Positions 1 through 64,000 of a DNA stretch of 64,000 bases are shown here, piece by piece (position 1 is the first letter of the stretch; every line of letters starts with the position of its first letter). The stretch is from the sequence record NC_110934.1; one strand, given 5' to 3'. Source of the stretch: Klebsiella phage KPP2018. The translations under genes were made by a program, and so were the position numbers. The notes under the pieces were generated by a model. The model saw only the letters and a list, made by a program, of their open reading frames with translations, made no database searches and was not told the origin of the DNA.

Positions 1-879
1 AGAACCATCACCAGTCATGAAAGCTTCTTCGATAGAAACAGCGTGTGCTTCAATCAGACGCTTACGAAGCAGTGGCAGCAGGGAGAAGATTGCATCTTCT
101 TCAGTTTCATCAGTAATGAAGGACTTAGCAGCCAGTTTGTAAGTACTGAAGTGAATTTCTTTAAGAGCACCTTTAACTTCATCACCAGTAGTAGTGTCAG
201 TACCATAGGTAGAAGCAGCAACCCAAGTAGCTTTACCAGCATCCGGTTCAACTAACATAGTAAGAATCTTACTAGACATTGGCAGTTCTTCGAACAGTGC
301 ACCAACTACCAGTTCCTTCTGCAGGTCACGGATAATGCGCTGAGAGAAAATAGTTTCATAGCTTTCACTAGAAACTTCTACAGAGGAAGACTGATTCACT
401 GCTTTCAGGTGTCTCTGACCGTGCTCGGTCTCGAATACGCCTTTTTCCATTACATAAGATAACAGAACCAGTTTTTCAACTTCATCTTCAAAGTTTTCCT
501 GAGTACCATACAGTGCTTTAGCTACGCTATCACCGACGAAGGAACGTCCTTCACGAGCTGCCAGCAGAGATTTAATTTCATCCTGGAGACCAACAATAGT
601 TTCCTGCTGTTTTTCTACAGTCTGTGCAAACAGTTCTGCGCTCTTCTTGGATTTCTCGTCCAGAGACTTAACCAGAGTCAGAGCTTCTTCCAGTTTCTGA
701 CGATCTTCGCCAACTGCTTTAGAAACCAGGTCATTCATACGAGCCAGTTCTTTTTCTTCCTGCTCTTTGCGCATACGTTCAGCTTCAGCAGCTTTCTGAG
801 CAGCGGTCAGACCTTCCAGAGATTTAGCCAGATCACCCAGACCAAGTTCTTCTTTCAGCTTATTAATATCAATAGTCAT
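1..879 (-). CDS. Major capsid (head) protein precursor, partial; the C-terminal part continues beyond the window start
   Basis: Minus-strand ORF open to position 1. Start ATG at 879..877 preceded by GGAG. N-terminus MTIDINKLKEELGLGDLAKSLEG with a coiled-coil scaffold-like delta domain followed by an HK97-fold-like region. Lies downstream of the prohead protease as in T5. Not listed in the ORF track because it has no stop inside the window. Confidence 0.75.
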   Translation of the reverse strand, partial: MTIDINKLKEELGLGDLAKSLEGLTAAQKAAEAERMRKEQEEKELARMNDLVSKAVGEDRQKLEEALTLVKSLDEKSKKSAELFAQTVEKQQETIVGLQDEIKSLLAAREGRSFVGDSVAKALYGTQENFEDEVEKLVLLSYVMEKGVFETEHGQRHLKAVNQSSSVEVSSESYETIFSQRIIRDLQKELVVGALFEELPMSSKILTMLVEPDAGKATWVAASTYGTDTTTGDEVKGALKEIHFSTYKLAAKSFITDETEEDAIFSLLPLLRKRLIEAHAVSIEEAFMTGDGS

Positions 880-896
880 TTTTAAATAATTCTCCG

Positions 897-1529
897 TTAT
901 TCTTTAACGTAGCCTAAAGCTATCGCAAGTTTTTCTAGTTCAGAAAGATTACGTTCTTGAGCTGGGACAGCTTTAGAACTTATTGCAGTAAAAGATTTTC
1001 GCCATTCAGTATAATCATGACCATTCATACTCTTAGCGAGGTTGAATGTTGAGTCCTGATTACAAGGTACAGAAACTACCGAAACTTCGTATAGTTCTAA
1101 ATCTTTAATAATAAATATATCAGTAGCTTCATCCCACTCTGCATCTAGGCAGCGGAATCCGATACTAAAAGTTTTCAGTACACCGTTTTTAATTAGTGAA
1201 AAGATAGCCGGATCAGAACTTTCATAGATCTCGCATTCGATTTCGAGACCCATTTCAGTAGGGTTAAGATCAATACACTTGCCGATTGGACGACGATGGT
1301 CATGTCCGAAAAGAATAATCGGGTTTTTCATGTAGTTAGCAAGTGCATTAGATGTTTTCCATGCCGAAGCAGGAATTACATCACCAGCACGATCTTTACT
1401 AATTGTATTAGCGAATCCACGGATTTTTACAACACCCTCTTTGGATTCGCTATCCATAGATTTAATATAAGCATCTAAATGAACCGGTGCTGATTTTAAC
1501 TTGTTATAGTCAATAGCAGCTTGTGTCAT
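897..1529 (-). CDS. Prohead maturation protease (T5 pb11-like, 210 aa)
   Basis: Its size and its position between the decoration-like gene and the capsid gene match T5. Confidence 0.7.
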   Translation of the reverse strand: MTQAAIDYNKLKSAPVHLDAYIKSMDSESKEGVVKIRGFANTISKDRAGDVIPASAWKTSNALANYMKNPIILFGHDHRRPIGKCIDLNPTEMGLEIECEIYESSDPAIFSLIKNGVLKTFSIGFRCLDAEWDEATDIFIIKDLELYEVSVVSVPCNQDSTFNLAKSMNGHDYTEWRKSFTAISSKAVPAQERNLSELEKLAIALGYVKE

Positions 1530-1532
1530 TTA

Positions 1533-2024
1533 TTAGCCTCCAACACCGGGATTAACCGTTACTGTGCATGCAGTAGAATCCTTACTAACTTTCTTGCTAT
1601 CTGTTACCGTTACTTTATAGACTCCAGAATCCTCAGTAGCTGCTGCTGGCTTAGTATAGGTAGCTCCTGAAGCCTCTGGAATAGGAGAACCATCTTTAGT
1701 CCATGCATAAGTATATGGACCAGTACCACCGGTTGCAGTAACAGAAAGTGTTAACGTTGCTCCCTCTTCAACGGACATGCTAGCAGCTAAATCTGTAGAA
1801 AGAGTTAAGGGCGGAGCAGGCGGAGCAGGAGGAACTGCTTTACCATATGCCTCTACAAATTTCTTCCATACTTTACGGTTAGTATGCGCAGATGAAAGTC
1901 CTAGTTCTCTACGCAGAAAAGCATAGCTAGGAACATATTTATGCGCAGCAACCGTAGCAAAGAAGATATGAGATTCTGGCAGTTTTTCACCAAAAATGGT
2001 CTTTAGACCACTATAATCAATCAT
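1533..2024 (-). CDS. Capsid decoration protein-like with Ig-like domain (163 aa)
   Basis: Pro/Ala linker PPAPPAPP followed by a Thr/Gly-rich Ig-like segment (TLTLSVTATGGTGPYTYAW). Size and position resemble T5 pb10. Confidence 0.55.
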   Translation of the reverse strand: MIDYSGLKTIFGEKLPESHIFFATVAAHKYVPSYAFLRRELGLSSAHTNRKVWKKFVEAYGKAVPPAPPAPPLTLSTDLAASMSVEEGATLTLSVTATGGTGPYTYAWTKDGSPIPEASGATYTKPAAATEDSGVYKVTVTDSKKVSKDSTACTVTVNPGVGG

Positions 2025-3238
2025 TCTTTATCTCCCTCGGTGGAACCTTGAGGTCTACCACCTTCTTGACCAGATACGCCTGTTGCAGAACCAGCAACGT
2101 TGGCAGGAATACGAATCTTATTCATCTGCTCATCATCTAAAGGTTCAAGGTTCAGCTCTAAACGAGCTTCGTTACCAGTTATAATACCATTATTAACCAA
2201 TGAGGTTAAATGTTTAGCCTCAGATTCTTTATCTGGTGTTAATGCAGCTACTTCCTTAGTATTAGGAGTAATCTTATAACCAAAAAAGAAAGTAAGAGAA
2301 CTAGTCAGTTTGTTCAGCATAGGAATGATAGTCATATAATAGAACAATTCGATGTTTGGTCGAATATTCGCATTATTACCACCATCAAGTAACACTTGCG
2401 GAACTCCAAAGGCTAGACAGATAGATTTATTAAATCCTTCGATGTCTTCCTTAAAGTCTAGATCTTTAAAAGAGGATATTTGGGAGTACGGTTTAGCTTT
2501 CATACCACCATCTAGAATCAGGACAGAGGACTGACCTGTACTAGGATTATAATCTAGTTGTAATTCTTCTTGTTTACGCTCACGCAATTTCTTGTTCAGG
2601 ATTTCATCCGTCTCAAGAATAAGACCAATCACGGTTCCGTTATCAAGGAATTTCTCTTTAAAGTTAAGCATCTTAGAACGCTTCTCAAGAGAATCAATAA
2701 CAGTAGCAACACGAGATTGTCCAGAAATTTGAGAATTTGTGCCACACACGTAACTGTTATCCTTTATAAAGATAATCTCATCTACGCGATAGTCTATCTG
2801 GTTATTAAATATAAATTTTTTGATAAACTTATTGGCATCTGCCTCTACTTGCATTAGTGCAGCAGGGACATGATAAAGTGCTGTGCCATCCCAATAGATG
2901 TATGCACAACCTTCAAAAAGTAGGTCAGTGACTACAAGTCTACGGAATGTGCTTATATCCATGAATGGATTAGGTCGTACATTTAAGAGAGTGTCTAGAG
3001 TCTTTGCCTTGATGCCATTGGCATACGTGACAATATTATATTTATCTCCGACAGTATAAGAACACTCCGCCGCACTATCTATAACCATATTAGCAGTTCT
3101 ATTGAGAATCTCAATTTTACTGTAGGCTTGTCCAGTGGTAAAAGGCTTACGGTTAGTGCGATGACTAACTGGTTCCATGTCTCTTATAATACGTTGACCC
3201 GGATTTAGCTTTTCAGTAATCCAGCTTTTAAAACCCAT
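2021..3238 (-). CDS. Portal protein (405 aa)
   Basis: Size and synteny (TerL, HNH, portal, protease, capsid) with an acidic C-terminus. T5 portal pb7 is about 403 aa. Confidence 0.8.
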   Translation of the reverse strand: MGFKSWITEKLNPGQRIIRDMEPVSHRTNRKPFTTGQAYSKIEILNRTANMVIDSAAECSYTVGDKYNIVTYANGIKAKTLDTLLNVRPNPFMDISTFRRLVVTDLLFEGCAYIYWDGTALYHVPAALMQVEADANKFIKKFIFNNQIDYRVDEIIFIKDNSYVCGTNSQISGQSRVATVIDSLEKRSKMLNFKEKFLDNGTVIGLILETDEILNKKLRERKQEELQLDYNPSTGQSSVLILDGGMKAKPYSQISSFKDLDFKEDIEGFNKSICLAFGVPQVLLDGGNNANIRPNIELFYYMTIIPMLNKLTSSLTFFFGYKITPNTKEVAALTPDKESEAKHLTSLVNNGIITGNEARLELNLEPLDDEQMNKIRIPANVAGSATGVSGQEGGRPQGSTEGDKE

Positions 3239-3762
3239 TATAAGAACCTTGCGAATCCTGATTTTGTTTCAGTCTTGACTTGTGTCTTTTCTTGAGGATT
3301 CTGTAATTTGTCTTTCTGCTTTTGAACCCACACTTTTTGCTTATTAGCAGAAAATAAAGGAGGTTCTTTTGTGTAAACCTTATGTAATAATTGGTGATGG
3401 TGTACACAAAGGGTAACAGTGTCTTCTACTAGCTCATGCCTATATCGATCATAGAATGCCGTCCTATTTGAAAGGACTATTTCTTCGTTAGTGAAATCCA
3501 ATTGGAGTTCTTTAGCAAATTTTTTAACTAGTAGAGACACCGTATGGTAATGATGAAGCTCTAATTCTTCAGCACAACCGCAGATAGCACATTGAGAGTC
3601 TTTTTTATATTGACTTTTTATTCCGTCTCTCATAAGGGATATAGCATCGCGTTTATATTTTATATTGCTTGCCATAGTGTTCTCCTCAACTGTATGAATA
3701 TAGTATACATAATCGTATCGAATTTGTAAAGGGGATTTTAAAATGCAGGAATGGGATACCAA
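3238..3762 (-). CDS. HNH homing endonuclease (174 aa)
   Basis: Cys and His motifs CAICGC...HHYH and CVHHHQLLH. Inserted between the terminase and portal genes. Confidence 0.65.
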   Translation of the reverse strand: MVSHSCILKSPLQIRYDYVYYIHTVEENTMASNIKYKRDAISLMRDGIKSQYKKDSQCAICGCAEELELHHYHTVSLLVKKFAKELQLDFTNEEIVLSNRTAFYDRYRHELVEDTVTLCVHHHQLLHKVYTKEPPLFSANKQKVWVQKQKDKLQNPQEKTQVKTETKSGFARFL

Positions 3763-3789
3763 CTGAGTAGTATCCCATCCTATACTTAT

Positions 3790-5106
3790 TTATTTACCAC
3801 GGGAAATAGAGTAAATTCCATAGCGCAGAGCATCACAAAGGTGAGAGTTAGCATCATGACGTGGTTTTTCACGTGATAATTTCTCTTCGCCTTCTTGGAA
3901 ATCCCACTTATAGTTCTGCAATGCATGAATTAATGAGGAACATGAAGCGTCTACAATAATCTTGCCCTGCTGGAATAGTGCTTGTAAGCATGCTAGACCG
4001 TCTAGGACAGACTTTTTAGCTGGAGCTGATGCAATTTCATGTTCATAAGCTAAGTCCTGGCGGAACTGAGCTGCGGCAGAGTCAACAAAAACACGATCAA
4101 CTTTATAACGATCTATACAGTGCTGAATATACGCAGCATGCTGAGCTGTGGTTTTCTCTGCCTGTTGGTACTCTTCTAATACATAGTAAGTATCCGTATC
4201 GTAATGATATTTAATAGTAAGAACTGCTGTAGGATCACGATAGCCAACGTCAATACCAAGCAACGTTTCGAATGCTTCATCATCTTTAAAGAAGTGACGC
4301 ATACCTTTAAGGTCTTTAACATGATCAATAGCATTAAAGGTATCGAAGATCTGACCTTCGAATACAGAGAAGTCAGCCTCGTATTCCTGACGGAAGTAGT
4401 TTTTACTAACTGTACGACGTGCTTCTTCGATGTCATTCAGATCAGCACGTGGATTATCACGATATGTACCATGAATAGATACCCAGTTAGGTAATGTATC
4501 ATCAAATCCATAGGCATAAAACTCTTTAAACCAGTTACCACCACGAGGAGTAGAGATAAATAGAGCCTTAGAATTAGGCTTATCTAGAGTAGGGCGCAGC
4601 TGAACCCTAAAGGCATCACCACCTACATCAGAAATTGCAGCCTCATCAAAGATGATAAAATCATATGAACGTCCAACTGCTGAGTCAGCCTGAGCAGCGG
4701 AAGCTAGTTTAAACAGTGAGCCGTTTGCCAGCTCAATTTCTTTATCTTTAGCATTCTCACGTTCGGTTTGTAGACCGTACTTTTTAATAAGACCACGAAT
4801 CTGAGACCATCCGATGTTGGCCAGTGAGTAGTTAGGAGCAACTACTAGCACCTTCACATTAGGTTCCAATAACTTTAGGAACCCAAGTGTGTATGCGATG
4901 AAGGATTTACCTACACGGCGTGATACACACGCCGTTACAAAACGATGTCTAGGGTCCTCTAAAGCATTAATAATTGCTATTTGAGGACCATTAGGTGTAA
5001 TACCTTCTTGTGCTAGTATTCCTGAAACAGGTAGACGAAAGAAACGTTTATCTATCCCGAAATCAATAACATCTACTGTATTAACGTAGGGTCTTGATAC
5101 TTCCAT
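3790..5106 (-). CDS. Terminase large subunit (438 aa)
   Basis: Walker A-like motif VTACVSRRVGKS, a DE acidic motif, and a C-terminal nuclease-type region. Its size matches T5 TerL. Confidence 0.85.
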   Translation of the reverse strand: MEVSRPYVNTVDVIDFGIDKRFFRLPVSGILAQEGITPNGPQIAIINALEDPRHRFVTACVSRRVGKSFIAYTLGFLKLLEPNVKVLVVAPNYSLANIGWSQIRGLIKKYGLQTERENAKDKEIELANGSLFKLASAAQADSAVGRSYDFIIFDEAAISDVGGDAFRVQLRPTLDKPNSKALFISTPRGGNWFKEFYAYGFDDTLPNWVSIHGTYRDNPRADLNDIEEARRTVSKNYFRQEYEADFSVFEGQIFDTFNAIDHVKDLKGMRHFFKDDEAFETLLGIDVGYRDPTAVLTIKYHYDTDTYYVLEEYQQAEKTTAQHAAYIQHCIDRYKVDRVFVDSAAAQFRQDLAYEHEIASAPAKKSVLDGLACLQALFQQGKIIVDASCSSLIHALQNYKWDFQEGEEKLSREKPRHDANSHLCDALRYGIYSISRGK

Positions 5107-5588
5107 TACTTCTTACCTCCAGTAGCTAGGGAAGTAATTAAGTCCATGTAGTTTTGATCCCCGGCTCCAGCAATAATATTATTCTGGATGTTGGTCTGGT
5201 TAGCGGGAGTACGGGCTGCTGCCTTCACTTTCTCCAATTCTACCATCATTTTCATTTCTTCCATCTTCATCTTGTGTGCCTTCCAGAGAATATCCATAAT
5301 ATCCTGGTCAGAACCCATGCCAGTTTCTTCCAATTCCTCTAGTTTACGTTTAATAACTTCATCTAGAACACCAAACAAACGATCTCTGTTACGGAAACCA
5401 CTTTCCATAAAAATATCATTTAAGTAGTTCTTAACTTCACTACGATTCATAATATCTCGGAAAGCAATTTCTGACATCCCAAGACTACGTGCGGCAGAAG
5501 GCACATCACTGCCACACTGTAAATAAGCTTCAATCACATCCATCCCTTCAGGGGACATAAGATCTGGTACTAATACATCATTTGCCAT
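5106..5588 (-). CDS. Putative terminase small subunit (160 aa)
   Basis: Sits immediately upstream of TerL and is translationally coupled to it. Has an HTH-like N-terminus and a coiled coil. Confidence 0.5.
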
Positions 5589-5598
5589 ATTTCCTCCT

Positions 5599-7386
5599 TT
5601 AGGTAAGGCGTTGAACTGTTACTCTTAATCTCGGTAGGAAAATAGCTGCAGCCTCATCAGCGTGAATAATTACGCCCAATTCAGCATTACCATTTCCTAG
5701 ATTTTTAATAGTATAAATATATCCGTTTCTTCTAAATGTTAACTCATCAGGTCTACTTGCCCAAGTTTGAGTATAGCTGTACGCAGTAGTGGAGTGATAA
5801 GGGACTAAGTATCCAGGAGGTAAGGTTAATATTTGATGGAATATTCCATCACCTTCCGTGTAACTATGCTGTCTTCTTCCTTGTACTTGCCAAGCAACAC
5901 CACCGTATGTGCGAATGGCTCCTCCAGCCGTATTGATATTACCCATAATAACTTCAGTAGTTAATATTACTGTTGCGTTAGCATTAGGCAATCCTAATCC
6001 TATGGTGGCCAAAGCTCTATAGTAGTTACCTGCTCCAGGATATGTTGGAGTTATATCATCGCCAACATAAGTGCTAGCAACATTATTAGGAAATAGTCTT
6101 AAGGGTACAGTACTAGGACTCCACACAGCTCCATGCTCATTACCTATAGTGTTATTACTTGAGTTTACGTACCATTGCTTACCAGCTCCGAATTTGTAAA
6201 TACTAATTTGAGACTTAGCCCCTCCATAGTCTACTGGAGACCATAAAGATCCATTACTAGATCCTACAAGTTCACATCTTGCAGTGGTATCTCCAAAGGC
6301 TCCAGTGTACGCTGCGTTATTTCCGACGTATTCCATATCTGGCCTATAGCCTAAGTTACCAAAAGCATTTTGGTTGATAAACTTATATCCAGTATTTGGT
6401 AAACTAACCCCTTTTATAGTAAAATTAGATGGAGTTATAAGTATATCTGACCCAGTAAATGGATTACCAGATACGCCCATATTACCATTAGAGTACCTTA
6501 GATTAAGTACATACCAAATAACTTTGGTAGGTGTAATATTATAACCATCCTGCACATACACTTTCTTAGCAGCCTGTGCCGCTAGATTAGATGTTGAACC
6601 TTTGCATATATAAACCTTATCAGGGTAAGTAGGAGATTGATACAATAAGTTAACATTAGCCGGTACTGTGCCCTTTTTACCTACATAACCTCGTATATTA
6701 GAGTTACAAACGTAGAACCAATTATGTCCTCTATAGGCGGCTCCTATAGGAGCTTGCCAATTAGGGTGCCAGTAGTCAGCATTACCACCATCTATAGGTA
6801 CTGTAGACGCTCCTGCTGGAAATCCTGCTAGAGTCCATGCCCTGCCTATAGCCTCACCAGCATATGCTCCTCCCGGCCTATATAAATTAAACCCAGAGGC
6901 TTGAGATATGGTACCACCTGTACCCTGCCTAGCAATTGATTCTTCATGGCCTAAACCAGAGTTATAAATATAGGTGCCATGTGCTAAACTATTACCTGAT
7001 GCAAAAGCTGACGTAAGACCTACTTCTGCACCAGCCCTACCAATAGGTGGATCCTCAAAAAATGCAGTGAATTGACCAACCTGAGATTGAGTACCATTAA
7101 GAAAGGCTCTATGAGTACCATTAATCTCAATAGCAGTTAGTATAACTCTACCTGGGTCATTGGATTTAATATTTATTATGTCAGAGGGCATCTGACATAC
7201 AAAAAACCCATTTCCGGCATTGCCTAACCCAGCCTCGTAAGTACCATCAACTAGGACAAACGGCATATCACTATGAAAAATACTATTAGCATTTGGACTA
7301 TAGTGACGATTAATGTCACCACCAGATTCAGTATTTAAAGATAGTACGGTCTTACCATCGCTATATTTTCCAGCGAAAAAACCCAT
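5599..7386 (-). CDS. Receptor-binding tail protein (pb5/Oad-like, 595 aa)
   Basis: Gly, Asn and Tyr-rich beta protein, divergently adjacent to an llp-like lipoprotein gene exactly as oad/llp are in T5. Confidence 0.55.
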
Positions 7387-7471
7387 ATAATCTCCTATTA
7401 TAAAAATGTATTTGCTTTCATCCCTCTATTTTGCTATAATAGATTCATAAATTAGAAATGGAGAGATAAAT

Positions 7472-7738
7472 ATGAAAAAGTTTGTGATTGCACTAGTTAC
7501 CGCAGTTATGTTATCTGGTTGTGCACCTGCTCCCAAACCATTTTGTACTGGATTTGTAAAATCTTTTGGTGGTGCGGGAGAAGAACATTACGGTCTCAAG
7601 ATTCAAAAAGTTCGTATTAAGGGAGATCGCTTCCCAGTAGTACAGCTCCGTACTAAGTTTGGGTGGTGGGATCTCAGTCAGTTTGACCTTAAATATGGTG
7701 ATTGTAAATTTAAACTAGAGCAATCTAACTACCTGTAA
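7472..7738 (+). CDS. llp: Llp-like lipoprotein (receptor-blocking superinfection exclusion), 88 aa
   Basis: Signal peptide with lipobox MKKFVIALVTAVMLSGC. It is divergent from the receptor-binding protein gene as in T5, and its -35/-10 region lies in 7387-7471. Confidence 0.6.
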   Translation: MKKFVIALVTAVMLSGCAPAPKPFCTGFVKSFGGAGEEHYGLKIQKVRIKGDRFPVVQLRTKFGWWDLSQFDLKYGDCKFKLEQSNYL

Positions 7739-7914
7739 TTAGTATAAAGCAAAAAGACATCCAAGTAAACTAAATTTTTTATTTTTTGGATGGTATATTG
7801 GCAGAAACCACTATGTAAGAAAAGTAGAAGTCCTCTAGGAGGTCACAAGCATGGTTGGTTATGCACAAACTATAAAATATTTTAAAATATCATATTTATT
7901 GGAGCATGAAAGAT

Positions 7915-8043
7915 ATGTCAAATAAAAGAAAGAACAGACGAGGAGAAGTGTACGAAGCGTGGATTAATATTTACGGATTTGGTTTTGTATTATTCCTAAT
8001 CTTCGTAGGCTTTTGGTTAGCAGCTATGGCGGGGTGGATTTAA
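7915..8043 (+). CDS. Small membrane protein (42 aa)
   Basis: RBS GGAG, one transmembrane helix, and a TAATG overlap with the next ORF. Confidence 0.4.
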   Translation: MSNKRKNRRGEVYEAWINIYGFGFVLFLIFVGFWLAAMAGWI

Positions 8044-8150
8044 TGGGAGTAATAATAATTATTGTTTTATTAGTTGTGGTAATTCTAGGGCAGTGTGTCT
8101 TGGATAACCACTTAGCTCGTATTGAACGTAAGCTACGGGAATATAAATAA
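8043..8150 (+). CDS. Small membrane protein (35 aa)
   Basis: Translationally coupled chain (TAATG at both ends) with a single transmembrane helix. Confidence 0.35.
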   Translation: MGVIIIIVLLVVVILGQCVLDNHLARIERKLREYK

Positions 8151-8395
8151 TGTTTAGTATTGTAATTGCTTTTATTATCGGGATACTCGCGGGAGTTTTC
8201 GGGACAACTGCGGCAATCAATAAGCATCGGGAATATATTGCGGGAGTGACGCGGGAGATTGCGGAAAGGGAGAGGAAGTTTGACGAGAAACGTGCGGAGT
8301 TTGAGCGGGAGTGGTCGGATGGATCTCGGGCGTCGCGGAAGAGATTCCGTGAGTTTAGACCAGAACACAGGTTTGATGACCCTTCTATGCGCTAA
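8150..8395 (+). CDS. Membrane-anchored protein with a charged tail (81 aa)
   Basis: N-terminal transmembrane helix then an Arg/Glu-rich helix. The antisense ORF 8024..8410 is an R/P-rich artefact. Confidence 0.45.
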   Translation: MFSIVIAFIIGILAGVFGTTAAINKHREYIAGVTREIAERERKFDEKRAEFEREWSDGSRASRKRFREFRPEHRFDDPSMR

Positions 8396-8546
8396 TTTGA
8401 CTTTTGCCAAATTTCATAAGATTACACATGGAGGTGTGTCCAGTGGCCCCCCAGATGAGAATGAGTCTCATTACCGCCCGGTACTTAGCAAGCTAATAGT
8501 CACGGCATGTTATCATTGCACACCGTGACTATTTCAATTTTAATTA

Positions 8547-9323
8547 TTACGCAACTTTTAATTTCTCGATATATTGTTGCGGGCTGCAACTATATTCCGC
8601 GCGTTCTTCCTCGGTCATACTTTCCCAACATAATTTCAAACGATCAACTAGGAACTGATAATCATTATCATCATCGAGAGATTCATCAATAAAGGTTTCA
8701 CCTATCAATGCCACGCCGATTGATAGAATATCGTTAATAGCTTGCGCGTCCAGCGTTTTAAATCCGTATGATGCCGCCGCTGATAGCACGCCTTTATGAT
8801 CATCAATCATTGTGAAATCAGCGTTCGGATATAGCTGTTTAAATAATTCAAAATAATAACTTTTATATACTGCGTCCTTACTGTGGTATATTTCGCTAAC
8901 TTTATCAGCTTCAAAATATTTATGCAGCGTGTCACGGGAAAACACGCGGATATTACTATCCCCACGCCCTCGTAAGCCTTGTTTGCGCAAATAATAATAA
9001 TCCGACTTGCTCATTAGTCGAGCGGTACAAATAATGTTTAAAGTATTTGCATCATTCATACATTGGCGCATATATTCAACTAATGGTAATAAAGTATCTT
9101 GCATAATTAAATCATGCTTACACGCTTCATTTTTATATTTATTTAAATTTAAATTCCCGTCGCTATCAAAGCAAGGTGCTACACGATGGAACGAATTAAC
9201 GATAGTGCCATCCAGATCCCAAATCATGACGCGGGAAATATGCGGGAAATTACGGGTAATATTCGTTTTAACTTGATTCATTTTGTTACGTTCTCCATTA
9301 AAGGGATTTAGTTTATCCAGCAT
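8547..9323 (-). CDS. dmp: 5'-deoxyribonucleotidase (T5 Dmp-like, HAD superfamily), 258 aa
   Basis: HAD motif I in MIWDLDGTIVNS. Its size and pre-early context with an A1-like gene match T5. Confidence 0.7.
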   Translation of the reverse strand: MLDKLNPFNGERNKMNQVKTNITRNFPHISRVMIWDLDGTIVNSFHRVAPCFDSDGNLNLNKYKNEACKHDLIMQDTLLPLVEYMRQCMNDANTLNIICTARLMSKSDYYYLRKQGLRGRGDSNIRVFSRDTLHKYFEADKVSEIYHSKDAVYKSYYFELFKQLYPNADFTMIDDHKGVLSAAASYGFKTLDAQAINDILSIGVALIGETFIDESLDDDNDYQFLVDRLKLCWESMTEEERAEYSCSPQQYIEKLKVA

Positions 9324-9361
9324 TACCCGCTATTTATAAGCGGGTAATAATAAATCAACTA

Positions 9362-9754
9362 TTAAAGACCATAAGCCAACGCATCAGCGATGAAGCTAAT
9401 ATCTTCGCCGGATACATGAGAATGAACACCCGCGCAGATATATACCTTTGCGCTCGATAGCTGATCATCAAAGCAAGCTGGACAAGGCGCGACAACTGCA
9501 AAGGCTAGACCGGATTTTACGGCGTCGATGATAATCGTTTCCTGCTTCACCGTATCAACATAAACGCCTGCGGCCTTGATGTGACTACTTGCGCGGCCTT
9601 GCGTATAGGCGAAAGTAGTGATCTGTAGCGCCTCGTTAAACTCGATTAAATCATCAACAACGTGACCGGCCTCGACGTGGTAGCGTTCGCCATTAGAATA
9701 AACTAGAACAATGGAAGATTGAGCGCGATCGAATGGGATATTTTGCTTTTTCAT
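9362..9754 (-). CDS. Pre-early protein (A2-like by position only), 130 aa
   Basis: Lies between dmp and the A1-like gene and is flanked by GC-clamp hairpins. No motif recognised. Confidence 0.35.
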   Translation of the reverse strand: MKKQNIPFDRAQSSIVLVYSNGERYHVEAGHVVDDLIEFNEALQITTFAYTQGRASSHIKAAGVYVDTVKQETIIIDAVKSGLAFAVVAPCPACFDDQLSSAKVYICAGVHSHVSGEDISFIADALAYGL

Positions 9755-9819
9755 GTTTATAACTCCAATTAATTTAATAAGGGGTATAAGCGGGGTATAT
9801 ACCCCGCTTATAAATTTAA

Positions 9820-11484
9820 TTATGCGAAAAATTTGCCGTTTTTAAAGTCAATCAAAGTGCGCTGGCCGTTTGCATATGTAATTAAATGCGTTTGCGTCCA
9901 GCTTGACGCGCCAACGTTGTAGCCCATATCGAGGGAACCAGCGACGCCAGCGGTATAAACGCCGCCGTATATGCTGGCGGTGTGAGTGTGCCCCGTGTTT
10001 AACTTGCCCAATTTCTTAAATTGCTTCGGATTGCCACGGCTGCCGTTAATGCCGTTGTGACCGTGTACGCCGCACTCAATGCCTGCAATCTTGAAAGATT
10101 GGTCAGTGGTCAGGAATATGGCGTTAAACTCGCAACCTGCAACCGTACGCAGCGCATAATCTAGCACGTTGAAAGTATCGTCATGATCACCGATTGCCGC
10201 GTAAATTGCAGCATTCAGGCGGTGATATAGTTCCGCGTTGGCGGGGTCGTCTTTGATGTTAGCATTACGATCATCAAGCCAACGGGATAGCGCCAAATCG
10301 TGATTCGATTCGACAATGATCGTTTGACTAAAATCGCGCTCCATTGACTCCAGCACGCGCCCGGTATCGATGAGATCATCCAGAACTTTATCACGTCCGG
10401 CGGCATACTGTTTTGCTAGGAATACACCGGATGCACGGTTATGATGATTGCGCGATGTAAAATCGTGAACGTCATGGATAAACTGATATTTTGGTTTAAG
10501 AATATCAAGCAAGCTATTTTCGCCAGCCCATGACGCAGCGGCGCAATCATCATCCAATTTTTCCGCATGAATATCGCCATACTGCAAGCCTAAAACATGC
10601 CCCGACGTTTCAAAGCATCCGGCGGGGGTCGCGCAAATATTCAAATCGTAAAACATGCCGCTTTCATCCATCGTTTCAAGCTGGCGAACAAAAAATTCAC
10701 CGTCTTCGTCGAACTCGACAATAAGCGCACCGTAATTATGCAGCGCTTCGGCTTTTTGCCCTGCTTTTTGCTGAATGTAGTTTTTGAGTGTTGCCGTTCC
10801 GGTTGAATACATGCGGCGCACTACTTCACCTTTGAGAGCTGGGACACTTTCGGCGGTAATTTTAGCGTGACCAATTGCCAGACCTTCAATATTTAAAGCC
10901 GTTGCAGTTTCTGCGAATCCAGAAAGCGGATAATCTGCCGTTGGCAAAACATTAATTTCAGCCATGAAAGCAAAACGGCGATTATTTAAAAACACGTTTT
11001 TGCTGCAAATATATTTATCAAACGCGGAATCATATTTTACACCGTCAGCGCCTTCACCATTCTGGAAGCCGTTTTTATTATAAATATACTTAGAAACAAG
11101 CAAATCAGCGCCGATAAATTTAGCATATTGTTCAAGCGAGGCTAAAAAGTTTTTATGCGGGAAAGTATTATTCTGAATCGATGTAATAATAAAGCGTTTA
11201 CCTTGTTTGACTTCCCACTGTTCCACGGTACTAGAAACAATCCCAGCCGCTTCGGGGCGCTCGTCGTTTTTAATAGCTTTTACAGCTTTCGCCGTTTTTG
11301 GTTTCGCTGGTTTATTTGCTTCCAACCAATCGCAAATTGCTGTCGAGTGTTTTGCAGTATCGTAAACCGCTTTCGAAATATCGTCGCATACTTCCAGTTT
11401 AGTGGCGCGCAGACGTTTACCGTAGAAATTAAAGTCAGCGGCTAGTTTCATGATAGCGGTTTGTTTTTCTGCGGAAATAATCAT
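9820..11484 (-). CDS. A1: Pre-early protein A1-like (metallophosphatase domain), about 554 aa
   Basis: C-terminal calcineurin-like motifs GDHDD and GHNG/GHTH. Size matches T5 A1 (556 aa). Start reassigned to the ATG at 11484 (MIISAEKQ) because it has a GGAG RBS, unlike the track start at 11574. Confidence 0.6.
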   Translation of the reverse strand: MIISAEKQTAIMKLAADFNFYGKRLRATKLEVCDDISKAVYDTAKHSTAICDWLEANKPAKPKTAKAVKAIKNDERPEAAGIVSSTVEQWEVKQGKRFIITSIQNNTFPHKNFLASLEQYAKFIGADLLVSKYIYNKNGFQNGEGADGVKYDSAFDKYICSKNVFLNNRRFAFMAEINVLPTADYPLSGFAETATALNIEGLAIGHAKITAESVPALKGEVVRRMYSTGTATLKNYIQQKAGQKAEALHNYGALIVEFDEDGEFFVRQLETMDESGMFYDLNICATPAGCFETSGHVLGLQYGDIHAEKLDDDCAAASWAGENSLLDILKPKYQFIHDVHDFTSRNHHNRASGVFLAKQYAAGRDKVLDDLIDTGRVLESMERDFSQTIIVESNHDLALSRWLDDRNANIKDDPANAELYHRLNAAIYAAIGDHDDTFNVLDYALRTVAGCEFNAIFLTTDQSFKIAGIECGVHGHNGINGSRGNPKQFKKLGKLNTGHTHTASIYGGVYTAGVAGSLDMGYNVGASSWTQTHLITYANGQRTLIDFKNGKFFA

Positions 11485-11573
11485 AATAATAAACTCCATT
11501 AAAGGGATAAGGTTAATAACGGCAATATTGCCAAATATAACGCCTCGAATAATAGGCGTTATAATTTGCAACA

Positions 11574-11819
11574 TTAATTTAAAGGCATAAGGCTAGAACT
11601 AACACCACAAACAACGGCGGCAATAAAACAAATCAGACCTAAACGCTTCGCCAATCTAGATTTACGTTTAAAATAATACGAATCTAAATCATTTTGAAAA
11701 TATGCGAACAATAACGAGGCCGCCATAATAAATAGTCCTAGAATCAATGATTCAGTAGGGTAAAAGATCATTTTAAAAACTCCAGTTAAAGGGAAATTAT
11801 AGTGGGGAATAATCCCCAC
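11574..11819 (-). CDS. Small membrane protein (81 aa)
   Basis: Two predicted transmembrane helices. Confidence 0.45.
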   Translation of the reverse strand: MGIIPHYNFPLTGVFKMIFYPTESLILGLFIMAASLLFAYFQNDLDSYYFKRKSRLAKRLGLICFIAAVVCGVSSSLMPLN

Positions 11820-11828
11820 TATTTAAAT

Positions 11829-12062
11829 TTATTCACCTGCGGCCTGTTTTACTTCATCGGCAACGCCTAACAGCTGCGCCACGGCGTCCAGCGTTTCCAG
11901 TTTCGCGCTTTCAAGGCTTGCCAGATCATCAGCGTCTTTGATAATGCCGGAATCAATAGCGTGTTTTGCAATTACGCGCACATAGTGAGCTTTACGGATT
12001 GAGCTACCGCCGCCAACTTTGCGCGGCTTATCGCTCTTCTGATAGGCTTTTGCGCTGGTCAA
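11829..12062 (-). CDS. Hypothetical protein (77 aa, TTG start)
   Basis: Coupled to the upstream ORF (overlap at 12059-12062). Confidence 0.4.
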   Translation of the reverse strand: MTSAKAYQKSDKPRKVGGGSSIRKAHYVRVIAKHAIDSGIIKDADDLASLESAKLETLDAVAQLLGVADEVKQAAGE

Positions 12063-12235
12063 TTTTGAGCGAACGGATACGGGGAGGCCGCACCAACTGC
12101 TTTCGCAATCTCTTTTAAACCGTCGCTATTTGCAAAATCTAAACCGTTTTCATTGATTAACTGCTGGTACATGGTAACAGCTTTCTGGGTGTTTTCTTCA
12201 TTCCAGGTGAATTTTGCGGTTTTTGCGTTAGTCAT
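12059..12235 (-). CDS. Hypothetical protein (58 aa)
   Basis: ATG with upstream purine-rich RBS. Below the track length cut-off. Confidence 0.4.
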   Translation of the reverse strand: MTNAKTAKFTWNEENTQKAVTMYQQLINENGLDFANSDGLKEIAKAVGAASPYPFAQN

Positions 12236-12332
12236 GATATAAACTCCAATTAATTTAATTTAAGGGATTAGATTAACTAATGTTAATCGTTATATTCCCC
12301 ATATTTCAGGGGAATATAAAGTTAACACTAAT

Positions 12333-12584
12333 TTATAATACAGCTTCCCATTTTTCGTTGCGTTGAACAACCTTTACAACGTCGCCGGATTTAACGCGAA
12401 CGTTATAAATCGGCTTGCCGTTGTTACTGCGTTCTGTTTCAGCGTATACCGCATCGATTGTATCGAACGGCATAAGCGCCGCGCCTTTAATACGTTCGGC
12501 TTTTCCGGTTAACTCATCCGTTTTAGTAACGAAAGGAATAAAAACGGATTGACCAATTTTCGGCGCATTAGTAACGTTTTTCAT
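12333..12584 (-). CDS. Hypothetical protein (83 aa)
   Basis: ORF with RBS. Confidence 0.45.
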   Translation of the reverse strand: MKNVTNAPKIGQSVFIPFVTKTDELTGKAERIKGAALMPFDTIDAVYAETERSNNGKPIYNVRVKSGDVVKVVQRNEKWEAVL

Positions 12585-12813
12585 GGTATAAACTCCAGTT
12601 TATTCAGTGGATTGTTTCGCATTACCTGCTAAAAAGTATCAGGTAATAAGAAAAAATCCGCTCGCCATTATAAAATCAATTTAAAGAACTCCACGAAGGC
12701 CGCTATATCCCGTTAGGGGGCGGGGCACATTATGGTAAGTGCCGACCGTCAAATTGTATCAAGTTATCGCTCTTGTCGAACTGGGTACATCTTAAAGCCT
12801 ATCGGCTGGGGTG

Positions 12814-13014
12814 TCAAACAGTTTTTTGCGATTTTTTATAATTTTCCTTCAGGTCAATCATAATATTTCGCCAGACCATTTCCAGACCTTGCTGGCGGCC
12901 TTTCTTGTATTGCTTAAATCGGTATTTTACCGATCTTTGCGCTACTGTCAACAAATTTTTTGTTCTGCTGTCCAGTGCCTTGCTAGGTTTACCAGTGATT
13001 AAAAGCGTTTGCAT
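12814..13014 (-). CDS. Small basic protein (66 aa), putative DNA binder
   Basis: Lys/Arg/Gln-rich. Coupled by TAATG to the upstream 52-aa ORF. Lies inside an 18-bp inverted-repeat-flanked cassette. Confidence 0.45.
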   Translation of the reverse strand: MQTLLITGKPSKALDSRTKNLLTVAQRSVKYRFKQYKKGRQQGLEMVWRNIMIDLKENYKKSQKTV

Positions 13015-13172
13015 TATTTGAGATCCTCCAAAGCGTATAAACCTTTGCCATCATTGCAGATTATTACTGCTTCTGAATGATTGGCATAGTATTCGTTTGC
13101 ATTCTTTACCCATTGCTCGATCTTTTCGATCGTGTCGTGGGTAGCTGGATGATCGTTATATATTGTTGTCAT
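13014..13172 (-). CDS. Hypothetical protein (52 aa)
   Basis: ATG at 13172 with RBS. Upstream partner of the 66-aa gene. Confidence 0.4.
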   Translation of the reverse strand: MTTIYNDHPATHDTIEKIEQWVKNANEYYANHSEAVIICNDGKGLYALEDLK

Positions 13173-13273
13173 ATCGTCGATTCCTTATAATGTAATAAGT
13201 TTACCGCCGATAGGCTTTAAGATATACCCAATTTTTAAAGAGCGCGGCGGTAAACTTCCCGCCGTGTAGTTCG

Positions 13274-13459
13274 TCATTGCCGCCCTACGAGATAAATAAT
13301 AACAAACAACGAAAAAGGCGCAACCTTATTTTTGTAAAGAAATGTAAAGACAAACGCCACCGGACACCGTGCGGCGACCTGGGCGCAGCGCGTTAAAATT
13401 AAAAGAAACGGGCGCGCGAATACCACAAAACATAGCAGATAAGCAAGTAATTTTTTCAT
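13274..13459 (-). CDS. Small hydrophobic protein (61 aa)
   Basis: ORF only. Confidence 0.3.
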   Translation of the reverse strand: MKKLLAYLLCFVVFARPFLLILTRCAQVAARCPVAFVFTFLYKNKVAPFSLFVIIYLVGRQ

Positions 13460-13599
13460 TTATATTTGCTTTGCCCTACTTGACAAAATCTAAAAAGCTC
13501 ATGGCAGCGATAAACGGCTTATCCCCTTATGATGGGATGGCTAAAAACTTTATTGCGTTCTAGGGCGTTTTAGGCGCATTCTAGCCTTGTTGATAACTT

Positions 13600-14340
13600 A
13601 TCCCCAGAAGCAAAAATGAAATTTTCCTAGTTATCCACTTGACTTTTATTTTCCAGTGGATAACTACTTATTTTATAAAATAAATTAATTGACTTTTATT
13701 TGTTAGTATGCATCGGAAAGATAGCAGACTATTAATCACTAGGATGATGGTCATGCTGGTGGATTGTAACGGCCTGAATTATTAGCAGACTATTAATCAC
13801 AGAAAAACTCATTAGCCAACTAACTATTTCATGATATATAATATACTTATAAATTAATGAGAAATAATAACTATAAGAAATCATCACCAGTATAATAACA
13901 ACTATAAGAAATCATCACCACTATAATAATAACTATAAGAAACTATCGGCCTAAGTGAGAACCACTATCATTTAAGTTATCCACAACGTTATCCACAGCA
14001 CAAAATAATTTGACACGATAGGCGGCGATATGAGGGCTTTTACACAGATTTATCCACAGGTTATCCTACTGTATAAATATACAGGGTAAAAAGGCAGTGT
14101 TAACAACTGCAATCAATTTTAAGCGGCCTGAAACGCTTTCTAACGAGCTAAACGATGCGGGGCAATATTAAAGTAAAGACCCAACACGTCGCCCTGGTGG
14201 CTTCATCGTGTTTTGCTCTTTATTACACCGCTGCGCGGTTATCATAAAAATAGGCGTTAGGCAAGAAAAATAAAAAAGTAAAATAATCTTTGCCTATGCT
14301 AGAAAATTACCTTTATCATTCACTCACCGATTAACGAGGG
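13600..14340. repeat. Non-coding repeat and DnaA-box region, analogous to the T5 injection-stop / first-step-transfer boundary
   Basis: Three TTATCCACA DnaA boxes at 13987-13995, 13999-14007 and 14050-14058. A CTGT-N8-ACAG LexA-type palindrome at 14069-14084. Three copies of AACTATAAGAAATCATCACCA at about 31-bp period (13869-13950). Two copies of TAGCAGACTATTAATCAC. An inverted TTATCCACT...AGTGGATAA pair at 13631-13663. Confidence 0.6.
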
Positions 14341-14350
14341 AGGCCAACAA

Positions 14351-15328
14351 ATGCGGCTATATAAACCAGATAACGCAACCGTCTTAAAAGGTGCGCTGCG
14401 TAACCTGCTGGACGGTAGCAGAACAACCAGCATTAAGCACTTTGTTAACAAGGCCGAAGATATTCACCAAAATTTTTTTGATGATTTCGACGCCTATGAT
14501 ATGAGTAGTTTTTTGCAACTATATAAGCAAGGGGCAACCATTGTATTATATAATCGGGATAATCACCTGCTTACTAGTAGGGGTCCGGATACCGATTTCA
14601 TAATCGTAAAAGGTAGTATAGTAAAAGCCTATGATACTGGGGCGGGCTTAGAAGTTTTTTCAATAGAAAACTATGAAGCCAACCCCAATGATCTTTATGA
14701 TGTAGAAAATTTTCTCGATTCATTTTGGCGTTATTTATCAGTTGGCTGGAATCGGTCGGATTCTGATGGGTATCGTTTTGCGGCTGTAATGGCGTTTGAT
14801 GATGATGGCAATTTTTTGCTACCGTCGGAAATATACCCCTACGTATATGATGGGGATATAGAAAGCGCGGGCTTTTCTTTCTGGAAGGAGAAAGATCAGC
14901 CCATTGACAACACGGAAAAACATACTGTAAATTCTAGCACTCAAACTACTGAAAACAAAGGAAAAAATGCCATGACCAAGATCGCTAATATCGTTGCCGC
15001 CAATAAGTCTGCCGTTGTAAATGCTGCAAAATTGGAAGCGGGTAAAATTGCACTGACTCAAATTACGAAAGTAGTGGCTAAAAAAGCACCGTTCATGATC
15101 AAAGGCTATATTGATACGCCGATTGGTCGGGTAGTGATCGCTAACCTGCTAAGTGTAGCGGTTGACCAGTACGCCCCGAGTAACCAGAAAGCGAAAGCGG
15201 TAGCAAGCGCGGCAATGGAAGCGGCAATGTTAGAAATGGTGCAAAGTTTTAACATCGCTGAGATGATCGATGAAATGGTAAAAGGTATCGATATTTCTAC
15301 TTTTACCAATAACACCGAAAACGAGTAA
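14351..15328 (+). CDS. Hypothetical protein (325 aa)
   Basis: RBS GAGGGAGG. First gene of the plus-strand island. Confidence 0.6.
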   Translation: MRLYKPDNATVLKGALRNLLDGSRTTSIKHFVNKAEDIHQNFFDDFDAYDMSSFLQLYKQGATIVLYNRDNHLLTSRGPDTDFIIVKGSIVKAYDTGAGLEVFSIENYEANPNDLYDVENFLDSFWRYLSVGWNRSDSDGYRFAAVMAFDDDGNFLLPSEIYPYVYDGDIESAGFSFWKEKDQPIDNTEKHTVNSSTQTTENKGKNAMTKIANIVAANKSAVVNAAKLEAGKIALTQITKVVAKKAPFMIKGYIDTPIGRVVIANLLSVAVDQYAPSNQKAKAVASAAMEAAMLEMVQSFNIAEMIDEMVKGIDISTFTNNTENE

Positions 15329-15393
15329 TAATAACTAGCGGGGATTGTTACCCCGCTTTACTATTCCCTTGATAATTAATAGGAGGCTAATTA

Positions 15394-15888
15394 ATGGCTG
15401 AAGAAAAATATGGCTTCTCACTGGGAGAAGTGAGCACGGCAAAACATGATATGATCATTTTAGTCGATTGTCATACTGGCTATTGCGGGGAAGGGAATAC
15501 CGAGGAATATTTTGTTCCTGCGGGTACGGATCTGGACGCTCTCGCTCATGAAATGGCTATTGATAATGCTTCTCGTTTCGGTAGCGATGGCTATGAAGAC
15601 GAGGAAACTGGCGAATGGTATGAAAATGAAAACGTATATGCAAGCCTTTATCATTATCAATTAAGTAAATCCGGCACATATGTAAACGGCGGTGATCCTA
15701 TTAATTCCGTCATGAAATTAATTATTAAACACGGTGGCGTCGAGATAATTGATAACAAAGCGGTAATATATGCAAACCGATTAAAACAGCTTGTTTATAT
15801 CCCTGATAGTACCCGATGGGATGAATACGCCGTTTTGCATGACGAATTGAAACGATGTTTCAATGTTGAATCCTTACAAGTAGTTTAA
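15394..15888 (+). CDS. Hypothetical acidic protein (164 aa)
   Basis: RBS AGGAGG. Confidence 0.6.
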   Translation: MAEEKYGFSLGEVSTAKHDMIILVDCHTGYCGEGNTEEYFVPAGTDLDALAHEMAIDNASRFGSDGYEDEETGEWYENENVYASLYHYQLSKSGTYVNGGDPINSVMKLIIKHGGVEIIDNKAVIYANRLKQLVYIPDSTRWDEYAVLHDELKRCFNVESLQVV

Positions 15889-15994
15889 TGTAAAGTTTTG
15901 TAAAGGTCGCCTTTTATGGTGGCCTTTTTTGCTATAATGCCTTTACACCGTTTGAGGACGGTTGAAAATTTTCCCAAAAATTTGGAGGCTTAAA

Positions 15995-16225
15995 ATGGTT
16001 GCATATTCTTCTTCTGACGCTCTTTTCACTGGAAAAGGCTGGGTATCTAATCGCTGGATTATTCAAGAAATGGTGCAAGAATACGGCATTGCTAAAACTT
16101 ACACTACCATTCAGGCGCTTTATGATAATGATCAAATCGATCAGCAAACGGCGGGCTTTTTGCTGGACACGCTGAAAGCGGAACACTGCACTAAAAAGCA
16201 AGCGGCAAAAATTATTTTAATGTAA
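15995..16225 (+). CDS. Hypothetical protein (76 aa); its 3' third is inside the duplicated block
   Basis: RBS GGAGG before the ATG at 15995. Its C-terminal 31 codons recur as an orphan fragment at 45594-45699. Confidence 0.5.
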   Translation: MVAYSSSDALFTGKGWVSNRWIIQEMVQEYGIAKTYTTIQALYDNDQIDQQTAGFLLDTLKAEHCTKKQAAKIILM

Positions 16226-16274
16226 TTAATAAAGGGGCGAAAGTAACGCCCCACTAACTAGGGGAGTATTACAA

Positions 16275-16424
16275 ATGATTATTTTTCGAGCTATTCTGGC
16301 GGGTATCTTGGGCGCTATTTTATCTTTGTTTGCAATAGCTTTCGATGTTCACGCGGTTATTATCGGCGCGGGTATCGCTGCATTTTCTTATCTGCTGGGC
16401 TGCATGACTAGTAAAGGAGAATAA
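16275..16424 (+). CDS. Small membrane protein (49 aa)
   Basis: Two transmembrane segments with an RBS. Starts a translationally coupled chain. Confidence 0.45.
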   Translation: MIIFRAILAGILGAILSLFAIAFDVHAVIIGAGIAAFSYLLGCMTSKGE

Positions 16425-16426
16425 AA

Positions 16427-16639
16427 ATGATCCGCAACGTTTCTCTTGCACGTTCGAAAGGCTTTAAGCTGGTGGATGCTAACACGTTCGAGCGGGAAGA
16501 TTGTAAAATCGAATATGTAGCACGTAACAAAAATGCCTTTCGTGTTACTGAGAAAAAATTTGATAAGCGCGGCAACGTGATCGCTGAAACGGTTAAGCAC
16601 TTTGCCACCTTTTACGCTGCGTTTCGTGGGGTACTATGA
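16427..16639 (+). CDS. Hypothetical protein (70 aa)
   Basis: RBS AAGGAGA. Confidence 0.5.
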   Translation: MIRNVSLARSKGFKLVDANTFEREDCKIEYVARNKNAFRVTEKKFDKRGNVIAETVKHFATFYAAFRGVL

Positions 16640-16776
16640 AAAGCGTTATCGTTATTGCCCTTGCAATGGTTGGCGGTTTTACCGCCACCTTATTCAAAAA
16701 TGACCCCATTTCATTGGGGATCTTTATGTTATTATCTGGCTATCTAATTGGGAGGTTGTCAAATGGTTATTTATGA
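16636..16776 (+). CDS. Small membrane protein (46 aa)
   Basis: ATGA overlap with the previous ORF and one transmembrane helix. Confidence 0.4.
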   Translation: MKSVIVIALAMVGGFTATLFKNDPISLGIFMLLSGYLIGRLSNGYL

Positions 16777-17107
16777 GGGCAATCGTTTTGTTGCTAATTG
16801 CCGTCCTGCATTATTAGCAAACTACTTAAATCAGCTTTCCCCAGCTTATAAGGGTGTTATTAATATTTATGAGGGCAAGGCGCATTATAAAATCAATGCG
16901 GTCGTTGCCCGTGAACTAGCATTTCAATTTTTGACCTTTGCATCTTGTGATATTCAGGTCATGGGGGAAGCATTAATTGCAGAAAATGAAGATGATTTTA
17001 TTAATATTTTCCGCAAGATATGCACCGAGCGGCTGATAATGAAAGGCGCGTATATTCAATCCACGGCTGATAGTATTGAAACAGCGTTTCGAAAGGTGGC
17101 GCAATGA
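16763..17107 (+). CDS. Hypothetical protein (114 aa)
   Basis: RBS GGGAGG before the ATG at 16763. The track start at 16748 has no RBS. Confidence 0.55.
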   Translation: MVIYEGNRFVANCRPALLANYLNQLSPAYKGVINIYEGKAHYKINAVVARELAFQFLTFASCDIQVMGEALIAENEDDFINIFRKICTERLIMKGAYIQSTADSIETAFRKVAQ

Positions 17108-17262
17108 AAAAGTTTTTAATAGCTGGCATGTTTCCGTTGTTGCCTTATGTAATTTGCTGGGCTTTATACGCTCATGGCGCTAGTGTTCCCGCTGTGGCTT
17201 CATTTGGTGTATCGGCGGGCTTTCTAGCTGGACTATTAGCAAGCGTATACTTACGCAAATAA
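17104..17262 (+). CDS. Small membrane protein (52 aa)
   Basis: ATGA overlap with the previous ORF and two transmembrane segments. Confidence 0.4.
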   Translation: MKKFLIAGMFPLLPYVICWALYAHGASVPAVASFGVSAGFLAGLLASVYLRK

Positions 17263-17281
17263 TTAATAATGGGGCGTTATT

Positions 17282-17476
17282 ATGAGCAATAAAATTGTTG
17301 TAACCAAAATCAGTACAATGGTTGATGTTTTTTACGTGCCCGATACGCCGGAAAACCGACAAGCGGTCGAGCGTGGAGAATATGATAAAGTGATTTATGA
17401 TCACGATGGTTATTATCAGCATTTAGTGGATTCCTACGGGGAGGAGGAGAAGATCACGCATCGACTACCAGACTAA
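17282..17476 (+). CDS. Hypothetical protein (64 aa)
   Basis: ORF. Confidence 0.45.
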   Translation: MSNKIVVTKISTMVDVFYVPDTPENRQAVERGEYDKVIYDHDGYYQHLVDSYGEEEKITHRLPD

Positions 17477-17479
17477 TAA

Positions 17480-19140
17480 TCACGGGGCGCAACTATCAGG
17501 AAGTGCCCCCAATTCTCAAATGAGAATGATTCTCATTTGACCGCGCCCGCGATGGTTAGCCTGCTAATGGTTAGGGTGTTACGTGTCGCCTTGTGTGATC
17601 GTTAGCGTGCTAACTAATTTTCAAGCCTCCTTCAATTTTGCCCTTGTTTTAGTATCCCCAACAAAATTAAACGCGTTAGAATGCGTTTGAGAGCGTTTTA
17701 ACGCTATATTAGAATTATTCACTGCGTAGGAATACTGTATATTTATACAGTAGGATAAGCTGTGGATAAGTCTGTTGATAACGCTTCAAAACGGCTAGAA
17801 TTTTGTCAAGTCAAATCGTGCTGTTAGTAAGTCTGTGGATAACTTAAATAACAGTGTTTCTCACTTCCGTTCTTAAATGAGAATCATTATCATTTGCATT
17901 TCACTATCTAACTAATAATCATTCCGCTTTTTAAATGAGAATCATTCCGCTTTTTAAATGAGATTGATTCTCATTCCGCTTTTTAAATGCGAATTATTAT
18001 CATTCTCATTCCGCTTTTTAAATGAGAATGATTCTTATTATCATTCGTATTTAGCGCAGGGCAATTGCCCTGCGCTTTTGTGCAAATCCGACATTGCTCC
18101 ACGGGTGTTACGTGCGGGCGTGTATGTGCGAATCCGACAATCTTTGGTAGTGTGCAAATCCGACCCGAAAAATTTTTATAGTGTGCAAATCCGACAATGA
18201 ATTTTCCCAAAAACTCCAGCAATCTCGAACTGCGTTCGAATCCTGTGGGGTATGTGCAAATTCGACACGGTTTTTCTAGGATTAAGATGTGCAAATCCGA
18301 CAAGATTTTTGTGACTTCGATTGGAGGGTGTGTGATTGTGTGGGTTTGGGGAGAAGATGAGAGAGCGAGAGAAAATAAGGGAAGAAACTGGAGGAGCAGC
18401 ATGGGTGGCGTGTAACGCCTGATTTGCTGCGTTTTTGGGGAAGAGTTGAGAAGATTTGGGTTAATTGGGCTTGGGGCGAGATAAAGTAAAATTTTATTAG
18501 CAAAATGGGGCAAAATAGCTTGACAAGTGAAAATTCCTGTGGCTCAGGTGCTGCGTACTTTGATACATGGCAGTGGTTTAACCTTAGCAATAATGCTGCT
18601 ATTTTCAGGAGATTATATGTGCCTAAAAACTTAGGCATTTGTGCAAATCCGACCATAAATTTCTAGAAACACAATGTGCAAATCCGACAGTAATTTCTGG
18701 AAATGTGTTTTCAAAAAATGTCTCCTAGAAATAACCGCCCTCCCTATAACCGCCCTGTATTAAACCGCCTAGTATATGTTCCTAGAAACTTAGGAGAACC
18801 GCCCACTAGAAGCGTGATATCTCGTGGGTATTTCGTGAGAACTCTGGAGTTTCTAGGAAAGTGTATGTGATCCTAGAGATGGGGAGCGGCAACAGGTGTA
18901 TCATCTTGAACACAGATATTGCCTTTAAATATATTCGTATGTTTTAAAAGTAAATGATCCCCCATTTCATGTGAGATTCCTCGTGGGGCGCGTGAGTATT
19001 ACGGAAGAACTCTAATATTGGCCCGCGCTAAGACTAGCCGCTATAGCACAGACGCAAATAGAGTTGTAATAATCATCGCCCCTAGAGTTCACAATAAGAG
19101 TTATTGTTAATCTATGAGATTATTATAACATACATTTTTA
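17480..19140. repeat. Iteron-rich non-coding region (candidate replication origin or regulatory hub)
   Basis: Eight copies of TGTGCAAATCCGAC (six at 18078-18304, two at 18641-18690). A 22-bp perfect palindrome GCGCAGGGCAATTGCCCTGCGC at 18053-18074. Five copies of TTCCGCTTTTTAAATGAGAAT(C/G)ATT at 17860-18050. A 21-bp palindrome AAATGAGAATGATTCTCATTT at 17517-17537. DnaA boxes in minus orientation at 17760-17769 and 17835-17843. A LexA-type palindrome at 17735-17750. TCCTAGAAA and AACCGCC short repeats at 18660-18880. Confidence 0.8.
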
Positions 19141-19146
19141 ATAACG

Positions 19147-19902
19147 TCAAGAAGATTTTGCTAACGTTTTTGGATTCTTCCTGGCTTTGAGATATATCCC
19201 TTTAGATGCTAGGTAAATATATGTTGCTAGGAATGAAGATTCTGATCCCGATTCCTCATAGGTTAACGTACCTCTAGGGTATTTATTTGTTTTAGGAGCA
19301 TAGTTAAGCACAGCCGCAGTTAATGATCCTAATCCTAGAACATCCGCAAGACGTCTAAAGGTATTCTCTTCATCATGAATAGCATAAAGAATGTTATCTT
19401 CAATATCCGTTAATGGAATCTTACGGATATGAGATACTGCAATCCGTGCTATCATAGCTCCAATTGTTTTATTAATATCCTCGAAAGAAACACTCTCCAT
19501 ATATTTTAGAGGGGGAAGATGGTCATATTTACATTTCTTAGGCGGAATAAGAAGTTGTTCAGGGTAAGCCTCTAGTGCCTGACGAACGTTTGCTTCTGGA
19601 TATGTTGGCAAAGGTTCATCTATAATAACATGTAAAAAGTTAGCTCTATGCCCTTTAGCAGTTGGATCTAAAGACTTGAGTACTTTATTCATATCCACAT
19701 ATGAATATGCTAGGTCTGCTTGAGGAGCATTAATATCAAACTTAATCTTCTTGCCCTCCCATTTAGCAGGGAACATCTCACAAACAAACATTACTGCATG
19801 TTTGACGTCTGGCTCTAGCTCTGATAGACATTTGTGATCTGCTGTTACTGCTAAAGCGAGTATATTCTTAAATTTATTAGCTTCTTCAATCATATATCCC
19901 AT
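19147..19902 (-). CDS. Hypothetical protein (251 aa)
   Basis: ORF. An identical copy lies at 48611..49366. Confidence 0.6.
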   Translation of the reverse strand: MGYMIEEANKFKNILALAVTADHKCLSELEPDVKHAVMFVCEMFPAKWEGKKIKFDINAPQADLAYSYVDMNKVLKSLDPTAKGHRANFLHVIIDEPLPTYPEANVRQALEAYPEQLLIPPKKCKYDHLPPLKYMESVSFEDINKTIGAMIARIAVSHIRKIPLTDIEDNILYAIHDEENTFRRLADVLGLGSLTAAVLNYAPKTNKYPRGTLTYEESGSESSFLATYIYLASKGIYLKARKNPKTLAKSS

Positions 19903-20231
19903 GCCTGCTGACTAGTATCACTAACTTGTGTCTTTTTCTCTCTTCGTGGTTTAAAAGTTCCTGTAGTATTACTTTTACTAGGTTCTAATTTATACCACAG
20001 CATTCCTAGCTGGTTAACCATATGAGCAACATTTCTAGGGGTCAATGGAGGTAGGGATTCACAGTTTGATATCTCTATTAATATATTAAATAATTCTGTC
20101 TCTTTAGCCTTACTGTTTACTACCACCACGTATTCTAATGTCTCTACCTCAGAATCCTCGTCTTTATAGTAAAGGCTAAGAGTAATTAAATTTTCCCCAG
20201 CAGGAGTTATTTTTGTTTTACCAAATATCAT
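19890..20231 (-). CDS. Hypothetical protein (113 aa)
   Basis: ORF. Confidence 0.55.
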   Translation of the reverse strand: MIFGKTKITPAGENLITLSLYYKDEDSEVETLEYVVVVNSKAKETELFNILIEISNCESLPPLTPRNVAHMVNQLGMLWYKLEPSKSNTTGTFKPRREKKTQVSDTSQQAWDI

Positions 20232-20845
20232 TAATTACCTCTCTTATCTTCATTAAGCGCAGCTCCCAACGCCTCCATAATAGCATCTTCTAAACTTCCA
20301 TGTTTACTAGGATCATTAAAATGAATAGCATAAACAGAACTCCTAGAAACTCCAGCATCCGCAGGTGCTACGCTTCGCATATCAGATTCAAAAGCTTCTT
20401 GAGTATGCTTTAACTGTACAGAAGGGCCGTAATCTTCACCAAACTTGTATGACTGCGTACTACTTATCACACCCCCACAAGGAACATTGTGCATATCCGA
20501 CATTAATCTTTTATCGGAGTTATTCAGCATTGCGATTGGCCCTGACTGCCACGGATCTCGAATAGTTACTGGAGTACTGGGGCGGTTCACTTCAGCCTTC
20601 ACAAGTTTGTACCCTGCATCGATTAATGCGTTAATTAGATTATCAGCTGGGATGCGAGCCTTGCCAAAAATCTTACGAGCATCTTCGAGCTTATCCTCAA
20701 GATCTTTACATGCTCTAAGGTCAGTGTGTGCAAATGTTAGCTTCATAGATTTAAATTGTACAGTAGCAGTTAAATCTTTAAAGCTATAATCCCATGTGTT
20801 CAGTTCATGATCCGGTACTACTTGAATAGGTTGTTGTGCAAACAT
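20231..20845 (-). CDS. Hypothetical protein (204 aa)
   Basis: ORF. Confidence 0.6.
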   Translation of the reverse strand: MFAQQPIQVVPDHELNTWDYSFKDLTATVQFKSMKLTFAHTDLRACKDLEDKLEDARKIFGKARIPADNLINALIDAGYKLVKAEVNRPSTPVTIRDPWQSGPIAMLNNSDKRLMSDMHNVPCGGVISSTQSYKFGEDYGPSVQLKHTQEAFESDMRSVAPADAGVSRSSVYAIHFNDPSKHGSLEDAIMEALGAALNEDKRGN

Positions 20846-21030
20846 TATATATTCTCCAGTTTGTCTAACAGTTTATGAGCTGCGATGTTATATTGAAAGA
20901 GTTCATTATTGAGAATTTCATTCTCACAGGTTAACTCTAGATTCTTAGTATTGAGGCGACTGCAAATCAGTATCAGTCCCAGGATTATTAGGAGTGAGCC
21001 TCCTAGTAATACAAGAAGTAATGTTTCCAT
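20845..21030 (-). CDS. Small membrane protein (61 aa)
   Basis: Transmembrane helix. Confidence 0.45.
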   Translation of the reverse strand: METLLLVLLGGSLLIILGLILICSRLNTKNLELTCENEILNNELFQYNIAAHKLLDKLENI

Positions 21031-21263
21031 TATTTAATTCCCATGTAACGTTTGAGATATCCGATGAAGTCTTCCGCTGTATGCTCTACGCTACCTTGAG
21101 CTACGAATAGCTTGAGAGCTTCACGTTGTAGTTTGAGAGCAGCTAACTCACCCCGTAATTTTATCAGATCTTCTGCTAGTTCTCTAGCTCTACGCATAAT
21201 AACAAAAGATACAAGTACTACGATGAATAACATAACTACTAAAATAATTGCTATGATTTCCAT
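21030..21263 (-). CDS. Membrane-anchored coiled-coil protein (77 aa)
   Basis: N-terminal transmembrane helix and an amphipathic helix. Confidence 0.5.
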   Translation of the reverse strand: MEIIAIILVVMLFIVVLVSFVIMRRARELAEDLIKLRGELAALKLQREALKLFVAQGSVEHTAEDFIGYLKRYMGIK

Positions 21264-21541
21264 ATTAACATCCAGCTTTTATCACACATTTGGGCATGGT
21301 CTATCAGTTCATTCATTGATGTATTGTTATCATAAATGCACTCTAGTATATACCTTCTATCAAATTCGTCAACCAAATATTCTACGTTATTTATTACTAC
21401 TTTATACAGATCTGGGACTAGAGAGCATGTATTTGGTACGGGGCGACTGCTTAAGTCTATTTCGTTTTTACCCCATTCTGTTTTAAATAGTTTGTTACTA
21501 AGTGCTGCTAATGGGTTTGACCACACAATATAGCTACTCAC
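21251..21541 (-). CDS. Hypothetical protein (96 aa)
   Basis: ORF. Confidence 0.5.
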   Translation of the reverse strand: MSSYIVWSNPLAALSNKLFKTEWGKNEIDLSSRPVPNTCSLVPDLYKVVINNVEYLVDEFDRRYILECIYDNNTSMNELIDHAQMCDKSWMLIWKS

Positions 21542-21980
21542 TATTTATCTCCCTTCTTAACTTTGAAAACTTATTATACCAAACTATATGATTATCGTCA
21601 ATTACAAATTTATGATAACATGCTGGCACGGTATAAGTTCCATAATCCGTGACACGCTGCACAACCTTGTGTGCACACAGTCGACAACCATGCCCTTCTA
21701 AATGAGATCTAGCAGTTTGCCAGTAATACCCTTCATGATCTGGGCAATAGATCTCGACTTGCTGTTGCATTGTTTTATAATTTACACGCTCATACCCAAA
21801 GAAAGCTCCATGAACTGCAACAGCTTTCTTGATAAATATAAGGTTTAGTGCTTCTTGCTGAAAGTCGGGATGTAGCTGCTTAATCTTAGTTCTATTAATA
21901 GATCCATCCGATTTGATAAACCTATTTATTGGGAAGTTGTTAGCTTCCTCGATTAGTAATTCATTTACTTTTTCTCTCAT
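21534..21980 (-). CDS. Hypothetical Cys/His-rich protein (148 aa)
   Basis: Start moved to the ATG at 21980 (MREKVNELL) to remove a 100-nt overlap with the upstream gene. Contains several Cys/His motifs. Confidence 0.5.
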   Translation of the reverse strand: MREKVNELLIEEANNFPINRFIKSDGSINRTKIKQLHPDFQQEALNLIFIKKAVAVHGAFFGYERVNYKTMQQQVEIYCPDHEGYYWQTARSHLEGHGCRLCAHKVVQRVTDYGTYTVPACYHKFVIDDNHIVWYNKFSKLRREINSE

Positions 21981-21981
21981 A

Positions 21982-22206
21982 TTAGATATTCTCACACCTA
22001 AGGTAGAAACATTCGTAAGCATCACCAGTAAACTCTTTACCTTGTAGTATACATTTAGCCTGGTCTTCTGGTACTCCGGCATCTAATAATTGTTGTTTAC
22101 TTGGCTTTTCAGCGAATACCTTTACAAAATATTCACCATCCTGATTATACTCATTTATATCTCTAGTAAGGACATATACTTGCATTTGAAATTCCTTGAA
22201 ACACAA
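21982..22206 (-). CDS. Hypothetical protein (74 aa)
   Basis: ORF. Confidence 0.5.
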   Translation of the reverse strand: MCFKEFQMQVYVLTRDINEYNQDGEYFVKVFAEKPSKQQLLDAGVPEDQAKCILQGKEFTGDAYECFYLRCENI

Positions 22207-22239
22207 AAGGCCAGAACAATTAAGTCCTGGCCTCTAGAA

Positions 22240-22611
22240 TTAATGAAGTTGTTTACCACTTCTTAACATAGTGGCCGTTTCCATAAGATTTAACGTTGTA
22301 TCACGCTTTTTGATTTGTTTGTCGAGTTCATCGGTGCGTTTGCCAATGTAAGCGTTAATAGCCATATTCATAGCTGAGGCGAGATCTTCTTTGGTTATCT
22401 CTTCATCATCTAAGGCTAATTTAGCCAAAGAATCGAACGCAATAGAAAGTCCTATAAGATCTGAGGTTTCACTAGCTAAGATGGGATCAATATTATCTAT
22501 TGTTACTTCTAACATAGAGTTAACAATATCTTCTCCGTCTACTAGACCAGATTCAATATTACTCTCCCATTCCTTCATCTGCTCCAGCAATGGATTTTTC
22601 TTTTCTGTCAT
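22240..22611 (-). CDS. Hypothetical acidic protein (about 123 aa)
   Basis: Start chosen at 22611 (MTEKKNPL) because it has an AGGA RBS. The track start at 22677 overlaps the upstream gene. Confidence 0.45.
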   Translation of the reverse strand: MTEKKNPLLEQMKEWESNIESGLVDGEDIVNSMLEVTIDNIDPILASETSDLIGLSIAFDSLAKLALDDEEITKEDLASAMNMAINAYIGKRTDELDKQIKKRDTTLNLMETATMLRSGKQLH

Positions 22612-23020
22612 GGTAGAGATTTCCTGTGTCAGTTGGTAAGAAGGACGATTGAGCTTTAGGTGGATGTTGTTTAGCAATCCAGTTAAGAATCAGCACACGA
22701 CTAGGAACAATATCAGTGTTGTACCAGAAATCGTGAACCCATTGACGAGCATCCTCAAACTTACCAAATTTATATGCTTTCTTAAACAATTTAAACCCAA
22801 AACAATCTGGTGTAAAGTCTACTTCACGATACTGAACTACTTTAGAACCGGTTAGGTCTTGGATTGCTGCATTAATTTCTGTATGAGAGAATTTTGTTTC
22901 GTGAAACTTATTAAAGAATCGGTAGTTGAAGCGTCCGTTCGTTTCGACAAACAACTGGATAAAGAGATCGTTAAATTGATTATCAAACCAGTAATTCTGT
23001 AGTTGTTGTAGTGCTGTCAT
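22559..23020 (-). CDS. Hypothetical protein (153 aa)
   Basis: ORF. Confidence 0.55.
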   Translation of the reverse strand: MTALQQLQNYWFDNQFNDLFIQLFVETNGRFNYRFFNKFHETKFSHTEINAAIQDLTGSKVVQYREVDFTPDCFGFKLFKKAYKFGKFEDARQWVHDFWYNTDIVPSRVLILNWIAKQHPPKAQSSFLPTDTGNLYHDRKEKSIAGADEGMGE

Positions 23021-23217
23021 TTACGAACTCCGTTAATTGCCACGATGATGCCTTCGTACATAAAAGGAAGTAGTTCAGAAGTGTAGAAGATATTTTCCGT
23101 TATTCCTAGATGTCGAAAAAGTATATTAAATAATGCTGTTAGAAATACAATCTGAGGCAGTAATACAAAATACTCAGTTACAATCTTTGGTGCCTGATAA
23201 ACAAGACGTTTTATCAT
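23017..23217 (-). CDS. Small membrane protein (66 aa)
   Basis: ORF. Confidence 0.4.
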   Translation of the reverse strand: MIKRLVYQAPKIVTEYFVLLPQIVFLTALFNILFRHLGITENIFYTSELLPFMYEGIIVAINGVRK

Positions 23218-23316
23218 TGTTTTTAAGTCTCCTTATTACTTTGGCCTGCTCCACAATAATAAAAACTGCAAGCACTAATAGTGCTATTAGCCCCGCAGTA
23301 ATTGGTACTAAATCAA

Positions 23317-23643
23317 TCATGGGAGACGCCATACGTAATTAGCTGTCTGTAGGATCTTAGGTGTGTCATTATGATACATTACTACAGACTTTGGTGAATA
23401 ACTATCAGCTAGTTCTTTACGAATCATCTTACATTCTTCACCAGTATCGATATTTTTAACTATCACTTTCATATTAAGAGGTGTTAATACAGAAAGTGGT
23501 TTCCAAGAGTCCTCAATTTCAATTCCTACCTTTTTCTCGATTAACATGAGAACTTCTAGTGTATCATCTGGAATACTAATATTATTATTCACAAACTGTA
23601 ATATCTCATGTAAGGTATTTAATTCATTAAAATTAAGCTTCAT
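23317..23643 (-). CDS. Hypothetical protein (108 aa)
   Basis: ORF. Confidence 0.5.
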   Translation of the reverse strand: MKLNFNELNTLHEILQFVNNNISIPDDTLEVLMLIEKKVGIEIEDSWKPLSVLTPLNMKVIVKNIDTGEECKMIRKELADSYSPKSVVMYHNDTPKILQTANYVWRLP

Positions 23644-23878
23644 CTTTAAGAATATCCTCTACCATATCACAAGACTGTTGCAATTCATCAGCAATACGTT
23701 TAATATCGGTTTTTGTTACTTTACCAACTAACATCACCAGTAACATAGAAAAGATAATAAGTGGAACTGGAATAACAAATAAAGCTACTTTAGCTACATT
23801 CTTTGGTGCCCATGTGTGGTATTTAGTAACCAGTACACCAACCACAATTAGATAAAACGCTAGAATAAACATCATCAT
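23633..23878 (-). CDS. Membrane protein (81 aa)
   Basis: Two transmembrane segments. Confidence 0.5.
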   Translation of the reverse strand: MMMFILAFYLIVVGVLVTKYHTWAPKNVAKVALFVIPVPLIIFSMLLVMLVGKVTKTDIKRIADELQQSCDMVEDILKDEA

Positions 23879-24156
23879 TTTTTAATCTCCGTAATTATCT
23901 GTGCGCGCATTACTTTATTAGGTAATTTTGTATTCCCAGCTATTGCTTCAATATTGTTTAGTTTTTCTTTTAGAATATCTGAGCGTCTTTGTGCTAGTTC
24001 AATATCTTGTTCTTGTTCTATTAAGCGGCAGTGAAGTCCACTATTAGTAGTAAGCATACTCTCCATATTTTTTCGCATGCTTACAATACCAATAATCCCA
24101 CCAATCGCTGCTAGTGTCATAAGAACTAGTAGTCCAATGAGAATTTCAGTTAACAT
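23875..24156 (-). CDS. Membrane-anchored coiled-coil protein (93 aa)
   Basis: Transmembrane helix and a heptad region. Confidence 0.5.
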   Translation of the reverse strand: MLTEILIGLLVLMTLAAIGGIIGIVSMRKNMESMLTTNSGLHCRLIEQEQDIELAQRRSDILKEKLNNIEAIAGNTKLPNKVMRAQIITEIKK

Positions 24157-24316
24157 TAAATACTCCTACATTTTTCGTTATCTGGGACTAATTTACACAT
24201 TTCTACTTTCAGTTCTTTTGCTGAGTTTTCTAGTTTAGAAACTTTATTGTGAATAAGTCCCAAAAATATCGCTTGGAAAACTACCATTATTGCTACTAAT
24301 GCTAGTTTATTCTCCA

Positions 24317-24586
24317 TTATTTCTTACCTTTCAGTTGCTTAACTTCACGCTCAAAAGATGCTGCACGACGTTCAGCAGTTGCCTGGTGCTCTTTCGCAAA
24401 ACGAGCTTCCTGTTTTGCGAGGTTGAATGCCATAGCATTCTTATTCAGAGAATCATACATCTTTTTCATTGCCGGAATAGACATCTTCATGAGCTGACCC
24501 TCAAAACCCTGCATGTCGAGGAGAATTGCCAGAACGTTAGCCATTTCGTTTTTAGTCATGTTTTCCATTAGAATTTCCTCTCTCAT
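24317..24586 (-). CDS. Hypothetical coiled-coil protein (89 aa)
   Basis: Consensus promoter cassette immediately upstream. Confidence 0.55.
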   Translation of the reverse strand: MREEILMENMTKNEMANVLAILLDMQGFEGQLMKMSIPAMKKMYDSLNKNAMAFNLAKQEARFAKEHQATAERRAASFEREVKQLKGKK

Positions 24587-24600
24587 TAATTTATGAACTT

Positions 24601-24629
24601 ATTATACAGAATTTTAAGGCTTAAAGCAA
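24601..24629 (-). promoter_or_regulatory. T5-early-type sigma70 promoter (TTGCTT-17-TATAAT) with a conserved leader and RBS
   Basis: Reverse complement reads TTGCTT, a 17-nt spacer, TATAAT, then ATAAATTAATGAGAGAGG ATG. Confidence 0.7.
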
Positions 24630-24646
24630 CTGAATTTTTTAATTAC

Positions 24647-25078
24647 TTACCAATCGTTAACAACGCCGGAGAACTCAGAAGCAAAAACTTTTTCAAATTT
24701 CTCTGCAATTTCAGGATGATCTTTGCAGATCAGCTCAATACAGGCTTCTGGAGTCATTCCTTCATCTTCAGGATCACCATAGTATTTATCCCAAAGATCA
24801 TCAGGAATGATATGCTCCGCCAAATCTTGGAAAGAGATTAACTGATAACGTTCTGCCTCCTCAGCGATAAGAATTTCGCACAGATCTTTATCTATATCGC
24901 TACGATAATCAGCAATTAATAGGGCATTGCAAGCATGACATTCCCAGACCATCAAACGTTCAGAGATAGGATTAGACTTATCTTGAACGTAAGACTGGAA
25001 CAAGGTTCGGAAAGTTGCCTTAACTTGTTCAAACTTATCTGCTGCTGCGAAAACTAGAGCTTTATCAACTTTGTTCAT
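24647..25078 (-). CDS. Hypothetical acidic protein (143 aa)
   Basis: Consensus promoter at 25109-25137. Confidence 0.55.
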   Translation of the reverse strand: MNKVDKALVFAAADKFEQVKATFRTLFQSYVQDKSNPISERLMVWECHACNALLIADYRSDIDKDLCEILIAEEAERYQLISFQDLAEHIIPDDLWDKYYGDPEDEGMTPEACIELICKDHPEIAEKFEKVFASEFSGVVNDW

Positions 25079-25108
25079 TTTGATTCCTTCTCATCAATTT
25101 ATAAAGTA

Positions 25109-25137
25109 ATTATATAGAAACTTAAGCATTTTAGCAA
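25109..25137 (-). promoter_or_regulatory. T5-early-type promoter (TTGCTA-17-TATAAT)
   Basis: Motif and spacing checked. Confidence 0.65.
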
Positions 25138-25245
25138 ATAAAACTTTTAATTAAAATGCCTAATCCTATGCCAATAGCAATACAAATGATTATAAGTATT
25201 GCTATCGCTTGTATGATTCGTTTAATAATAGCCTCAGCTATATAT

Positions 25246-25767
25246 TCAGACATTTAACATCCAGCTAGTTTTATCATGTGAGGTATACTTACCACTCATG
25301 ATGTCTTCCAGACGTACTGGTGATTTTGCATACTCGACACAAACGTTAATATAACGGGGATCCCCCATTAGCTCAAAGTGAGTATGCCCATGTAAGTTCT
25401 TCTTACCTCTCAGCTCCCCATGGTGTATTGGAGCATGGGAAAGCCAGAAGTTTTTATACTTAACTAGTGATTGTACATTATCTACAATCCCTATTAAGTC
25501 TTTGAAAGATAATCCTTCTCGTTCTAAGTCGTGGTTTCCCAAAACTAACGTAGTTCTAACATTGCCAAAGAGTTTTTCGAACTTCTCCAAACCATTTCTA
25601 GATACAAATGCGTCTCCTAAAATATAGAATACTGTACGCTTATCTTTCACGGATGTAATAGTATCCATAATAAATTCGTCATGCTCTTCCATAGTAGAGA
25701 AGATTGGTCTGAATTTAGTAATATTTGCATGCCCCAAGTGGAGGTCACTCCAAAAGCGAACTTTCAT
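25246..25767 (-). CDS. Metallophosphoesterase (calcineurin-like), 173 aa
   Basis: Motifs D-X-H, GDAF(V)SRNG and GNHD. Confidence 0.7.
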   Translation of the reverse strand: MKVRFWSDLHLGHANITKFRPIFSTMEEHDEFIMDTITSVKDKRTVFYILGDAFVSRNGLEKFEKLFGNVRTTLVLGNHDLEREGLSFKDLIGIVDNVQSLVKYKNFWLSHAPIHHGELRGKKNLHGHTHFELMGDPRYINVCVEYAKSPVRLEDIMSGKYTSHDKTSWMLNV

Positions 25768-26642
25768 TAAAGAACCCTCTGTACACCACAGCTATCTTCC
25801 CGGAGTGTAGTAAATGTGGTGATTTTACCCGTTTCATCGTTAACTTGCGCAACCGTCAACTGCCCGTTGAAAACACCGCCAGTATCAAGATAAACACGGT
25901 TTTTATAAAGAAGTGGGTAAGGAACCCCAGTATGTCCGTGAAACACGAAATCTACACCTTTAACTTCTGGCACTTCTACCATGTATTTTTCTTTAAATCC
26001 TGCATAACGCTGGAAGTACGGGTGTTCCTCACCATTTTTGGACAAGTAGAAGCCTATTTCTTGGACTACATCTCGATCCCATAAATATGGTTCAATATGG
26101 TATCCAGGATGGTCATGTGGGTCTTCCTTAGCTGCTTCTACTTGTGCAATAAGATTATCCCATACTGGGGTTTCTACTTCATTACCACATTCTTTGTACG
26201 TAAAAGGTACGCCACCGTGAACAACACCATACTTCTTACCACGATGTCTAACAGTTAAGAATACTGGCATTTTTTCAGCCATATCTTCGGCAATATTTTT
26301 AATGGTGTCTGCATCCAGCTCATCCATGGCCCACATACCACCGTTATACATCCAATTAGCCCAATCTCCTGCAATCATAAATTGGTCATGATTACCACGG
26401 ACACTGATAAAATGTGGATTATACAGGAATTTGGCTAAAACTTGTAGGTTTTGTGTGCCTCGGTCAATTAAGTCACCAACACATACTAAGCAATCTTTTT
26501 TGCCATTATACCTTGCTAATTTCAACGCATCTTCTAGCAAATCATTGCATCCATGAATATCACCAACGAAAAATAAGTTGGCGTCATCAGGCACTACTAG
26601 AGTTTTATGTACATTAAATTCTTTTTTCATAATTATTCCCAA
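25767..26642 (-). CDS. Ser/Thr protein phosphatase (PPP family), 291 aa
   Basis: Motifs GDIHGC, GDLIDRG and GNHD. T5-like phages encode one. Confidence 0.8.
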   Translation of the reverse strand: MGIIMKKEFNVHKTLVVPDDANLFFVGDIHGCNDLLEDALKLARYNGKKDCLVCVGDLIDRGTQNLQVLAKFLYNPHFISVRGNHDQFMIAGDWANWMYNGGMWAMDELDADTIKNIAEDMAEKMPVFLTVRHRGKKYGVVHGGVPFTYKECGNEVETPVWDNLIAQVEAAKEDPHDHPGYHIEPYLWDRDVVQEIGFYLSKNGEEHPYFQRYAGFKEKYMVEVPEVKGVDFVFHGHTGVPYPLLYKNRVYLDTGGVFNGQLTVAQVNDETGKITTFTTLREDSCGVQRVL

Positions 26643-26878
26643 ATAACAGTTAAAATAGTTGTGCCATAATCATTAGATAGTTGGAGAGTATAACCCTCTT
26701 TATAGAGGGCTTTTATAGCTTCATAACTAATTTCATCACGATTAAACTGTACAAAAGAACCTCCAATCTCCACGGAAGAAACTATTCTCTTTTTAACGTA
26801 TTTATATGGTTTCTTTCTACTCTTAAGGAGTGTAGCTCTATTTATTCTAGCTAAACGTTTTGCTTGTTCCGCTAACAT
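26633..26878 (-). CDS. Hypothetical basic protein (81 aa)
   Basis: ORF. Confidence 0.5.
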   Translation of the reverse strand: MLAEQAKRLARINRATLLKSRKKPYKYVKKRIVSSVEIGGSFVQFNRDEISYEAIKALYKEGYTLQLSNDYGTTILTVIWE

Positions 26879-26882
26879 TTAA

Positions 26883-27260
26883 TTATCTCCAGTGATTAGT
26901 ATGCTTCTCAGCTTCCTCATCGTTAGGCTCAAAGACAACATGGCAGTCAACTGCTTCCCAAAAAGCCTCACGGATTAAAGAGTTTTTAGCTGAAATGTCT
27001 AATTCTCCCCACTCTTCTAAAGTCTCTAGGTCTGTATCAACTTCGGTATCACAGCCAACCAACCCCAAAGAAACAACAATAGTAACGCGATCTTCACGTT
27101 GTTCGGGATAAACATCAGCATATTCCCAAGCAGCTTCTTCAACATAATATTGTTGTTCCTTTTCTGGAAGTGACTTATACTTTTCTTCTGTAATACCCAT
27201 CTCAACGGCGCGAGTACCACATACTACATTATTATTAATAATTAGATATGCATAGTTCAT
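26883..27260 (-). CDS. Hypothetical acidic protein (about 125 aa)
   Basis: Start moved to 27260 (MNYAYLI) behind a strong AGGAG RBS. Consensus promoter at 27370-27398. Confidence 0.5.
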   Translation of the reverse strand: MNYAYLIINNNVVCGTRAVEMGITEEKYKSLPEKEQQYYVEEAAWEYADVYPEQREDRVTIVVSLGLVGCDTEVDTDLETLEEWGELDISAKNSLIREAFWEAVDCHVVFEPNDEEAEKHTNHWR

Positions 27261-27369
27261 CGTAATACTCCTATTTCTTGAAGGGCAAAGAAAGCCATTA
27301 ATATGACTAAAATCCATACAAAGATATGTGACATAATCATATTAATGTCTCTCATCAATTTATATAAGT

Positions 27370-27398
27370 ATTATACCAAAATTTTTAGCAAAAAGCAA
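27370..27398 (-). promoter_or_regulatory. T5-early-type promoter (TTGCTT-17-TATAAT)
   Basis: Motif and spacing checked. Confidence 0.65.
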
Positions 27399-27407
27399 GT
27401 AAAATAA

Positions 27408-27434
27408 AAGCCTGATCAGCTAAGATCAGGCTTT
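27408..27434. terminator. Bidirectional rho-independent terminator hairpin
   Basis: AAGCCTGATC..GATCAGGCTT followed by a T-run on both strands. Downstream of the gene ending at 27440. Confidence 0.6.
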
Positions 27435-27439
27435 GTTTA

Positions 27440-27730
27440 TTAGTCCTCTGGATTATCATCCAGGAAATTTTTAATAGCTTCGTGCATAGTTTCTTTACGA
27501 AGCTGACGTCCAATCAGAATATGATTAGCTTCTATTCGACCATTAGGTAAGCGATCCGCCAGAACTACTACAGGAACTTGGCGCACACCAAATTTCTGCA
27601 TTAATTCTGTATTATCAGTCTCTTTATGGATTTCCAAATTATAGTCATTGACTACTTTATCAAATACTGGCTCAAACATTTTGCAAGGGTTGCAAGTAGA
27701 ACCTTTCAATAGATATACTAATTTACTCAT
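27440..27730 (-). CDS. Thioredoxin-fold protein (96 aa)
   Basis: CxxC motif (CNPC) near the N-terminus and a thioredoxin-like length. Confidence 0.55.
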   Translation of the reverse strand: MSKLVYLLKGSTCNPCKMFEPVFDKVVNDYNLEIHKETDNTELMQKFGVRQVPVVVLADRLPNGRIEANHILIGRQLRKETMHEAIKNFLDDNPED

Positions 27731-28154
27731 AGTTATTAATGGCCTCTAAGAAGTTTCTCATAGTTTTTACGGTTGCAGTGCTTAGATCAAGATTTACACC
27801 CAAACACTCGGTTAATGCCTCCTGATAAGGAGCCTTCAATCTGCCTTCTGGGACTTCTACCTTTTTATACTCTTTATTTTTGACCTTTTTAATCATAGTC
27901 TCTAGTACAAGAAGCGGTAATTTAGCACCTTCAATATCAGTACCCAAAAGTTCAGTTAAAATTTTATTAAGATCAAGACGAGTTAACTTTTTGCCCTTAG
28001 ACATAGATGCACCTACCTTTGTATCAATAGATTTTTCCGCTTTCTTTTCGAGCTTTTTGTACTCAGGAGAGTCATGATCACGGAGTGCAATGTTTAGCTC
28101 GTAATGTGGTATACGAAAATGTTCCGCCATTTGAGTATAGAAACGATCAGACAT
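27723..28154 (-). CDS. Hypothetical protein (143 aa)
   Basis: Promoter TTGACT-17-TATAAT at 28188-28216. Confidence 0.55.
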   Translation of the reverse strand: MSDRFYTQMAEHFRIPHYELNIALRDHDSPEYKKLEKKAEKSIDTKVGASMSKGKKLTRLDLNKILTELLGTDIEGAKLPLLVLETMIKKVKNKEYKKVEVPEGRLKAPYQEALTECLGVNLDLSTATVKTMRNFLEAINNYE

Positions 28155-28187
28155 AATATATACCTCTCTTAACTAATTTATGTATAT

Positions 28188-28216
28188 ATTATATAATAAC
28201 TAGGGCTAAAAGTCAA
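28188..28216 (-). promoter_or_regulatory. Sigma70 promoter (TTGACT-17-TATAAT)
   Basis: Motif and spacing checked. Confidence 0.6.
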
Positions 28217-28229
28217 CTACTTTTTTATC

Positions 28230-28646
28230 TTAATCTACTACATGTATAAATCTTTTCCTAACTAGATACATAGTTATTGGGTAAATTGAGTACATAAGTA
28301 TCGGGGAGAAAAGGGTGAAATACGCTGTAACTCCCCCAGCTAACATCAAAGGTATTAATGCTAGAGTAAGGGCCATAAGAATCATACCGAATGAAACAGC
28401 CAAAGCTATGGATATAGGATTCTCTAGTTCCATCCATAACCAACAATATTTCGTATCTCTATGGCAATTGCATTTACAAACGCCGAATGAACCCATAATT
28501 ATATACTCTAGTCCGTGAATAACCTTTATTAATAAGCTATTTCGGGTAGTTAATGCAAGGATAGTAAAGACTATCATTAAAACGAATACTACTAGACTTA
28601 TTTTCCAGATACCTAGCAGCATCATAGTGAATAGTTCTGCAAACAT
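28230..28646 (-). CDS. Integral membrane protein (138 aa)
   Basis: Four predicted transmembrane segments. Confidence 0.55.
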   Translation of the reverse strand: MFAELFTMMLLGIWKISLVVFVLMIVFTILALTTRNSLLIKVIHGLEYIIMGSFGVCKCNCHRDTKYCWLWMELENPISIALAVSFGMILMALTLALIPLMLAGGVTAYFTLFSPILMYSIYPITMYLVRKRFIHVVD

Positions 28647-28684
28647 GGCTTTCTCCTATCTTCAAAAATTATTAAAGCCCCCTT

Positions 28685-28715
28685 TGCCTAAAAAGGCGGG
28701 AATACTCCCGCCTCA
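28685..28715 (-). terminator. Rho-independent terminator
   Basis: GGCGGGAGTATTCCCGCC followed by TTTTT in minus sense, just after the endolysin stop codon. Confidence 0.6.
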
Positions 28716-28723
28716 GTTATTAA

Positions 28724-29137
28724 TTAAACTAGTTCGACATGACCGCCATCATAGGTACCACGTTTTATTTCATCGTGATAATCTCCCGAAGCATTCCAAT
28801 CAGCACCAAAGCGAAGTTTAATGCCTAGTTCTTTACCGGCTTGTTCAAAAGCCTTTTTAACTGCCCAAAATGCTTCTAAATCATTCCAATCAATTTTGCC
28901 ATTAATGTATGGAGCAAAATCAAGGGCATCCCCAGTAATATGCTTGCTTTTACTAGGATCTTTTAAAAATGAAGTACCATTAGCAATATTCTGGGCACTT
29001 TGTGCTACTGTACGAATACCCTGTACGATCGTGAAATCATATGGAGATAATTCTAAAGCTCTACGAGCTACTTTTTGTAGCTCTGGCTTAACGGTAGCTA
29101 ATTGTTTTTCGCTATTTTTACCAAATTTAAAACTCAT
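28724..29137 (-). CDS. lys: Endolysin, L-alanyl-D-glutamate peptidase (M15 family), 137 aa
   Basis: Size and sequence character match the T5 endolysin. The holin gene is upstream with a 4-nt overlap. Confidence 0.8.
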   Translation of the reverse strand: MSFKFGKNSEKQLATVKPELQKVARRALELSPYDFTIVQGIRTVAQSAQNIANGTSFLKDPSKSKHITGDALDFAPYINGKIDWNDLEAFWAVKKAFEQAGKELGIKLRFGADWNASGDYHDEIKRGTYDGGHVELV

Positions 29138-29790
29138 ATTGATCTACCTAAAGATCTCTGTTGTGGGGAACAGAGCTTTGTTAAATACTCGTTAAATTTC
29201 TCAGAATCGGCTGCATCTACAGGATTATCTTTCCAAGCAATACCAATATATCCAGCATAGATATTGTTTAGATTGAAATACGGACAAGTGTATATGTAAT
29301 TAAAAGTAACGTTCTTAAACGCAGGTATATTTAACCCCATGTATTTATTTACTTTTACACTTAAATCCGATGCGTAGTTAAAGCCTTCCAAGTGACGTCT
29401 ATATAGCTCAGACGTTTTATTTACCGCTTTATCGGCCAAGTCAGCCCTATCTAATTGCGCATTGCTTTCCCATGCAATAATGTTAGAATAATCATTAATG
29501 GCATCGGGTTTATACTTGACGACAAAAACAGCATCCGCACCCGTTTGGGAGAAAAGCACCATGCTCTTCTCTCTAGCTACATTAGGAAAGTTATCTATCC
29601 TTTGAGTTTGAACATCCTGTAGAACCGCAGACGTGGAGAAAGTCTTTAAGAATGACATCACCTCGCTAGTATTACTAACAAATAAGAAAATAATGACAGC
29701 AACTAAGATAGTTAGCAGACGTTTAAGAAGCGATGCTGGATCTTTCGCTTCTTGGAGCAGTACCGTTAATAATTGTAAGAACTTTTCCAA
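29134..29790 (-). CDS. hol: Holin (T5-type, 218 aa), apparent TTG start
   Basis: N-terminal transmembrane helix followed by a large periplasmic domain. GAGGAGG sits 7 nt before TTG. Promoter TTGTAA-17-TATAAT near 29830-29860. Confidence 0.65.
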   Translation of the reverse strand: MEKFLQLLTVLLQEAKDPASLLKRLLTILVAVIIFLFVSNTSEVMSFLKTFSTSAVLQDVQTQRIDNFPNVAREKSMVLFSQTGADAVFVVKYKPDAINDYSNIIAWESNAQLDRADLADKAVNKTSELYRRHLEGFNYASDLSVKVNKYMGLNIPAFKNVTFNYIYTCPYFNLNNIYAGYIGIAWKDNPVDAADSEKFNEYLTKLCSPQQRSLGRSI

Positions 29791-29904
29791 TTGTAACCTC
29801 CTCTAACCAGTACCATTATACTAATTTTGGAGGAAAATTACAATGTGTTTTTAAAGATCACTTCTGGAGCATAAAATTTTGTCGTTGTCAAGAAGAATTT
29901 TAGA

Positions 29905-29940
29905 TAAAAGAAAAGCCAGGGTCGTTAAACCCTGGCTTAA
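29905..29940 (-). terminator. Rho-independent terminator
   Basis: AAGCCAGGGT..ACCCTGGCTT followed by a T-run in minus sense. Confidence 0.65.
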
Positions 29941-29946
29941 AACTAC

Positions 29947-30546
29947 TTACTCTTCGTTGTGCTCCTCGAATTGAGGTAACTGGGCTTTATTATATTGCTC
30001 AGATCGATATTTTGCCAAGATTTCAATACGCTTATGGATTTCTTTGCTATCTAGATAGATATTTTTGTTGTCTTTTACCATCTCGTCGATTTCATCTATT
30101 GAGAAGAATGGATAGTAGACATCTAGCATCATATCTTCTACGAACTTGTTGTAAGATTCATAGGCTTTCTTGATTTCTTGACCTTTCTCACAGAATCCGC
30201 CAGAGAACGTGTGTCCCATTAACGTAGCATGTGGATGTACTACCCATCCATGACAGGATAGGAAAATTGTGCAGTAAGCAGAAGCACTAGGACCAATCAG
30301 ATGTCCTATAACTGTTCCACGGCAATTAGCAATTAAGTTAGATAACTGTGCAGCAGTATCAACATAACCACCCGGGCCATTAATCATCAGATTAATTTCG
30401 TCGTCCTCATTTGCCTGCATAAGTACCATTGATAAATCACGGTATTCATCCGGCGGGCCTAATTCTTCATCAAAGAAAAAGGTATACTCATTAGATTGGC
30501 GAATGGAGTGAAACAGGTTAGTCTTTTCTTCTTTTTTATTAGTCAT
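29947..30546 (-). CDS. ClpP-like serine peptidase-fold protein (199 aa)
   Basis: INGPGGYV motif resembles the ClpP INSPGG motif. Confidence 0.5.
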   Translation of the reverse strand: MTNKKEEKTNLFHSIRQSNEYTFFFDEELGPPDEYRDLSMVLMQANEDDEINLMINGPGGYVDTAAQLSNLIANCRGTVIGHLIGPSASAYCTIFLSCHGWVVHPHATLMGHTFSGGFCEKGQEIKKAYESYNKFVEDMMLDVYYPFFSIDEIDEMVKDNKNIYLDSKEIHKRIEILAKYRSEQYNKAQLPQFEEHNEE

Positions 30547-30558
30547 AGCGATCCTTGA

Positions 30559-31311
30559 TTATCCAACTAGTGGTTCTAGCTCTAAGTCACAGAAGTTATA
30601 AACTTCTAGTTTAAGGTTATTGATACCATCGAATTTATTAACTAATTCGTGAGTAATATATTTTGCAGGAATACCACTTTCAGATGGATGATCTGATTTA
30701 ATAGTGAACTTCTGCTCAGCGGGTACTACATTTACTATCAAAGAATCCATATCTAAATGGTTTGTTTCTCTGAGTAGCTCTCCTTCATTGGGGAATCTAA
30801 CATCTGTTATTACGGCGACGTCTGGGTCGTCTTTAGCGATGGATTGCTCCAGAATTATGAGCCAAATGCGTTCATGCACCAGCTGCCTTCCTAGCTCTGT
30901 TCCTACGAGCTGTAACATTTTTCTCGGAGAAATAAATAAACTATAAAGACCATCTTCTTTACTCCCTGAGATAAGTTGTTGAGGATTAAGATATTTTTCC
31001 TCAAAAATAGGCCAAACGTACGAGAAGTCTTCAAACTTATCGATACCATACTTAAACCACACATCCCTGGCTCGCTCCAATTGAGATTGTGTGACCGTAA
31101 ACCATTGGTCAATCTCTTTTCCCCTGCGCTCTCCTAGAAACTCTGGAGTTACACCGAGGATTACGGATGCAAGTTCATAAACGGGCTTAGCAAAACTGTA
31201 ACGACAGGGTAAACACATTGGATACGTGTCATTACACCAATCAATAATTAATTTTGCAACGGTATCTTTTCCCGAACCAGCTTCACCATGTAAACCGACT
31301 AATACTGACAT
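30559..31311 (-). CDS. dnk: Deoxynucleoside monophosphate kinase (250 aa)
   Basis: P-loop GEAGSGKDT. Size matches T5 Dnk. Confidence 0.7.
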   Translation of the reverse strand: MSVLVGLHGEAGSGKDTVAKLIIDWCNDTYPMCLPCRYSFAKPVYELASVILGVTPEFLGERRGKEIDQWFTVTQSQLERARDVWFKYGIDKFEDFSYVWPIFEEKYLNPQQLISGSKEDGLYSLFISPRKMLQLVGTELGRQLVHERIWLIILEQSIAKDDPDVAVITDVRFPNEGELLRETNHLDMDSLIVNVVPAEQKFTIKSDHPSESGIPAKYITHELVNKFDGINNLKLEVYNFCDLELEPLVG

Positions 31312-31664
31312 TAATCTTTCCTATTTGTAATGGGTGGATAGTAAACTAAGCAACGTTTTTCTTGTAAATCTTGACGATAGAAGCAAACCATACCAGTCAG
31401 TCGTGAAATGTAAGAGTAAACTGCTTCCTCACATTTTGCTTTTGCATTCCAATCTTTGTATGGTATAACAACTACTACGCCATCTTCTCCATTTGTAGCT
31501 AATTTCTTTTCAAACCTAAAGTTAAAGCTACAAGGTTGAAGTCCTTTAGGCCAGTCTACATGAGCTTGCTTTAACTCATGAGATGGCTCTGGTTTTATTT
31601 CTTCTGCACAGCCTGTGATCGTGATTGTGGCTGCGAGCAGTACTCCAAGTTTCCAGTTAAACAC
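31311..31664 (-). CDS. Outer-membrane lipoprotein, o-spanin-like (117 aa)
   Basis: Lipobox ITGC after a signal peptide. Its 5' end overlaps the i-spanin-like gene by 70 nt. Confidence 0.5.
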   Translation of the reverse strand: MFNWKLGVLLAATITITGCAEEIKPEPSHELKQAHVDWPKGLQPCSFNFRFEKKLATNGEDGVVVVIPYKDWNAKAKCEEAVYSYISRLTGMVCFYRQDLQEKRCLVYYPPITNRKD

Positions 31665-32044
31665 GCTAATCTTTCCTCGAACTCTTTATTCTGCTTTTTA
31701 GCAATTAATGTTACCAATCCAGGCTTTGCAGCGATAACATCTTGACGACTAAGAGCTTTATCTAGCTGCTTAATCTTTTTGTCTAGATCTGCTTGCGAAA
31801 TATTATTCATTGTGAAATACTGATTCATTCTAGTCTCACGAAGTTCGCTTTCAGCTTTCACCTTATTAAGGGAAGTCTCTAGAGAGGAAATCTTTTTAGT
31901 AGCTACCGCAAGATCTCCCGCTAAAGTCTCCACTTTATCTACTAAGTGATAAGCACCGAACCCGATGCCTATCGCTAGACCTGCTCCCAGGATATACCAC
32001 TTACCGTGCCATATTCCTGAAAGAAGTTTTTGTATCAAATCCAT
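31595..32044 (-). CDS. i-spanin-like protein (149 aa)
   Basis: N-terminal transmembrane helix followed by a long coiled coil. Overlaps the lipoprotein gene. Confidence 0.5.
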   Translation of the reverse strand: MDLIQKLLSGIWHGKWYILGAGLAIGIGFGAYHLVDKVETLAGDLAVATKKISSLETSLNKVKAESELRETRMNQYFTMNNISQADLDKKIKQLDKALSRQDVIAAKPGLVTLIAKKQNKEFEERLACLTGNLEYCSQPQSRSQAVQKK

Positions 32045-32699
32045 GCGCTGCTAACCTGTCTTTATCTGATACTTTAATCATATCAGGCTCACCAGTTCCT
32101 AGTACACCAAAGATATACTGTTCGAGAACTTGGTGTAAACGGTATAAGTTACTTTCAATTTCCTGCCACGGAATACCTGACTGATGGAAACGAATGTTAG
32201 TCTGAATCACGAAGTTACGAACATCATCGTTATCGTTCTTTTTAATACCTTTCACATATGCAATCGGTACACGCAGTTCGGATAAGATACGTTCTGCTTT
32301 AGGTTTTGCTTCAGCGAGCAAATCACGCATTGTTTCACGAACATCTCCACGACTCTTATCCATTAAGTAAGAGCGAGCATGCAATCCCATCTCTTCCATT
32401 TTATCGAACATAGTGTCGAGATTAAACGTTTTGAAGCTAAATGCTGGATGCCAGCAGTACAGCTCGTGTAACCAGTAAACTTCACCTGCAACAAATAGTG
32501 GGTTTACAAAATATTCGAAATCACCACGAAAAGATAGCGAGCCATCACGAAATACCTGGCGAGTATGCACAATGTTCTTTTCTGCATCATCGGTTACTTT
32601 AACCAGCAACTCTTCAGTTTTACGCTCCCAAACACGATCTGGGTCGAACAAACTGTTTTGCAAATCATACACATCGGCGAACTTAGAAATAATCCTCAT
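32001..32699 (-). CDS. Hypothetical protein (232 aa)
   Basis: Consensus promoter at 32731-32759. Confidence 0.6.
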   Translation of the reverse strand: MRIISKFADVYDLQNSLFDPDRVWERKTEELLVKVTDDAEKNIVHTRQVFRDGSLSFRGDFEYFVNPLFVAGEVYWLHELYCWHPAFSFKTFNLDTMFDKMEEMGLHARSYLMDKSRGDVRETMRDLLAEAKPKAERILSELRVPIAYVKGIKKNDNDDVRNFVIQTNIRFHQSGIPWQEIESNLYRLHQVLEQYIFGVLGTGEPDMIKVSDKDRLAAHGFDTKTSFRNMAR

Positions 32700-32730
32700 A
32701 TTTAATCCTCTTGCCTCAATCTATAAACAT

Positions 32731-32759
32731 ATTATACAAAAGTTTGGGCATCTAAGCAA
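32731..32759 (-). promoter_or_regulatory. T5-early-type promoter (TTGCTT-17-TATAAT)
   Basis: Motif and spacing checked. Confidence 0.65.
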
Positions 32760-32780
32760 CTAAAATTTTATTATAAAAAT

Positions 32781-32809
32781 AGCCCAGTCGCAAAAGTGCA
32801 GGCTGGGCT
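32781..32809 (-). terminator. Rho-independent terminator
   Basis: AGCCCAG..CTGGGCT followed by a T-run in minus sense. Confidence 0.55.
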
Positions 32810-32853
32810 TTGTCATTATTTGCTTTTGCTAGTAAGTTGATTTAGTATCAATC

Positions 32854-33234
32854 TTATGTAATATTAGTTTCTCTAGCTTTGCGTAGTACCCCTGCATTTC
32901 TCCACAATTTGATGTCAGCAACTGTTTCTTTATATGGAGCAATGGTAGAACCAATTGGGCCAGCAACTAATAGTCCAAAGAACCCTACAATACGCATGTA
33001 GAACAAGCATTCTTTGGCTGTCATATTATTTACTGCTTTTTTCTGCTTTTCATCTTTAAACTTCTGTTCTTGATCATCAATATGTAGATACTTAACAAAC
33101 CATTCAGCAGAATATTCATCCAAATGTCTAATAATAGCTATCGCATATCCAGCACCGATTAAAAACCAGGTTGTAACAAGAATTAGTAATATAGTCATAT
33201 TATCTCCAGTTAGGGCTAGCAGCCATCTCACCAC
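32854..33234 (-). CDS. Membrane protein (126 aa)
   Basis: Three transmembrane segments. Confidence 0.55.
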   Translation of the reverse strand: MVRWLLALTGDNMTILLILVTTWFLIGAGYAIAIIRHLDEYSAEWFVKYLHIDDQEQKFKDEKQKKAVNNMTAKECLFYMRIVGFFGLLVAGPIGSTIAPYKETVADIKLWRNAGVLRKARETNIT

Positions 33235-33308
33235 TTACCGCACTAAGGGGCACGACTCCCTTATCCGTAACAGTTGCAGGTGACGCAACTCGGTCCTACG
33301 CGAGTTCT

Positions 33309-33593
33309 TTAGGTATTCTGCATTTCAGCTTTAAATTTTTTCATATTACGAGTTTTTCTATAAAAGAAAAACACAGATGTTGGGCCTAGAAGAATATCCA
33401 CAATAAATATCATAGATCTAGCACATCTGAGTAATGTTTTATCATCAAGAGGAGGCAGATCTAACGGTCGAGTTTTATGTATAACGTATAATATTACATC
33501 TTTATTCTTAGAAATATACAGATCATCAACCAAGCTGTAAATAGCTACTATAGATCCAATGATGAACCAAAGAGCAAATGGAGAGATAATCAT
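33309..33593 (-). CDS. Membrane protein (94 aa)
   Basis: Two transmembrane segments. Confidence 0.5.
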   Translation of the reverse strand: MIISPFALWFIIGSIVAIYSLVDDLYISKNKDVILYVIHKTRPLDLPPLDDKTLLRCARSMIFIVDILLGPTSVFFFYRKTRNMKKFKAEMQNT

Positions 33594-33928
33594 TTCAGAT
33601 CCTTTTCATTAATTAGAATATTAGTAAACAGTGGAGTAACTCCTAGACTCATAGTAGGTCCAAACATATTCATGGCTACCCACAATTGCATAGTGATCAT
33701 CCCATCTTTAATCTCTGGATCTTTATATTCTTCGATACGTTTTTTAGCAAAGGCAATTACATCTGGAGTACTACCGTTCTTTACAACATGATCATGCCAA
33801 AACTGGGTATTCTCACTACGTAGGAATGTTAAAACATCCTTAGTTGCTGGAATCTGCACTGTGCTATTGATGTTTAGTCTTTTCACGTTCTTTTCCATGT
33901 TACTCTTCTCCTTCAAAGTCGCAATCAT
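33590..33928 (-). CDS. Hypothetical protein (112 aa)
   Basis: ORF. Confidence 0.55.
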   Translation of the reverse strand: MIATLKEKSNMEKNVKRLNINSTVQIPATKDVLTFLRSENTQFWHDHVVKNGSTPDVIAFAKKRIEEYKDPEIKDGMITMQLWVAMNMFGPTMSLGVTPLFTNILINEKDLK

Positions 33929-34196
33929 AACGACAAGTAAAAGAACTGGAGCTATTAGTACGTTGGGTGGTTATTTCACCGCGTTTGCTAATAGTAACGG
34001 CTGGAGTAGAGAAGTTTTTATTAGTATAGATTTCTACTTTACCATTACGTTCTTTAACATCACGAACTTTACCATACTCGGTAATAATGCCGTTCTGTTG
34101 GACTTTAACACTGCCATTTTTCATAGAAACTTTGGTAGATGCCAGAGAACCGAAACTAACTGCGGAGATCATCAGTGCAATAATAAACTTATTCAT
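33900..34196 (-). CDS. Secreted small protein (about 98 aa)
   Basis: Start at 34196 (MNKFIIALMISAVSFGSLAST) with a GGGGAGG RBS and a signal peptide. Confidence 0.5.
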   Translation of the reverse strand: MNKFIIALMISAVSFGSLASTKVSMKNGSVKVQQNGIITEYGKVRDVKERNGKVEIYTNKNFSTPAVTISKRGEITTQRTNSSSSFTCRYDCDFEGEE

Positions 34197-34470
34197 CTTC
34201 ATCCTCCCCACTACAATCACGACATACATCATAATCGTTGAAAGAACGTTCGTGAGCTTCACACCACCAAGAACAAGAATCGCAGAGAAACATTTCAGTT
34301 TTCTCAATTGCTTGGCCTAAAAGATCATCAGCTTCCTCAGCAGTAATCTTCAATCCGCACACATCTGCCACACGTTCTTTAATTAAACGACCTGCTTCGT
34401 GGTAAGACATACAGGTTCCCGCAACATCATGTTCAAGAACATGAACAGCACAGTCTAGACGAGTTTTCAT
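34189..34470 (-). CDS. Cys-rich zinc-binding-like acidic protein (93 aa)
   Basis: Multiple CxxC pairs. Consensus promoter at 34501-34529. Confidence 0.55.
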   Translation of the reverse strand: MKTRLDCAVHVLEHDVAGTCMSYHEAGRLIKERVADVCGLKITAEEADDLLGQAIEKTEMFLCDSCSWWCEAHERSFNDYDVCRDCSGEDEDE

Positions 34471-34500
34471 TTCAAACCTCTCTCATCAATTTATAAACAT

Positions 34501-34529
34501 ATTATAGCAAGAAAAGAGAGGTTTAGCAA
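34501..34529 (-). promoter_or_regulatory. T5-early-type promoter (TTGCTA-17-TATAAT)
   Basis: Motif and spacing checked. Confidence 0.65.
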
Positions 34530-34546
34530 ATGAATTATTTCAGAAT

Positions 34547-34894
34547 TTAGTCATAGCACCACCATAATCCACGCTTACGCATGTCATGGTCGCGATTATA
34601 ATCATAATTTTCTGGATCTTTCATCACGCGGTGGAGTTCTTGACGGTTCCCTTGGCGAACCATTTTATTAGAATGCCACTTAACATTCTTACTAATAGAA
34701 TTCCAGTTATAACCATCCTTTTTCTCATTACGAATGGTTGCTTCCTTCATTTCTTTTTTGATGTCGTCCCAGGATTTGGCATAAATAACACGAATCCAGT
34801 AGCCATTTTCTTTGAGGAAAGAATATTCTTGAGAGAATTGTTCTTTAGACTTCCACCACTGATCACCAGATTGTTTACGATAAGTACGGCTCAT
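34547..34894 (-). CDS. Hypothetical basic protein (115 aa)
   Basis: ORF. Confidence 0.55.
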   Translation of the reverse strand: MSRTYRKQSGDQWWKSKEQFSQEYSFLKENGYWIRVIYAKSWDDIKKEMKEATIRNEKKDGYNWNSISKNVKWHSNKMVRQGNRQELHRVMKDPENYDYNRDHDMRKRGLWWCYD

Positions 34895-34972
34895 ATTACC
34901 TCCATTAAGTCTTTTAAATTAACCTAATGTGGATGAATTTTATTATACATATATTATGTACCTTTATACAGA

Positions 34973-35008
34973 AAAACCCCAGACTACTTATTCAATAGCT
35001 GGGGTTTG
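34973..35008 (-). terminator. Rho-independent terminator
   Basis: CCCCAGCTATTGAATAAGTAGTCTGGGG followed by TTTTT in minus sense. Confidence 0.6.
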
Positions 35009-35015
35009 TTATTAA

Positions 35016-35321
35016 TTACAGATCGGGGCGTTCATCTTCGAACGCCACGAAGCCATCAAATTCATCATTTGAAATACCACCAGTATAGGTGATGTCCGCA
35101 ATCATCGCTTCCATTTTCCGGATCTCCGAGGTTTTCATGCCTGCTTTACTATTCTTATAGTATTTGCGAGGGTTCCCACACATCCAACAAGAACAGATGC
35201 AAGGAGTAGTAGTGACAATACCTAACCGCTTAGGGCTTTCTTCATGTGGAAAGATTGTCCAATACTTCTTGCGGTTGTTCTTCACACGTTGCCGGTGATG
35301 ACGTCTTAATGCTCGATCCAC
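35016..35321 (-). CDS. Basic zinc-ribbon protein (101 aa)
   Basis: Arg/His-rich N-terminus and a CxCxC...C cluster. Confidence 0.5.
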   Translation of the reverse strand: MDRALRRHHRQRVKNNRKKYWTIFPHEESPKRLGIVTTTPCICSCWMCGNPRKYYKNSKAGMKTSEIRKMEAMIADITYTGGISNDEFDGFVAFEDERPDL

Positions 35322-35402
35322 ACATTTCTCCTAAAACTTGGGAGATAAATGGAGTTTGCTCGACTACCTTGCGTAGTTCGGAGAAACCGTATCCAAACCC
35401 CA

Positions 35403-35771
35403 TTACATCGCCTGAGTAAATGTACGACTAATAACGTCGTTCTGTTGTTCACGAGTCAGTGCATTAAATCGAACAGCGTAGCCAGAGACACGGATGGTCA
35501 ACTGATGATATTTTTCAGGATGTTTCTGCGCATCCAAAAGCTGATCACGGCTTAACACATTGACATTTAGGTGCTGACCACCTTCGATTTGAGGGGCGAC
35601 TTCCACTTTGACTTCACGGAAGGCTTCGGGATCGAATTGTGGTGTGATACCTTCTAGATCTTCAACTAGAACTTTCTGTTTAAGTTCACCATTGTCGGAG
35701 TATAGCTGAATAATCTGATTTTCATGAACAAGGTTAATTACGCCAGATTTAAGATTTTGATATGCTTTCAT
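35403..35771 (-). CDS. grcA: Autonomous glycyl radical cofactor (GrcA/YfiD-like), 122 aa
   Basis: C-terminal 60 aa closely resembles E. coli GrcA, including the glycyl-radical motif [14 protein letters not shown]. Confidence 0.7.
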
Positions 35772-35813
35772 TAGATCTCCCCGATGTTAGAATTTGGCTC
35801 AGCTCTTTATTCT

Positions 35814-36008
35814 TTATACTTTTCCATAGTATACGGAAACTGTCTTACCAGTTTGGTTCATGACGTATGCTACTTCATCTTCTTTTAAAAAGATGGCTTG
35901 ATCTACTCCAACTATAGCCAATCTCTTATTTCTAGGATTAAAGCTTACGCTTTTGCCCGTATGGATATGTTCACCATTCTTGGCTGACATTATTTTAATT
36001 GTTAACAT
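35814..36008 (-). CDS. Hypothetical protein (64 aa)
   Basis: ORF. Confidence 0.45.
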   Translation of the reverse strand: MLTIKIMSAKNGEHIHTGKSVSFNPRNKRLAIVGVDQAIFLKEDEVAYVMNQTGKTVSVYYGKV

Positions 36009-36046
36009 AGCTGCTCCTAAATTTAGCTATCTCTAGCTATTTTAAT

Positions 36047-36122
36047 GGTAGTTAGTAGTGGATTTGAACCACTGTAGTCGCTCCGTATGAGGGAGGTGCA
36101 TAACCACTCTGCCAACTAACTG
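36047..36122 (-). tRNA. tRNA, anticodon CAT (Met, fMet or Ile2)
   Basis: Hand-folded cloverleaf with 7-bp acceptor stem, T-loop GGTTCAAATCC and encoded CCA. Confidence 0.6.
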
Positions 36123-36218
36123 TTATGTTTTACTAGACTAAGTAAGTATTCTTTATACTCTTTAGACCAATTAGCTTTTTTAAACTTTCCTGGACGCATA
36201 GTCTTAATTCCTAAATTT

Positions 36219-36295
36219 GGTACTCCGGGAGGGATTTAAACCCCCGATCTCTCGGTTATCAGCCGAGTGCTTTAGATCGCTAAGCTACCGAAGCA
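36219..36295 (-). tRNA. tRNA-Ile (GAT)
   Basis: Anticodon stem CTCGG/CCGAG with loop CTGATAA. Acceptor stem contains G-U pairs. CCA encoded. Confidence 0.6.
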
Positions 36296-36502
36296 TTAAT
36301 ATTTAATTGCAGAACGTTTACCATTTCTAGGCGCATCTGGAAGTCGTGCACGTTCTGCCATTCTTCGCTTAATCTTTGAGATATTTTCTAGTGTTTGTTC
36401 TTCAGGCTTAATACCTGAAACACTACACCACTGATTACCATCCCATGCGGTAATGATCATAACACCATTACCCATAATCTTTTCTGTGAAAGTAATTCTC
36501 AT
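36296..36502 (-). CDS. Hypothetical protein (68 aa)
   Basis: ORF. Confidence 0.45.
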   Translation of the reverse strand: MRITFTEKIMGNGVMIITAWDGNQWCSVSGIKPEEQTLENISKIKRRMAERARLPDAPRNGKRSAIKY

Positions 36503-36795
36503 TATAGCAACTCATCTAAGCAAGAGGTATATTTAAGTTTACCATCTTTATCTACTTTGATTTCGACTTCCGCTCGTGGTACTTGACGAACTACACCATG
36601 AATCATCTTATAGCGAATGCCTTTAGCTGGTTCACGATCTTTTGGAAATACTTGCTTAACCGTTACTACCTTGAAACCCTCACGCGGTGTTAACACTACT
36701 ACTTGATCACCTTCTTTGATCTTCCAAGAGCTAGGAAATTCATAGGTATAGCGTTGACCACCAGTTTGGAACACAACAGAAAGATAACGTTTCAT
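36502..36795 (-). CDS. Hypothetical protein (97 aa)
   Basis: Consensus promoter at 36826-36854. Confidence 0.55.
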   Translation of the reverse strand: MKRYLSVVFQTGGQRYTYEFPSSWKIKEGDQVVVLTPREGFKVVTVKQVFPKDREPAKGIRYKMIHGVVRQVPRAEVEIKVDKDGKLKYTSCLDELL

Positions 36796-36825
36796 TTGGT
36801 TTCCCTCTCATTAATTTATATAAAT

Positions 36826-36854
36826 ATTATAACAATAAATAAGAGAGAAAGCAA
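36826..36854 (-). promoter_or_regulatory. T5-early-type promoter (TTGCTT-17-TATAAT)
   Basis: Motif and spacing checked. Confidence 0.65.
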
Positions 36855-36862
36855 ATGAATTT

Positions 36863-37057
36863 TTAATAAAGTTTAGTCACTTCATAAACTATACTACGAG
36901 ATTCTTTATTACGTTGTATTAAATTAGCATATGCTTCTTCAGCTTCATTTTTAGTATTAAAGTCTATAACGTGAGAGGTATTAGCTCTGTTTGATTGGCT
37001 ATACCAGATAACTACTAGGAGTTTAAACATACTAATCCTTAAATTGGTGCTGGGCAC
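36863..37057 (-). CDS. Hypothetical protein (64 aa)
   Basis: ORF. Confidence 0.45.
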   Translation of the reverse strand: MPSTNLRISMFKLLVVIWYSQSNRANTSHVIDFNTKNEAEEAYANLIQRNKESRSIVYEVTKLY

Positions 37058-37132
37058 AGGATTCGAACCTGCAACGGGATTACTCCTCCTGATTACAAAT
37101 CAGGTGCATTCAACCATTCTGCCAACCCAGCA
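37046..37132 (-). tRNA. tRNA with long variable arm (87 nt); anticodon loop reads TGT (Thr?), an unusual combination
   Basis: Perfect 7-bp acceptor stem, T-arm GCAGG-TTCGAAT-CCTGT, anticodon stem CCTGA/TCAGG with loop TTTGTAA, and a 15-nt variable arm. Confidence 0.5.
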
Positions 37133-37296
37133 GAACCCGTTATTTCAACGGGATTTCTTTTTCAATAACAGGGGACTTGTCAGTCATGACTGTCATTGCC
37201 ATTTGTTGTAGAAATTCAAAGGTGAAGGCTACACGTTCTTCACCAATCTCTACTTCTACACGTTTCTTTTGTTTATCGATCTTGACTTTCAGATTA

Positions 37297-37518
37297 TCAG
37301 CCATCTTCGGGTTCTCGTTGCTGCGCTACTTCTAGCCAGTCTGGTAGAAGAAACTTTGTACGAAATTCTTCGTAAGTTTCTTTGGGATAAAAGCTAAAAC
37401 CTCCTTTCTCGTCATTCAGGATAACAGAGCCGTCAGTTTGTTCGTATGCTCGGTATGTTTCTCCAATAACAATAACTCGTTTATCGGTACTTTTATTACG
37501 AAATTCAAAAACGTGCAT
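37297..37518 (-). CDS. Hypothetical protein (73 aa)
   Basis: ORF. Confidence 0.45.
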   Translation of the reverse strand: MHVFEFRNKSTDKRVIVIGETYRAYEQTDGSVILNDEKGGFSFYPKETYEEFRTKFLLPDWLEVAQQREPEDG

Positions 37519-37534
37519 AACGTTTCCTTAAAGT

Positions 37535-37610
37535 TGGAGCGGCTAGAGGGAATCGAACCCTACTCAGCGAGGCTTGGAAGGCCTGCGACACAACCCGTGT
37601 GCTTAACCGC
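37535..37610 (-). tRNA. tRNA-Gly (TCC), tentative
   Basis: Anticodon loop CTTCCAA. Acceptor and T-arms fold. Confidence 0.5.
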
Positions 37611-37618
37611 TTATTGTT

Positions 37619-37694
37619 TGGCTGGAGAAGGAGGAATCGAACCTACCATTAACGGAGTCAAAGGCCGTTGTGCTAACCGTTACACTACTCTCCA
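37619..37694 (-). tRNA. tRNA-Gln (TTG)
   Basis: Loop CTTTGAC. Acceptor starts with a T-A pair. Confidence 0.55.
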
Positions 37695-37700
37695 ATTATT

Positions 37701-37776
37701 TGGCTGGAGTGCCTGGGATCGAACCAGGAACCTTCGGAGTCAGAGGCCGACGATCTGCCAATTGATCTACACTCCA
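37701..37776 (-). tRNA. tRNA-Gln (CTG)
   Basis: Loop CTCTGAC. Perfect acceptor stem. Paralogue of the previous tRNA. Confidence 0.6.
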
Positions 37777-37784
37777 ATAACCCT

Positions 37785-37985
37785 TTACTCTACAGGAACC
37801 GTGGCGATTGGTTCTGGATCTTCTAAACGTTTGCCTTCATGATCTACTCGAATAACTCCGCATCCTTCGCAAATCACAACAGCACCGTAGCCTTCTTTAA
37901 CTTCAGCTTCTGTAATCAAACCAGAAAGATCACCAGTATCTCTGCCCCACATATCAATGGAGCATTGTTTGCAGAAATCAGCCAT
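37785..37985 (-). CDS. Hypothetical protein (66 aa)
   Basis: ORF. Confidence 0.45.
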   Translation of the reverse strand: MADFCKQCSIDMWGRDTGDLSGLITEAEVKEGYGAVVICEGCGVIRVDHEGKRLEDPEPIATVPVE

Positions 37986-38010
37986 ATTTTATTTCCTATT
38001 TAAGTTAATT

Positions 38011-38087
38011 TGGGGTGGCTAGTGGAATTCGAATCCACATAGGCCTGATTCACAATCAGGATCATTAACCAATTATGATATAGCCAC
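38011..38087 (-). tRNA. tRNA-His (GTG)
   Basis: Anticodon stem CCTGA/TCAGG with loop TTGTGAA. Perfect acceptor stem. Confidence 0.65.
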
Positions 38088-38455
38088 AATTGAAAACTCG
38101 CAGGGTTAGCGAAACCTTCCTCAATTAGCATGTTCTAGAATACTAATCAAGTTATCTCCTATTGCACGCAGCTCAAGACGAGTACGAATTTTCAATTGTG
38201 GCGGCTCTCCGAAACTCTTCTACTCTAGCCTTAGCAGCTTACTCCCGAACGCATGTCGGGAAAGTCTTACTAAGAGCATCAAATAGCACCGTTACACTTT
38301 GAGCCATAGATATATCAAGAAGCAGAAGGACTTGAACCTTCACGAGATAGACCATTTATCTCAGCCGCTTTATGAGGTATGTTGCAAGGAGTGGATGTTC
38401 CTTATAAACCTTTTAGGCAGCCCCGTCTACCGATTCCGGCATACTTCAAGAATTT
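38083..38455 (-). ncRNA. Structured non-coding segment (candidate stable small RNA or degenerate tRNA remnants)
   Basis: No ORF of 30 aa or more with an RBS. An 18-bp imperfect inverted repeat GCCACAATTGAAAACTCG / CGAATTTTCAATTGTGGC at 38083-38100 and 38193-38210. A T-arm-like hairpin GAAGG-TTCAAGT-CCTTC at about 38336-38352 with no acceptor pairing. Confidence 0.3.
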
Positions 38456-38629
38456 TTATAAACCAGCAGAAGCCTCATTTAAAGCATCAACAATAGCCTC
38501 ACGTTGGGTCATTCCATACCCGGTGGAATCTAGGTGTGGCAAATAAGCCTTCCATCCCTTATCTGTTTCATGAAGACATGCTTTAAATTTTGTACCATCC
38601 TTCATTGTTACAGTAACTGTTTTGCTCAT
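38456..38629 (-). CDS. Hypothetical protein (57 aa)
   Basis: ATG at 38629 with an AAGGAAAT RBS. Below the track cut-off. Confidence 0.45.
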   Translation of the reverse strand: MSKTVTVTMKDGTKFKACLHETDKGWKAYLPHLDSTGYGMTQREAIVDALNEASAGL

Positions 38630-38649
38630 AAGATTTCCTTATAGTTAAT

Positions 38650-38739
38650 TGGCAGAAGATAATGGAGTCGAACCATCACCGTATCGCTACAGCGGGCTGG
38701 TTTTCAAGACCAGTTACGTACCACTACGTCCTATCTTCT
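38650..38739 (-). tRNA. tRNA-Ser (TGA)
   Basis: Type II, 90 nt. Anticodon stem CTGGT/ACCAG with loop CTTGAAA. Confidence 0.6.
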
Positions 38740-38745
38740 ATTGTT

Positions 38746-38836
38746 TGGCGGAAGAGGAGAGATTTGAACTCTCAAGCCGTTTTACCAGTCAGCCACTTTC
38801 CAAGCGGTTTTCGTCGCCAATTCGATTTGCTCTTCC
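38746..38836 (-). tRNA. tRNA-Ser (GGA)
   Basis: Type II, 91 nt. Loop TTGGAAA. T-arm GAGAG-TTCAAAT-CTCTC. Confidence 0.5.
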
Positions 38837-38865
38837 AATAATAAGATGATGCCTCTATCACACCA

Positions 38866-38945
38866 GGCAGTTACGCCTCGCTGGGATTCGAACCCATTAA
38901 AACAGCTCAACCAAGATAGTAGGTTTAATTTACTCTGACCATCAA
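38866..38945 (-). pseudogene. tRNA-like remnant (canonical T-arm but no acceptor pairing)
   Basis: GGGTTCGAATCCC T-arm at 38882-38896. No 5' segment complementary to the 3' acceptor strand. Confidence 0.3.
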
Positions 38946-38948
38946 ATT

Positions 38949-39025
38949 TGGTGCGTGACAAGGGATTCGAACCCTCAAAACCCGACTTCTAAGGACGGTA
39001 TGTATGCCAATTCCATCAATCACGC
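38949..39025 (-). tRNA. tRNA, anticodon TAG (Leu?), short variable loop
   Basis: 77 nt. Loop CTTAGAA. One U-U mismatch in the anticodon stem. Confidence 0.45.
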
Positions 39026-39030
39026 ATGTT

Positions 39031-39109
39031 TGGTGGAGAATAACGGAATCGAACCGTTCTGATGTCCTCGGTGCAAGCGAGGTGTCCACTCCATGCAGAC
39101 CCATTCCCC
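39031..39109 (-). tRNA. tRNA-Ala (TGC)
   Basis: Anticodon stem CCTCG/CGAGG with loop CTTGCAC. G3-U70 identity pair present. Confidence 0.65.
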
Positions 39110-39345
39110 AAATTCTTTAGTTTACTAAGGCTATTAGCTCGGCGTAACTACAGCACCTTCGCTTCAAGCGGAAGGAACCGCGTCATCTCGCAAACCCGAT
39201 ACACTATTCAGTTGCCGCTGAATCTAGTGGACTAATCTAGAACTTCTCCCGAATCGTAGGGATCGTGCTTTTTGGCAGCCAGTCCTAGGTCGAGCTAATA
39301 CCTTAGTGAACTATGATGAGGATTTCTCCTCATCAATTTATATAA
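39110..39345 (-). ncRNA. Promoter-driven structured non-coding segment (candidate small RNA)
   Basis: Lies directly downstream of the consensus promoter at 39348-39376 with no ORF. A 16-bp inverted repeat CTATTAGCTCG / CGAGCTAATA(C) at 39130-39145 and 39289-39303. Several internal hairpins. Confidence 0.35.
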
Positions 39346-39347
39346 AT

Positions 39348-39376
39348 ATTATAACAAGAAATTAAGCATCAAGCAA
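39348..39376 (-). promoter_or_regulatory. T5-early-type promoter (TTGCTT-17-TATAAT); overlaps the 3' end of gene 39369..39737
   Basis: Motif and spacing checked. Confidence 0.65.
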
Positions 39377-39737
39377 GTACATTTTTAGCGATTTCTTGTA
39401 GTTCCTTTACATCACGAACGTAAAGGTAATCAGAGCTTCCAGAGTGCATACTTTGCATAACCACACCTTCATCTGGTGCATTATCCTTCAGAGTAATTCC
39501 TAACCAGAACTCGGCAAAACTAGGTGTTATCTCACCTTGACTTGCCTTGAATACATCATATTCTGTAAGTTCTTGACCAGTAGATAATCCCAAATATACA
39601 GAACTAAGATCAATCTCTTTATGAGACTCATAAAACTCCGATAGATCCTTTTCCATATCCCAGCCATGCTGTAGCGCGAACTCCATTGTCACATGACCGA
39701 AATAACCTTGAATCTTGCTTGATAATTGCATTTGCAA
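39369..39737 (-). CDS. Hypothetical protein (122 aa)
   Basis: ORF. Confidence 0.55.
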   Translation of the reverse strand: MQMQLSSKIQGYFGHVTMEFALQHGWDMEKDLSEFYESHKEIDLSSVYLGLSTGQELTEYDVFKASQGEITPSFAEFWLGITLKDNAPDEGVVMQSMHSGSSDYLYVRDVKELQEIAKNVLA

Positions 39738-39756
39738 TTCCTTATTTTGAGTTAAT

Positions 39757-39830
39757 TGGTACTCGGTGATAGAATCGAACTATCGCAACCGCCGTGTAAA
39801 GACGGGGTTCTCCCATTAAACTAACCGAGC
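39757..39830 (-). tRNA. tRNA-Val (TAC)
   Basis: Loop TTTACAC. T-arm GATAG-TTCGATT-CTATC. Confidence 0.55.
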
Positions 39831-39834
39831 AATT

Positions 39835-39913
39835 TGGTAGATCGCCTGGGACTCGAACCCAGAACCTTCCGATTAAAAGTCGGATGCTACTAAACCTATT
39901 GAGCTAGCGATCT
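39835..39913 (-). tRNA. tRNA-Lys (TTT)
   Basis: Anticodon stem TCCGA/TCGGA with loop CTTTTAA. Confidence 0.65.
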
Positions 39914-39914
39914 A

Positions 39915-40082
39915 TTAGTAACCATTGTATACTTCTTTAATAGAGTGAACCTTCAAGTAAGGGTGATTAGTATTAAACTCTGACATTACTTCATCCCAAT
40001 TTTTACCATAATGGGCAAGTAAGGATTTTGATGTATTCTTACCTGAACGTTTGTCGCTTACTACTAATCGAAATACTTTCAT
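39915..40082 (-). CDS. Hypothetical protein (55 aa)
   Basis: ATG at 40082 with a GGGGA RBS. Confidence 0.4.
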   Translation of the reverse strand: MKVFRLVVSDKRSGKNTSKSLLAHYGKNWDEVMSEFNTNHPYLKVHSIKEVYNGY

Positions 40083-40102
40083 TTCGAAATCCCCTATTAA
40101 AA

Positions 40103-40180
40103 TGGAAGCGGGTGCAGGAATCGAACCTACCTCTTTCTAGCTTATGAGACTAGTGATCTCTACCAGAGATCTAACCCGCA
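40103..40180 (-). tRNA. tRNA, anticodon CAT (second copy), 1-72 mismatch
   Basis: Loop CTCATAA. The first acceptor pair is unpaired. Confidence 0.55.
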
Positions 40181-40186
40181 ATTGTT

Positions 40187-40262
40187 TGGTCAGTGCGGCA
40201 GGACTCGAACCTGCGACCCGAAGCATCCAAGGCTCCCACGCTACCAACTGCGCTACGCACTG
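40187..40262 (-). tRNA. tRNA-Pro (TGG)
   Basis: Loop CTTGGAT. Perfect acceptor stem. Confidence 0.6.
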
Positions 40263-40303
40263 TTAATTCTTTTATTGTGGAGGAATATTAATAATTCGTC
40301 CGT

Positions 40304-40471
40304 CTACACAATAAACGGTACTAGGAATTGTACTATATATATGTAGAAATTCTTTATATTACTCTCCCCGCCACAGAAATTTTTAGCAAATTCATACTCT
40401 TTATTAATGGTTGAGTCAAATTTAAAACAACCAGTAAGTAGGAATACAGATAGTAATAAAATTTTCTTCAT
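40304..40471 (-). CDS. Small lipoprotein (55 aa)
   Basis: MKKILLLSVFLLTGC lipobox. AAGGA RBS. Promoter at 40504-40532. Confidence 0.5.
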   Translation of the reverse strand: MKKILLLSVFLLTGCFKFDSTINKEYEFAKNFCGGESNIKNFYIYIVQFLVPFIV

Positions 40472-40503
40472 TTAGCTTTCCTTCTCTTCACTTTATAAAA
40501 TAT

Positions 40504-40532
40504 ATTATACAGATAATTAAGCAGAATAGCAA
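40504..40532 (-). promoter_or_regulatory. T5-early-type promoter (TTGCTA-17-TATAAT)
   Basis: Motif and spacing checked. Confidence 0.6.
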
Positions 40533-40680
40533 ATGAATTTTTAATAAATTTACTTATTGTGTAGGCCACCTGGAGGCTACCAACCCCACGGCTGACAAAG
40601 AAGTTTGCGAGACCTCTCTTAAATGCCAGAATAGATCCGCCGATCTATCGGAACCTACATAATAAGTAAACTTTATAGTG

Positions 40681-40801
40681 TCATTCTAGACAGGACTCGA
40701 ACCTGTTATCACTTGTGCGGACTTACGAGAACCATTCTTTCACTCGAATCGAACGAGCTTCTGCCCTCGCCAAGCTGGTTTCCCCGTCAACCACGCTAGA
40801 A
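40681..40801 (-). ncRNA. 121-nt tRNA-like element with a perfect 7-bp acceptor stem and about 45 extra nt between the anticodon region and the T-arm
   Basis: Ends ATTCTAG / CTAGAAT pair perfectly. D-arm TGGT/ACCA. Terminal T-arm ACAGG-TTCGAGT-CCTGT. An internal second T-arm-like hairpin GCTCG-TTCGATT-CGAGT. Confidence 0.35.
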
Positions 40802-40924
40802 TGTTTAATTGTTTTCAGTGCAAGAGTCCGAGTCTTGGACACGACCGCTTCGCAAGTACATAGGCAGCTTATCATGAATCAGCACTTCCGAATTGCTAGC
40901 TCCGTGTTCTGCACTGAAATTTTA

Positions 40925-41272
40925 TTAGTTTAACCGTAAAGTATTATCTACTTCACCATTAATTGTTCGGCATTCTTCTGGGATTGCCGGGGTGGCCTTG
41001 TATTCCCACCATTCAGAACCGTCATATTCACCACGTTCTAACCAAGTTCCATCAGTAAACCATACGTTACCATAAAGCAATTGTCCACCGAAACCAGAAT
41101 CATATTTAAAGTCTAGATTATTTAGAAAATCTTCAATATCTTTTTCTGTATAACCTACGGGTAATACCCAAACTTCTTTGTCCCCATAATAACCGAATTC
41201 TATCTTAATACACTTAACTTCAGACTTAGTATTCTTTAGGGCAAGTAACAACTCTTCTTTAGCATTAATCAT
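40925..41272 (-). CDS. Hypothetical protein (115 aa)
   Basis: ORF. Confidence 0.55.
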   Translation of the reverse strand: MINAKEELLLALKNTKSEVKCIKIEFGYYGDKEVWVLPVGYTEKDIEDFLNNLDFKYDSGFGGQLLYGNVWFTDGTWLERGEYDGSEWWEYKATPAIPEECRTINGEVDNTLRLN

Positions 41273-41297
41273 AACATATTTCTCGTGCTAGTTTAAT

Positions 41298-41374
41298 TTG
41301 GCGCGACCGATGGGATTCGAACCCACATTCTCTCCAGTGACAGGGGAGTACCATTACCAAGCCAGCCCCGGTCG
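41298..41374 (-). tRNA. tRNA-Asp (GTC)
   Basis: Loop CTGTCAC. Perfect acceptor stem GCGACCG/CGGTCGC. Confidence 0.6.
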
Positions 41375-41384
41375 CATAATTCAT

Positions 41385-41570
41385 TTACTCAGCTTTGAGT
41401 TTTTCAATAGCTGCATTAAGTTCCTTAAGAAACTCTTTTCGTACATTAAGACGATTAAGACTTACTAGTATATCATGTTTAAGTTCTTCGATATATTTCT
41501 TCTCAACTTCAATATTGTTGATAGTGCTATCACGATGAACTTCTAGCTGCGCAATTACATTCTTGGACAT
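41385..41570 (-). CDS. Hypothetical coiled-coil protein (61 aa)
   Basis: ORF. Confidence 0.45.
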   Translation of the reverse strand: MSKNVIAQLEVHRDSTINNIEVEKKYIEELKHDILVSLNRLNVRKEFLKELNAAIEKLKAE

Positions 41571-41672
41571 GCTTGTTTCCTCAGTTATTAATAAAAATGG
41601 TATCTGTGGCTGAATTCGATATCAGCAATGATAGCTGGTTGGCTACCGGTTTACTTAACTCTACACAGAATT

Positions 41673-41755
41673 TGGCGGGCCGTGTAGGATTCGAACCTAC
41701 GTTGTCTTTCGACATGGATTAACAGTCCACCGCCAAACCGCTTGGCTAACGACCC
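41673..41755 (-). tRNA. tRNA with Tyr/Ser-like architecture (83 nt, extra arm) but anticodon GTT (Asn)
   Basis: Loop CTGTTAA. 13-nt variable arm with a GTC-GAAA-GAC hairpin. T-arm GTAGG-TTCGAAT-CCTAC. Confidence 0.45.
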
Positions 41756-41907
41756 TAAATTTATATTGCTGACTAGGATTTTCACCTAGACGGAGTTAGC
41801 ACCGTAGCGTGTAGCGGCATACCCCTCCAAACCGTGCCTCATCTTTCAATTACGGAGACAGTGTTCCTACGCGTGCCTGAATTGATTTAACAATTCTTTC
41901 AGCAAAT

Positions 41908-41983
41908 TGGACGACCGCATGAGATTTGAACTCACATAAGAAGGATTTGCAATCCTTCTCCTAAGCCATTCAGCCAACGGTCG
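41908..41983 (-). tRNA. tRNA-Cys (GCA)
   Basis: Anticodon stem AAGGA/TCCTT with loop TTGCAAA. Confidence 0.65.
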
Positions 41984-42031
41984 ATTTATCTTGTTCTGTC
42001 ATGTTGCTCCCCCAGTTCAATTTATGTAATT

Positions 42032-42060
42032 ATTATACAGAACTTTTGGAAACTAAGCAA
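42032..42060 (-). promoter_or_regulatory. T5-early-type promoter (TTGCTT-17-TATAAT)
   Basis: Motif and spacing checked. Confidence 0.65.
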
Positions 42061-42340
42061 CTACATTTTTTAAGAATTTGATGCCTTTCTTTCTCTTCTT
42101 ATATTTCCACGTTAATGGATTCTGTCGATTATGAACACTTGAGATCTTTGTCTCATCAAAGTTCTTCAATATCATGTAATCACAAGATAGTTGTTCTAAT
42201 GGAATGTGATCACCGTCAAAAGCGTGTACATAAGGTTGTTGACTAGCACGATAATGATAGACTTTGTTAATTCTACGTTTCAGCGACTTATCCGCGCAGT
42301 AAATAAAGAAGTTTTCAGGATGCATCAGCAGCTCCTTCAA
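42053..42340 (-). CDS. Hypothetical basic protein (95 aa)
   Basis: ORF. Confidence 0.5.
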   Translation of the reverse strand: MKELLMHPENFFIYCADKSLKRRINKVYHYRASQQPYVHAFDGDHIPLEQLSCDYMILKNFDETKISSVHNRQNPLTWKYKKRKKGIKFLKNVVA

Positions 42341-42342
42341 TT

Positions 42343-42417
42343 TGGTGCACCCTGTTCGTATCGAACGAACCTCTCAAGCTCTTCAGGCAAGCGCTAATCC
42401 ATCTCAGCTAAAGGTGC
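42343..42417 (-). tRNA. tRNA-Phe (GAA), tentative
   Basis: Loop CTGAAGA. The anticodon stem has two U-U mismatches. Confidence 0.4.
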
Positions 42418-42423
42418 AAATTT

Positions 42424-42494
42424 TGGCAGGGGTAAAGGTATTCGAAACCTTTTCATGGGTTTTGGAGGCCCATTTGCAACCTATGCGTACCCCA
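42424..42494 (-). tRNA. tRNA-Trp (CCA), tentative; short (71 nt)
   Basis: Loop CTCCAAA. Reduced D-arm and a 1-72 mismatch. Confidence 0.35.
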
Positions 42495-42503
42495 ATTATT
42501 AAT

Positions 42504-42578
42504 TGGCACACCCAACGAGGATCGAACTCGTGTTCCCACTGTGAAAGAGTGGTGTCCTAACCGCTAGACGATAGGTGC
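42504..42578 (-). tRNA. tRNA-Glu (TTC)
   Basis: Anticodon stem CCACT/AGTGG with loop CTTTCAC. Confidence 0.65.
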
Positions 42579-42585
42579 ATTAAAT

Positions 42586-42673
42586 TGGTGGGGAAAGATG
42601 GAGTCGAACCACCCGAGTCGCAATGACAACTGATTTACAGTCAGCTCTGCTACCACTTACAGAATATTTCCCC
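42586..42673 (-). tRNA. tRNA-Tyr (GTA)
   Basis: Type II, 88 nt. Loop CTGTAAA. Perfect acceptor stem GGGGAAA/TTTCCCC. Confidence 0.65.
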
Positions 42674-42803
42674 ATATTTAGAAGTATTCAAAAATTCTCA
42701 TTTAAACACTTTTAAATATGTTTCCAAATTAGATAAATATTATATCAAGTTTTATAGTATTGGGCAAGTCAAATTTTAAAGAACTTGCCCAATGCTGTAT
42801 TAG

Positions 42804-43079
42804 TTAGTCGAACTTAGGAGTGACAGTTAAGGAGAACGGAAGTTCAAAAACTTCTTCGCCCTCATCACTAATAGTGATTACACGACCTTTAAGTTCAGAC
42901 ATTGAAATATCAATATCAGCTTTTGCATCTGGAGCCATGCCAGCTTCAATACATTTAGCTTTAATTTCCGGCAGAAGTTCTACATCGTAGAAATAAAGCC
43001 ATTCAATCTCACCTTCCCAGCCTTCCCAGGATTTACAGATTGCACTTTCAATACCAGCAGCTATAACACGATTTTGCAT
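42804..43079 (-). CDS. Hypothetical acidic protein (91 aa)
   Basis: Promoter-like cassette at about 43110-43139. Confidence 0.5.
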   Translation of the reverse strand: MQNRVIAAGIESAICKSWEGWEGEIEWLYFYDVELLPEIKAKCIEAGMAPDAKADIDISMSELKGRVITISDEGEEVFELPFSLTVTPKFD

Positions 43080-43169
43080 TCGTTAACTCCTTCATCAATT
43101 TATATAACTATTATATCAGAAATTTAAAGCAAAAGGCAAGTACATTTTTAAAAATTCTGTTTGGAGGAG

Positions 43170-43376
43170 CTAAACTCCAGATTCTTCAGCCAAGTCTAGA
43201 CTAATAAGAGATATAGCCATAATTGCTGCTCCGTGCTCTTTTTCTCCAGTCTCTTTAGCTAGAGTTATAATATCAAGAAATTGCTTATGAAAATCTGCAA
43301 CCTCTTGAGTTATACCTGCCTCAGCAATCATGCCTTTAAGCATGAAGCGTTGTGCGGTAATTTCAGGATTAGCCAT
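43170..43376 (-). CDS. Hypothetical protein (68 aa)
   Basis: ORF. Confidence 0.45.
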   Translation of the reverse strand: MANPEITAQRFMLKGMIAEAGITQEVADFHKQFLDIITLAKETGEKEHGAAIMAISLISLDLAEESGV

Positions 43377-43536
43377 GTTGTTTCTCCAGTTTCATCTTTA
43401 ATAGTCTACAAATAAAATCAATGTCTTCATCCGTGCCTAGATCTCTATCTTCAAGGGTTGCCTTGAAGTTTTTAGTCAATTCCATGAGAATAACTTCTCT
43501 AGAACGACGTGTTGGCGGAGGTGGATGTCTATACAT
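43369..43536 (-). CDS. Hypothetical Pro-rich N-terminus protein (55 aa)
   Basis: ATG at 43536 with an AAGGAAAT RBS. Overlaps the next gene start. Confidence 0.4.
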   Translation of the reverse strand: MYRHPPPPTRRSREVILMELTKNFKATLEDRDLGTDEDIDFICRLLKMKLEKQHG

Positions 43537-43551
43537 CTTATTTCCTTAATT

Positions 43552-43628
43552 TGGTAGGGGTGGTGGGATTCGAACCCACAAAACCTGAATTTTAAGTCCA
43601 GTACCTATGCCAATTCGATTACACCCCC
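43552..43628 (-). tRNA. tRNA, anticodon TAA (Leu?), short variable loop
   Basis: Loop CTTAAAA. T-arm GTGGG-TTCGAAT-CCCAC. Confidence 0.45.
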
Positions 43629-43635
43629 ATGTAGT

Positions 43636-43824
43636 TTAGTCAATTACTTTTGAGGCTTCAAGGTAGTCGATATAGTGTACGTTTTCTACCGTAATCATAT
43701 AATCCGCCACTTTATCCATAGCTTGGGCTTCAGAGGTAGCTCTGGCTAACCTATATCCTTTTCTATACTCATCCGGGTATTCTCTATCTTGAATAAACAC
43801 AACATAAACTATATATAGATCCAT
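43636..43824 (-). CDS. Hypothetical protein (62 aa)
   Basis: ORF. Confidence 0.45.
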   Translation of the reverse strand: MDLYIVYVVFIQDREYPDEYRKGYRLARATSEAQAMDKVADYMITVENVHYIDYLEASKVID

Positions 43825-43843
43825 TTGTGACCTCTATTTAATT

Positions 43844-43921
43844 TGGTGGCTCCCCGAGGATTCGAACCTACGTACCTTCCGGTTATGAGCCGGGTGCTCA
43901 TACCATATGAGCTTGAGAACC
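43844..43921 (-). tRNA. tRNA, anticodon CAT (third copy), weak T-stem
   Basis: Loop CTCATAA. Good D-arm GCTC/GAGC. The T-stem has two mismatches. Confidence 0.45.
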
Positions 43922-43927
43922 AAAATC

Positions 43928-44016
43928 TGGCGGAAGAAGTGGGAATCGAACCCACAAGGCTATATTTCAAACCGACAGATTAGCAATCTGCTGCAATACC
44001 ATTATGCTATTCTTCC
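43928..44016 (-). tRNA. tRNA-Ser (GCT)
   Basis: Type II, 89 nt. Loop TTGCTAA. Perfect acceptor stem. Confidence 0.6.
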
Positions 44017-44037
44017 GAATTTATAAGATATATTATA

Positions 44038-44556
44038 TTAGAAATTTAGCTTCATAGCAAGAAAATTTTTCAAGTTTTCGGTAGACATCTCATCCACATC
44101 TACAGGAGAAACAAATCCATTTAATTGTCTAGCAAACTTTTCACCAGCAGGATCATTGTCCCCAACAGCTACCAATTTAAAAGGTAGTAATTTCAGTTGC
44201 TTTAATAACGCTTTTCCTGGAGAAGAACCCAACATTGCCAGGGCTGGATAACCCGCATTATGTAATGCAACTGCCTTAAATACAGATTCAGCAATCAATA
44301 CTACTTTTTCATCCCCATTGAGAGTTTCTAGTCCCCATACACACTGTGTAGTAGAATAAGTAAAGTATTTAGCTTCAAAGGGGCACTTACCATGACCTTT
44401 TGGAGCAGAAGGATTATAAGTTTGATAGCCCCTCAACATTCCAGAGAAATCATACAACGGGACTGTTAGCCACCCTTCCGGACTTAACCAGCAATGATAT
44501 TTATCTGTATCAAATCCTCTAGATAAGAGGTGCTGTGTTAGCTCATCAACATTCAT
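44038..44556 (-). CDS. Toprim-domain protein (about 172 aa)
   Basis: Motif E...GDNDPAG (Toprim DxD). Start at 44556 (MNVDELT) behind AGAGAGGA. Promoter at 44587-44615. Confidence 0.5.
   Translation of the reverse strand: MNVDELTQHLLSRGFDTDKYHCWLSPEGWLTVPLYDFSGMLRGYQTYNPSAPKGHGKCPFEAKYFTYSTTQCVWGLETLNGDEKVVLIAESVFKAVALHNAGYPALAMLGSSPGKALLKQLKLLPFKLVAVGDNDPAGEKFARQLNGFVSPVDVDEMSTENLKNFLAMKLNF
44042..44070 (-). promoter_or_regulatory. T5-early-type promoter (TTGCTA-17-TATAAT) upstream of the tRNA genes
   Basis: Motif and spacing checked. Confidence 0.6.
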
Positions 44557-44586
44557 ATTTGGTTCCTCTCTCAAATTTATAGATAT

Positions 44587-44615
44587 ATTATACAGAGAAT
44601 TTAGCATTCAAGCAA
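44587..44615 (-). promoter_or_regulatory. T5-early-type promoter (TTGCTT-17-TATAAT)
   Basis: Motif and spacing checked. Confidence 0.65.
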
Positions 44616-44822
44616 TCAAATTTTTTAACTTTTTAGAGGAAAATCATAGGGCACTTAAGGGTAGCAGATAAGTGGTGAGGACCAAAATTTGTGACCCCAC
44701 TAAAAATCCAGGGGCAATTTTTAAAGACCCCTTGACATTTTCGCTGGGGTAGTGTAAAGTATATGTTATGGATGAGTGATCAAAGAGACACACATTTTCT
44801 ATATACTAGGAGGTGTCAAAAA

Positions 44823-45599
44823 ATGACAGAAGAAGTAGCTAAGAGTCCTGAGACCGTCGCTAGCGTTGCAGCAGAACTGCACCGTCACGAGGAATCAGAT
44901 AAGAAAAAGTGGGAGAAGGTCAGAGCCTACGAAGAGAAACATCGTGAACACGATGAAGATGATGAAGAAGATGACGATGATGAGTATTGTCATAAATATG
45001 GAAAACGTAAAATGCAAGAACCAGTAAACGTATTCACTAGTGGCTTCCCTGGCCTAATGGGTGGTTACCCAGCAAACGCAGGTGCTTTCGGTGGTGAAGG
45101 TATGGGACTATTCGGAGCTATCCTAATCGGTGCTCTATTAACAGGCGGATTCGGTGGTTTTGGTGGATTTGGTGGACGTGGTGTAGTTGGTGAAGGTACC
45201 GCAGTTGATGCAGTACTTCAGAACCAAGATACCGCTAGTATTCTAGCAGCTATTAACACTACTCGTACAGAAGCTAACCAGGGTACTGGAGCTGTTTTAA
45301 GCGCAGTTAACAATGGTTTTAGCCAGACATCCCAAAACCAGAGCCGTGATACTCAGTCTGTACTAACTACGATCTATGGTACGGGTGCTAATCTGTCTAA
45401 TCAAATCTGCCAGGAAACTCGCAACGTTATTCAGGGTCAGTTCGATCTTTCTCGCCAGATTGATCAATCTTTCGCAGCTAACCAGATAGCTCGTGCACAA
45501 GATAAGTTTGATTCTGCACAGATCGCTTTCCAGCAGACTTTACAAACTAATAACCAGTTTGCCGCTGTTCAGGCTCAGATGTGTGCTAACCAGTTATGA
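44823..45599 (+). CDS. Acidic/Gly-rich/Gln-rich low-complexity protein (258 aa); its stop codon lies inside the duplicated sequence
   Basis: RBS AGGAGGTG before the ATG at 44823. A TTGACA -35 element upstream. GGFGGFGGFGG repeats and a Q/N-rich tail. The TGA at 45597-45599 comes from TTATGATAATG, which is the first sequence of copy B. Confidence 0.55.
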   Translation: MTEEVAKSPETVASVAAELHRHEESDKKKWEKVRAYEEKHREHDEDDEEDDDDEYCHKYGKRKMQEPVNVFTSGFPGLMGGYPANAGAFGGEGMGLFGAILIGALLTGGFGGFGGFGGRGVVGEGTAVDAVLQNQDTASILAAINTTRTEANQGTGAVLSAVNNGFSQTSQNQSRDTQSVLTTIYGTGANLSNQICQETRNVIQGQFDLSRQIDQSFAANQIARAQDKFDSAQIAFQQTLQTNNQFAAVQAQMCANQL

Positions 45600-45747
45600 T
45601 AATGATCAAATCGATCAGCAAACGGCGGGCTTTTTGCTGGACACGCTGAAAGCGGAACACTGCACTAAAAAGCAAGCGGCAAAAATTATTTTAATGTAAT
45701 TAATAAAGGGGCGAAAGTAACGCCCCACTAACTAGGGAGTATTACAA

Positions 45748-45897
45748 ATGATTATTTTTCGAGCTATTCTGGCGGGTATCTTGGGCGCTATTTTATCTTT
45801 GTTTGCAATAGCTTTCGATGTTCACGCGGTTATTATCGGCGCGGGTATCGCTGCATTTTCTTATCTGCTGGGCTGCATGACTAGTAAAGGAGAATAA
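45748..45897 (+). CDS. Duplicate of small membrane protein 16275..16424
   Basis: Identical copy. Confidence 0.45.
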   Translation: MIIFRAILAGILGAILSLFAIAFDVHAVIIGAGIAAFSYLLGCMTSKGE

Positions 45898-45899
45898 AA

Positions 45900-46112
45900 A
45901 TGATCCGCAACGTTTCTCTTGCACGTTCGAAAGGCTTTAAGCTGGTGGATGCTAACACGTTCGAGCGGGAAGATTGTAAAATCGAATATGTAGCACGTAA
46001 CAAAAATGCCTTTCGTGTTACTGAGAAAAAATTTGATAAGCGCGGCAACGTGATCGCTGAAACGGTTAAGCACTTTGCCACCTTTTACGCTGCGTTTCGT
46101 GGGGTACTATGA
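45900..46112 (+). CDS. Duplicate of 16427..16639
   Basis: Identical copy. Confidence 0.5.
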   Translation: MIRNVSLARSKGFKLVDANTFEREDCKIEYVARNKNAFRVTEKKFDKRGNVIAETVKHFATFYAAFRGVL

Positions 46113-46249
46113 AAAGCGTTATCGTTATTGCCCTTGCAATGGTTGGCGGTTTTACCGCCACCTTATTCAAAAATGACCCCATTTCATTGGGGATCTTTAT
46201 GTTATTATCTGGCTATCTAATTGGGAGGTTGTCAAATGGTTATTTATGA
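46109..46249 (+). CDS. Duplicate of 16636..16776
   Basis: Identical copy. Confidence 0.4.
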   Translation: MKSVIVIALAMVGGFTATLFKNDPISLGIFMLLSGYLIGRLSNGYL

Positions 46250-46580
46250 GGGCAATCGTTTTGTTGCTAATTGCCGTCCTGCATTATTAGCAAACTACTT
46301 AAATCAGCTTTCCCCAGCTTATAAGGGTGTTATTAATATTTATGAGGGCAAGGCGCATTATAAAATCAATGCGGTCGTTGCCCGTGAACTAGCATTTCAA
46401 TTTTTGACCTTTGCATCTTGTGATATTCAGGTCATGGGGGAAGCATTAATTGCAGAAAATGAAGATGATTTTATTAATATTTTCCGCAAGATATGCACCG
46501 AGCGGCTGATAATGAAAGGCGCGTATATTCAATCCACGGCTGATAGTATTGAAACAGCGTTTCGAAAGGTGGCGCAATGA
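46236..46580 (+). CDS. Duplicate of 16763..17107
   Basis: Identical copy. Confidence 0.55.
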   Translation: MVIYEGNRFVANCRPALLANYLNQLSPAYKGVINIYEGKAHYKINAVVARELAFQFLTFASCDIQVMGEALIAENEDDFINIFRKICTERLIMKGAYIQSTADSIETAFRKVAQ

Positions 46581-46735
46581 AAAAGTTTTTAATAGCTGGC
46601 ATGTTTCCGTTGTTGCCTTATGTAATTTGCTGGGCTTTATACGCTCATGGCGCTAGTGTTCCCGCTGTGGCTTCATTTGGTGTATCGGCGGGCTTTCTAG
46701 CTGGACTATTAGCAAGCGTATACTTACGCAAATAA
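46577..46735 (+). CDS. Duplicate of 17104..17262
   Basis: Identical copy. Confidence 0.4.
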   Translation: MKKFLIAGMFPLLPYVICWALYAHGASVPAVASFGVSAGFLAGLLASVYLRK

Positions 46736-46754
46736 TTAATAATGGGGCGTTATT

Positions 46755-46949
46755 ATGAGCAATAAAATTGTTGTAACCAAAATCAGTACAATGGTTGATG
46801 TTTTTTACGTGCCCGATACGCCGGAAAACCGACAAGCGGTCGAGCGTGGAGAATATGATAAAGTGATTTATGATCACGATGGTTATTATCAGCATTTAGT
46901 GGATTCCTACGGGGAGGAGGAGAAGATCACGCATCGACTACCAGACTAA
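46755..46949 (+). CDS. Duplicate of 17282..17476
   Basis: Identical copy. Confidence 0.45.
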   Translation: MSNKIVVTKISTMVDVFYVPDTPENRQAVERGEYDKVIYDHDGYYQHLVDSYGEEEKITHRLPD

Positions 46950-46952
46950 TAA

Positions 46953-48604
46953 TCACGGGGCGCAACTATCAGGAAGTGCCCCCAATTCTCAAATGAGAAT
47001 GATTCTCATTTGACCGCGCCCGCGATGGTTAGCCTGCTAATGGTTAGGGTGTTACGTGTCGCCTTGTGTGATCGTTAGCGTGCTAACTAATTTTCAAGCC
47101 TCCTTCAATTTTGCCCTTGTTTTAGTATCCCCAACAAAATTAAACGCGTTAGAATGCGTTTGAGAGCGTTTTAACGCTATATTAGAATTATTCACTGCGT
47201 AGGAATACTGTATATTTATACAGTAGGATAAGCTGTGGATAAGTCTGTTGATAACGCTTCAAAACGGCTAGAATTTTGTCAAGTCAAATCGTGCTGTTAG
47301 TAAGTCTGTGGATAACTTAAATAACAGTGTTTCTCACTTCCGTTCTTAAATGAGAATCATTATCATTTGCATTTCACTATCTAACTAATAATCATTCCGC
47401 TTTTTAAATGAGAATCATTCCGCTTTTTAAATGAGATTGATTCTCATTCCGCTTTTTAAATGCGAATTATTATCATTCTCATTCCGCTTTTTAAATGAGA
47501 ATGATTCTTATTATCATTCGTATTTAGCGCAGGGCAATTGCCCTGCGCTTTTGTGCAAATCCGACATTGCTCCACGGGTGTTACGTGCGGGCGTGTATGT
47601 GCGAATCCGACAATCTTTGGTAGTGTGCAAATCCGACCCGAAAAATTTTTATAGTGTGCAAATCCGACAATGAATTTTCCCAAAAACTCCAGCAATCTCG
47701 AACTGCGTTCGAATCCTGTGGGGTATGTGCAAATTCGACACGGTTTTTCTAGGATTAAGATGTGCAAATCCGACAAGATTTTTGTGACTTCGATTGGAGG
47801 GTGTGTGATTGTGTGGGTTTGGGGAGAAGATGAGAGAGCGAGAGAAAATAAGGGAAGAAACTGGAGGAGCAGCATGGGTGGCGTGTAACGCCTGATTTGC
47901 TGCGTTTTTGGGGAAGAGTTGAGAAGATTTGGGTTAATTGGGCTTGGGGCGAGATAAAGTAAAATTTTATTAGCAAAATGGGGCAAAATAGCTTGACAAG
48001 TGAAAATTCCTGTGGCTCTAAAAACTCAGGCAATCATGGGCCTTCGGCCCGAAATAATGCTGCTATTTTCAGGAGATTATATGTGCCTAAAAACTTAGGC
48101 ATTTGTGCAAATCCGACCATAAATTTCTAGAAACACAATGTGCAAATCCGACAGTAATTTCTGGAAATGTGTTTTCAAAAAATGTCTCCTAGAAATAACC
48201 GCCCTCCCTATAACCGCCCTGTATTAAACCGCCTAGTATATGTTCCTAGAAACTTAGGAGAACCGCCCACTAGAAGCGTGATATCTCGTGGGTATTTCGT
48301 GAGAACTCTGGAGTTTCTAGGAAAGTGTATGTGATCCTAGAGATGGGGAGCGGCAACAGGTGTATCATCTTGAACACAGATATTGCCTTTAAATATATTC
48401 GTATGTTTTAAAAGTAAATGATCCCCCATTTCATGTGAGATTCCTCGTGGGGCGCGTGAGTATTACGGAAGAACTCTAATATTGGCCCGCGCTAAGACTA
48501 GCCGCTATAGCACAGACGCAAATAGAGTTGTAATAATCATCGCCCCTAGAGTTCACAATAAGAGTTATTGTTAATCTATGAGATTATTATAACATACATT
48601 TTTA
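46953..48604. repeat. Duplicate of the iteron-rich origin-like region (with one replaced segment at 48019-48053)
   Basis: Same iterons and palindromes. Copy-specific GC hairpin GGGCCTTCGGCCC. Confidence 0.8.
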
Positions 48605-48610
48605 ATAACG

Positions 48611-49366
48611 TCAAGAAGATTTTGCTAACGTTTTTGGATTCTTCCTGGCTTTGAGATATATCCCTTTAGATGCTAGGTAAATATATGTTGCTAGGAATGA
48701 AGATTCTGATCCCGATTCCTCATAGGTTAACGTACCTCTAGGGTATTTATTTGTTTTAGGAGCATAGTTAAGCACAGCCGCAGTTAATGATCCTAATCCT
48801 AGAACATCCGCAAGACGTCTAAAGGTATTCTCTTCATCATGAATAGCATAAAGAATGTTATCTTCAATATCCGTTAATGGAATCTTACGGATATGAGATA
48901 CTGCAATCCGTGCTATCATAGCTCCAATTGTTTTATTAATATCCTCGAAAGAAACACTCTCCATATATTTTAGAGGGGGAAGATGGTCATATTTACATTT
49001 CTTAGGCGGAATAAGAAGTTGTTCAGGGTAAGCCTCTAGTGCCTGACGAACGTTTGCTTCTGGATATGTTGGCAAAGGTTCATCTATAATAACATGTAAA
49101 AAGTTAGCTCTATGCCCTTTAGCAGTTGGATCTAAAGACTTGAGTACTTTATTCATATCCACATATGAATATGCTAGGTCTGCTTGAGGAGCATTAATAT
49201 CAAACTTAATCTTCTTGCCCTCCCATTTAGCAGGGAACATCTCACAAACAAACATTACTGCATGTTTGACGTCTGGCTCTAGCTCTGATAGACATTTGTG
49301 ATCTGCTGTTACTGCTAAAGCGAGTATATTCTTAAATTTATTAGCTTCTTCAATCATATATCCCAT
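48611..49366 (-). CDS. Duplicate of 19147..19902
   Basis: Identical copy. Confidence 0.6.
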   Translation of the reverse strand: MGYMIEEANKFKNILALAVTADHKCLSELEPDVKHAVMFVCEMFPAKWEGKKIKFDINAPQADLAYSYVDMNKVLKSLDPTAKGHRANFLHVIIDEPLPTYPEANVRQALEAYPEQLLIPPKKCKYDHLPPLKYMESVSFEDINKTIGAMIARIAVSHIRKIPLTDIEDNILYAIHDEENTFRRLADVLGLGSLTAAVLNYAPKTNKYPRGTLTYEESGSESSFLATYIYLASKGIYLKARKNPKTLAKSS

Positions 49367-49695
49367 GCCTGCTGACTAGTATCACTAACTTGTGTCTTTT
49401 TCTCTCTTCGTGGTTTAAAAGTTCCTGTAGTATTACTTTTACTAGGTTCTAATTTATACCACAGCATTCCTAGCTGGTTAACCATATGAGCAACATTTCT
49501 AGGGGTCAATGGAGGTAGGGATTCACAGTTTGATATCTCTATTAATATATTAAATAATTCTGTCTCTTTAGCCTTACTGTTTACTACCACCACGTATTCT
49601 AATGTCTCTACCTCAGAATCCTCGTCTTTATAGTAAAGGCTAAGAGTAATTAAATTTTCCCCAGCAGGAGTTATTTTTGTTTTACCAAATATCAT
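49354..49695 (-). CDS. Duplicate of 19890..20231
   Basis: Identical copy. Confidence 0.55.
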   Translation of the reverse strand: MIFGKTKITPAGENLITLSLYYKDEDSEVETLEYVVVVNSKAKETELFNILIEISNCESLPPLTPRNVAHMVNQLGMLWYKLEPSKSNTTGTFKPRREKKTQVSDTSQQAWDI

Positions 49696-50309
49696 TAATT
49701 ACCTCTCTTATCTTCATTAAGCGCAGCTCCCAACGCCTCCATAATAGCATCTTCTAAACTTCCATGTTTACTAGGATCATTAAAATGAATAGCATAAACA
49801 GAACTCCTAGAAACTCCAGCATCCGCAGGTGCTACGCTTCGCATATCAGATTCAAAAGCTTCTTGAGTATGCTTTAACTGTACAGAAGGGCCGTAATCTT
49901 CACCAAACTTGTATGACTGCGTACTACTTATCACACCCCCACAAGGAACATTGTGCATATCCGACATTAATCTTTTATCGGAGTTATTCAGCATTGCGAT
50001 TGGCCCTGACTGCCACGGATCTCGAATAGTTACTGGAGTACTGGGGCGGTTCACTTCAGCCTTCACAAGTTTGTACCCTGCATCGATTAATGCGTTAATT
50101 AGATTATCAGCTGGGATGCGAGCCTTGCCAAAAATCTTACGAGCATCTTCGAGCTTATCCTCAAGATCTTTACATGCTCTAAGGTCAGTGTGTGCAAATG
50201 TTAGCTTCATAGATTTAAATTGTACAGTAGCAGTTAAATCTTTAAAGCTATAATCCCATGTGTTCAGTTCATGATCCGGTACTACTTGAATAGGTTGTTG
50301 TGCAAACAT
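49695..50309 (-). CDS. Duplicate of 20231..20845
   Basis: Identical copy. Confidence 0.6.
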   Translation of the reverse strand: MFAQQPIQVVPDHELNTWDYSFKDLTATVQFKSMKLTFAHTDLRACKDLEDKLEDARKIFGKARIPADNLINALIDAGYKLVKAEVNRPSTPVTIRDPWQSGPIAMLNNSDKRLMSDMHNVPCGGVISSTQSYKFGEDYGPSVQLKHTQEAFESDMRSVAPADAGVSRSSVYAIHFNDPSKHGSLEDAIMEALGAALNEDKRGN

Positions 50310-50494
50310 TATATATTCTCCAGTTTGTCTAACAGTTTATGAGCTGCGATGTTATATTGAAAGAGTTCATTATTGAGAATTTCATTCTCACAGGTTAACT
50401 CTAGATTCTTAGTATTGAGGCGACTGCAAATCAGTATCAGTCCCAGGATTATTAGGAGTGAGCCTCCTAGTAATACAAGAAGTAATGTTTCCAT
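50309..50494 (-). CDS. Duplicate of 20845..21030
   Basis: Identical copy. Confidence 0.45.
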   Translation of the reverse strand: METLLLVLLGGSLLIILGLILICSRLNTKNLELTCENEILNNELFQYNIAAHKLLDKLENI

Positions 50495-50727
50495 TATTTA
50501 ATTCCCATGTAACGTTTGAGATATCCGATGAAGTCTTCCGCTGTATGCTCTACGCTACCTTGAGCTACGAATAGCTTGAGAGCTTCACGTTGTAGTTTGA
50601 GAGCAGCTAACTCACCCCGTAATTTTATCAGATCTTCTGCTAGTTCTCTAGCTCTACGCATAATAACAAAAGATACAAGTACTACGATGAATAACATAAC
50701 TACTAAAATAATTGCTATGATTTCCAT
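50494..50727 (-). CDS. Duplicate of 21030..21263
   Basis: Identical copy. Confidence 0.5.
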   Translation of the reverse strand: MEIIAIILVVMLFIVVLVSFVIMRRARELAEDLIKLRGELAALKLQREALKLFVAQGSVEHTAEDFIGYLKRYMGIK

Positions 50728-51005
50728 ATTAACATCCAGCTTTTATCACACATTTGGGCATGGTCTATCAGTTCATTCATTGATGTATTGTTATCATAAA
50801 TGCACTCTAGTATATACCTTCTATCAAATTCGTCAACCAAATATTCTACGTTATTTATTACTACTTTATACAGATCTGGGACTAGAGAGCATGTATTTGG
50901 TACGGGGCGACTGCTTAAGTCTATTTCGTTTTTACCCCATTCTGTTTTAAATAGTTTGTTACTAAGTGCTGCTAATGGGTTTGACCACACAATATAGCTA
51001 CTCAC
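50715..51005 (-). CDS. Duplicate of 21251..21541
   Basis: Identical copy. Confidence 0.5.
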   Translation of the reverse strand: MSSYIVWSNPLAALSNKLFKTEWGKNEIDLSSRPVPNTCSLVPDLYKVVINNVEYLVDEFDRRYILECIYDNNTSMNELIDHAQMCDKSWMLIWKS

Positions 51006-51444
51006 TATTTATCTCCCTTCTTAACTTTGAAAACTTATTATACCAAACTATATGATTATCGTCAATTACAAATTTATGATAACATGCTGGCACGGTATAA
51101 GTTCCATAATCCGTGACACGCTGCACAACCTTGTGTGCACACAGTCGACAACCATGCCCTTCTAAATGAGATCTAGCAGTTTGCCAGTAATACCCTTCAT
51201 GATCTGGGCAATAGATCTCGACTTGCTGTTGCATTGTTTTATAATTTACACGCTCATACCCAAAGAAAGCTCCATGAACTGCAACAGCTTTCTTGATAAA
51301 TATAAGGTTTAGTGCTTCTTGCTGAAAGTCGGGATGTAGCTGCTTAATCTTAGTTCTATTAATAGATCCATCCGATTTGATAAACCTATTTATTGGGAAG
51401 TTGTTAGCTTCCTCGATTAGTAATTCATTTACTTTTTCTCTCAT
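50998..51444 (-). CDS. Duplicate of 21534..21980
   Basis: Identical copy. Confidence 0.5.
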   Translation of the reverse strand: MREKVNELLIEEANNFPINRFIKSDGSINRTKIKQLHPDFQQEALNLIFIKKAVAVHGAFFGYERVNYKTMQQQVEIYCPDHEGYYWQTARSHLEGHGCRLCAHKVVQRVTDYGTYTVPACYHKFVIDDNHIVWYNKFSKLRREINSE

Positions 51445-51445
51445 A

Positions 51446-51670
51446 TTAGATATTCTCACACCTAAGGTAGAAACATTCGTAAGCATCACCAGTAAACTCT
51501 TTACCTTGTAGTATACATTTAGCCTGGTCTTCTGGTACTCCGGCATCTAATAATTGTTGTTTACTTGGCTTTTCAGCGAATACCTTTACAAAATATTCAC
51601 CATCCTGATTATACTCATTTATATCTCTAGTAAGGACATATACTTGCATTTGAAATTCCTTGAAACACAA
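51446..51670 (-). CDS. Duplicate of 21982..22206
   Basis: Identical copy. Confidence 0.5.
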   Translation of the reverse strand: MCFKEFQMQVYVLTRDINEYNQDGEYFVKVFAEKPSKQQLLDAGVPEDQAKCILQGKEFTGDAYECFYLRCENI

Positions 51671-51703
51671 AAGGCCAGAACAATTAAGTCCTGGCCTCTA
51701 GAA

Positions 51704-52075
51704 TTAATGAAGTTGTTTACCACTTCTTAACATAGTGGCCGTTTCCATAAGATTTAACGTTGTATCACGCTTTTTGATTTGTTTGTCGAGTTCATCGGTG
51801 CGTTTGCCAATGTAAGCGTTAATAGCCATATTCATAGCTGAGGCGAGATCTTCTTTGGTTATCTCTTCATCATCTAAGGCTAATTTAGCCAAAGAATCGA
51901 ACGCAATAGAAAGTCCTATAAGATCTGAGGTTTCACTAGCTAAGATGGGATCAATATTATCTATTGTTACTTCTAACATAGAGTTAACAATATCTTCTCC
52001 GTCTACTAGACCAGATTCAATATTACTCTCCCATTCCTTCATCTGCTCCAGCAATGGATTTTTCTTTTCTGTCAT
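51704..52075 (-). CDS. Duplicate of 22240..22611
   Basis: Identical copy. Confidence 0.45.
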   Translation of the reverse strand: MTEKKNPLLEQMKEWESNIESGLVDGEDIVNSMLEVTIDNIDPILASETSDLIGLSIAFDSLAKLALDDEEITKEDLASAMNMAINAYIGKRTDELDKQIKKRDTTLNLMETATMLRSGKQLH

Positions 52076-52484
52076 GGTAGAGATTTCCTGTGTCAGTTGG
52101 TAAGAAGGACGATTGAGCTTTAGGTGGATGTTGTTTAGCAATCCAGTTAAGAATCAGCACACGACTAGGAACAATATCAGTGTTGTACCAGAAATCGTGA
52201 ACCCATTGACGAGCATCCTCAAACTTACCAAATTTATATGCTTTCTTAAACAATTTAAACCCAAAACAATCTGGTGTAAAGTCTACTTCACGATACTGAA
52301 CTACTTTAGAACCGGTTAGGTCTTGGATTGCTGCATTAATTTCTGTATGAGAGAATTTTGTTTCGTGAAACTTATTAAAGAATCGGTAGTTGAAGCGTCC
52401 GTTCGTTTCGACAAACAACTGGATAAAGAGATCGTTAAATTGATTATCAAACCAGTAATTCTGTAGTTGTTGTAGTGCTGTCAT
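52023..52484 (-). CDS. Duplicate of 22559..23020
   Basis: Identical copy. Confidence 0.55.
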   Translation of the reverse strand: MTALQQLQNYWFDNQFNDLFIQLFVETNGRFNYRFFNKFHETKFSHTEINAAIQDLTGSKVVQYREVDFTPDCFGFKLFKKAYKFGKFEDARQWVHDFWYNTDIVPSRVLILNWIAKQHPPKAQSSFLPTDTGNLYHDRKEKSIAGADEGMGE

Positions 52485-52681
52485 TTACGAACTCCGTTAA
52501 TTGCCACGATGATGCCTTCGTACATAAAAGGAAGTAGTTCAGAAGTGTAGAAGATATTTTCCGTTATTCCTAGATGTCGAAAAAGTATATTAAATAATGC
52601 TGTTAGAAATACAATCTGAGGCAGTAATACAAAATACTCAGTTACAATCTTTGGTGCCTGATAAACAAGACGTTTTATCAT
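52481..52681 (-). CDS. Duplicate of 23017..23217
   Basis: Identical copy. Confidence 0.4.
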   Translation of the reverse strand: MIKRLVYQAPKIVTEYFVLLPQIVFLTALFNILFRHLGITENIFYTSELLPFMYEGIIVAINGVRK

Positions 52682-52780
52682 TGTTTTTAAGTCTCCTTAT
52701 TACTTTGGCCTGCTCCACAATAATAAAAACTGCAAGCACTAATAGTGCTATTAGCCCCGCAGTAATTGGTACTAAATCAA

Positions 52781-53107
52781 TCATGGGAGACGCCATACGT
52801 AATTAGCTGTCTGTAGGATCTTAGGTGTGTCATTATGATACATTACTACAGACTTTGGTGAATAACTATCAGCTAGTTCTTTACGAATCATCTTACATTC
52901 TTCACCAGTATCGATATTTTTAACTATCACTTTCATATTAAGAGGTGTTAATACAGAAAGTGGTTTCCAAGAGTCCTCAATTTCAATTCCTACCTTTTTC
53001 TCGATTAACATGAGAACTTCTAGTGTATCATCTGGAATACTAATATTATTATTCACAAACTGTAATATCTCATGTAAGGTATTTAATTCATTAAAATTAA
53101 GCTTCAT
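52781..53107 (-). CDS. Duplicate of 23317..23643
   Basis: Identical copy. Confidence 0.5.
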   Translation of the reverse strand: MKLNFNELNTLHEILQFVNNNISIPDDTLEVLMLIEKKVGIEIEDSWKPLSVLTPLNMKVIVKNIDTGEECKMIRKELADSYSPKSVVMYHNDTPKILQTANYVWRLP

Positions 53108-53342
53108 CTTTAAGAATATCCTCTACCATATCACAAGACTGTTGCAATTCATCAGCAATACGTTTAATATCGGTTTTTGTTACTTTACCAACTAACATCA
53201 CCAGTAACATAGAAAAGATAATAAGTGGAACTGGAATAACAAATAAAGCTACTTTAGCTACATTCTTTGGTGCCCATGTGTGGTATTTAGTAACCAGTAC
53301 ACCAACCACAATTAGATAAAACGCTAGAATAAACATCATCAT
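53097..53342 (-). CDS. Duplicate of 23633..23878
   Basis: Identical copy. Confidence 0.5.
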   Translation of the reverse strand: MMMFILAFYLIVVGVLVTKYHTWAPKNVAKVALFVIPVPLIIFSMLLVMLVGKVTKTDIKRIADELQQSCDMVEDILKDEA

Positions 53343-53620
53343 TTTTTAATCTCCGTAATTATCTGTGCGCGCATTACTTTATTAGGTAATTTTGTATTCC
53401 CAGCTATTGCTTCAATATTGTTTAGTTTTTCTTTTAGAATATCTGAGCGTCTTTGTGCTAGTTCAATATCTTGTTCTTGTTCTATTAAGCGGCAGTGAAG
53501 TCCACTATTAGTAGTAAGCATACTCTCCATATTTTTTCGCATGCTTACAATACCAATAATCCCACCAATCGCTGCTAGTGTCATAAGAACTAGTAGTCCA
53601 ATGAGAATTTCAGTTAACAT
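53339..53620 (-). CDS. Duplicate of 23875..24156
   Basis: Identical copy. Confidence 0.5.
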   Translation of the reverse strand: MLTEILIGLLVLMTLAAIGGIIGIVSMRKNMESMLTTNSGLHCRLIEQEQDIELAQRRSDILKEKLNNIEAIAGNTKLPNKVMRAQIITEIKK

Positions 53621-53780
53621 TAAATACTCCTACATTTTTCGTTATCTGGGACTAATTTACACATTTCTACTTTCAGTTCTTTTGCTGAGTTTTCTAGTTT
53701 AGAAACTTTATTGTGAATAAGTCCCAAAAATATCGCTTGGAAAACTACCATTATTGCTACTAATGCTAGTTTATTCTCCA

Positions 53781-54050
53781 TTATTTCTTACCTTTCAGTT
53801 GCTTAACTTCACGCTCAAAAGATGCTGCACGACGTTCAGCAGTTGCCTGGTGCTCTTTCGCAAAACGAGCTTCCTGTTTTGCGAGGTTGAATGCCATAGC
53901 ATTCTTATTCAGAGAATCATACATCTTTTTCATTGCCGGAATAGACATCTTCATGAGCTGACCCTCAAAACCCTGCATGTCGAGGAGAATTGCCAGAACG
54001 TTAGCCATTTCGTTTTTAGTCATGTTTTCCATTAGAATTTCCTCTCTCAT
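53781..54050 (-). CDS. Duplicate of 24317..24586
   Basis: Identical copy. Confidence 0.55.
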   Translation of the reverse strand: MREEILMENMTKNEMANVLAILLDMQGFEGQLMKMSIPAMKKMYDSLNKNAMAFNLAKQEARFAKEHQATAERRAASFEREVKQLKGKK

Positions 54051-54110
54051 TAATTTATGAACTTATTATACAGAATTTTAAGGCTTAAAGCAACTGAATT
54101 TTTTAATTAC

Positions 54111-54542
54111 TTACCAATCGTTAACAACGCCGGAGAACTCAGAAGCAAAAACTTTTTCAAATTTCTCTGCAATTTCAGGATGATCTTTGCAGATCAGCTC
54201 AATACAGGCTTCTGGAGTCATTCCTTCATCTTCAGGATCACCATAGTATTTATCCCAAAGATCATCAGGAATGATATGCTCCGCCAAATCTTGGAAAGAG
54301 ATTAACTGATAACGTTCTGCCTCCTCAGCGATAAGAATTTCGCACAGATCTTTATCTATATCGCTACGATAATCAGCAATTAATAGGGCATTGCAAGCAT
54401 GACATTCCCAGACCATCAAACGTTCAGAGATAGGATTAGACTTATCTTGAACGTAAGACTGGAACAAGGTTCGGAAAGTTGCCTTAACTTGTTCAAACTT
54501 ATCTGCTGCTGCGAAAACTAGAGCTTTATCAACTTTGTTCAT
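54111..54542 (-). CDS. Duplicate of 24647..25078
   Basis: Identical copy. Confidence 0.55.
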   Translation of the reverse strand: MNKVDKALVFAAADKFEQVKATFRTLFQSYVQDKSNPISERLMVWECHACNALLIADYRSDIDKDLCEILIAEEAERYQLISFQDLAEHIIPDDLWDKYYGDPEDEGMTPEACIELICKDHPEIAEKFEKVFASEFSGVVNDW

Positions 54543-54709
54543 TTTGATTCCTTCTCATCAATTTATAAAGTAATTATATAGAAACTTAAGCATTTTAGCA
54601 AATAAAACTTTTAATTAAAATGCCTAATCCTATGCCAATAGCAATACAAATGATTATAAGTATTGCTATCGCTTGTATGATTCGTTTAATAATAGCCTCA
54701 GCTATATAT

Positions 54710-55231
54710 TCAGACATTTAACATCCAGCTAGTTTTATCATGTGAGGTATACTTACCACTCATGATGTCTTCCAGACGTACTGGTGATTTTGCATACTCG
54801 ACACAAACGTTAATATAACGGGGATCCCCCATTAGCTCAAAGTGAGTATGCCCATGTAAGTTCTTCTTACCTCTCAGCTCCCCATGGTGTATTGGAGCAT
54901 GGGAAAGCCAGAAGTTTTTATACTTAACTAGTGATTGTACATTATCTACAATCCCTATTAAGTCTTTGAAAGATAATCCTTCTCGTTCTAAGTCGTGGTT
55001 TCCCAAAACTAACGTAGTTCTAACATTGCCAAAGAGTTTTTCGAACTTCTCCAAACCATTTCTAGATACAAATGCGTCTCCTAAAATATAGAATACTGTA
55101 CGCTTATCTTTCACGGATGTAATAGTATCCATAATAAATTCGTCATGCTCTTCCATAGTAGAGAAGATTGGTCTGAATTTAGTAATATTTGCATGCCCCA
55201 AGTGGAGGTCACTCCAAAAGCGAACTTTCAT
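54710..55231 (-). CDS. Duplicate of metallophosphoesterase 25246..25767
   Basis: Identical copy. Confidence 0.7.
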   Translation of the reverse strand: MKVRFWSDLHLGHANITKFRPIFSTMEEHDEFIMDTITSVKDKRTVFYILGDAFVSRNGLEKFEKLFGNVRTTLVLGNHDLEREGLSFKDLIGIVDNVQSLVKYKNFWLSHAPIHHGELRGKKNLHGHTHFELMGDPRYINVCVEYAKSPVRLEDIMSGKYTSHDKTSWMLNV

Positions 55232-56106
55232 TAAAGAACCCTCTGTACACCACAGCTATCTTCCCGGAGTGTAGTAAATGTGGTGATTTTACCCGTTTCA
55301 TCGTTAACTTGCGCAACCGTCAACTGCCCGTTGAAAACACCGCCAGTATCAAGATAAACACGGTTTTTATAAAGAAGTGGGTAAGGAACCCCAGTATGTC
55401 CGTGAAACACGAAATCTACACCTTTAACTTCTGGCACTTCTACCATGTATTTTTCTTTAAATCCTGCATAACGCTGGAAGTACGGGTGTTCCTCACCATT
55501 TTTGGACAAGTAGAAGCCTATTTCTTGGACTACATCTCGATCCCATAAATATGGTTCAATATGGTATCCAGGATGGTCATGTGGGTCTTCCTTAGCTGCT
55601 TCTACTTGTGCAATAAGATTATCCCATACTGGGGTTTCTACTTCATTACCACATTCTTTGTACGTAAAAGGTACGCCACCGTGAACAACACCATACTTCT
55701 TACCACGATGTCTAACAGTTAAGAATACTGGCATTTTTTCAGCCATATCTTCGGCAATATTTTTAATGGTGTCTGCATCCAGCTCATCCATGGCCCACAT
55801 ACCACCGTTATACATCCAATTAGCCCAATCTCCTGCAATCATAAATTGGTCATGATTACCACGGACACTGATAAAATGTGGATTATACAGGAATTTGGCT
55901 AAAACTTGTAGGTTTTGTGTGCCTCGGTCAATTAAGTCACCAACACATACTAAGCAATCTTTTTTGCCATTATACCTTGCTAATTTCAACGCATCTTCTA
56001 GCAAATCATTGCATCCATGAATATCACCAACGAAAAATAAGTTGGCGTCATCAGGCACTACTAGAGTTTTATGTACATTAAATTCTTTTTTCATAATTAT
56101 TCCCAA
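55231..56106 (-). CDS. Duplicate of Ser/Thr protein phosphatase 25767..26642
   Basis: Identical copy. Confidence 0.8.
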   Translation of the reverse strand: MGIIMKKEFNVHKTLVVPDDANLFFVGDIHGCNDLLEDALKLARYNGKKDCLVCVGDLIDRGTQNLQVLAKFLYNPHFISVRGNHDQFMIAGDWANWMYNGGMWAMDELDADTIKNIAEDMAEKMPVFLTVRHRGKKYGVVHGGVPFTYKECGNEVETPVWDNLIAQVEAAKEDPHDHPGYHIEPYLWDRDVVQEIGFYLSKNGEEHPYFQRYAGFKEKYMVEVPEVKGVDFVFHGHTGVPYPLLYKNRVYLDTGGVFNGQLTVAQVNDETGKITTFTTLREDSCGVQRVL

Positions 56107-56342
56107 ATAACAGTTAAAATAGTTGTGCCATAATCATTAGATAGTTGGAGAGTATAACCCTCTTTATAGAGGGCTTTTATAGCTTCATAACTAATTTCAT
56201 CACGATTAAACTGTACAAAAGAACCTCCAATCTCCACGGAAGAAACTATTCTCTTTTTAACGTATTTATATGGTTTCTTTCTACTCTTAAGGAGTGTAGC
56301 TCTATTTATTCTAGCTAAACGTTTTGCTTGTTCCGCTAACAT
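56097..56342 (-). CDS. Duplicate of 26633..26878
   Basis: Identical copy. Confidence 0.5.
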   Translation of the reverse strand: MLAEQAKRLARINRATLLKSRKKPYKYVKKRIVSSVEIGGSFVQFNRDEISYEAIKALYKEGYTLQLSNDYGTTILTVIWE

Positions 56343-56346
56343 TTAA

Positions 56347-56724
56347 TTATCTCCAGTGATTAGTATGCTTCTCAGCTTCCTCATCGTTAGGCTCAAAGAC
56401 AACATGGCAGTCAACTGCTTCCCAAAAAGCCTCACGGATTAAAGAGTTTTTAGCTGAAATGTCTAATTCTCCCCACTCTTCTAAAGTCTCTAGGTCTGTA
56501 TCAACTTCGGTATCACAGCCAACCAACCCCAAAGAAACAACAATAGTAACGCGATCTTCACGTTGTTCGGGATAAACATCAGCATATTCCCAAGCAGCTT
56601 CTTCAACATAATATTGTTGTTCCTTTTCTGGAAGTGACTTATACTTTTCTTCTGTAATACCCATCTCAACGGCGCGAGTACCACATACTACATTATTATT
56701 AATAATTAGATATGCATAGTTCAT
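56347..56724 (-). CDS. Duplicate of 26883..27260
   Basis: Identical copy. Confidence 0.5.
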   Translation of the reverse strand: MNYAYLIINNNVVCGTRAVEMGITEEKYKSLPEKEQQYYVEEAAWEYADVYPEQREDRVTIVVSLGLVGCDTEVDTDLETLEEWGELDISAKNSLIREAFWEAVDCHVVFEPNDEEAEKHTNHWR

Positions 56725-56903
56725 CGTAATACTCCTATTTCTTGAAGGGCAAAGAAAGCCATTAATATGACTAAAATCCATACAAAGATATGTGACATAA
56801 TCATATTAATGTCTCTCATCAATTTATATAAGTATTATACCAAAATTTTTAGCAAAAAGCAAGTAAAATAAAAGCCTGATCAGCTAAGATCAGGCTTTGT
56901 TTA

Positions 56904-57194
56904 TTAGTCCTCTGGATTATCATCCAGGAAATTTTTAATAGCTTCGTGCATAGTTTCTTTACGAAGCTGACGTCCAATCAGAATATGATTAGCTTCTATT
57001 CGACCATTAGGTAAGCGATCCGCCAGAACTACTACAGGAACTTGGCGCACACCAAATTTCTGCATTAATTCTGTATTATCAGTCTCTTTATGGATTTCCA
57101 AATTATAGTCATTGACTACTTTATCAAATACTGGCTCAAACATTTTGCAAGGGTTGCAAGTAGAACCTTTCAATAGATATACTAATTTACTCAT
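56904..57194 (-). CDS. Duplicate of thioredoxin-fold protein 27440..27730
   Basis: Identical copy. Confidence 0.55.
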   Translation of the reverse strand: MSKLVYLLKGSTCNPCKMFEPVFDKVVNDYNLEIHKETDNTELMQKFGVRQVPVVVLADRLPNGRIEANHILIGRQLRKETMHEAIKNFLDDNPED

Positions 57195-57618
57195 AGTTAT
57201 TAATGGCCTCTAAGAAGTTTCTCATAGTTTTTACGGTTGCAGTGCTTAGATCAAGATTTACACCCAAACACTCGGTTAATGCCTCCTGATAAGGAGCCTT
57301 CAATCTGCCTTCTGGGACTTCTACCTTTTTATACTCTTTATTTTTGACCTTTTTAATCATAGTCTCTAGTACAAGAAGCGGTAATTTAGCACCTTCAATA
57401 TCAGTACCCAAAAGTTCAGTTAAAATTTTATTAAGATCAAGACGAGTTAACTTTTTGCCCTTAGACATAGATGCACCTACCTTTGTATCAATAGATTTTT
57501 CCGCTTTCTTTTCGAGCTTTTTGTACTCAGGAGAGTCATGATCACGGAGTGCAATGTTTAGCTCGTAATGTGGTATACGAAAATGTTCCGCCATTTGAGT
57601 ATAGAAACGATCAGACAT
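57187..57618 (-). CDS. Duplicate of 27723..28154
   Basis: Identical copy. Confidence 0.55.
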   Translation of the reverse strand: MSDRFYTQMAEHFRIPHYELNIALRDHDSPEYKKLEKKAEKSIDTKVGASMSKGKKLTRLDLNKILTELLGTDIEGAKLPLLVLETMIKKVKNKEYKKVEVPEGRLKAPYQEALTECLGVNLDLSTATVKTMRNFLEAINNYE

Positions 57619-57693
57619 AATATATACCTCTCTTAACTAATTTATGTATATATTATATAATAACTAGGGCTAAAAGTCAACTACTTTTTTATC

Positions 57694-58110
57694 TTAATCT
57701 ACTACATGTATAAATCTTTTCCTAACTAGATACATAGTTATTGGGTAAATTGAGTACATAAGTATCGGGGAGAAAAGGGTGAAATACGCTGTAACTCCCC
57801 CAGCTAACATCAAAGGTATTAATGCTAGAGTAAGGGCCATAAGAATCATACCGAATGAAACAGCCAAAGCTATGGATATAGGATTCTCTAGTTCCATCCA
57901 TAACCAACAATATTTCGTATCTCTATGGCAATTGCATTTACAAACGCCGAATGAACCCATAATTATATACTCTAGTCCGTGAATAACCTTTATTAATAAG
58001 CTATTTCGGGTAGTTAATGCAAGGATAGTAAAGACTATCATTAAAACGAATACTACTAGACTTATTTTCCAGATACCTAGCAGCATCATAGTGAATAGTT
58101 CTGCAAACAT
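57694..58110 (-). CDS. Duplicate of membrane protein 28230..28646
   Basis: Identical copy. Confidence 0.55.
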   Translation of the reverse strand: MFAELFTMMLLGIWKISLVVFVLMIVFTILALTTRNSLLIKVIHGLEYIIMGSFGVCKCNCHRDTKYCWLWMELENPISIALAVSFGMILMALTLALIPLMLAGGVTAYFTLFSPILMYSIYPITMYLVRKRFIHVVD

Positions 58111-58187
58111 GGCTTTCTCCTATCTTCAAAAATTATTAAAGCCCCCTTTGCCTAAAAAGGCGGGAATACTCCCGCCTCAGTTATTAA

Positions 58188-58601
58188 TTAAACTAGTTCG
58201 ACATGACCGCCATCATAGGTACCACGTTTTATTTCATCGTGATAATCTCCCGAAGCATTCCAATCAGCACCAAAGCGAAGTTTAATGCCTAGTTCTTTAC
58301 CGGCTTGTTCAAAAGCCTTTTTAACTGCCCAAAATGCTTCTAAATCATTCCAATCAATTTTGCCATTAATGTATGGAGCAAAATCAAGGGCATCCCCAGT
58401 AATATGCTTGCTTTTACTAGGATCTTTTAAAAATGAAGTACCATTAGCAATATTCTGGGCACTTTGTGCTACTGTACGAATACCCTGTACGATCGTGAAA
58501 TCATATGGAGATAATTCTAAAGCTCTACGAGCTACTTTTTGTAGCTCTGGCTTAACGGTAGCTAATTGTTTTTCGCTATTTTTACCAAATTTAAAACTCA
58601 T
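58188..58601 (-). CDS. lys: Duplicate of endolysin 28724..29137
   Basis: Identical copy. Confidence 0.8.
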   Translation of the reverse strand: MSFKFGKNSEKQLATVKPELQKVARRALELSPYDFTIVQGIRTVAQSAQNIANGTSFLKDPSKSKHITGDALDFAPYINGKIDWNDLEAFWAVKKAFEQAGKELGIKLRFGADWNASGDYHDEIKRGTYDGGHVELV

Positions 58602-59254
58602 ATTGATCTACCTAAAGATCTCTGTTGTGGGGAACAGAGCTTTGTTAAATACTCGTTAAATTTCTCAGAATCGGCTGCATCTACAGGATTATCTTTCCAA
58701 GCAATACCAATATATCCAGCATAGATATTGTTTAGATTGAAATACGGACAAGTGTATATGTAATTAAAAGTAACGTTCTTAAACGCAGGTATATTTAACC
58801 CCATGTATTTATTTACTTTTACACTTAAATCCGATGCGTAGTTAAAGCCTTCCAAGTGACGTCTATATAGCTCAGACGTTTTATTTACCGCTTTATCGGC
58901 CAAGTCAGCCCTATCTAATTGCGCATTGCTTTCCCATGCAATAATGTTAGAATAATCATTAATGGCATCGGGTTTATACTTGACGACAAAAACAGCATCC
59001 GCACCCGTTTGGGAGAAAAGCACCATGCTCTTCTCTCTAGCTACATTAGGAAAGTTATCTATCCTTTGAGTTTGAACATCCTGTAGAACCGCAGACGTGG
59101 AGAAAGTCTTTAAGAATGACATCACCTCGCTAGTATTACTAACAAATAAGAAAATAATGACAGCAACTAAGATAGTTAGCAGACGTTTAAGAAGCGATGC
59201 TGGATCTTTCGCTTCTTGGAGCAGTACCGTTAATAATTGTAAGAACTTTTCCAA
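58598..59254 (-). CDS. hol: Duplicate of holin 29134..29790
   Basis: Identical copy. Confidence 0.65.
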   Translation of the reverse strand: MEKFLQLLTVLLQEAKDPASLLKRLLTILVAVIIFLFVSNTSEVMSFLKTFSTSAVLQDVQTQRIDNFPNVAREKSMVLFSQTGADAVFVVKYKPDAINDYSNIIAWESNAQLDRADLADKAVNKTSELYRRHLEGFNYASDLSVKVNKYMGLNIPAFKNVTFNYIYTCPYFNLNNIYAGYIGIAWKDNPVDAADSEKFNEYLTKLCSPQQRSLGRSI

Positions 59255-59410
59255 TTGTAACCTCCTCTAACCAGTACCATTATACTAATTTTGGAGGAAA
59301 ATTACAATGTGTTTTTAAAGATCACTTCTGGAGCATAAAATTTTGTCGTTGTCAAGAAGAATTTTAGATAAAAGAAAAGCCAGGGTCGTTAAACCCTGGC
59401 TTAAAACTAC

Positions 59411-60010
59411 TTACTCTTCGTTGTGCTCCTCGAATTGAGGTAACTGGGCTTTATTATATTGCTCAGATCGATATTTTGCCAAGATTTCAATACGCTTATG
59501 GATTTCTTTGCTATCTAGATAGATATTTTTGTTGTCTTTTACCATCTCGTCGATTTCATCTATTGAGAAGAATGGATAGTAGACATCTAGCATCATATCT
59601 TCTACGAACTTGTTGTAAGATTCATAGGCTTTCTTGATTTCTTGACCTTTCTCACAGAATCCGCCAGAGAACGTGTGTCCCATTAACGTAGCATGTGGAT
59701 GTACTACCCATCCATGACAGGATAGGAAAATTGTGCAGTAAGCAGAAGCACTAGGACCAATCAGATGTCCTATAACTGTTCCACGGCAATTAGCAATTAA
59801 GTTAGATAACTGTGCAGCAGTATCAACATAACCACCCGGGCCATTAATCATCAGATTAATTTCGTCGTCCTCATTTGCCTGCATAAGTACCATTGATAAA
59901 TCACGGTATTCATCCGGCGGGCCTAATTCTTCATCAAAGAAAAAGGTATACTCATTAGATTGGCGAATGGAGTGAAACAGGTTAGTCTTTTCTTCTTTTT
60001 TATTAGTCAT
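59411..60010 (-). CDS. Duplicate of ClpP-like protein 29947..30546
   Basis: Identical copy. Confidence 0.5.
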   Translation of the reverse strand: MTNKKEEKTNLFHSIRQSNEYTFFFDEELGPPDEYRDLSMVLMQANEDDEINLMINGPGGYVDTAAQLSNLIANCRGTVIGHLIGPSASAYCTIFLSCHGWVVHPHATLMGHTFSGGFCEKGQEIKKAYESYNKFVEDMMLDVYYPFFSIDEIDEMVKDNKNIYLDSKEIHKRIEILAKYRSEQYNKAQLPQFEEHNEE

Positions 60011-60022
60011 AGCGATCCTTGA

Positions 60023-60775
60023 TTATCCAACTAGTGGTTCTAGCTCTAAGTCACAGAAGTTATAAACTTCTAGTTTAAGGTTATTGATACCATCGAATTT
60101 ATTAACTAATTCGTGAGTAATATATTTTGCAGGAATACCACTTTCAGATGGATGATCTGATTTAATAGTGAACTTCTGCTCAGCGGGTACTACATTTACT
60201 ATCAAAGAATCCATATCTAAATGGTTTGTTTCTCTGAGTAGCTCTCCTTCATTGGGGAATCTAACATCTGTTATTACGGCGACGTCTGGGTCGTCTTTAG
60301 CGATGGATTGCTCCAGAATTATGAGCCAAATGCGTTCATGCACCAGCTGCCTTCCTAGCTCTGTTCCTACGAGCTGTAACATTTTTCTCGGAGAAATAAA
60401 TAAACTATAAAGACCATCTTCTTTACTCCCTGAGATAAGTTGTTGAGGATTAAGATATTTTTCCTCAAAAATAGGCCAAACGTACGAGAAGTCTTCAAAC
60501 TTATCGATACCATACTTAAACCACACATCCCTGGCTCGCTCCAATTGAGATTGTGTGACCGTAAACCATTGGTCAATCTCTTTTCCCCTGCGCTCTCCTA
60601 GAAACTCTGGAGTTACACCGAGGATTACGGATGCAAGTTCATAAACGGGCTTAGCAAAACTGTAACGACAGGGTAAACACATTGGATACGTGTCATTACA
60701 CCAATCAATAATTAATTTTGCAACGGTATCTTTTCCCGAACCAGCTTCACCATGTAAACCGACTAATACTGACAT
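60023..60775 (-). CDS. dnk: Duplicate of dNMP kinase 30559..31311
   Basis: Identical copy. Confidence 0.7.
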   Translation of the reverse strand: MSVLVGLHGEAGSGKDTVAKLIIDWCNDTYPMCLPCRYSFAKPVYELASVILGVTPEFLGERRGKEIDQWFTVTQSQLERARDVWFKYGIDKFEDFSYVWPIFEEKYLNPQQLISGSKEDGLYSLFISPRKMLQLVGTELGRQLVHERIWLIILEQSIAKDDPDVAVITDVRFPNEGELLRETNHLDMDSLIVNVVPAEQKFTIKSDHPSESGIPAKYITHELVNKFDGINNLKLEVYNFCDLELEPLVG

Positions 60776-61128
60776 TAATCTTTCCTATTTGTAATGGGTG
60801 GATAGTAAACTAAGCAACGTTTTTCTTGTAAATCTTGACGATAGAAGCAAACCATACCAGTCAGTCGTGAAATGTAAGAGTAAACTGCTTCCTCACATTT
60901 TGCTTTTGCATTCCAATCTTTGTATGGTATAACAACTACTACGCCATCTTCTCCATTTGTAGCTAATTTCTTTTCAAACCTAAAGTTAAAGCTACAAGGT
61001 TGAAGTCCTTTAGGCCAGTCTACATGAGCTTGCTTTAACTCATGAGATGGCTCTGGTTTTATTTCTTCTGCACAGCCTGTGATCGTGATTGTGGCTGCGA
61101 GCAGTACTCCAAGTTTCCAGTTAAACAC
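60775..61128 (-). CDS. Duplicate of o-spanin-like lipoprotein 31311..31664
   Basis: Identical copy. Confidence 0.5.
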   Translation of the reverse strand: MFNWKLGVLLAATITITGCAEEIKPEPSHELKQAHVDWPKGLQPCSFNFRFEKKLATNGEDGVVVVIPYKDWNAKAKCEEAVYSYISRLTGMVCFYRQDLQEKRCLVYYPPITNRKD

Positions 61129-61508
61129 GCTAATCTTTCCTCGAACTCTTTATTCTGCTTTTTAGCAATTAATGTTACCAATCCAGGCTTTGCAGCGATA
61201 ACATCTTGACGACTAAGAGCTTTATCTAGCTGCTTAATCTTTTTGTCTAGATCTGCTTGCGAAATATTATTCATTGTGAAATACTGATTCATTCTAGTCT
61301 CACGAAGTTCGCTTTCAGCTTTCACCTTATTAAGGGAAGTCTCTAGAGAGGAAATCTTTTTAGTAGCTACCGCAAGATCTCCCGCTAAAGTCTCCACTTT
61401 ATCTACTAAGTGATAAGCACCGAACCCGATGCCTATCGCTAGACCTGCTCCCAGGATATACCACTTACCGTGCCATATTCCTGAAAGAAGTTTTTGTATC
61501 AAATCCAT
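61059..61508 (-). CDS. Duplicate of i-spanin-like protein 31595..32044
   Basis: Identical copy. Confidence 0.5.
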   Translation of the reverse strand: MDLIQKLLSGIWHGKWYILGAGLAIGIGFGAYHLVDKVETLAGDLAVATKKISSLETSLNKVKAESELRETRMNQYFTMNNISQADLDKKIKQLDKALSRQDVIAAKPGLVTLIAKKQNKEFEERLACLTGNLEYCSQPQSRSQAVQKK

Positions 61509-62163
61509 GCGCTGCTAACCTGTCTTTATCTGATACTTTAATCATATCAGGCTCACCAGTTCCTAGTACACCAAAGATATACTGTTCGAGAACTTGGTGT
61601 AAACGGTATAAGTTACTTTCAATTTCCTGCCACGGAATACCTGACTGATGGAAACGAATGTTAGTCTGAATCACGAAGTTACGAACATCATCGTTATCGT
61701 TCTTTTTAATACCTTTCACATATGCAATCGGTACACGCAGTTCGGATAAGATACGTTCTGCTTTAGGTTTTGCTTCAGCGAGCAAATCACGCATTGTTTC
61801 ACGAACATCTCCACGACTCTTATCCATTAAGTAAGAGCGAGCATGCAATCCCATCTCTTCCATTTTATCGAACATAGTGTCGAGATTAAACGTTTTGAAG
61901 CTAAATGCTGGATGCCAGCAGTACAGCTCGTGTAACCAGTAAACTTCACCTGCAACAAATAGTGGGTTTACAAAATATTCGAAATCACCACGAAAAGATA
62001 GCGAGCCATCACGAAATACCTGGCGAGTATGCACAATGTTCTTTTCTGCATCATCGGTTACTTTAACCAGCAACTCTTCAGTTTTACGCTCCCAAACACG
62101 ATCTGGGTCGAACAAACTGTTTTGCAAATCATACACATCGGCGAACTTAGAAATAATCCTCAT
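61465..62163 (-). CDS. Duplicate of 32001..32699
   Basis: Identical copy. Confidence 0.6.
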   Translation of the reverse strand: MRIISKFADVYDLQNSLFDPDRVWERKTEELLVKVTDDAEKNIVHTRQVFRDGSLSFRGDFEYFVNPLFVAGEVYWLHELYCWHPAFSFKTFNLDTMFDKMEEMGLHARSYLMDKSRGDVRETMRDLLAEAKPKAERILSELRVPIAYVKGIKKNDNDDVRNFVIQTNIRFHQSGIPWQEIESNLYRLHQVLEQYIFGVLGTGEPDMIKVSDKDRLAAHGFDTKTSFRNMAR

Positions 62164-62317
62164 ATTTAATCCTCTTGCCTCAATCTATAAACATATTATA
62201 CAAAAGTTTGGGCATCTAAGCAACTAAAATTTTATTATAAAAATAGCCCAGTCGCAAAAGTGCAGGCTGGGCTTTGTCATTATTTGCTTTTGCTAGTAAG
62301 TTGATTTAGTATCAATC

Positions 62318-62698
62318 TTATGTAATATTAGTTTCTCTAGCTTTGCGTAGTACCCCTGCATTTCTCCACAATTTGATGTCAGCAACTGTTTCTTTATATG
62401 GAGCAATGGTAGAACCAATTGGGCCAGCAACTAATAGTCCAAAGAACCCTACAATACGCATGTAGAACAAGCATTCTTTGGCTGTCATATTATTTACTGC
62501 TTTTTTCTGCTTTTCATCTTTAAACTTCTGTTCTTGATCATCAATATGTAGATACTTAACAAACCATTCAGCAGAATATTCATCCAAATGTCTAATAATA
62601 GCTATCGCATATCCAGCACCGATTAAAAACCAGGTTGTAACAAGAATTAGTAATATAGTCATATTATCTCCAGTTAGGGCTAGCAGCCATCTCACCAC
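62318..62698 (-). CDS. Duplicate of 32854..33234
   Basis: Identical copy. Confidence 0.55.
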   Translation of the reverse strand: MVRWLLALTGDNMTILLILVTTWFLIGAGYAIAIIRHLDEYSAEWFVKYLHIDDQEQKFKDEKQKKAVNNMTAKECLFYMRIVGFFGLLVAGPIGSTIAPYKETVADIKLWRNAGVLRKARETNIT

Positions 62699-62772
62699 TT
62701 ACCGCACTAAGGGGCACGACTCCCTTATCCGTAACAGTTGCAGGTGACGCAACTCGGTCCTACGCGAGTTCT

Positions 62773-63057
62773 TTAGGTATTCTGCATTTCAGCTTTAAAT
62801 TTTTTCATATTACGAGTTTTTCTATAAAAGAAAAACACAGATGTTGGGCCTAGAAGAATATCCACAATAAATATCATAGATCTAGCACATCTGAGTAATG
62901 TTTTATCATCAAGAGGAGGCAGATCTAACGGTCGAGTTTTATGTATAACGTATAATATTACATCTTTATTCTTAGAAATATACAGATCATCAACCAAGCT
63001 GTAAATAGCTACTATAGATCCAATGATGAACCAAAGAGCAAATGGAGAGATAATCAT
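62773..63057 (-). CDS. Duplicate of 33309..33593
   Basis: Identical copy. Confidence 0.5.
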   Translation of the reverse strand: MIISPFALWFIIGSIVAIYSLVDDLYISKNKDVILYVIHKTRPLDLPPLDDKTLLRCARSMIFIVDILLGPTSVFFFYRKTRNMKKFKAEMQNT

Positions 63058-63392
63058 TTCAGATCCTTTTCATTAATTAGAATATTAGTAAACAGTGGAG
63101 TAACTCCTAGACTCATAGTAGGTCCAAACATATTCATGGCTACCCACAATTGCATAGTGATCATCCCATCTTTAATCTCTGGATCTTTATATTCTTCGAT
63201 ACGTTTTTTAGCAAAGGCAATTACATCTGGAGTACTACCGTTCTTTACAACATGATCATGCCAAAACTGGGTATTCTCACTACGTAGGAATGTTAAAACA
63301 TCCTTAGTTGCTGGAATCTGCACTGTGCTATTGATGTTTAGTCTTTTCACGTTCTTTTCCATGTTACTCTTCTCCTTCAAAGTCGCAATCAT
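63054..63392 (-). CDS. Duplicate of 33590..33928
   Basis: Identical copy. Confidence 0.55.
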   Translation of the reverse strand: MIATLKEKSNMEKNVKRLNINSTVQIPATKDVLTFLRSENTQFWHDHVVKNGSTPDVIAFAKKRIEEYKDPEIKDGMITMQLWVAMNMFGPTMSLGVTPLFTNILINEKDLK

Positions 63393-63660
63393 AACGACAA
63401 GTAAAAGAACTGGAGCTATTAGTACGTTGGGTGGTTATTTCACCGCGTTTGCTAATAGTAACGGCTGGAGTAGAGAAGTTTTTATTAGTATAGATTTCTA
63501 CTTTACCATTACGTTCTTTAACATCACGAACTTTACCATACTCGGTAATAATGCCGTTCTGTTGGACTTTAACACTGCCATTTTTCATAGAAACTTTGGT
63601 AGATGCCAGAGAACCGAAACTAACTGCGGAGATCATCAGTGCAATAATAAACTTATTCAT
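63364..63660 (-). CDS. Duplicate of secreted protein 33900..34196
   Basis: Identical copy. Confidence 0.5.
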   Translation of the reverse strand: MNKFIIALMISAVSFGSLASTKVSMKNGSVKVQQNGIITEYGKVRDVKERNGKVEIYTNKNFSTPAVTISKRGEITTQRTNSSSSFTCRYDCDFEGEE

Positions 63661-63934
63661 CTTCATCCTCCCCACTACAATCACGACATACATCATAATC
63701 GTTGAAAGAACGTTCGTGAGCTTCACACCACCAAGAACAAGAATCGCAGAGAAACATTTCAGTTTTCTCAATTGCTTGGCCTAAAAGATCATCAGCTTCC
63801 TCAGCAGTAATCTTCAATCCGCACACATCTGCCACACGTTCTTTAATTAAACGACCTGCTTCGTGGTAAGACATACAGGTTCCCGCAACATCATGTTCAA
63901 GAACATGAACAGCACAGTCTAGACGAGTTTTCAT
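63653..63934 (-). CDS. Duplicate of Cys-rich protein 34189..34470
   Basis: Identical copy. Confidence 0.55.
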   Translation of the reverse strand: MKTRLDCAVHVLEHDVAGTCMSYHEAGRLIKERVADVCGLKITAEEADDLLGQAIEKTEMFLCDSCSWWCEAHERSFNDYDVCRDCSGEDEDE

Positions 63935-64000
63935 TTCAAACCTCTCTCATCAATTTATAAACATATTATAGCAAGAAAAGAGAGGTTTAGCAAATGAATT

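Follow-up and report, generated by a model that had tools for sequence, protein, structure and literature searches.

An inverted repeat around the hdi cassette of T5-like phages is a candidate rRNA operon-like leader-trailer RNA helix

In the virulent phage T7, host RNase III cuts the polycistronic early RNA into defined messages. In ribosomal RNA operons, boxA is reported to be both required and enough for assembly of the antitermination complex, and the rrn leader-trailer helix, for which more than 17 bp of complementarity are required, carries an RNase III site. In a published model, boxA bound by NusB retains the leader strand at the exit channel for RNA, where the emerging trailer can then pair with it. 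The gamma-proteobacterial boxA consensus is GYTCTTTAANA (Baniulyte et al. 2017). For comparison, we read the sequence of an E. coli rrn operon directly: the order is promoter P2, boxB hairpin, boxA (TGCTCTTTAACAA), 2 nt and the leader strand TATCAGACAATCTGTGTGGGCACT, whose partner is the trailer downstream of the 16S gene, in a duplex of 24 bp including one G·U. In phage T5, pre-early expression has been studied for decades and drives host DNA degradation, division arrest and second-step DNA transfer. An inverted repeat of T5, IRA and IRA′, is placed in "Repeat Region 1" by the Davison preprint, which describes the region as conserved and proposes no function for it; nor does the AY587007 annotation give the repeat one.

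The window analysed here, the whole 64,000-nt stretch of NC_110934.1 (Klebsiella phage KPP2018), comes from a T5-like phage (Tequintavirus) and covers the pre-early region; the locus sits in the left terminal repeat, home of the pre-early genes, and about 500 phage records match it. We confirmed the perfect 18-bp inverted repeat of the original prediction: ATCTTAAAGCCTATCGGC occupies 12789-12806, positions 13206-13223 carry the exact reverse complement, and 399 nt separate the two arms. Even with up to three mismatches allowed, the 18-bp arm matched only these two places in the 64-kb window (chance expectation 0.06), and between 6 and 20 kb no other inverted repeat around a gene is as strong. 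Inverted similarity reaches 39 nt at 85% (12768-12806 / 13206-13244). Alignment with T5 AY587007 (4485-5330) identified the arms as orthologs of T5 "inverted repeat A/A′", since both IRA (4682-4706) and IRA′ (4950-4974) align onto them. The T5 pair lies between T5.007 and a large untranslated region, flanking T5.008, and the predicted pre-early promoter T5P1 covers IRA; this annotation maps to window positions 12763-12829. The repeat is thus already annotated (AY587007), and hdi, the gene that it encloses in T5, is already published (2023). The functional unit exceeds the span first reported: it extends over about 12768-13323, with both of its genes on the minus strand.

These two genes, for proteins of 52 and 66 aa, exist as had been described, and the stop codon of the first overlaps the start codon of the second in TAATG. 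Each has a Shine-Dalgarno sequence, AAGGA upstream of the 52-aa accessory ORF (phrog_21018, 13014-13172) and GGAGG nine nt before the ATG of the 66-aa ORF. Homologs differ mainly at third codon positions (21/15/36 over the three positions for the 66-aa ORF, 1/2/11 for the 52-aa ORF). Across 65 aa, the 66-aa protein (12814-13014) shares 82% identity with T5 Hdi (E = 8e-40), and it belongs to Pfam DUF7416 (E = 1.4e-34); by homology, its gene is hdi (T5.008), the host division inhibitor. Hdi targets FtsZ, inhibits division and is toxic when expressed alone (Mahata et al. 2023). A further ORF of 61 aa, at 13274-13459, has AGG in T5 in place of its ATG and so is unlikely to be a gene.

A toxin-antitoxin or repressor pair had been proposed for this arrangement; in it, the 52-aa protein would neutralise or regulate Hdi. 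Such a pair is in line with the overlapping stop and start codons and with the toxicity of Hdi alone, but hdi occurs without the 52-aa gene in most T5-like phages, T5 and Th1 included, and a DT571/2-like phage carries a 52-aa-type gene without hdi. The obligate co-occurrence characteristic of type II toxin-antitoxin systems was therefore not found for these two genes. The 52-aa protein family is small and limited to T5-like phages, no Pfam family matched it, and its AlphaFold model was of low confidence (pLDDT 61.6). We consider a toxin-antitoxin or regulator-effector pair very unlikely.

The original prediction also took the inverted repeats flanking a small cargo as a sign of a miniature mobile element or a homing cassette. 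The cargo indeed varies, being hdi alone, the 52-aa ORF with hdi, or a 52-aa-type ORF alone. However, in the loci examined, from Tequintavirus, Epseptimavirus, Sugarlandvirus and Myunavirus (Demerecviridae), the unit occupied the same locus in every relative, and the repeat was found in every locus reaching far enough upstream of the T5.007 homolog. Presence/absence polymorphism of the exact 435-bp unit, expected of such an element, was not seen: where the 52-aa ORF is absent, the hdi start codon replaces its start and both arms and flanks are unchanged, so that the polymorphism is inside the unit and not of the unit. In T5, for instance, 243 nt containing hdi only separate the 17-nt arm cores. 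Neither were target-site duplications found, because the bases outside the arms continue the inverted repeat instead of forming a direct duplication. The arms moreover overlap a promoter and a leader, only two copies of them exist in 64 kb, and gene swaps take place within unchanged arms. MITE-like elements resemble the unit in their short inverted repeats around a few hundred bp, but the unit differs from them in that no target-site duplication, multiple copies or empty sites were found. A mobile element is thus extremely unlikely. Uniform presence of the unit, with neither a conserved repeat nor flanking duplications in relatives, had been named as the outcome contrary to the original prediction; the unit was uniformly present, but its arms were conserved. 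Of the options first offered, only a hairpin-bounded regulatory unit survived, and it does so at the RNA level.

What surrounds the arms on the minus strand, the gene-sense strand, recalls an rrn leader. A candidate sigma-70 promoter of the hdi unit lies at 13296-13323 (TTGCGC, 16 nt, TATTAT), with an upstream A-tract like that of other T5 promoters. Its hexamers are conserved and its spacer variable among 40 haplotypes, and the hexamers are also present in Klebsiella phage pzk-kv7; the predicted -35, TTGCGC, matches the consensus at only 3 of 6 positions. A GC hairpin follows at 13245-13264 (CGGCGG-GAAGUUUA-CCGCCG), immediately before boxA, where rrn operons have boxB. This boxB-like hairpin was found in minimum-free-energy and consensus folds; it is invariant and hence shows no covariation, and it was not evident in My1. 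The boxA-like site itself, GCTCTTTAAAA at 13233-13243, matches the consensus perfectly, and CGCUCUUUAAAAAUUGG is the RNA carrying this candidate NusB/NusE site. Directly after boxA starts the predicted leader strand (13206-13232, including the right arm 13206-13223), which would pair with a trailer strand at 12780-12806 (including the left arm 12789-12806) in a long-range helix of 27 bp. An outer helix segment, AAGAGCG at 12768-12774, would pair with the 7 nt that open the boxA region (13238-13244). From the TATTAT -10 through boxA, a Klebsiella Sugarlandvirus and the NC_110934.1 phage are 97.5% identical, while the rest has diverged. A terminator scan gave no intrinsic terminator at the hairpin and boxA or after the trailer, and an Rfam scan of 12200-14400 at E <= 1 returned two chance-level matches only, both outside the element.

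We then asked at which level the arms are conserved. They are kept in about 90 related loci irrespective of cargo; these loci gave 42 flank-inclusive haplotypes and 22 distinct arm pairs, in alignments built for this analysis, one bulged base being taken out of the pzk-kv7 trailer before pair counting. Over the 22 distinct arm pairs, 97.8% of cells formed standard pairs on the sense strand, against 90.9% for the same structure on the antisense strand. Two-sided changes were observed at 15 of 27 pairs, and none of 500 shuffles reached the observed values. The difference between the strands came from one-sided transitions: on the sense strand, the helix core of the 22 arm pairs had G·U in 30 cells (8 pairs) against A·C in 3 (3 pairs), and one-sided transversions were absent from it. 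By contrast, flanking non-coding columns were without strand bias, their alleles being 40 of G·U type, 46 of A·C type and 92 transversions. Finding 8 or more G·U-type sites among 11 had a probability of 5.5e-4 against the full flanking spectrum and of 0.07, a weak result, against transitions alone, the sequences being related and the G·U counts therefore non-independent events.

Folding pointed in the same direction. Of 42 haplotypes, 41 had a sense duplex of greater stability than its antisense counterpart (means -44.4 versus -39.4 kcal/mol). In a 541-nt sense transcript, the helix appeared in both the minimum-free-energy and centroid folds (-178.3 kcal/mol, z = -11.7), whereas the 541-nt antisense strand folded with z = -6.7, and RNAalifold recovered the helix independently from seven diverse units. 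A local hairpin, 13197-13209 / 13245-13257, was rejected as a conserved helix of the sense strand: it was absent from both minimum-free-energy folds and not conserved in pzk-kv7, L085 and My1, and four of its five one-sided variants were A·C on the sense strand.

Complementarity is kept across lineages while sequence changes, with a helix length of 24-28 bp. Epseptimaviruses show a compensated change of U-A to A-U, and phage fp01 an extra A-U pair, gained by one base inserted in each arm. In pzk-kv7 (Sugarlandvirus), about 10 helix positions differ from T5, all compensated except one bulged base. Metagenome and IMG/VR scans yielded few distant relatives besides loci L083-L085 and those of Sugarlandvirus; among them, contig L085 has a perfect 25-nt arm pair of unrelated sequence. 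Pectobacterium phage My1 carries two tandem units with different arms, of 25 nt and 28 nt. There were exceptions: the DT571/2-like phage has A·C mismatches at two places and L082 at one, phiR2-01 has a C·C, and My1 unit 2 combines an A·C with a bulge. Judged from pairing, covariation and strand bias, the arms most likely act in RNA, on the sense strand, as a long-range helix.

The trailer is, however, also a promoter. In every lineage the 3′ arm holds a promoter spacer and -10, and the -35 adjoins or overlaps the stop of the final gene in the cargo. For NC_110934.1, this promoter of the next unit (T5.007-A2-A1), ortholog of the predicted T5P1, lies at 12789-12817 on the minus strand and reads TTGACA-17-TAAGAT, with its -35 overlapping the hdi stop and its spacer and -10 in the trailer. 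The corresponding promoters are TTGACA-17-TATTAT in pzk-kv7, TTGCAA-17-CATAAT in L085, and TTGACA-17-TATGAT and TTGCAA-18-TACTAT in My1; the -10-like hexamer within the 3′ arm was found in pzk-kv7, My1, L085 and the DT571/2-like phage, in the same register except in L085. As a counterpoint to the helix model, promoter function alone could explain trailer conservation.

Because the trailer is a promoter, the main rival to an RNA helix is an element acting as DNA, the arms being inverted copies of a protein-binding site or of a core-promoter segment. They could form an operator pair for the A1/A2-dependent pre-early shut-off, or a promoter with an inverted pseudo-promoter, and their likeness could be kept by selection on protein-DNA contacts or by gene conversion. 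This would suit the promoter spacer, -10 and start region present in the 3′ arm of every lineage, the strong conservation of the arm sequences within genera, and the reported dampening by T5 A1 of transcription from pre-early promoters. Yet the one-sided changes are strand-asymmetric in favour of sense G·U, which is unpredicted for a duplex DNA site, and in L085 and My1 the arms are still complementary although their sequence has been replaced completely. A usable -35 is missing from the inverted copy, which carries a single-base indel inside its -10 in pzk-kv7 and in My1 unit 2. Finally, the 5′ arm always comes directly after boxA, for which a DNA site gives no reason. We therefore regard a DNA-level element as unlikely. 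An antisense promoter at the 5′ arm was considered separately and dismissed, since an acceptable -35 was not found and indels strike the -10 in two lineages.

Another promoter is internal to hdi (12924-12951, minus strand; TTGACA, 16 nt, TAAAAT) and is the ortholog of T5 P-H22 (T5P2), which is active in vivo in T5. Transcripts starting there or at the trailer promoter lack the leader strand and thus cannot form the helix. The experimentally defined P-D/E20, which may be the same as the predicted T5P1, is placed by one T5 record on a fragment adjoining the trailer (window 12441-12763), and by a 2026 preprint as partly overlapping hdi.

We next considered what lies beside the leader strand. The 5′ arm is always preceded, at most 4 nt away, by GCTCTTTAA(A/C)A, a perfect match to the boxA consensus. 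The match is perfect in all ten phage lineages listed, over four genera in which the adjacent arms diverge. The rrn spacer boxA, GCTCTTTAAAAATCTGG, is nearly identical to the phage motif. A second boxA occurs 10-25 nt after the trailer, the arm with a good promoter, in Epseptimavirus, Sugarlandvirus and L083-L085; its absence in Tequintavirus counts against the helix model; in My1, the boxA of unit 2 comes directly after the first trailer and a third boxA about 80 nt after the second trailer. These extra copies fall early in the next transcript. The perfect, conserved match and the geometry suggest that boxA is a Nus-factor site. No paper linking boxA to T5 or to Tequintavirus/Demerecviridae was found in our partial literature search.

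The same helix could nevertheless work independently of Nus factors and RNase III, the boxA-like motif being incidental or serving another purpose. Pairing of the 5′ UTR with the 3′ end might shield hdi mRNA from RNase E and 3′ exonucleases, or alternatively tune translation of the toxic protein; Hdi being toxic, its dosage may matter, and the covariation and strand-bias evidence fits equally. On the other side, such a helix leaves aside the perfect conservation of boxA across four genera next to diverging arms, and a spacing of hairpin, boxA and helix that copies the rrn leader. Also, E. coli RNase III would in general be expected to cleave perfect duplexes of such a length, about 27 bp. We hold a Nus- and RNase III-independent helix to be rather unlikely.

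On balance, we lean towards the repeat being the core of an rrn-like leader-trailer helix in RNA, formed around the first cassette of the leftward pre-early operon. We infer for this scheme an upstream start site, Nus binding, RNase III cleavage and a physiological role, as follows. Host RNA polymerase would start about 45 nt upstream of the GC hairpin and transcribe the hairpin and the consensus boxA. NusB/NusE would bind boxA and, with NusA, NusG and SuhB, form an rrn-type antitermination complex, which would be Rho-resistant and elongate faster. The 27-nt leader strand, directly after boxA, would remain tethered at the RNA exit while the cassette (the optional 52-aa ORF and hdi) loops out during synthesis. 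On emergence the trailer strand, whose DNA is the spacer and -10 of the next promoter, would pair with the leader. The resulting duplex of about 27 bp would be a likely RNase III substrate, as suggested by its length and near-perfection, and cleavage would set free a discrete hdi mRNA whose ends are paired and would detach read-through RNA from the downstream T5.007-A2-A1 message. Possible benefits to the phage are Rho-resistant, fast transcription, a stable and discrete hdi mRNA, and uniform 5′ ends for A2/A1. Two further points run counter to the helix model: ribosomes terminating 8 nt before the trailer could disturb pairing, and a helix bracketing an mRNA has no established benefit.

A wider reading, which we put forward tentatively and hold to be somewhat short of probable, is that the first transcription units of T5-like phages mimic host rRNA operons by an N-independent boxA and boxA-anchored, chained leader-trailer helices. 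According to it, boxA would capture the host rrn antitermination and chaperone complex, each helix would enclose a small host-takeover cassette, each trailer would serve as promoter of the next unit, and units would be chainable, as in My1 with its two units and third boxA. Gene swaps in the cassette would then occur within a fixed RNA frame. If true, this would be the first case of rrn antitermination and leader-trailer logic on protein-coding phage messages: a virulent phage would recruit the host Nus/SuhB complex without an N-like protein, and the rRNA processing-stem design would be reused for mRNA. It could explain rapid pre-early expression followed by processing or shut-off, and the boxA/leader-trailer arrangement would also explain the difficulty of cloning or deleting the locus. 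If the reading is wrong, the finding comes down to an already annotated repeat around a known gene.

Among described systems, the T5 inverted repeat A/A′ is the direct ortholog: its flanking genes are the same, and the predicted promoter T5P1 likewise covers IRA; it differs in that the T5 repeat encloses hdi only. The RNase III sites of T7 are local intergenic hairpins and have no boxA, unlike a long-range helix around a gene. Phage lambda nut offers a likeness in that the leader of a phage early transcript carries a boxA that recruits host NusB/NusE, and we take the nutL boxA to resemble GCTCTTTAAAA. In nut, however, boxA precedes boxB, phage N is required and no bracketing helix exists, whereas in the phage unit the hairpin precedes boxA, as in rrn; we know of no N-like protein for the T5-like unit. 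Bacterial non-rRNA boxA loci are alike in that a consensus boxA protects or regulates a transcript without phage N, but descriptions of them include no leader-trailer helix.

The E. coli rrn leader shares with the phage unit the order of promoter (a candidate one in the phage), GC hairpin, boxA and leader strand, and in both the whole product lies between the strands of the helix. The helix starts 2 nt after boxA in E. coli and 0-4 nt after it in the phage units, with 24-27 bp including G·U. The E. coli 16S leader-trailer duplex also extends back into boxA, like the outer helix segment of the phage: with this extension, it comprises 42 pairs (-59.3 kcal/mol) in E. coli and 41 pairs (-60.3 kcal/mol) in the window. 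The two differ in what is enclosed, a 1.5-kb structural RNA in E. coli and a translated mRNA of 250-410 nt with one or two small ORFs in the phages, and, unlike in E. coli rrn, the phage trailer strand doubles as the sigma-70 promoter of the next unit.

Within the coding sequence of hdi, the T5.008 homolog encoding the host division inhibitor, lies a near-consensus promoter, TTGACA-16-TAAAAT (12924-12951, minus strand), which is the ortholog of T5 P-H22. Because of its location, many RNAs would start within hdi and read from there into the downstream genes. Next to the inverted-repeat unit that contains hdi, some records annotate a 61-aa ORF (phrog_17446; 13274-13459, minus strand) overlapping the predicted promoter and the leader. 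This ORF is probably not a gene, since T5 has AGG in place of the start codon. In T5 and chee24 a 21-nt deletion lies inside it.

Between the trailer, the 3′ strand of the proposed long-range RNA helix, and T5.007, about 175 nt of non-coding sequence (12590-12765, minus strand) are strongly conserved. In the alignment of relatives, changes in the hairpins of this segment are apparently compensated, for example GGCACTTACCATAATGTGCC versus GGTGCTTACCATAATGCATCC, and one T5 record assigns promoter P-D/E20 to the fragment. The operon shared with the inverted-repeat unit contains a further inverted repeat immediately downstream of A1 (9332-9349 and 9798-9815; 18 nt, 89% identity), whose arms are 448 nt apart, a gene-sized spacing.

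The boxA consensus GYTCTTTAANA, the Nus-factor site, is matched perfectly four times in the whole window, against 0.73 expected: at the inverted-repeat unit and at 34049-34059 (plus), 63513-63523 (plus) and 42774-42784 (minus), two of these three additional sequence matches being one site present in both copies of an 18.4-kb direct repeat. These copies (16120-34536 and 45594-64000) are 99.85% identical and offset by 29,474 bp, the second reaching the end of the window, and by mapping the segments flanking the repeat are colinear with Tequintavirus genomes. The repeat looks like the product of a tandem duplication on a large scale, or else of faulty assembly.

In Pectobacterium phage My1, a distant relative, two units combining boxA and helix stand in tandem (803-1502 of the My1 sequence). 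The first (arms 818-842 and 1081-1105) encloses My1_014 and the second (arms 1121-1148 and 1476-1502) an Hdi-like ORF together with My1_012; a third boxA, at 1586, lies ahead of the T5.007 homolog.

A large non-coding region (13500-14350) separates the divergent pre-early operons of KPP2018. It carries DnaA-box-like TTATCCAC motifs, along with three tandem copies of a 31-nt repeat (13863-13955). KPP2018 lacks, at this region, the homing endonuclease hegG that T5 has. The orthologs of the T5 inverted repeats IRC, IRD and IRB′ all fall within it, and the region is Davison's Repeat Regions 1 and 2, merged.

Follow-up and report, generated by a model that had tools for sequence, protein, structure and literature searches.

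What is the function of an inverted pair of sequence modules that brackets a single block of plus-strand genes in a phage genome? Klebsiella phage KPP2018 (NC_110934.1) raises this question. In the 64,000-nucleotide stretch of its DNA analyzed here (the window), nine plus-strand ORFs are flanked on both sides by minus-strand genes. As an initial annotation recognized, modules joining DnaA boxes to a LexA-type palindrome stand around this operon (14351-17476), paired and inverted with respect to one another. The modules turn out to belong to an element of T5-like phages. How T5 brings DNA transfer to a halt once 8% of its genome has entered has been a question since the 1960s.

The inverted arms and their T5 counterparts

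The inverted match first reported for the locus is real: the 35-nt core at 14050-14084 (TTATCCACAGGTTATCCTACTGTATAAATATACAG) is the reverse complement of 17735-17769, with one G/C difference. By our arithmetic, the chance of an inverted 35-mer with at most one mismatch in 64 kb is ~2e-10. Each core forms the inner end of a 147-nt arm, and the two inverted arms are 74-77% identical to one another in the window, with a longest perfect match of 24 nt. An inverted-repeat search and alignment of the arms place them among the following features.

13953..14099, plus strand: left (A1-proximal) arm, orthologous to T5 IRC-spacer-IRD (Repeat Region 2)
14258..14325, plus strand: pre-early promoter of the operon (promoter scan); -35 TTGCCT at 14290-14295, -10 TATCAT at 14314-14319, A-rich upstream
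14351..17476, plus strand: rightward pre-early operon of nine ORFs (ORF list; homologs in T5 and chee24)
17720..17866, minus strand: right (A1-distal) arm, orthologous to T5 IRD'-spacer-IRC' (Repeat Region 3)
17872..18688, plus strand: continuation of the iss-type repeats past the right arm, composed of AATGAGAATCATT and GTGCAAATCCGAC units
47193..47339, minus strand: second right-arm copy, due to the 29.5-kb duplication in the window (16120-34536 = 45594-64000)

The inverted pair is the IRC-spacer-IRD and IRD'-spacer-IRC' pair of a T5-like phage, and it lies in the first-injected terminal-repeat (first-step-transfer, FST) DNA. Specifically, T5-like phages are the best matches to the window, at 89-94%, and the surroundings of the arms are collinear with T5: they include A1 and A2 on the left, the promoter of 011, and the GTGCAAATCCGAC repeats on the right. 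The terminal-repeat equivalent spans ~8531-18340 and contains both arms, with the A1/A2 homologs to their left. By BLAST, the left arm is 83% identical to T5 (NC_005859) 6098-6234 and 92% identical to chee24 5697-5843, and the T5 counterpart of the right arm is 9411-9542; overall, the arms share 74-93% sequence identity with those of T5 and chee24. As in T5, inverted arms of the ~131-bp type surround an oppositely transcribed ORF block, carry eight DnaA/DnaA* boxes at constant spacing, and precede repeat arrays. The DRE/DRC/DRD array is represented by AATGAGAATCATT palindromic units at 17876-18039 and by eight GTGCAAATCCGAC repeats (18080-18301 and 18641-18688), compared to nine in T5, where the two types of unit occupy 9552-9709 and 9753-10490, respectively.

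The arm pair is already known, and the KPP2018 finding is in itself ordinary, an ortholog of a published element. The T5 IRC/IRD repeats have been described repeatedly (Heusterspreute 1987, Wang 2005, Davison 2015, Davison 2020), and Davison (bioRxiv 10.1101/866236) reported the arm pair with its eight paired DnaA boxes and a 52-bp spacer between IRC and IRD, and proposed an iss role. The distance of 61 bp that we find in both window arms and in both T5 arms is measured between DnaA pairs and not at Davison's IRC/IRD boundaries. The T5 iss misc_feature (9140-10149) encloses the T5 right arm (9411-9542). Neither the T5-like identity nor the place of the right arm inside this annotated injection stop signal was noticed in the initial annotation. 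In the published work, too, participation of the T5 arms in stopping DNA transfer is put forward as a hypothesis. The level of conservation of the palindrome, its match to the LexA consensus, and the inversion of the operon relative to A1 do not appear in the literature that we searched.

The enclosed operon specifies a 325-aa DUF7566 protein (the T5.011 homolog) and products of 164, 87, 49, 70 (T5.014-like), 46, 119, 52, and 64 aa, among which those of 49, 46, and 52 aa are hydrophobic. T5 lacks the gene for the 164-aa product. The operon promoter shares ~95% identity with the annotated T5 promoter 5' of gene 011, which is reported as experimentally characterized. A hairpin is located at ~17473-17500, and the right arm lies just 3' of this hairpin and of the operon end.

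Each arm is closer to its ortholog in other phages (80-93%) than to its partner in the same genome (73-77%), and thus arm similarity is maintained by selection and not by homogenization. The pair as such is not essential. Specifically, T5 remains viable, with small plaques, in a mutant that lacks hegG to 017, and a contiguous deletion of this extent would, we infer, remove the left arm; "Type 4" phages lack the left arm altogether (Davison, bioRxiv 10.1101/866236). Relatives with the genes but without the modules, which the initial annotation had counted against the pair, therefore do exist with respect to the left arm. The right arm is present in 546 phage records, mostly at two places in each.

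DnaA boxes and a LexA-type palindrome

Within the arms, the candidate binding sites are arranged as follows.

13977..13997, plus strand: outer DnaA pair of the left arm, TTATCCACA at 13977-13985 and 13989-13997, 3-bp gap
14038..14058, plus strand: inner DnaA pair of the left arm, TTTTACACA at 14038-14046 and TTATCCACA at 14050-14058, 3-bp gap, 61 bp from the outer pair
14067..14086, no strand: LexA-type operator, left copy, TACTGTATAAATATACAGGG, 17/20 to TACTG(TA)5CAGTA
17733..17752, no strand: LexA-type operator, right copy, TACTGTATATTTATACAGTA, 19/20 to TACTG(TA)5CAGTA
17761..17781, minus strand: inner DnaA pair of the right arm, TTATCCACA at 17761-17769 and variant TTATCAACA at 17773-17781, 3-bp gap
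17822..17842, minus strand: outer DnaA pair of the right arm, variant TTACTAACA at 17822-17830 and TTATCCACA at 17834-17842, 3-bp gap, 61 bp from the inner pair

A consensus DnaA box is present in each module where one had been noted; however, every arm carries four DnaA-type boxes, organized as two pairs with a 3-bp gap within the pair and 61 bp between the pairs, as in T5. In KPP2018, six of the eight boxes are consensus and two are variants. The two arms, 294 nt in total, hold 6 of the 13 consensus DnaA boxes of the window, compared to an expectation of ~0.04 (Poisson P ~4e-12, by our arithmetic).

We defined conservation as the mean majority-base frequency in a set of 56 distinct arms, drawn from phages of E. 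coli, Salmonella, Klebsiella, Pectobacterium, and Vibrio. The palindrome 16-mer scores 0.958, on par with the best DnaA box; the DnaA boxes range from 0.84 to 0.95, the spacer scores 0.72, and the inner flank 0.65. For the left arm, the values are 0.94 and 0.87 for the outer DnaA pair and 0.84 and 0.95 for the inner pair. The motif TTATCC, which begins 2 bp past the inner pair and abuts the palindrome, scores 0.955. Judged by its sequence, the palindrome, which is better conserved than any other part of the two arms, is a consensus operator for host LexA (SOS). Both copies fit the Gammaproteobacteria-type SOS box, CTG-N10-CAG with an AT-rich center, and approach the LexA consensus TACTG(TA)5CAGTA (PMC6015884). 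CTGT-N8-ACAG occurs five times in the window, compared to 0.58 expected, and three of the five are the arm palindrome, one of these in the duplicated segment.

Arrangements of this kind are familiar from host and temperate-phage DNA. At the E. coli uvrB promoter and at DARS1, DnaA and LexA affect each other's binding (PMC6015884), and LexA and DnaA boxes are interleaved or overlap on one short stretch; likewise, in the window, 2 bp separate the DnaA pair from TTATCC, which runs into the TACTG of the LexA box. Unlike the uvrB sites, which overlap promoters and regulate a gene, the arm sites overlap no conserved promoter and form an inverted pair 3.6 kb apart. The 18-mer TACTGTATAWWTATACAG is identical to SOS operators of temperate phages: in viral contigs outside the T5 group, it lies 12-23 nt 5' of genes for UmuD-like (10 cases), DinI (4), and tum-type, anti-repressor-like (20) proteins. 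In T5-like phages, by contrast, the palindrome has no ORF within 260 nt, and the phage is virulent.

Could the palindromes therefore place pre-early transcription under SOS control? The notion would be that LexA represses promoters overlapping the palindromes, such that pre-early transcription leaving or entering the arms answers phage-caused DNA damage. The nearness of the palindrome to the LexA consensus, and its position directly 5' of SOS genes elsewhere, are in keeping with this idea, as are two promoter-like matches in the window: a minus-strand TTAACA-16-TATATT (14103-14076) with its -10 within the left palindrome, and a plus-strand site (17687-17715) that would start just ahead of the right palindrome. 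However, neither match is conserved in the T5 inner flanks, promoter-like sites are modestly enriched in this AT-rich region (26 compared to 15.8 expected), and the characterized pre-early promoters are elsewhere (upstream of 011, PH22, and PD/E20). The 011-type promoter is ~200 bp away from the palindrome, and, in the window's ORF list, the nearest ORF start is 266 nt from it, with no start within 260 nt of either copy. Because no conserved promoter overlaps it, the palindrome is no classical SOS operator, and we consider SOS-responsive control improbable. T5 plates on recA strains, and thus LexA cleavage is not required for infection.

The palindrome could instead be bound by a phage protein, an A2 dimer or an A1-A2 complex that restarts transfer, in which case its likeness to an SOS box would be coincidental. 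A2 is described in the literature as a DNA-binding dimer needed for second-step transfer, and the palindrome is within the region where transfer halts and restarts. Moreover, among the 56 arms, the palindrome center is always AA or TT and never the AT of the LexA consensus. Against this proposal, the palindrome followed by a DnaA pair is retained in Vibrio phages despite an A1 identity of only ~31%, and the 16-mer stays nearly constant while A2 and A1 fall to 30-40% identity in these phages. Because the 16-mer outlasts this divergence, a host factor of fixed specificity fits better than a co-evolving phage protein. The occurrence of the 18-mer as a typical SOS-gene operator in unrelated phages points in the same direction. 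We judge binding by a phage protein to be rather unlikely.

Orientation of the enclosed operon

Comparison of synteny in relatives, as had been suggested, reveals that the arms are kept while the block between them is reversed in some lineages. Specifically, gene order and strand are inverted between the arms, relative to A1, in three Klebsiella-type genomes (PP848836 and two IMG/VR contigs) and in Pectobacterium phage My1, whereas all 23 of the E. coli/Salmonella-type contigs share the orientation of the window. Divergence and partial self-similarity of the inner flanks prevent the inversion breakpoints from being mapped to the arms. Since the arms are inverted repeats, they may on rare occasions have served as recombination substrates, through which the operon would have become inverted in the Klebsiella and Pectobacterium lineages.

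Inverted repeats around a block that exists in both orientations underlie the earlier suggestion of recombination sites for an invertible module, and the suggestion holds to the extent that the block has flipped. The arm-flanked block is nonetheless not a flip-flop switch, and we rejected a programmed invertible segment. The inverted-isomer junction is found in 0 of 438 deposited genomes (the native junction in 146 of 446), each clade has a single orientation, and PHROG and Pfam assignments place none of the nine operon proteins in a recombinase family, returning one DUF7566 protein and otherwise PHROGs of unknown or host-takeover function. The 74-77% identity of the arms, with perfect matches no longer than 24 nt, likewise argues against a programmed segment. 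A 2-bp asymmetric AA/TT palindrome center superficially resembles hix crossover sites. Hin, Gin, and Cin segments similarly have inverted sites around a gene block found in both orientations; in contrast to these systems, the KPP2018 block has no invertase gene and no isomers among the 438 genomes, and in T5-like phages the orientation of the center does not invert consistently from one site to the other. On the plus strand, the centers are AA and AA in T5, TT and TT in chee24, and AA and TT in the window; because their relative orientation varies in this way, the center cannot set directionality.

A replication-origin element was also proposed at first, and a DnaA-box cluster, the one feature of a DnaA-dependent origin that is present, does recall oriC. 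The literature, however, puts T5 origins mid-genome, and replication genes are still outside the cell at the FST stage. We regard a programmed invertible segment or an origin element as very improbable, and we found no indication of a mobile module.

Putative function at the injection pause

We favor, as the most likely function, a landing pad for host proteins, DnaA and probably LexA, that is tied to the injection pause. Each arm is a predicted host-protein array of four DnaA boxes capped at its inner end by a LexA operator, and the arms bracket a rightward pre-early operon that has its own promoter. Upon entry of the DNA into the cell, host DnaA would bind the arms, and LexA, we infer, would occupy them as well. 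The right arm would enter a few hundred bp ahead of the transfer pause and could contribute to a nucleoprotein complex that keeps the DNA in place at the injection stop. This model is Davison's DnaA model, to which we add LexA. To the whole of this explanation, which comprises the T5 IRC/IRD identity, the DnaA/LexA array, the role in the injection pause, and rare recombination, we assign a probability of roughly 0.55. The orientation of the operon with respect to the direction of entry is not critical, as the lineage-specific inversion shows, whereas the arms themselves are retained.

Arm-bound DnaA and LexA might alternatively act as a roadblock or insulator that halts RNA polymerase and thereby keeps strong pre-early transcription of the operon from reaching the DNA held at the entry site. 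The right arm is suitably located, just 3' of the operon end and the hairpin, and in T5 the annotated terminator (9275-9296) precedes it. In work attributed to Schaefer and Messer on asnC, DnaA-box complexes are said to block transcription. The left arm, however, lies between divergent promoters, where there is no transcript to stop, and we find a roadblock role improbable.

DnaA binding at the arms is the only current sequence-based idea, itself a hypothesis, for the T5 halt. The LexA operator adds a second candidate host factor that can be easily tested: lexA and dnaA host mutants exist, and genome engineering now makes operator-scrambled T5 possible. We speculate further, at low probability, that the palindrome is a working LexA site that, with the DnaA pairs and perhaps the adjacent Fur-box-like palindromes, turns the injection-stop region into a landing pad for abundant DNA-binding proteins of the host, that the occupancy of these proteins, and the loss of LexA once the phage has caused host DNA to break down, would adjust the pausing and restarting of T5 DNA transfer or the pre-early program, and that the arms mediated inversion of the operon between lineages. 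Finally, the left arm would be a dispensable second copy in our landing-pad model, perhaps a second anchor or a loop partner; a second band of first-step-transfer DNA, close to the left arm, is noted by Davison with reference to Rhoades.

Identity and anatomy of the inverted arms

In megablast, the window matches T5-like phages (Demerecviridae) by the hundred, at 89-94% identity, and collinearity with phage chee24 and with T5 places the equivalent of the terminal repeat at ~8531-18340. Homologs of dmp, A1, and A2 lie on the minus strand to the left of two inverted repeats, here called the left (A1-proximal) and right (A1-distal) arms. The initial annotation placed plus-strand genes between them, and indeed nine plus-strand ORFs reside there, with minus-strand genes on both sides. 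These ORFs are homologous to T5 genes 011-017, and the 130 bp 5' of the 325-aa gene are ~95% identical to the T5 promoter upstream of gene 011, which, according to the literature, has been characterized experimentally. Because of this homology and the 011-type promoter, we assign the block as a pre-early operon served by a promoter of its own. The encoded proteins have matches to DUF7566 and to PHROGs of host-takeover or unknown function.

Re-alignment confirms the claim from which the analysis started: the 35 nt at 14050-14084 are the reverse complement of 17735-17769 except for one G/C change. This match is the best part of a longer inverted repeat, 13953-14099 versus 17720-17866, in which the arms are 147 nt each, 74-77% identical to each other, and perfectly identical over 24 nt at most. 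By our own arithmetic, the chance of an inverted 35-mer with no more than one mismatch in 64 kb is ~2e-10, and the pair cannot have arisen by chance. Each arm had been described as one DnaA box joined to a CTGT-N8-ACAG palindrome. Box and palindrome are both present, but the boxes number four per arm, arranged as two pairs with a 3-bp gap within a pair and 61 bp between pairs.

Features of the arms and the block
13977, 13989, 14038, 14050: DnaA-type boxes, left arm
14067-14086: palindrome, inner end of left arm
14351-17476, plus strand: nine rightward ORFs of the block; genes beyond both arms on the minus strand
17733-17752: palindrome, inner end of right arm
17761, 17773 (TTATCAACA), 17822 (TTACTAACA), 17834: DnaA-type boxes, right arm

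Six of the 13 consensus DnaA boxes in the window fall within the arms, which together span 294 nt and for which ~0.04 are expected. The window holds five occurrences of CTGT-N8-ACAG where 0.58 are expected; the arm palindrome accounts for three of them. An Rfam scan of 13000-19000 found no structured RNA anywhere near gathering score. To the left of the left arm are three tandem 31-nt repeats (AATAATAACTATAAGAAATCATCACCAGTAT; 13863-13955) and further DnaA-like boxes in head-to-head pairs at 13588-13606 and 13631-13663 (within 13578-13666). Both groups are counterparts of material in T5 Repeat Region 1/2.

In T5, a 131-bp IRC-spacer-IRD lies at 6022-6152 and its inverted partner, IRD'-spacer-IRC', at 9332-9462, a description that builds on Heusterspreute 1987 and Wang 2005 (Davison, 10.1101/866236). 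That work reports conservation of the arms in 25 T5-like phages and eight DnaA/DnaA* boxes, "always in pairs separated by 3 bp", and proposes that both arms bind membrane-associated DnaA as part of the injection stop signal (iss). Later papers restate the idea as a hypothesis. All of the defining sequence features of the T5 IRC/IRD pair are present in the window arms. Judged by these features, the pair is a rediscovery of a known element of T5-like phages. What is added to it, modestly, is the reading of the palindrome as a LexA operator and the inversion seen in some lineages (both described below), and these make the injection-stop question a little easier to test. A plasmid/replicon origin was dropped: megablast of 13000-19000 against plasmids returned no match. 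The notion that the arms are origin elements is a further rival that finds no support, the T5 origins being placed mid-genome in the literature.

The window contains an 18.4-kb direct repeat (16120-34536 and 45594-64000, reaching the window end; 99.85% identical) with a period of 29,474 bp, that is, a 29.5-kb tandem-like duplication. The second copy begins in the middle of the block's 87-aa ORF. The only differences between the copies are a 1-bp indel at 16261 and a ~43-bp replaced patch, 18546-18588, in place of which copy 2 carries a GGGCCTTCGGCCC hairpin. Because 29 kb of additional DNA would scarcely fit in a T5 head, the duplication is probably an assembly chimera or artifact. In addition, A2, an essential gene (11829-12235, minus strand), lacks one base pair that T5 and chee24 have (GGCTTCTCCCG to GGCCTC-CCCG), which breaks it into ORFs of 58 and 77 aa; the cause is an error in sequencing or, alternatively, a genome that is defective. 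Duplication and split suggest an imperfect assembly. The arms agree with those of hundreds of genomes, and our conclusions are therefore independent of these flaws.

The palindrome as a LexA-type operator

Arms were gathered from 23 E. coli/Salmonella-type contigs, three Klebsiella-type genomes, Pectobacterium phage My1, and one Vibrio phage. The alignment comprises 56 distinct arm sequences, all oriented from outer to inner end.

Mean majority-base frequency across the 56 arms
16-mer palindrome: 0.958
TTATCC preceding the palindrome: 0.955
Four DnaA boxes: 0.84-0.95
Arm spacer: 0.72
Inner flank: 0.65

LexA likeness was scored as identity to the published consensus TACTG(TA)5CAGTA (PMC6015884). 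The right palindrome (17733-17752, TACTGTATATTTATACAGTA) agrees with it at 19 of 20 positions and the left at 17 of 20. An 18-mer exact-match scan of IMG/VR yielded at least 120 stretches, mostly on 30-60-kb contigs; among the matches listed, the ORFs 12-23 nt 3' of the 18-mer include ten UmuD-like, four DinI, and 20 anti-repressor-like genes. Such genes are textbook examples of SOS control. In sequence, the palindrome is what phages and their hosts use as a LexA operator. A site for a phage protein is a rival reading. The palindrome, however, stays invariant while the phage proteins diverge, which points to a host factor as the one recognizing it. The known hosts all belong to the Gammaproteobacteria and have a common LexA motif.

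Vibrio phages, with an A1 of only ~31% identity, retain a distal module in which palindrome CTGTATATTTATACAG is followed by DnaA pair GTGGATAAggtTGTGGATAA. Specifically, Wyman (5915-6216, 9002-9097) and ValDsh2 (4588-5071, 8026-8123) have an intact distal module and a proximal copy with a decayed half-site (ACAT), its DnaA pair ~220 bp off and on the other side. Thus, the pairing of the arms is loosest in the most distant relatives. Across the 56 arms, the central two bases of the palindrome (14076-14077 and 17742-17743 in the window) are AA in 44, TT in 11, and GT in a single arm; neither AT, the consensus, nor TA occurs.

An operator could signify SOS-controlled promoters at the arms. Candidates for a LexA-repressed promoter over the palindrome do exist in the window, but they are not conserved in T5; comparison of the two places the operator away from any conserved promoter. 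A transcription roadblock at the arms is another candidate role. The inner DnaA pair is followed, after a 2-bp gap, by TTATCC running into the TACTG of the operator, so DnaA and LexA may compete or cooperate at the arms, by analogy with uvrB/DARS1, where the two affect each other's binding (PMC6015884). Davison 2020 (10.1101/866236) mentions neither LexA/SOS nor Fur, and the full-text-searchable literature holds no paper linking Tequintavirus/Demerecviridae to LexA, an SOS box, or a Fur box; older subscription papers could have noted the SOS-box likeness.

Orientation of the block and a proposed inversion switch

One gene order is common to the window, T5, chee24, and each of the 23 E. coli/Salmonella-type contigs: minus-strand A1 is followed by an arm, the plus-strand 325-aa and 164-aa genes, and the second arm. 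In vB_Kpn13-P1, two more Klebsiella-type contigs, and My1, the homologs of these two genes, confirmed by protein alignment, lie on the A1 strand in reversed order, still between two arms. A 64-aa or 119-aa homolog also accompanies them in some of these genomes. The divergent layout of T5 is also that of Vibrio phage Wyman, so the inverted state looks derived. Inner and outer flanks of the window were compared with those of Klebsiella phage Kpn13-P1 or My1 to place the inversion breakpoints: one comparison favors a swap (70.9% versus 62.7%), whereas the rest point neither way.

The initial annotation raised the possibility that the modules are recombination sites of an invertible module. This lineage-specific inversion lends that idea evolutionary support; a working switch finds none. 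The annotation called for a search for inversion isomers in read data; among deposited records, such a search came back empty: a 600-nt query for the left junction of the inverted isomer (13785-14084 joined to the reverse complement of 17435-17734) was covered at ≥80% in 0 of 438 records, with a best coverage of 72%, which comes from the native right arm. By comparison, 146 of 446 records reach ≥80% for the left junction in its native form. PHROG/Pfam-type matching of the nine ORFs revealed no recombinase family. Each arm is 80-93% identical to its ortholog in other phages and 73-77% identical to its partner in the same genome, which argues that homogenization between the arms is absent. On these grounds, and given at most 24 nt of perfect arm identity, a programmed switch is rejected.

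The palindrome centers further disfavor a switch. On the plus strand, they read AA/AA in T5, TT/TT in chee24, and AA/TT in the window; their state is uncoupled from arm orientation, and the two centers are not consistently inverted. By this comparison, inversion between the arms cannot account for the AA/TT pattern, which is suggestive of a palindrome center that flipped repeatedly or of selection against a perfect palindrome.

A proposed role in the injection stop

The T5 right arm lies inside the RefSeq-annotated iss (T5 9140-10149), and the T5 shear point is at ~9618, past the right arm at 9332-9462 (Davison, 10.1101/866236). The identity, anatomy, conservation, operator-grade sequence, and lineage-specific inversion are established; the most probable mechanism is inferred from them, namely that host DnaA and LexA would occupy the arms upon entry into the cell. 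The right arm would enter a few hundred base pairs before the pause point and would contribute to the DNA-holding complex. Because T5 can grow on recA hosts, cleavage of LexA cannot be essential; an SOS-triggered restart of transfer is accordingly unlikely as an essential step. The left arm would be accessory, because a T5 mutant deleted from hegG to 017, a deletion that we infer removes this arm, is viable, Type 4 phages do without it (Davison, 10.1101/866236), and an old report, as relayed in 10.1101/866236, places a second first-step-transfer band, the T5 DNA that enters before the pause, near the left arm.

Beyond the right arm are iss-type repeats, AATGAGAATCATT units and then eight GTGCAAATCCGAC repeats. 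Palindromic AATGAGAATCATT(C/A)TCATT units occur approximately six times just past the right arm, with one more at 17519 (window 17519-18039), and are likewise present in T5 (NC_005859, 9552-9709). These units agree at 12 of 13 positions with AATGATAATCATT, which we take to be the Fur-box core consensus. Were this likeness genuine, Fur would join DnaA and LexA as a third host regulator with sites in the injection-stop region.

Follow-up and report, generated by a model that had tools for sequence, protein, structure and literature searches.

An Apparent 29.5-kb Tandem Duplication in the Sequence of Klebsiella Phage KPP2018 Is Very Probably a Nanopore Assembly Mis-Join

Introduction

The 64,000 nucleotides of Klebsiella phage KPP2018 that were analysed here (sequence record NC_110934.1; this whole stretch is referred to as the window) contain a direct duplication by which a long run of early genes appears twice, and the question is whether this second set belongs to the phage or to the assembly of its sequence. 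An initial annotation of the window had counted an assembly artefact among the options, and this agrees with the verdict reached here: the 29.5-kb duplication is very probably a mis-join in an untrimmed, native-barcoded (BC22) Nanopore assembly of an ordinary Tequintavirus and not a biological feature.

Geometry of the Repeat and Differences Between the Copies

The positions and features that define the repeat are the following.

16120–34536, + strand: copy 1, comprising the final 2.4 kb of the terminal repeat and some 16 kb of early genes; native at its left edge
45594–64000, + strand: copy 2, which ends with the window and maps to SPC35 7042–26527
16258–16261, + strand: G-run, GGGG in copy 1 and GGG in copy 2 (at about 45732–45734)
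36046–44016, − strand: cluster of 21 tRNA genes, in the portion of the 29.5-kb unit that is present once in the window

Self-BLAST of the window aligns the two copies over 18,418 columns with 99.853% identity, and a column-by-column comparison yields offsets of 29,474, 29,473 and finally 29,464 along the alignment, so that the coordinates and offsets given in the initial annotation for a large direct duplication are exact. The unit (16120–45593) measures 29,474 bp, and as copy 2 extends to the end of the window at 64,000, the repeated length of about 18.4 kb is a minimum. A repeat of such length and identity cannot have originated by chance. According to the SPC35 annotation the repeated part within the window holds about 42 CDS, in line with the roughly 45 early genes noted before, and among them are endolysin, holin, the NinI-like Ser/Thr phosphatase, dNMP kinase and the Rz-like spanin.

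Over the 18.4 kb the copies differ at two sites, with no substitutions. At the G-run one base is lost from copy 2, shifting the offset from 29,474 to 29,473; the GGGG of copy 1 agrees with T5 and SPC35, and to judge from these two genomes the GGG of copy 2 is a homopolymer undercall. At the other site, a block of 47 nt in copy 1 (18546–18592) stands against 37 nt in copy 2 (48019–48055), after which the offset is 29,464. Both differences are technical and of the Nanopore type, one being a barcode block and the other a homopolymer length. The earlier view that the second copy is not a literal copy-paste of the first stands, but the reading of the copies as independently sequenced or diverged, and with it the leaning towards a possibly genuine duplication, is not supported, since they are separated by a barcode tail and a homopolymer undercall without a single substitution.

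A T5-Like Genome and Its Canonical Terminal Repeat

Judged by its sequence, the window is a T5-like (Tequintavirus) genome that is otherwise ordinary. It is colinear with known members at high nucleotide identity: 545 records match, the best of them covering 94% of positions 1–25000 at 92–94% identity, while 33000–45593 is 95–98% identical to L6jm, E22 and WP85. Late genes are followed by a terminal repeat and then by early genes.

8437–18545, + strand: canonical T5-type terminal repeat of about 10.1 kb, colinear with the left terminal repeat of SPC35 (1–9573)

This 10.1-kb repeat had been missed in the initial annotation. It is of the same kind as the terminal repeats of T5 (~10.2 kb; 10,219 bp as annotated), SPC35 (9.6 kb; 9,573 bp as annotated) and BF23 (9.7 kb), with dmp, A1 and A2 encoded on the − strand and, after them, + strand ORFs and the injection-stop-signal repeats, as in T5. 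Because late genes precede it, it reads as the right terminal repeat. Its right end is placed precisely by the terminal base of the T5, SPC35, X5 and NBEco002 records and is identical to the T5 terminus, whereas the left end at about 8437 is a putative one, set by homology with T5 position 1 (TGTCCAC...). The region that had been called iteron-rich and origin-like corresponds to the injection stop signal region annotated in T5, at the right edge of the terminal repeat, and is not a demonstrated origin.

That the duplication is something other than this canonical repeat, as had been recognized before, is borne out by its length of at least 18.4 kb, its offset of 29,474 bp and the position of the termini. 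The duplicated copies are not bounded by the ends of virion DNA: position 16120 lies about 7.7 kb to the right of the putative terminus at 8437, well inside the terminal repeat, and the duplication passes the right terminus at 18545 by at least 16 kb into the early genes. T5-type terminal repeats of about 8–10 kb are separated by about 100 kb of unique genome and recur after about 109 kb, not after 29.5 kb.

A Nanopore Barcode Tail at the Right Terminus

The replaced block in copy 1 and its counterpart in copy 2 fall exactly on the boundary between the terminal repeat and the early region.

18546–18592, + strand: untrimmed 3' tail of ONT native barcoding (NB22), consisting of an A-tail and GGTGCTG, the reverse complement of BC22 (CGTACTTTGATACATGGCAGTGGT), and TTAACCTTAGCAAT(A)
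48019–48055, + strand: native terminal-repeat/early-region boundary, the counterpart of the barcode block, holding the GGGCCTTCGGCCC hairpin

The block begins with AGGTGCTG, continues with the reverse complement of BC22, the sequence of which is given in PMC9575581, and closes with TTAACCTTAGCAAT, and the 3' adapter pattern AGGTGCTG-N24-TTAACCTTAGCAAT has been described as a trimming target (PMC11984142). All 47 of 47 bases match when the ONT adapter end, AAGGTTAA, BC22 and CAGCACCT are taken as their reverse complement (E = 2e-22), and this is the sole ONT barcode match in the window. Explanations of the block by natural variation, inversion or host DNA were rejected on account of this exact match and of the lack of any match in the phage records or viral contigs searched. 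The block stands in place of 37 native bases, beyond which the contig is back in register in the early region, while copy 2 shows no difference from SPC35 over the same boundary (9574 onward).

The first base of the barcode directly follows ...CTGTGGCTC, the last base of which is window position 18545. The T5, SPC35 and X5 records end in the same ...CTGTGGCTC and the NBEco002 record in ...GGCCC, all at the same base, and by these record ends 18545 is the physical right terminus of the virion DNA. Thus a platform barcode lies inside the contig, it is attached to a real molecule end, and the contig runs on past that terminus. Further adapter or barcode remnants were not found in the window, including at the left terminus (~8437) and at the join 45593|45594.

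The Novel Junction

The initial annotation had placed both junctions of the duplication inside genes. ORFs do cover 16120 and 45593, but only 45593|45594 is novel, and 16120 stands in its native colinear context, as SP33 matches positions 4–25000 as one place.

45588–45599, + strand: the only novel junction, 45593|45594; blunt, with neither microhomology nor adapter
44826–45599, + strand: homologue of T5.077/SPC35_0068, cut to 257 aa by the junction (329 aa in SPC35)
15995–16225, + strand: homologue of T5.012/SPC35_0010, 76 aa, in the terminal repeat; it contains 16120 and is whole in copy 1, with only its 3' part in copy 2

The junction links the early region (SPC35 coordinate 36966) to the interior of the terminal repeat (SPC35 coordinate 7042). 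The TGA stop codon of the 257-aa product arises from the join, and the gene that is cut is conserved in 246 records. Related records all cease to match at 45593, and of the 246 matching phage records none spans the junction. A 36-mer across it has no exact match in the viral, genome and metagenome contig collections, the truncated protein is absent from the gene-position index by exact protein look-up, and an exact look-up of the 325-aa neighbouring protein found nothing.

Unequal recombination between the paralogues SPC35_0009 and SPC35_0068, both of 329 aa, was considered and rejected: the breakpoint in the terminal repeat lies in the next-but-one small ORF, the T5.012 homologue, and not in the SPC35_0009 homologue, the join does not keep the reading frame and introduces a stop codon, and the sequences left of the join share no nucleotide similarity. 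Indels relative to SPC35, listed in search of Nanopore-type frameshifts, are uninformative in this respect, being clustered in divergent stretches and mutually compensating, at 89–95% identity.

Nick Sites Near the Breakpoints

T5-type DNA carries site-specific single-chain interruptions, and homologues of these sites were located in the window by comparison with T5.

16115–16118, − strand: minimal T5 nick consensus, GCGC followed by T on the + strand, equivalent to 5'-AA|GCGC on the − strand
18072–18075, − strand: site homologous to T5 major single-chain interruption 1 (GCCCTGCGC|TTTTGTGCAAATCC), 470 bp away from the right terminus of the repeat; again at 47545–47548
31126–31129 and 60590–60593, − strand: homologue of T5 nick 2

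The nick predicted at 16118|16119 lies 1 nt from the copy-1 breakpoint. The four major nick sites in the T5 annotation lie within CCC(T)GCGC, a context that is missing here, and the closeness of the predicted nick to the breakpoint is suggestive only. No minimal-consensus GCGC adjoins the second breakpoint (45593). Breakage at the major T5 interruptions (7.9%, 32.6%) was rejected, as in T5 coordinates the first breakpoint falls about 2.0 kb left of the annotated nick at 9748 and the second about 0.9 kb left of that at 39746.

Origin of the Duplication

Because the contig resumes in register after the 47-nt adapter, its path combines a read that stopped at the right terminus with reads crossing the left repeat, and adapters were left untrimmed. 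The former supplied the 3' barcode tail where the terminal repeat ends, the latter the early region beyond it. The join 45593|45594 itself probably stems from a chimeric read that served as a bridge and that could have formed by ligation of two fragments during library preparation, one of its ends lying 1 nt from the nick-consensus site, where T5-type DNA might break. Alternatively, a layout error may have led the assembler a second time over the final 2.4 kb of the repeat and the early region, this pass being built from left-repeat-spanning reads. Copy 2 would have the native boundary sequence because it was built from such reads. The join is not a simple back-to-back "in silico" read chimera, because the junction is without adapter, and either a ligation chimera or a layout error must be assumed. 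The exact BC22 tail at a true molecule end, the homopolymer length error and the blunt join without counterpart in any relative are as in ONT adapter and chimera mis-joins, whereas the join itself is adapter-free and would have originated as a ligation chimera or layout error. The untrimmed barcode elsewhere in the contig is a mark of poor curation and is logically compatible with a real rearrangement at 45593.

A heritable tandem duplication of 16120–45593, generated by illegitimate recombination of the terminal repeat with the early region, would explain why the repeat is long and clean and why there is one sharp join without adapter sequence, and the head-to-tail arrangement with a single novel junction is as in genuine segmental duplications of phages and bacteria. 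The copy-1 breakpoint, 1 nt from the minimal nick consensus, could be break-prone, and nick-induced fork breakage is documented as leading to segmental duplication in other systems (PMC11406185). Nevertheless, such a duplication is very improbable. Unlike genuine tandem duplications, the copies show zero substitution divergence, both of their differences are technical and one copy holds technical sequence. The junction is missing from all collections searched and disrupts a gene found conserved across 246 records. The genome would acquire internally a further right-terminus cut site, another injection-stop region and two additional major nick sites. Genome size also speaks against it. Related records among the matches listed have 102–124.5 kb, save one of 84 kb and one of 35 kb, while with the extra 29.5 kb this genome would reach about 139 kb if one repeat is collapsed and about 149 kb if both are counted. 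The termini of T5-type phages are site-specific and the head is already full, and a genome about 24% longer would for these reasons probably not be packageable. It is likewise very improbable that a break at the minor nick 16118|16119 was joined illegitimately to the early region, with the duplication being real in at least a subpopulation; if true, this would be a sequence-level example of a phage's own site-specific nicks driving large rearrangements.

The join could also represent a real molecule of the DNA preparation, a rare recombinant or replication intermediate that was promoted into the consensus without being part of the phage genome. Rare reads can enter the consensus when a small genome of very deep coverage is assembled from long reads, and the blunt, adapter-free junction is compatible with such a source; however, sequence alone gives no distinction between this molecule and a library ligation chimera, and nothing in the window demands it. 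This explanation is as improbable as a heritable duplication. Less probable still is that two overlapping contigs were abutted, manually or by a scaffolder, or that the sequence is a deliberate construct. Two separately built consensus sequences would be expected not to be byte-identical, as is the case for the copies, and the second piece begins 1 nt from the nick consensus, where read ends could pile up. There is, however, no N spacer or other sign of scaffolding, contig joining would in any case be a variant of the artefact explanation with the same verdict, and a sequencing barcode on the exact genome terminus is not expected in a design.

Consequences for the Record

As a very probable mis-join in a barcoded Nanopore assembly, the duplication has no biological significance, and the apparent second set of early genes should be neither counted nor annotated, nor used for claims on genome size or gene dosage. 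In terms of quality control, the record needs adapter trimming and re-assembly, and both the 47-nt barcode block at 18546–18592 and the segment from 45594 on should be removed or re-examined. The stray barcode at the same time marks the exact right terminus of the phage DNA (...TTCCTGTGGCTC), which coincides with the terminus of T5.

Genome Layout and the Direct Repeat

By its sequence the window comes from a T5-like phage (Demerecviridae, Tequintavirus). Window 1-25000 finds matches in 545 phage records, the best being those of Salmonella phage SP33 and Escherichia phage OSYSP (94% coverage, 92-94% identity, one colinear place), and the relatives' annotations under this match include a receptor-binding protein, terminase, portal, prohead protease and capsid proteins. 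The map reference was Salmonella phage SPC35, in whose record both terminal repeats are annotated.

Layout of the window relative to SPC35
1-8436: right end of the late region, ORFs on the - strand
8528-18777: SPC35 105-9800, left terminal repeat (SPC35 1-9573) and its edge
20228-45593: SPC35 11447-36966, early genes and tRNA cluster
45594-64000: SPC35 7042-26527, a backward jump in the mapping

The contig runs from late genes through the canonical terminal repeat into early genes, jumps back into the terminal repeat and enters the early genes again. The context of 16120 is fully native, and the sole non-native adjacency is 45593|45594. The tRNA cluster (21 genes, 36046-44016, - strand) is typical of the T5 deletable region and holds short internal repeats between tRNA paralogues (e.g. 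36791-36875 vs 40467-40552).

Self-comparison yields a single long direct repeat, 16120-34536 (copy 1) vs 45594-64000 (copy 2), which reaches the window end and aligns over 18,418 columns with 99.85% identity, far out of reach of chance. A walk along the alignment finds only two difference sites. At the first, GGGG at 16258-16261 is matched by GGG in copy 2, shifting the offset from 29,474 to 29,473; since T5, SPC35 and copy 1 all have GGGG, the GGG of copy 2 is a homopolymer undercall. At the second, a block is replaced (start 18546 in copy 1, 48019 in copy 2), and downstream of it the offset is 29,464. Both differences are technical, and over 18.4 kb the copies show no substitutions. Self-comparison and alignment walk thus reproduce the coordinates and offsets of the initial annotation exactly. 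Its interpretation, which left open a real duplication, an assembly artefact or a constructed sequence and took the two differences to favor independently sequenced or diverged copies, is supported in part only, both differences being technical.

A Nanopore Barcode at the Right Genome Terminus

Across the replaced block copy 2 equals SPC35 exactly, while copy 1 has 47 unrelated bases that are absent from all phage records and viral contigs searched. These bases read AGGTGCTG-CGTACTTTGATACATGGCAGTGGT-TTAACCTTAGCAAT(A). Their 24-mer equals Oxford Nanopore barcode BC22 in reverse complement (BC22 is listed as ACCACTGCCATGTATCAAAGTACG in PMC9575581), and its flanks equal the 3' trimming pattern quoted for native-barcoded reads, AGGTGCTG-N24-TTAACCTTAGCAAT (PMC11984142); for the Native Barcoding Expansion kit the flanking sequences are given as AAGGTTAA and CAGCACCT (PMC11630701). 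In a BLAST search of the window, the full adapter-plus-barcode construct matched 47/47 at 18546-18592 (E = 2e-22), with no further adapter or barcode match of note. The replaced block is an Oxford Nanopore sequencing barcode. At the native counterpart, 48019-48055, just beyond the repeat boundary, a GC-rich hairpin (GGGCCTTCGGCCC) follows an upstream -35-like TTGACA; in copy 1 this element is overwritten by the barcode block.

The last native base ahead of the barcode is 18545, in ...GAAAATTCCTGTGGCTC. The GenBank records of T5 (NC_005859), SPC35 and X5 all end ...CTGTGGCTC on the equivalent base, the NBEco002 record ends at this position with ...GGCCC, and the SPC35 left repeat is annotated to end there as well. 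The barcode was therefore joined by ligation to virion DNA at its physical right terminus, and inside the virion there is no sequence beyond this base. Past the 47 nt of adapter, the contig nevertheless continues in register, starting 37 nt inside the early region. The stray barcode pinpoints the exact right terminus, 18545|18546 (...AAATTCCTGTGGCTC), and, combined with a T5-like left-end motif (TGTCCAG at ~8437), puts the length of the terminal repeat at ~10.1 kb. The duplication itself differs from the T5 terminal repeat in boundaries, length and spacing, bearing out the initial statement that it is not canonical, but the true terminal repeat is nevertheless present at ~8437-18545.

The Junction

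The junction reads ...GTGTGCTAACCAG|TTATGATAATG..., with native continuations ...CCAG|AACTCTCTGG (SPC35) on one side and ...GGCGCT|TTATGA on the other, and has neither microhomology nor adapter sequence. Matching ends exactly at 45593 in all related records, and of the 246 records that match within the surrounding 400 bp, not one spans the junction; its 36-mer was not found in viral, genome or metagenome contig collections. The join cuts the T5.077/SPC35_0068 homologue from 329 to 257 residues and itself creates the stop codon, leaves the second copy of the 76-aa T5.012 homologue 5'-truncated, and yields a truncated protein with no entry in the gene-position index.

The minus strand of T5-type DNA is nicked at specific sites (PMC10644984), with the consensus 5'-N Pu pGCGC N-3' in the T5 record. 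A minimal consensus site lies at 16115-16119 (- strand 5'-AA|GCGC; + strand of copy 1 GGCGC|TTTATG), and its predicted nick, 16118|16119, is one base off the breakpoint 16119|16120; this offset falls in a run of T, the kind of sequence in which a Nanopore consensus is least dependable. As GCGC plus pyrimidine occurs 39 times in the window, a random breakpoint would lie within 1 nt of such a site in ~0.2% of cases (<1% with both strands and both sides). The site is kept in T5 but not in SPC35 (GACGC). The link is weakened since the site lacks the longer CCC(T)GCGC context common to T5's four annotated major nick sites, the major nick positions lie 2.0 kb and 0.9 kb away from the breakpoints, and there is no GCGC on the other side of the join. 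Given that handling breaks such DNA at its nicks, according to the BF23 paper, a reasonable, if unproven, origin of the join is a ligation chimera that took in a fragment end made at a nick, and 16115-16119 could be a minor nick or break site.

Assembly Error or Duplication

The barcode at the terminus proves that the sequence is a Nanopore long-read assembly, that adapters were left in, and that the contig topology is the assembler's and not a molecule's. A read ending at the right terminus, its tail untrimmed, would have entered the read-tiling assembly and been overlapped, via the 10-kb repeat, with reads that cross the left repeat and continue into the early genes. In its behavior the repeat fits a known type of long-read assembly error, in which an adapter left untrimmed is combined with a chimeric or mis-laid path; three of the four defining features of this type were examined and all three are present.

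A genuine, heritable 29.5-kb duplication is very improbable, as its copies differ by technical artefacts alone and one of them demonstrably continues past a physical end of the DNA. Lengths among the related records listed are 102-124.5 kb, except for one of 84 kb and one of 35 kb, whereas the duplication would bring the genome to ~139 kb (one repeat) or ~149 kb (both). In T5, termini arise at specific sites and the head is tightly packed as it stands, hence the existence of heat-stable deletion mutants; a duplication-bearing genome should therefore not be packageable. It would also contain an internal second right-terminus site, an internal second injection-stop region and two additional internal major nick sites. 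A real but rare aberrant molecule is given similarly little credence. The duplication is almost certainly not real biology; the record should be trimmed and re-assembled.

Features of the Terminal Repeat

The right edge of the terminal repeat lies within an array of six copies of TGTGCAAATCCGAC (18079-18675, again 47552-48139), the first of which abuts the homologue of T5 major nick 1. This region, initially described as iteron-rich and origin-like, carries the label injection stop signal in the T5 annotation. Just upstream, 17919-18039 (again 47392-47512) holds three related direct repeats of ~30-34 bp, 94-97% identical (17919-17947, 17942-17975 and 18006-18039). A 133-bp inverted repeat with 77% identity (13953-14084 vs 17735-17866, and 47208-47339) flanks a block of + strand ORFs inside the terminal repeat. 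A perfect 28-bp palindrome (9785-9812) separates two - strand ORFs, one of 130 aa (9362-9754) and the A1 homologue (9820-11574). The 164-aa + strand ORF at 15394-15888 has no SPC35 counterpart (unaligned gap 15332-15885) and equals in length the annotated ORF gp010 of phage chee24; it is probably a variable accessory gene of the terminal repeat.

Follow-up and report, generated by a model that had tools for sequence, protein, structure and literature searches.

The grcA locus and its surroundings

The DNA analysed here (the window) comprises 64,000 nucleotides of Klebsiella phage KPP2018 (NC_110934.1). Positions 33000-38000 are 98.4% identical to Salmonella phage L6jm (Tequintavirus, Demerecviridae), and numerous further T5-like phages reach 96-98% identity here. 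Positions 1-37944 of L6jm are colinear with window positions 8438-45593. In addition, the portal, terminase, receptor-binding, and pre-early genes of T5-like phages are matched by window positions 1-20000. By identity and colinearity the window is T5-like, and the GrcA-like gene described here is therefore phage-encoded and located in the T5 early region, so that the initial annotation was right in treating it as a phage copy.

The gene is an ORF on the minus strand that starts with ATG, encodes 122 amino acids, and ends with a TAA stop included in the end coordinate. The start of the next gene shares the sequence TAATG with this stop. The following features were located at the locus:

35403-35771, minus strand: GrcA/Y06I-type autonomous glycyl-radical protein, complete CDS (ORF listing and translation)
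35777-35782, minus strand: putative Shine-Dalgarno-like GGGGAG, 5 nt upstream of the ATG (read from the sequence)
35592-35771, minus strand: N-terminal half, residues 1-60 (alignment, hhalign, AlphaFold2)
35406-35591, minus strand: C-terminal glycyl-radical domain, residues 61-122 (Pfam PF01228, phmmer, Foldseek)
35505-35507, minus strand: codon CAT of His89 (residue count, codon read from the sequence)
35472-35492, minus strand: glycyl-radical loop RVSGYAV, residues 94-100 (read from the sequence)

The gene is a member of a co-oriented block of small early ORFs and tRNA genes. The neighbouring ORFs at 35814-36008, 35242-35403, 35016-35321, 34547-34894, and 34189-34470 all belong to PHROGs without known function. 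A cluster of 21 tRNA genes mixed with small ORFs extends over window positions 36046-44016 on the minus strand and begins 275 bp upstream of grcA; clusters of this kind are characteristic of the early region in T5. A promoter scan returned 10 sites compared to 7.9 +/- 3.1 in shuffled sequence, which is not above chance, and no dedicated promoter is therefore claimed. Early expression of the T5-like GrcA is something we infer from the position of the gene alone.

The window also contains a large repeat. Positions 16120-34536 recur at 45594-64000 as a direct repeat of at least 18.4 kb with 99.85% identity, the copies being 29,474 bp apart and the second one running to the window end. The copies differ only by a 1-bp G indel (16261 / 45735) and by the replacement of about 45 bp at one site (18546-18588 vs. 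48019-48052), at which the second copy has the GC hairpin GGGCCTTCGGCCC and the first an unrelated sequence. This patch is a localised cassette-like substitution within otherwise identical DNA. At the junction 45593/45594, the sequence passes from the L6jm-equivalent position 37944 back to about 7879, thereby truncating a gene similar to ORF77 of L6jm (ORF 44763-45599). There is no homology between the sequences joined at this junction, and none of the 50,697 phage records that were searched has such a junction. The arrangement looks like the product of a mis-assembly or like a rearranged or mixed genome; a genuine tandem duplication of 29.5 kb, against which the packaging limit of T5 weighs, seems less probable than mis-assembly or a mixed population. 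If the repeat goes on past the window end, a second grcA copy would follow at a distance of about 29.5 kb. Signs of duplication or mixing at the grcA locus are also seen in the 110,901-bp T5-like contig IMGVR_UViG_2974601769, which has two diverged GrcA-like copies, one near each end (L025 1825-2190 and L036 8001-8366). These copies are identical in 111/122 amino acids and in 87% of their nucleotides, and their flanks are partly similar.

The C-terminal glycyl-radical domain

The initial annotation had identified the product as a GrcA/YfiD-type cofactor based on motifs in its C-terminal half, and these motifs are present at residues 63-118 of the translation. The identification is borne out by profile, sequence, and structure searches. 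The Pfam model Gly_radical (PF01228) matches residues 62-103 with an E-value of 1.1e-17 and 64.9 bits against a cut-off of 22.2. The best solved-structure match in phmmer is E. coli YfiD/GrcA (PDB 6owr, E 2.5e-29), with 1h16_A and 1cm5_A also being found, and BLASTP against E. coli GrcA yields 73% identity over 74 residues (E 6e-38). The phmmer search further returned the C-terminus of pyruvate formate-lyase (PFL) PflB, with its last 62 residues, at an E-value of 1e-25, and other glycyl-radical enzymes with much weaker scores. In Foldseek, the AlphaFold2 model (pLDDT 72) has its top matches in the NMR structure of YfiD (6owr) and in PFL crystal structures (2pfl), and fold searches among viral and PDB structures returned glycyl-radical proteins only. 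The similarity to the C-termini of GrcA and PFL that had been proposed for the protein is thus evident.

Among the NCBIfam models, GrcA (TIGR04365) is the best match (E 6.8e-34), aligned over residues 50-122 only, and with 116.9 bits the T5-like protein does not reach the equivalog cut-off of 170. The validated phage protein Y06I of T4 likewise remains under this value with 153.3 bits; therefore, the cut-off, which is tuned to bacterial GrcA, is not decisive for phage copies.

Residues 61-122 are equivalent to residues 698-759 of PflB and to residues 66-127 of YfiD. Over this region, the protein is identical to PflB in 48/62 positions, to E. coli GrcA in 47/62, to T4 Y06I in 48/62, and to a jumbo-phage copy in 51/62. 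Overall, the radical domain is 76-82% identical among T5-like phages, jumbo phages, T4, host GrcA, and host PflB. The loop RVSGYAV contains the predicted radical glycine G97, encoded by the GGC codon at 35481-35483; in an alignment of 56 homologues, this loop and about 37 other C-terminal positions are invariant. Among 30 T5-like copies, the radical domain has a dN/dS of 0.019.

One position of the domain deviates in the window copy. At position 89, which corresponds to P726 of PflB and lies 8 residues before the radical glycine, the window copy has histidine, whereas proline occupies this position in 29/30 T5-like copies and in over 90% of the homologues as a whole. This P89H exchange corresponds to one C-to-A change; it may stem from a sequencing error, be neutral, or cause a mild defect.

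The protein is also covered over its full length by PHROG 1209 (residues 1-122 vs. profile positions 1-121, E 3.1e-46). A pseudogene or decaying remnant was ruled out by the fact that all 30 T5-like copies examined are intact and by the overall dN/dS of 0.07. As a small free-standing protein with a PFL-type RVSGYAV domain and full-length membership in PHROG 1209, the product belongs to the class of GrcA, YfiD, and Y06I.

Assignment as a formate C-acetyltransferase (PflB/TdcE, about 760 aa) was rejected because the respective model TIGR01255 gave 82.5 bits compared to a cut-off of 994.2 and was matched at profile positions 683-744 only. In general, only residues 61-122 align with PFL-family models, at the last ca. 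62 positions of these, and neither the barrel nor the catalytic cysteines are present. A class III NrdD glycyl-radical C-terminus was rejected as well, based on the loop RVSGYAV instead of one of the RVCGYLG type and on the lack of similarity to NrdD.

The N-terminal half

The initial annotation had described a 50-aa N-terminal extension. This was a misreading, as the N-terminal half has the same length as in GrcA and Y06I: E. coli GrcA and T4 Y06I consist of 127 and 120 amino acids, respectively, and each has an N-terminal half of about 60 residues. The T5-like N-terminal half opens with MKAYQ as in T4 Y06I. When compared alone, it matches the N-terminal halves of other phages with an hhalign E-value of 1.2e-3 and a probability of 20%, and hhalign finds no significant match to bacterial N-terminal halves (E 0.34). 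In contrast, the N-terminal halves of the other phages, T4 being included in this pool, are clearly homologous to the bacterial ones (E 2.6e-15, probability 98.5%). The N-terminal half alone has no match among the PHROGs and no BLASTP match to that of T4. Thus, judged by its sequence, the T5-like N-terminal half appears to be of standard length but diverged beyond significant similarity.

In YfiD, the N-terminal 60 residues are disordered in solution, and this half is needed for binding to cleaved PFL and for efficient installation of the radical (PMC8683613). For the T5-like protein, AlphaFold2 predicts a beta-rich N-terminal half with strands at residues 2-6, 12-16, 19-26, 29-36, and 51-54; pLDDT is 77-81 over residues 1-40 and then about 70 and 67 across residues 41-60. 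With a dN/dS of 0.11 among the 30 T5-like copies, the N-terminal half is under purifying selection and is therefore functional, its homology to the N-terminal half of GrcA being no more than putative.

Distribution and existing annotation

A tblastn search found the GrcA-like gene in 1582 phage records. The groups among these matches are T5-like phages (89-99% identity), T4-like phages (about 52% over the full length), and jumbo phages, with about 480 T5-like records carrying the gene; one T5-like contig (L027) has it at 94% identity. In many T5-like records in GenBank, the gene is already named 'autonomous glycyl radical cofactor GrcA'. The grcA gene of DT571/2 (AJA41700.1, 'putative autonomous glycyl radical cofactor GrcA [Enterobacteria phage T5]') is 93% identical and syntenic. 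It is located between the homologues of T5.055 and T5.058 and adjoins the tRNA cluster, which is the same position as in the window. Compared to the existing annotated T5-like copies, the window copy differs only by the singleton P89H. The identification of a GrcA-like gene in T5-like phages is, thus, correct but already known and annotated. The gene also appears in GenBank as 'pyruvate formate-lyase', '2-ketobutyrate formate-lyase', 'acetyltransferase-like', and 'ribonucleotide reductase subunit', all of which are wrong names for a product of 122 amino acids without a catalytic barrel.

Relation to Y06I, YfiD, and PflB

Two spare parts for PFL have been validated experimentally, namely T4 Y06I and E. 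coli YfiD, which restore the activity of oxygen-cleaved PFL after having been activated by PFL activase (PMC8683613, PMC13450708). Y06I, encoded by gene vs.6, was described as an autonomous glycyl-radical cofactor by Wagner et al. 2001, as cited in PMC8683613. Its gene is located in the tk-vs-regB-denV region and is annotated with phrog=1209. Y06I and the T5-like protein are both phage-encoded, consist of about 120 amino acids in a two-part layout, share an identical RVSGYAV loop, and belong to PHROG 1209; they are 52% identical over the full length. They differ in the degree of resemblance to the host protein: the C-terminal half of Y06I is identical to E. coli GrcA in 60/62 positions, whereas that of the T5-like protein reaches 47-48/62 with GrcA, PflB, and T4. 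Likewise, the N-terminal half of Y06I is recognisably GrcA-like (NCBIfam alignment over residues 20-120), whereas the T5-like one is not.

E. coli GrcA/YfiD (6owr; TIGR04365) resembles the phage protein in its size (127 vs. 122 aa) and in its C-terminal PFL-type radical domain. However, it is encoded by the host and has a disordered N-terminal region of 60 residues, while the phage N-terminal half is predicted to be beta-rich and has no significant similarity to it. With the C-terminal domain of PflB (residues 698-759; 1h16, 2pfl), the phage protein shares the loop around Gly734 and the RTFTQxM tail. Unlike PflB, it possesses neither the 10-stranded barrel nor the catalytic residues Cys418 and Cys419, and it can therefore not be a formate acetyltransferase on its own.

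Proposed role in the repair of host pyruvate formate-lyase

By analogy to its validated counterparts, the T5-like GrcA probably serves as a spare part that is activated by host PflA and rescues oxygen-cleaved host PflB. This reading builds on the domain identity, the RVSGYAV loop, the homology to the validated T4 protein, and the purifying selection reported above. The steps, the partner proteins PflB and PflA, the time of expression, and the benefit for the phage are what we infer from E. coli YfiD and T4 Y06I. The protein would act as a 14-kDa free-standing version of the C-terminal glycyl-radical domain of PFL. It would be produced from the early region after infection, at a stage at which the host is probably no longer able to induce its own grcA. 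Once host PflB has been cut by oxygen at the radical glycine G734, the C-terminal domain of the phage protein would dock into the damaged enzyme. Subsequently, the host activase PflA would install a radical on G97 of the RVSGYAV loop, and the conversion of pyruvate and CoA into acetyl-CoA and formate could restart in the complex. In this way, infected enterobacteria might continue to produce ATP by fermentation, and formate, under anaerobic or microaerobic conditions as in the gut. A role in host anaerobic metabolism, which the initial annotation had put forward, is the accepted reading for the T4 homologue (PMC8683613).

The choice of partner proteins is informed by the gene content of the phages. 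Screening of 20 mid-sized ORFs of the window for an activase or a second glycyl-radical enzyme gave no match to Radical_SAM or Gly_radical, and by colinearity with L6jm the remaining large ORFs of the window are structural, lysis, and nucleotide-kinase genes. The annotations of L6jm and DT571/2 likewise include neither an activase nor a PFL barrel. Therefore, the protein has to use host proteins. The identity of the radical domain across families agrees with this, as it is expected if the partner is a conserved host enzyme. PFL activase itself accepts peptides with the sequence RVSGYAV but not RVCGYLG (PMC13450708). Some observations weigh against PFL repair. The N-terminal half, which is important in YfiD, has no significant sequence similarity to YfiD or Y06I, as far as can be judged from alignments; the window copy has His89, and its score is below the NCBIfam cut-off for GrcA. 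A literature search found no T5-specific work on the GrcA-like gene.

Genomic association with ribonucleotide reductase genes

T5-like phages encode nrdD outside the window (DT571/2, L002 11372-13198; L6jm, L012 4283-6157), and in L6jm the distance to grcA is about 25 kb. The T5-like NrdD is strongly similar to NrdD of T4 (E 2e-177), and its C-terminal loop reads RRVCGYLG, NrdD tails having either RRVCGYLG or RRVSGYLG. In DT571/2 and L6jm, no nrdG is annotated, and the ORFs following nrdD comprise just 65-95 codons. The T5-like nrdD, like grcA, thus seems to depend on a radical-SAM activase of the host. In the T5-like phages and in T4, no nrd genes were found within 8 kb of grcA.

A different gene order is found in other phages. 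In Klebsiella and Salmonella jumbo phages of 345-357 kb, the order is nrdD-grcA-nrdG (L008 3185-6160, L009 3183-5827, L041-L043). Aeromonas T4-like phages have the order nrdD-nrdG-grcA, with grcA overlapping the stop of nrdG (L005 2367-5384, L068, L092). In a 330-kb contig (L010), grcA is about 3 kb away from nrdD/nrdG, and in Vibrio phage D479 (L006 2656-6372) the order is nrdA-nrdB-grcA with grcA abutting nrdB.

Alternative explanations

Repair of host PFL has to be weighed against other uses of the same protein. A diverged N-terminal half that is under selection could give altered binding, and in YfiD it is this half that controls the binding to cleaved PFL (PMC8683613). The phage protein could accordingly be imagined as a decoy or inhibitor that titrates host PflA or blocks PflB unproductively, thereby redirecting the flux of pyruvate. 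This is very improbable given the very strong purifying selection on the catalytic loop and on the whole radical domain: the key motifs are identical to those of functional GrcA and Y06I, and a pure decoy would need no competent radical site. In addition, the effect of the T4 homologue on PFL is to restore its activity, not to inhibit it (PMC8683613). Just as little credit can be given to a direct use of the protein as a spare domain for the phage's own NrdD. Support of a phage anaerobic ribonucleotide reductase had been suggested by the initial annotation, together with a check for nrdD, nrdG, and pflB. That check was answered by the presence of nrdD in T5-like phages, with neither an annotated nrdG nor a PFL barrel. 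Both proteins are glycyl-radical proteins and sensitive to oxygen, the T5-like NrdD comes without an annotated NrdG, and grcA adjoins nrdD/nrdG in other lineages, all of which would fit such a use. However, BLASTP of the GrcA-like protein against the T5-like NrdD finds no similarity (E 2.4), and the C-terminus of NrdD has a CGYLG loop in a different fold context. The loop of the phage protein is the PFL loop RVSGYAV, which PFL activase tells apart from RVCGYLG (PMC13450708). Furthermore, the identity of the radical domain to host PflB and GrcA stays at 76-82% in phages whose NrdDs vary widely, with 56-67% between jumbo lineages and lengths from 601 to 704 aa. The missing similarity to NrdD and the discrimination of loops by the activase therefore make direct repair of NrdD unlikely. 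Of the suggested connection to ribonucleotide reductase, what survives is an indirect metabolic link, with which the nrdD/nrdG clusters of other lineages agree better than with direct repair.

Such a link is the basis of a variant in which PFL is repaired or boosted in the same manner, with formate instead of energy being the gain for the phage. Here, grcA would form the metabolic side of a module for anaerobic dNTP supply, and host PFL would provide formate for the class III ribonucleotide reductase of the phage. Formate serves as hydrogen donor in class III ribonucleotide reductases of the formate type, reportedly including the enzyme of E. coli, a finding attributed to Mulliez et al. 1995. 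A formate-dependent class III ribonucleotide reductase may also use up formate derived from PFL (PMC13450708). Such a module would explain why grcA occurs within nrdD/nrdG clusters of several unrelated large phages, and why T5-like phages have grcA together with an nrdD, both activases being borrowed from the host. The location of grcA inside or beside these clusters in jumbo and Aeromonas T4-like phages, its proximity to them in contig L010, its position directly after nrdA-nrdB in D479, and the T4-like NrdD of T5-like phages all speak for it. On the other hand, grcA is distant from nrd genes in T5-like phages and T4, the neighbours in D479 are the aerobic nrdA and nrdB, and clustering could merely reflect co-regulation of early 'metabolic' genes. 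That PFL repair secures the reductant for NrdD is plausible from gene order, and as an account of phage grcA we consider formate supply a tentative possibility. No paper on a link between phage grcA and nrdD was found in the searchable literature. Repair of host PFL for the maintenance of fermentative metabolism is the reading that we prefer.

Implications for T5-like phages

The class of proteins was established for T4 in 2001, and annotation exists for T5-like phages, so that current knowledge on its identity is unchanged. Modest additions are made in two respects. The N-terminal half has diverged in T5-like phages although the same region mediates the recognition of damaged PFL in YfiD, and the recurrence of grcA beside nrdD/nrdG points to a connection of PFL repair with the anaerobic reduction of nucleotides that is open to testing. 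Beyond that, grcA is a clean example of an auxiliary metabolic gene of phages that would repair, rather than replace, a host enzyme, and the GrcA-like gene suggests that T5-like phages of the gut have the means for anaerobic as well as microaerobic infection.
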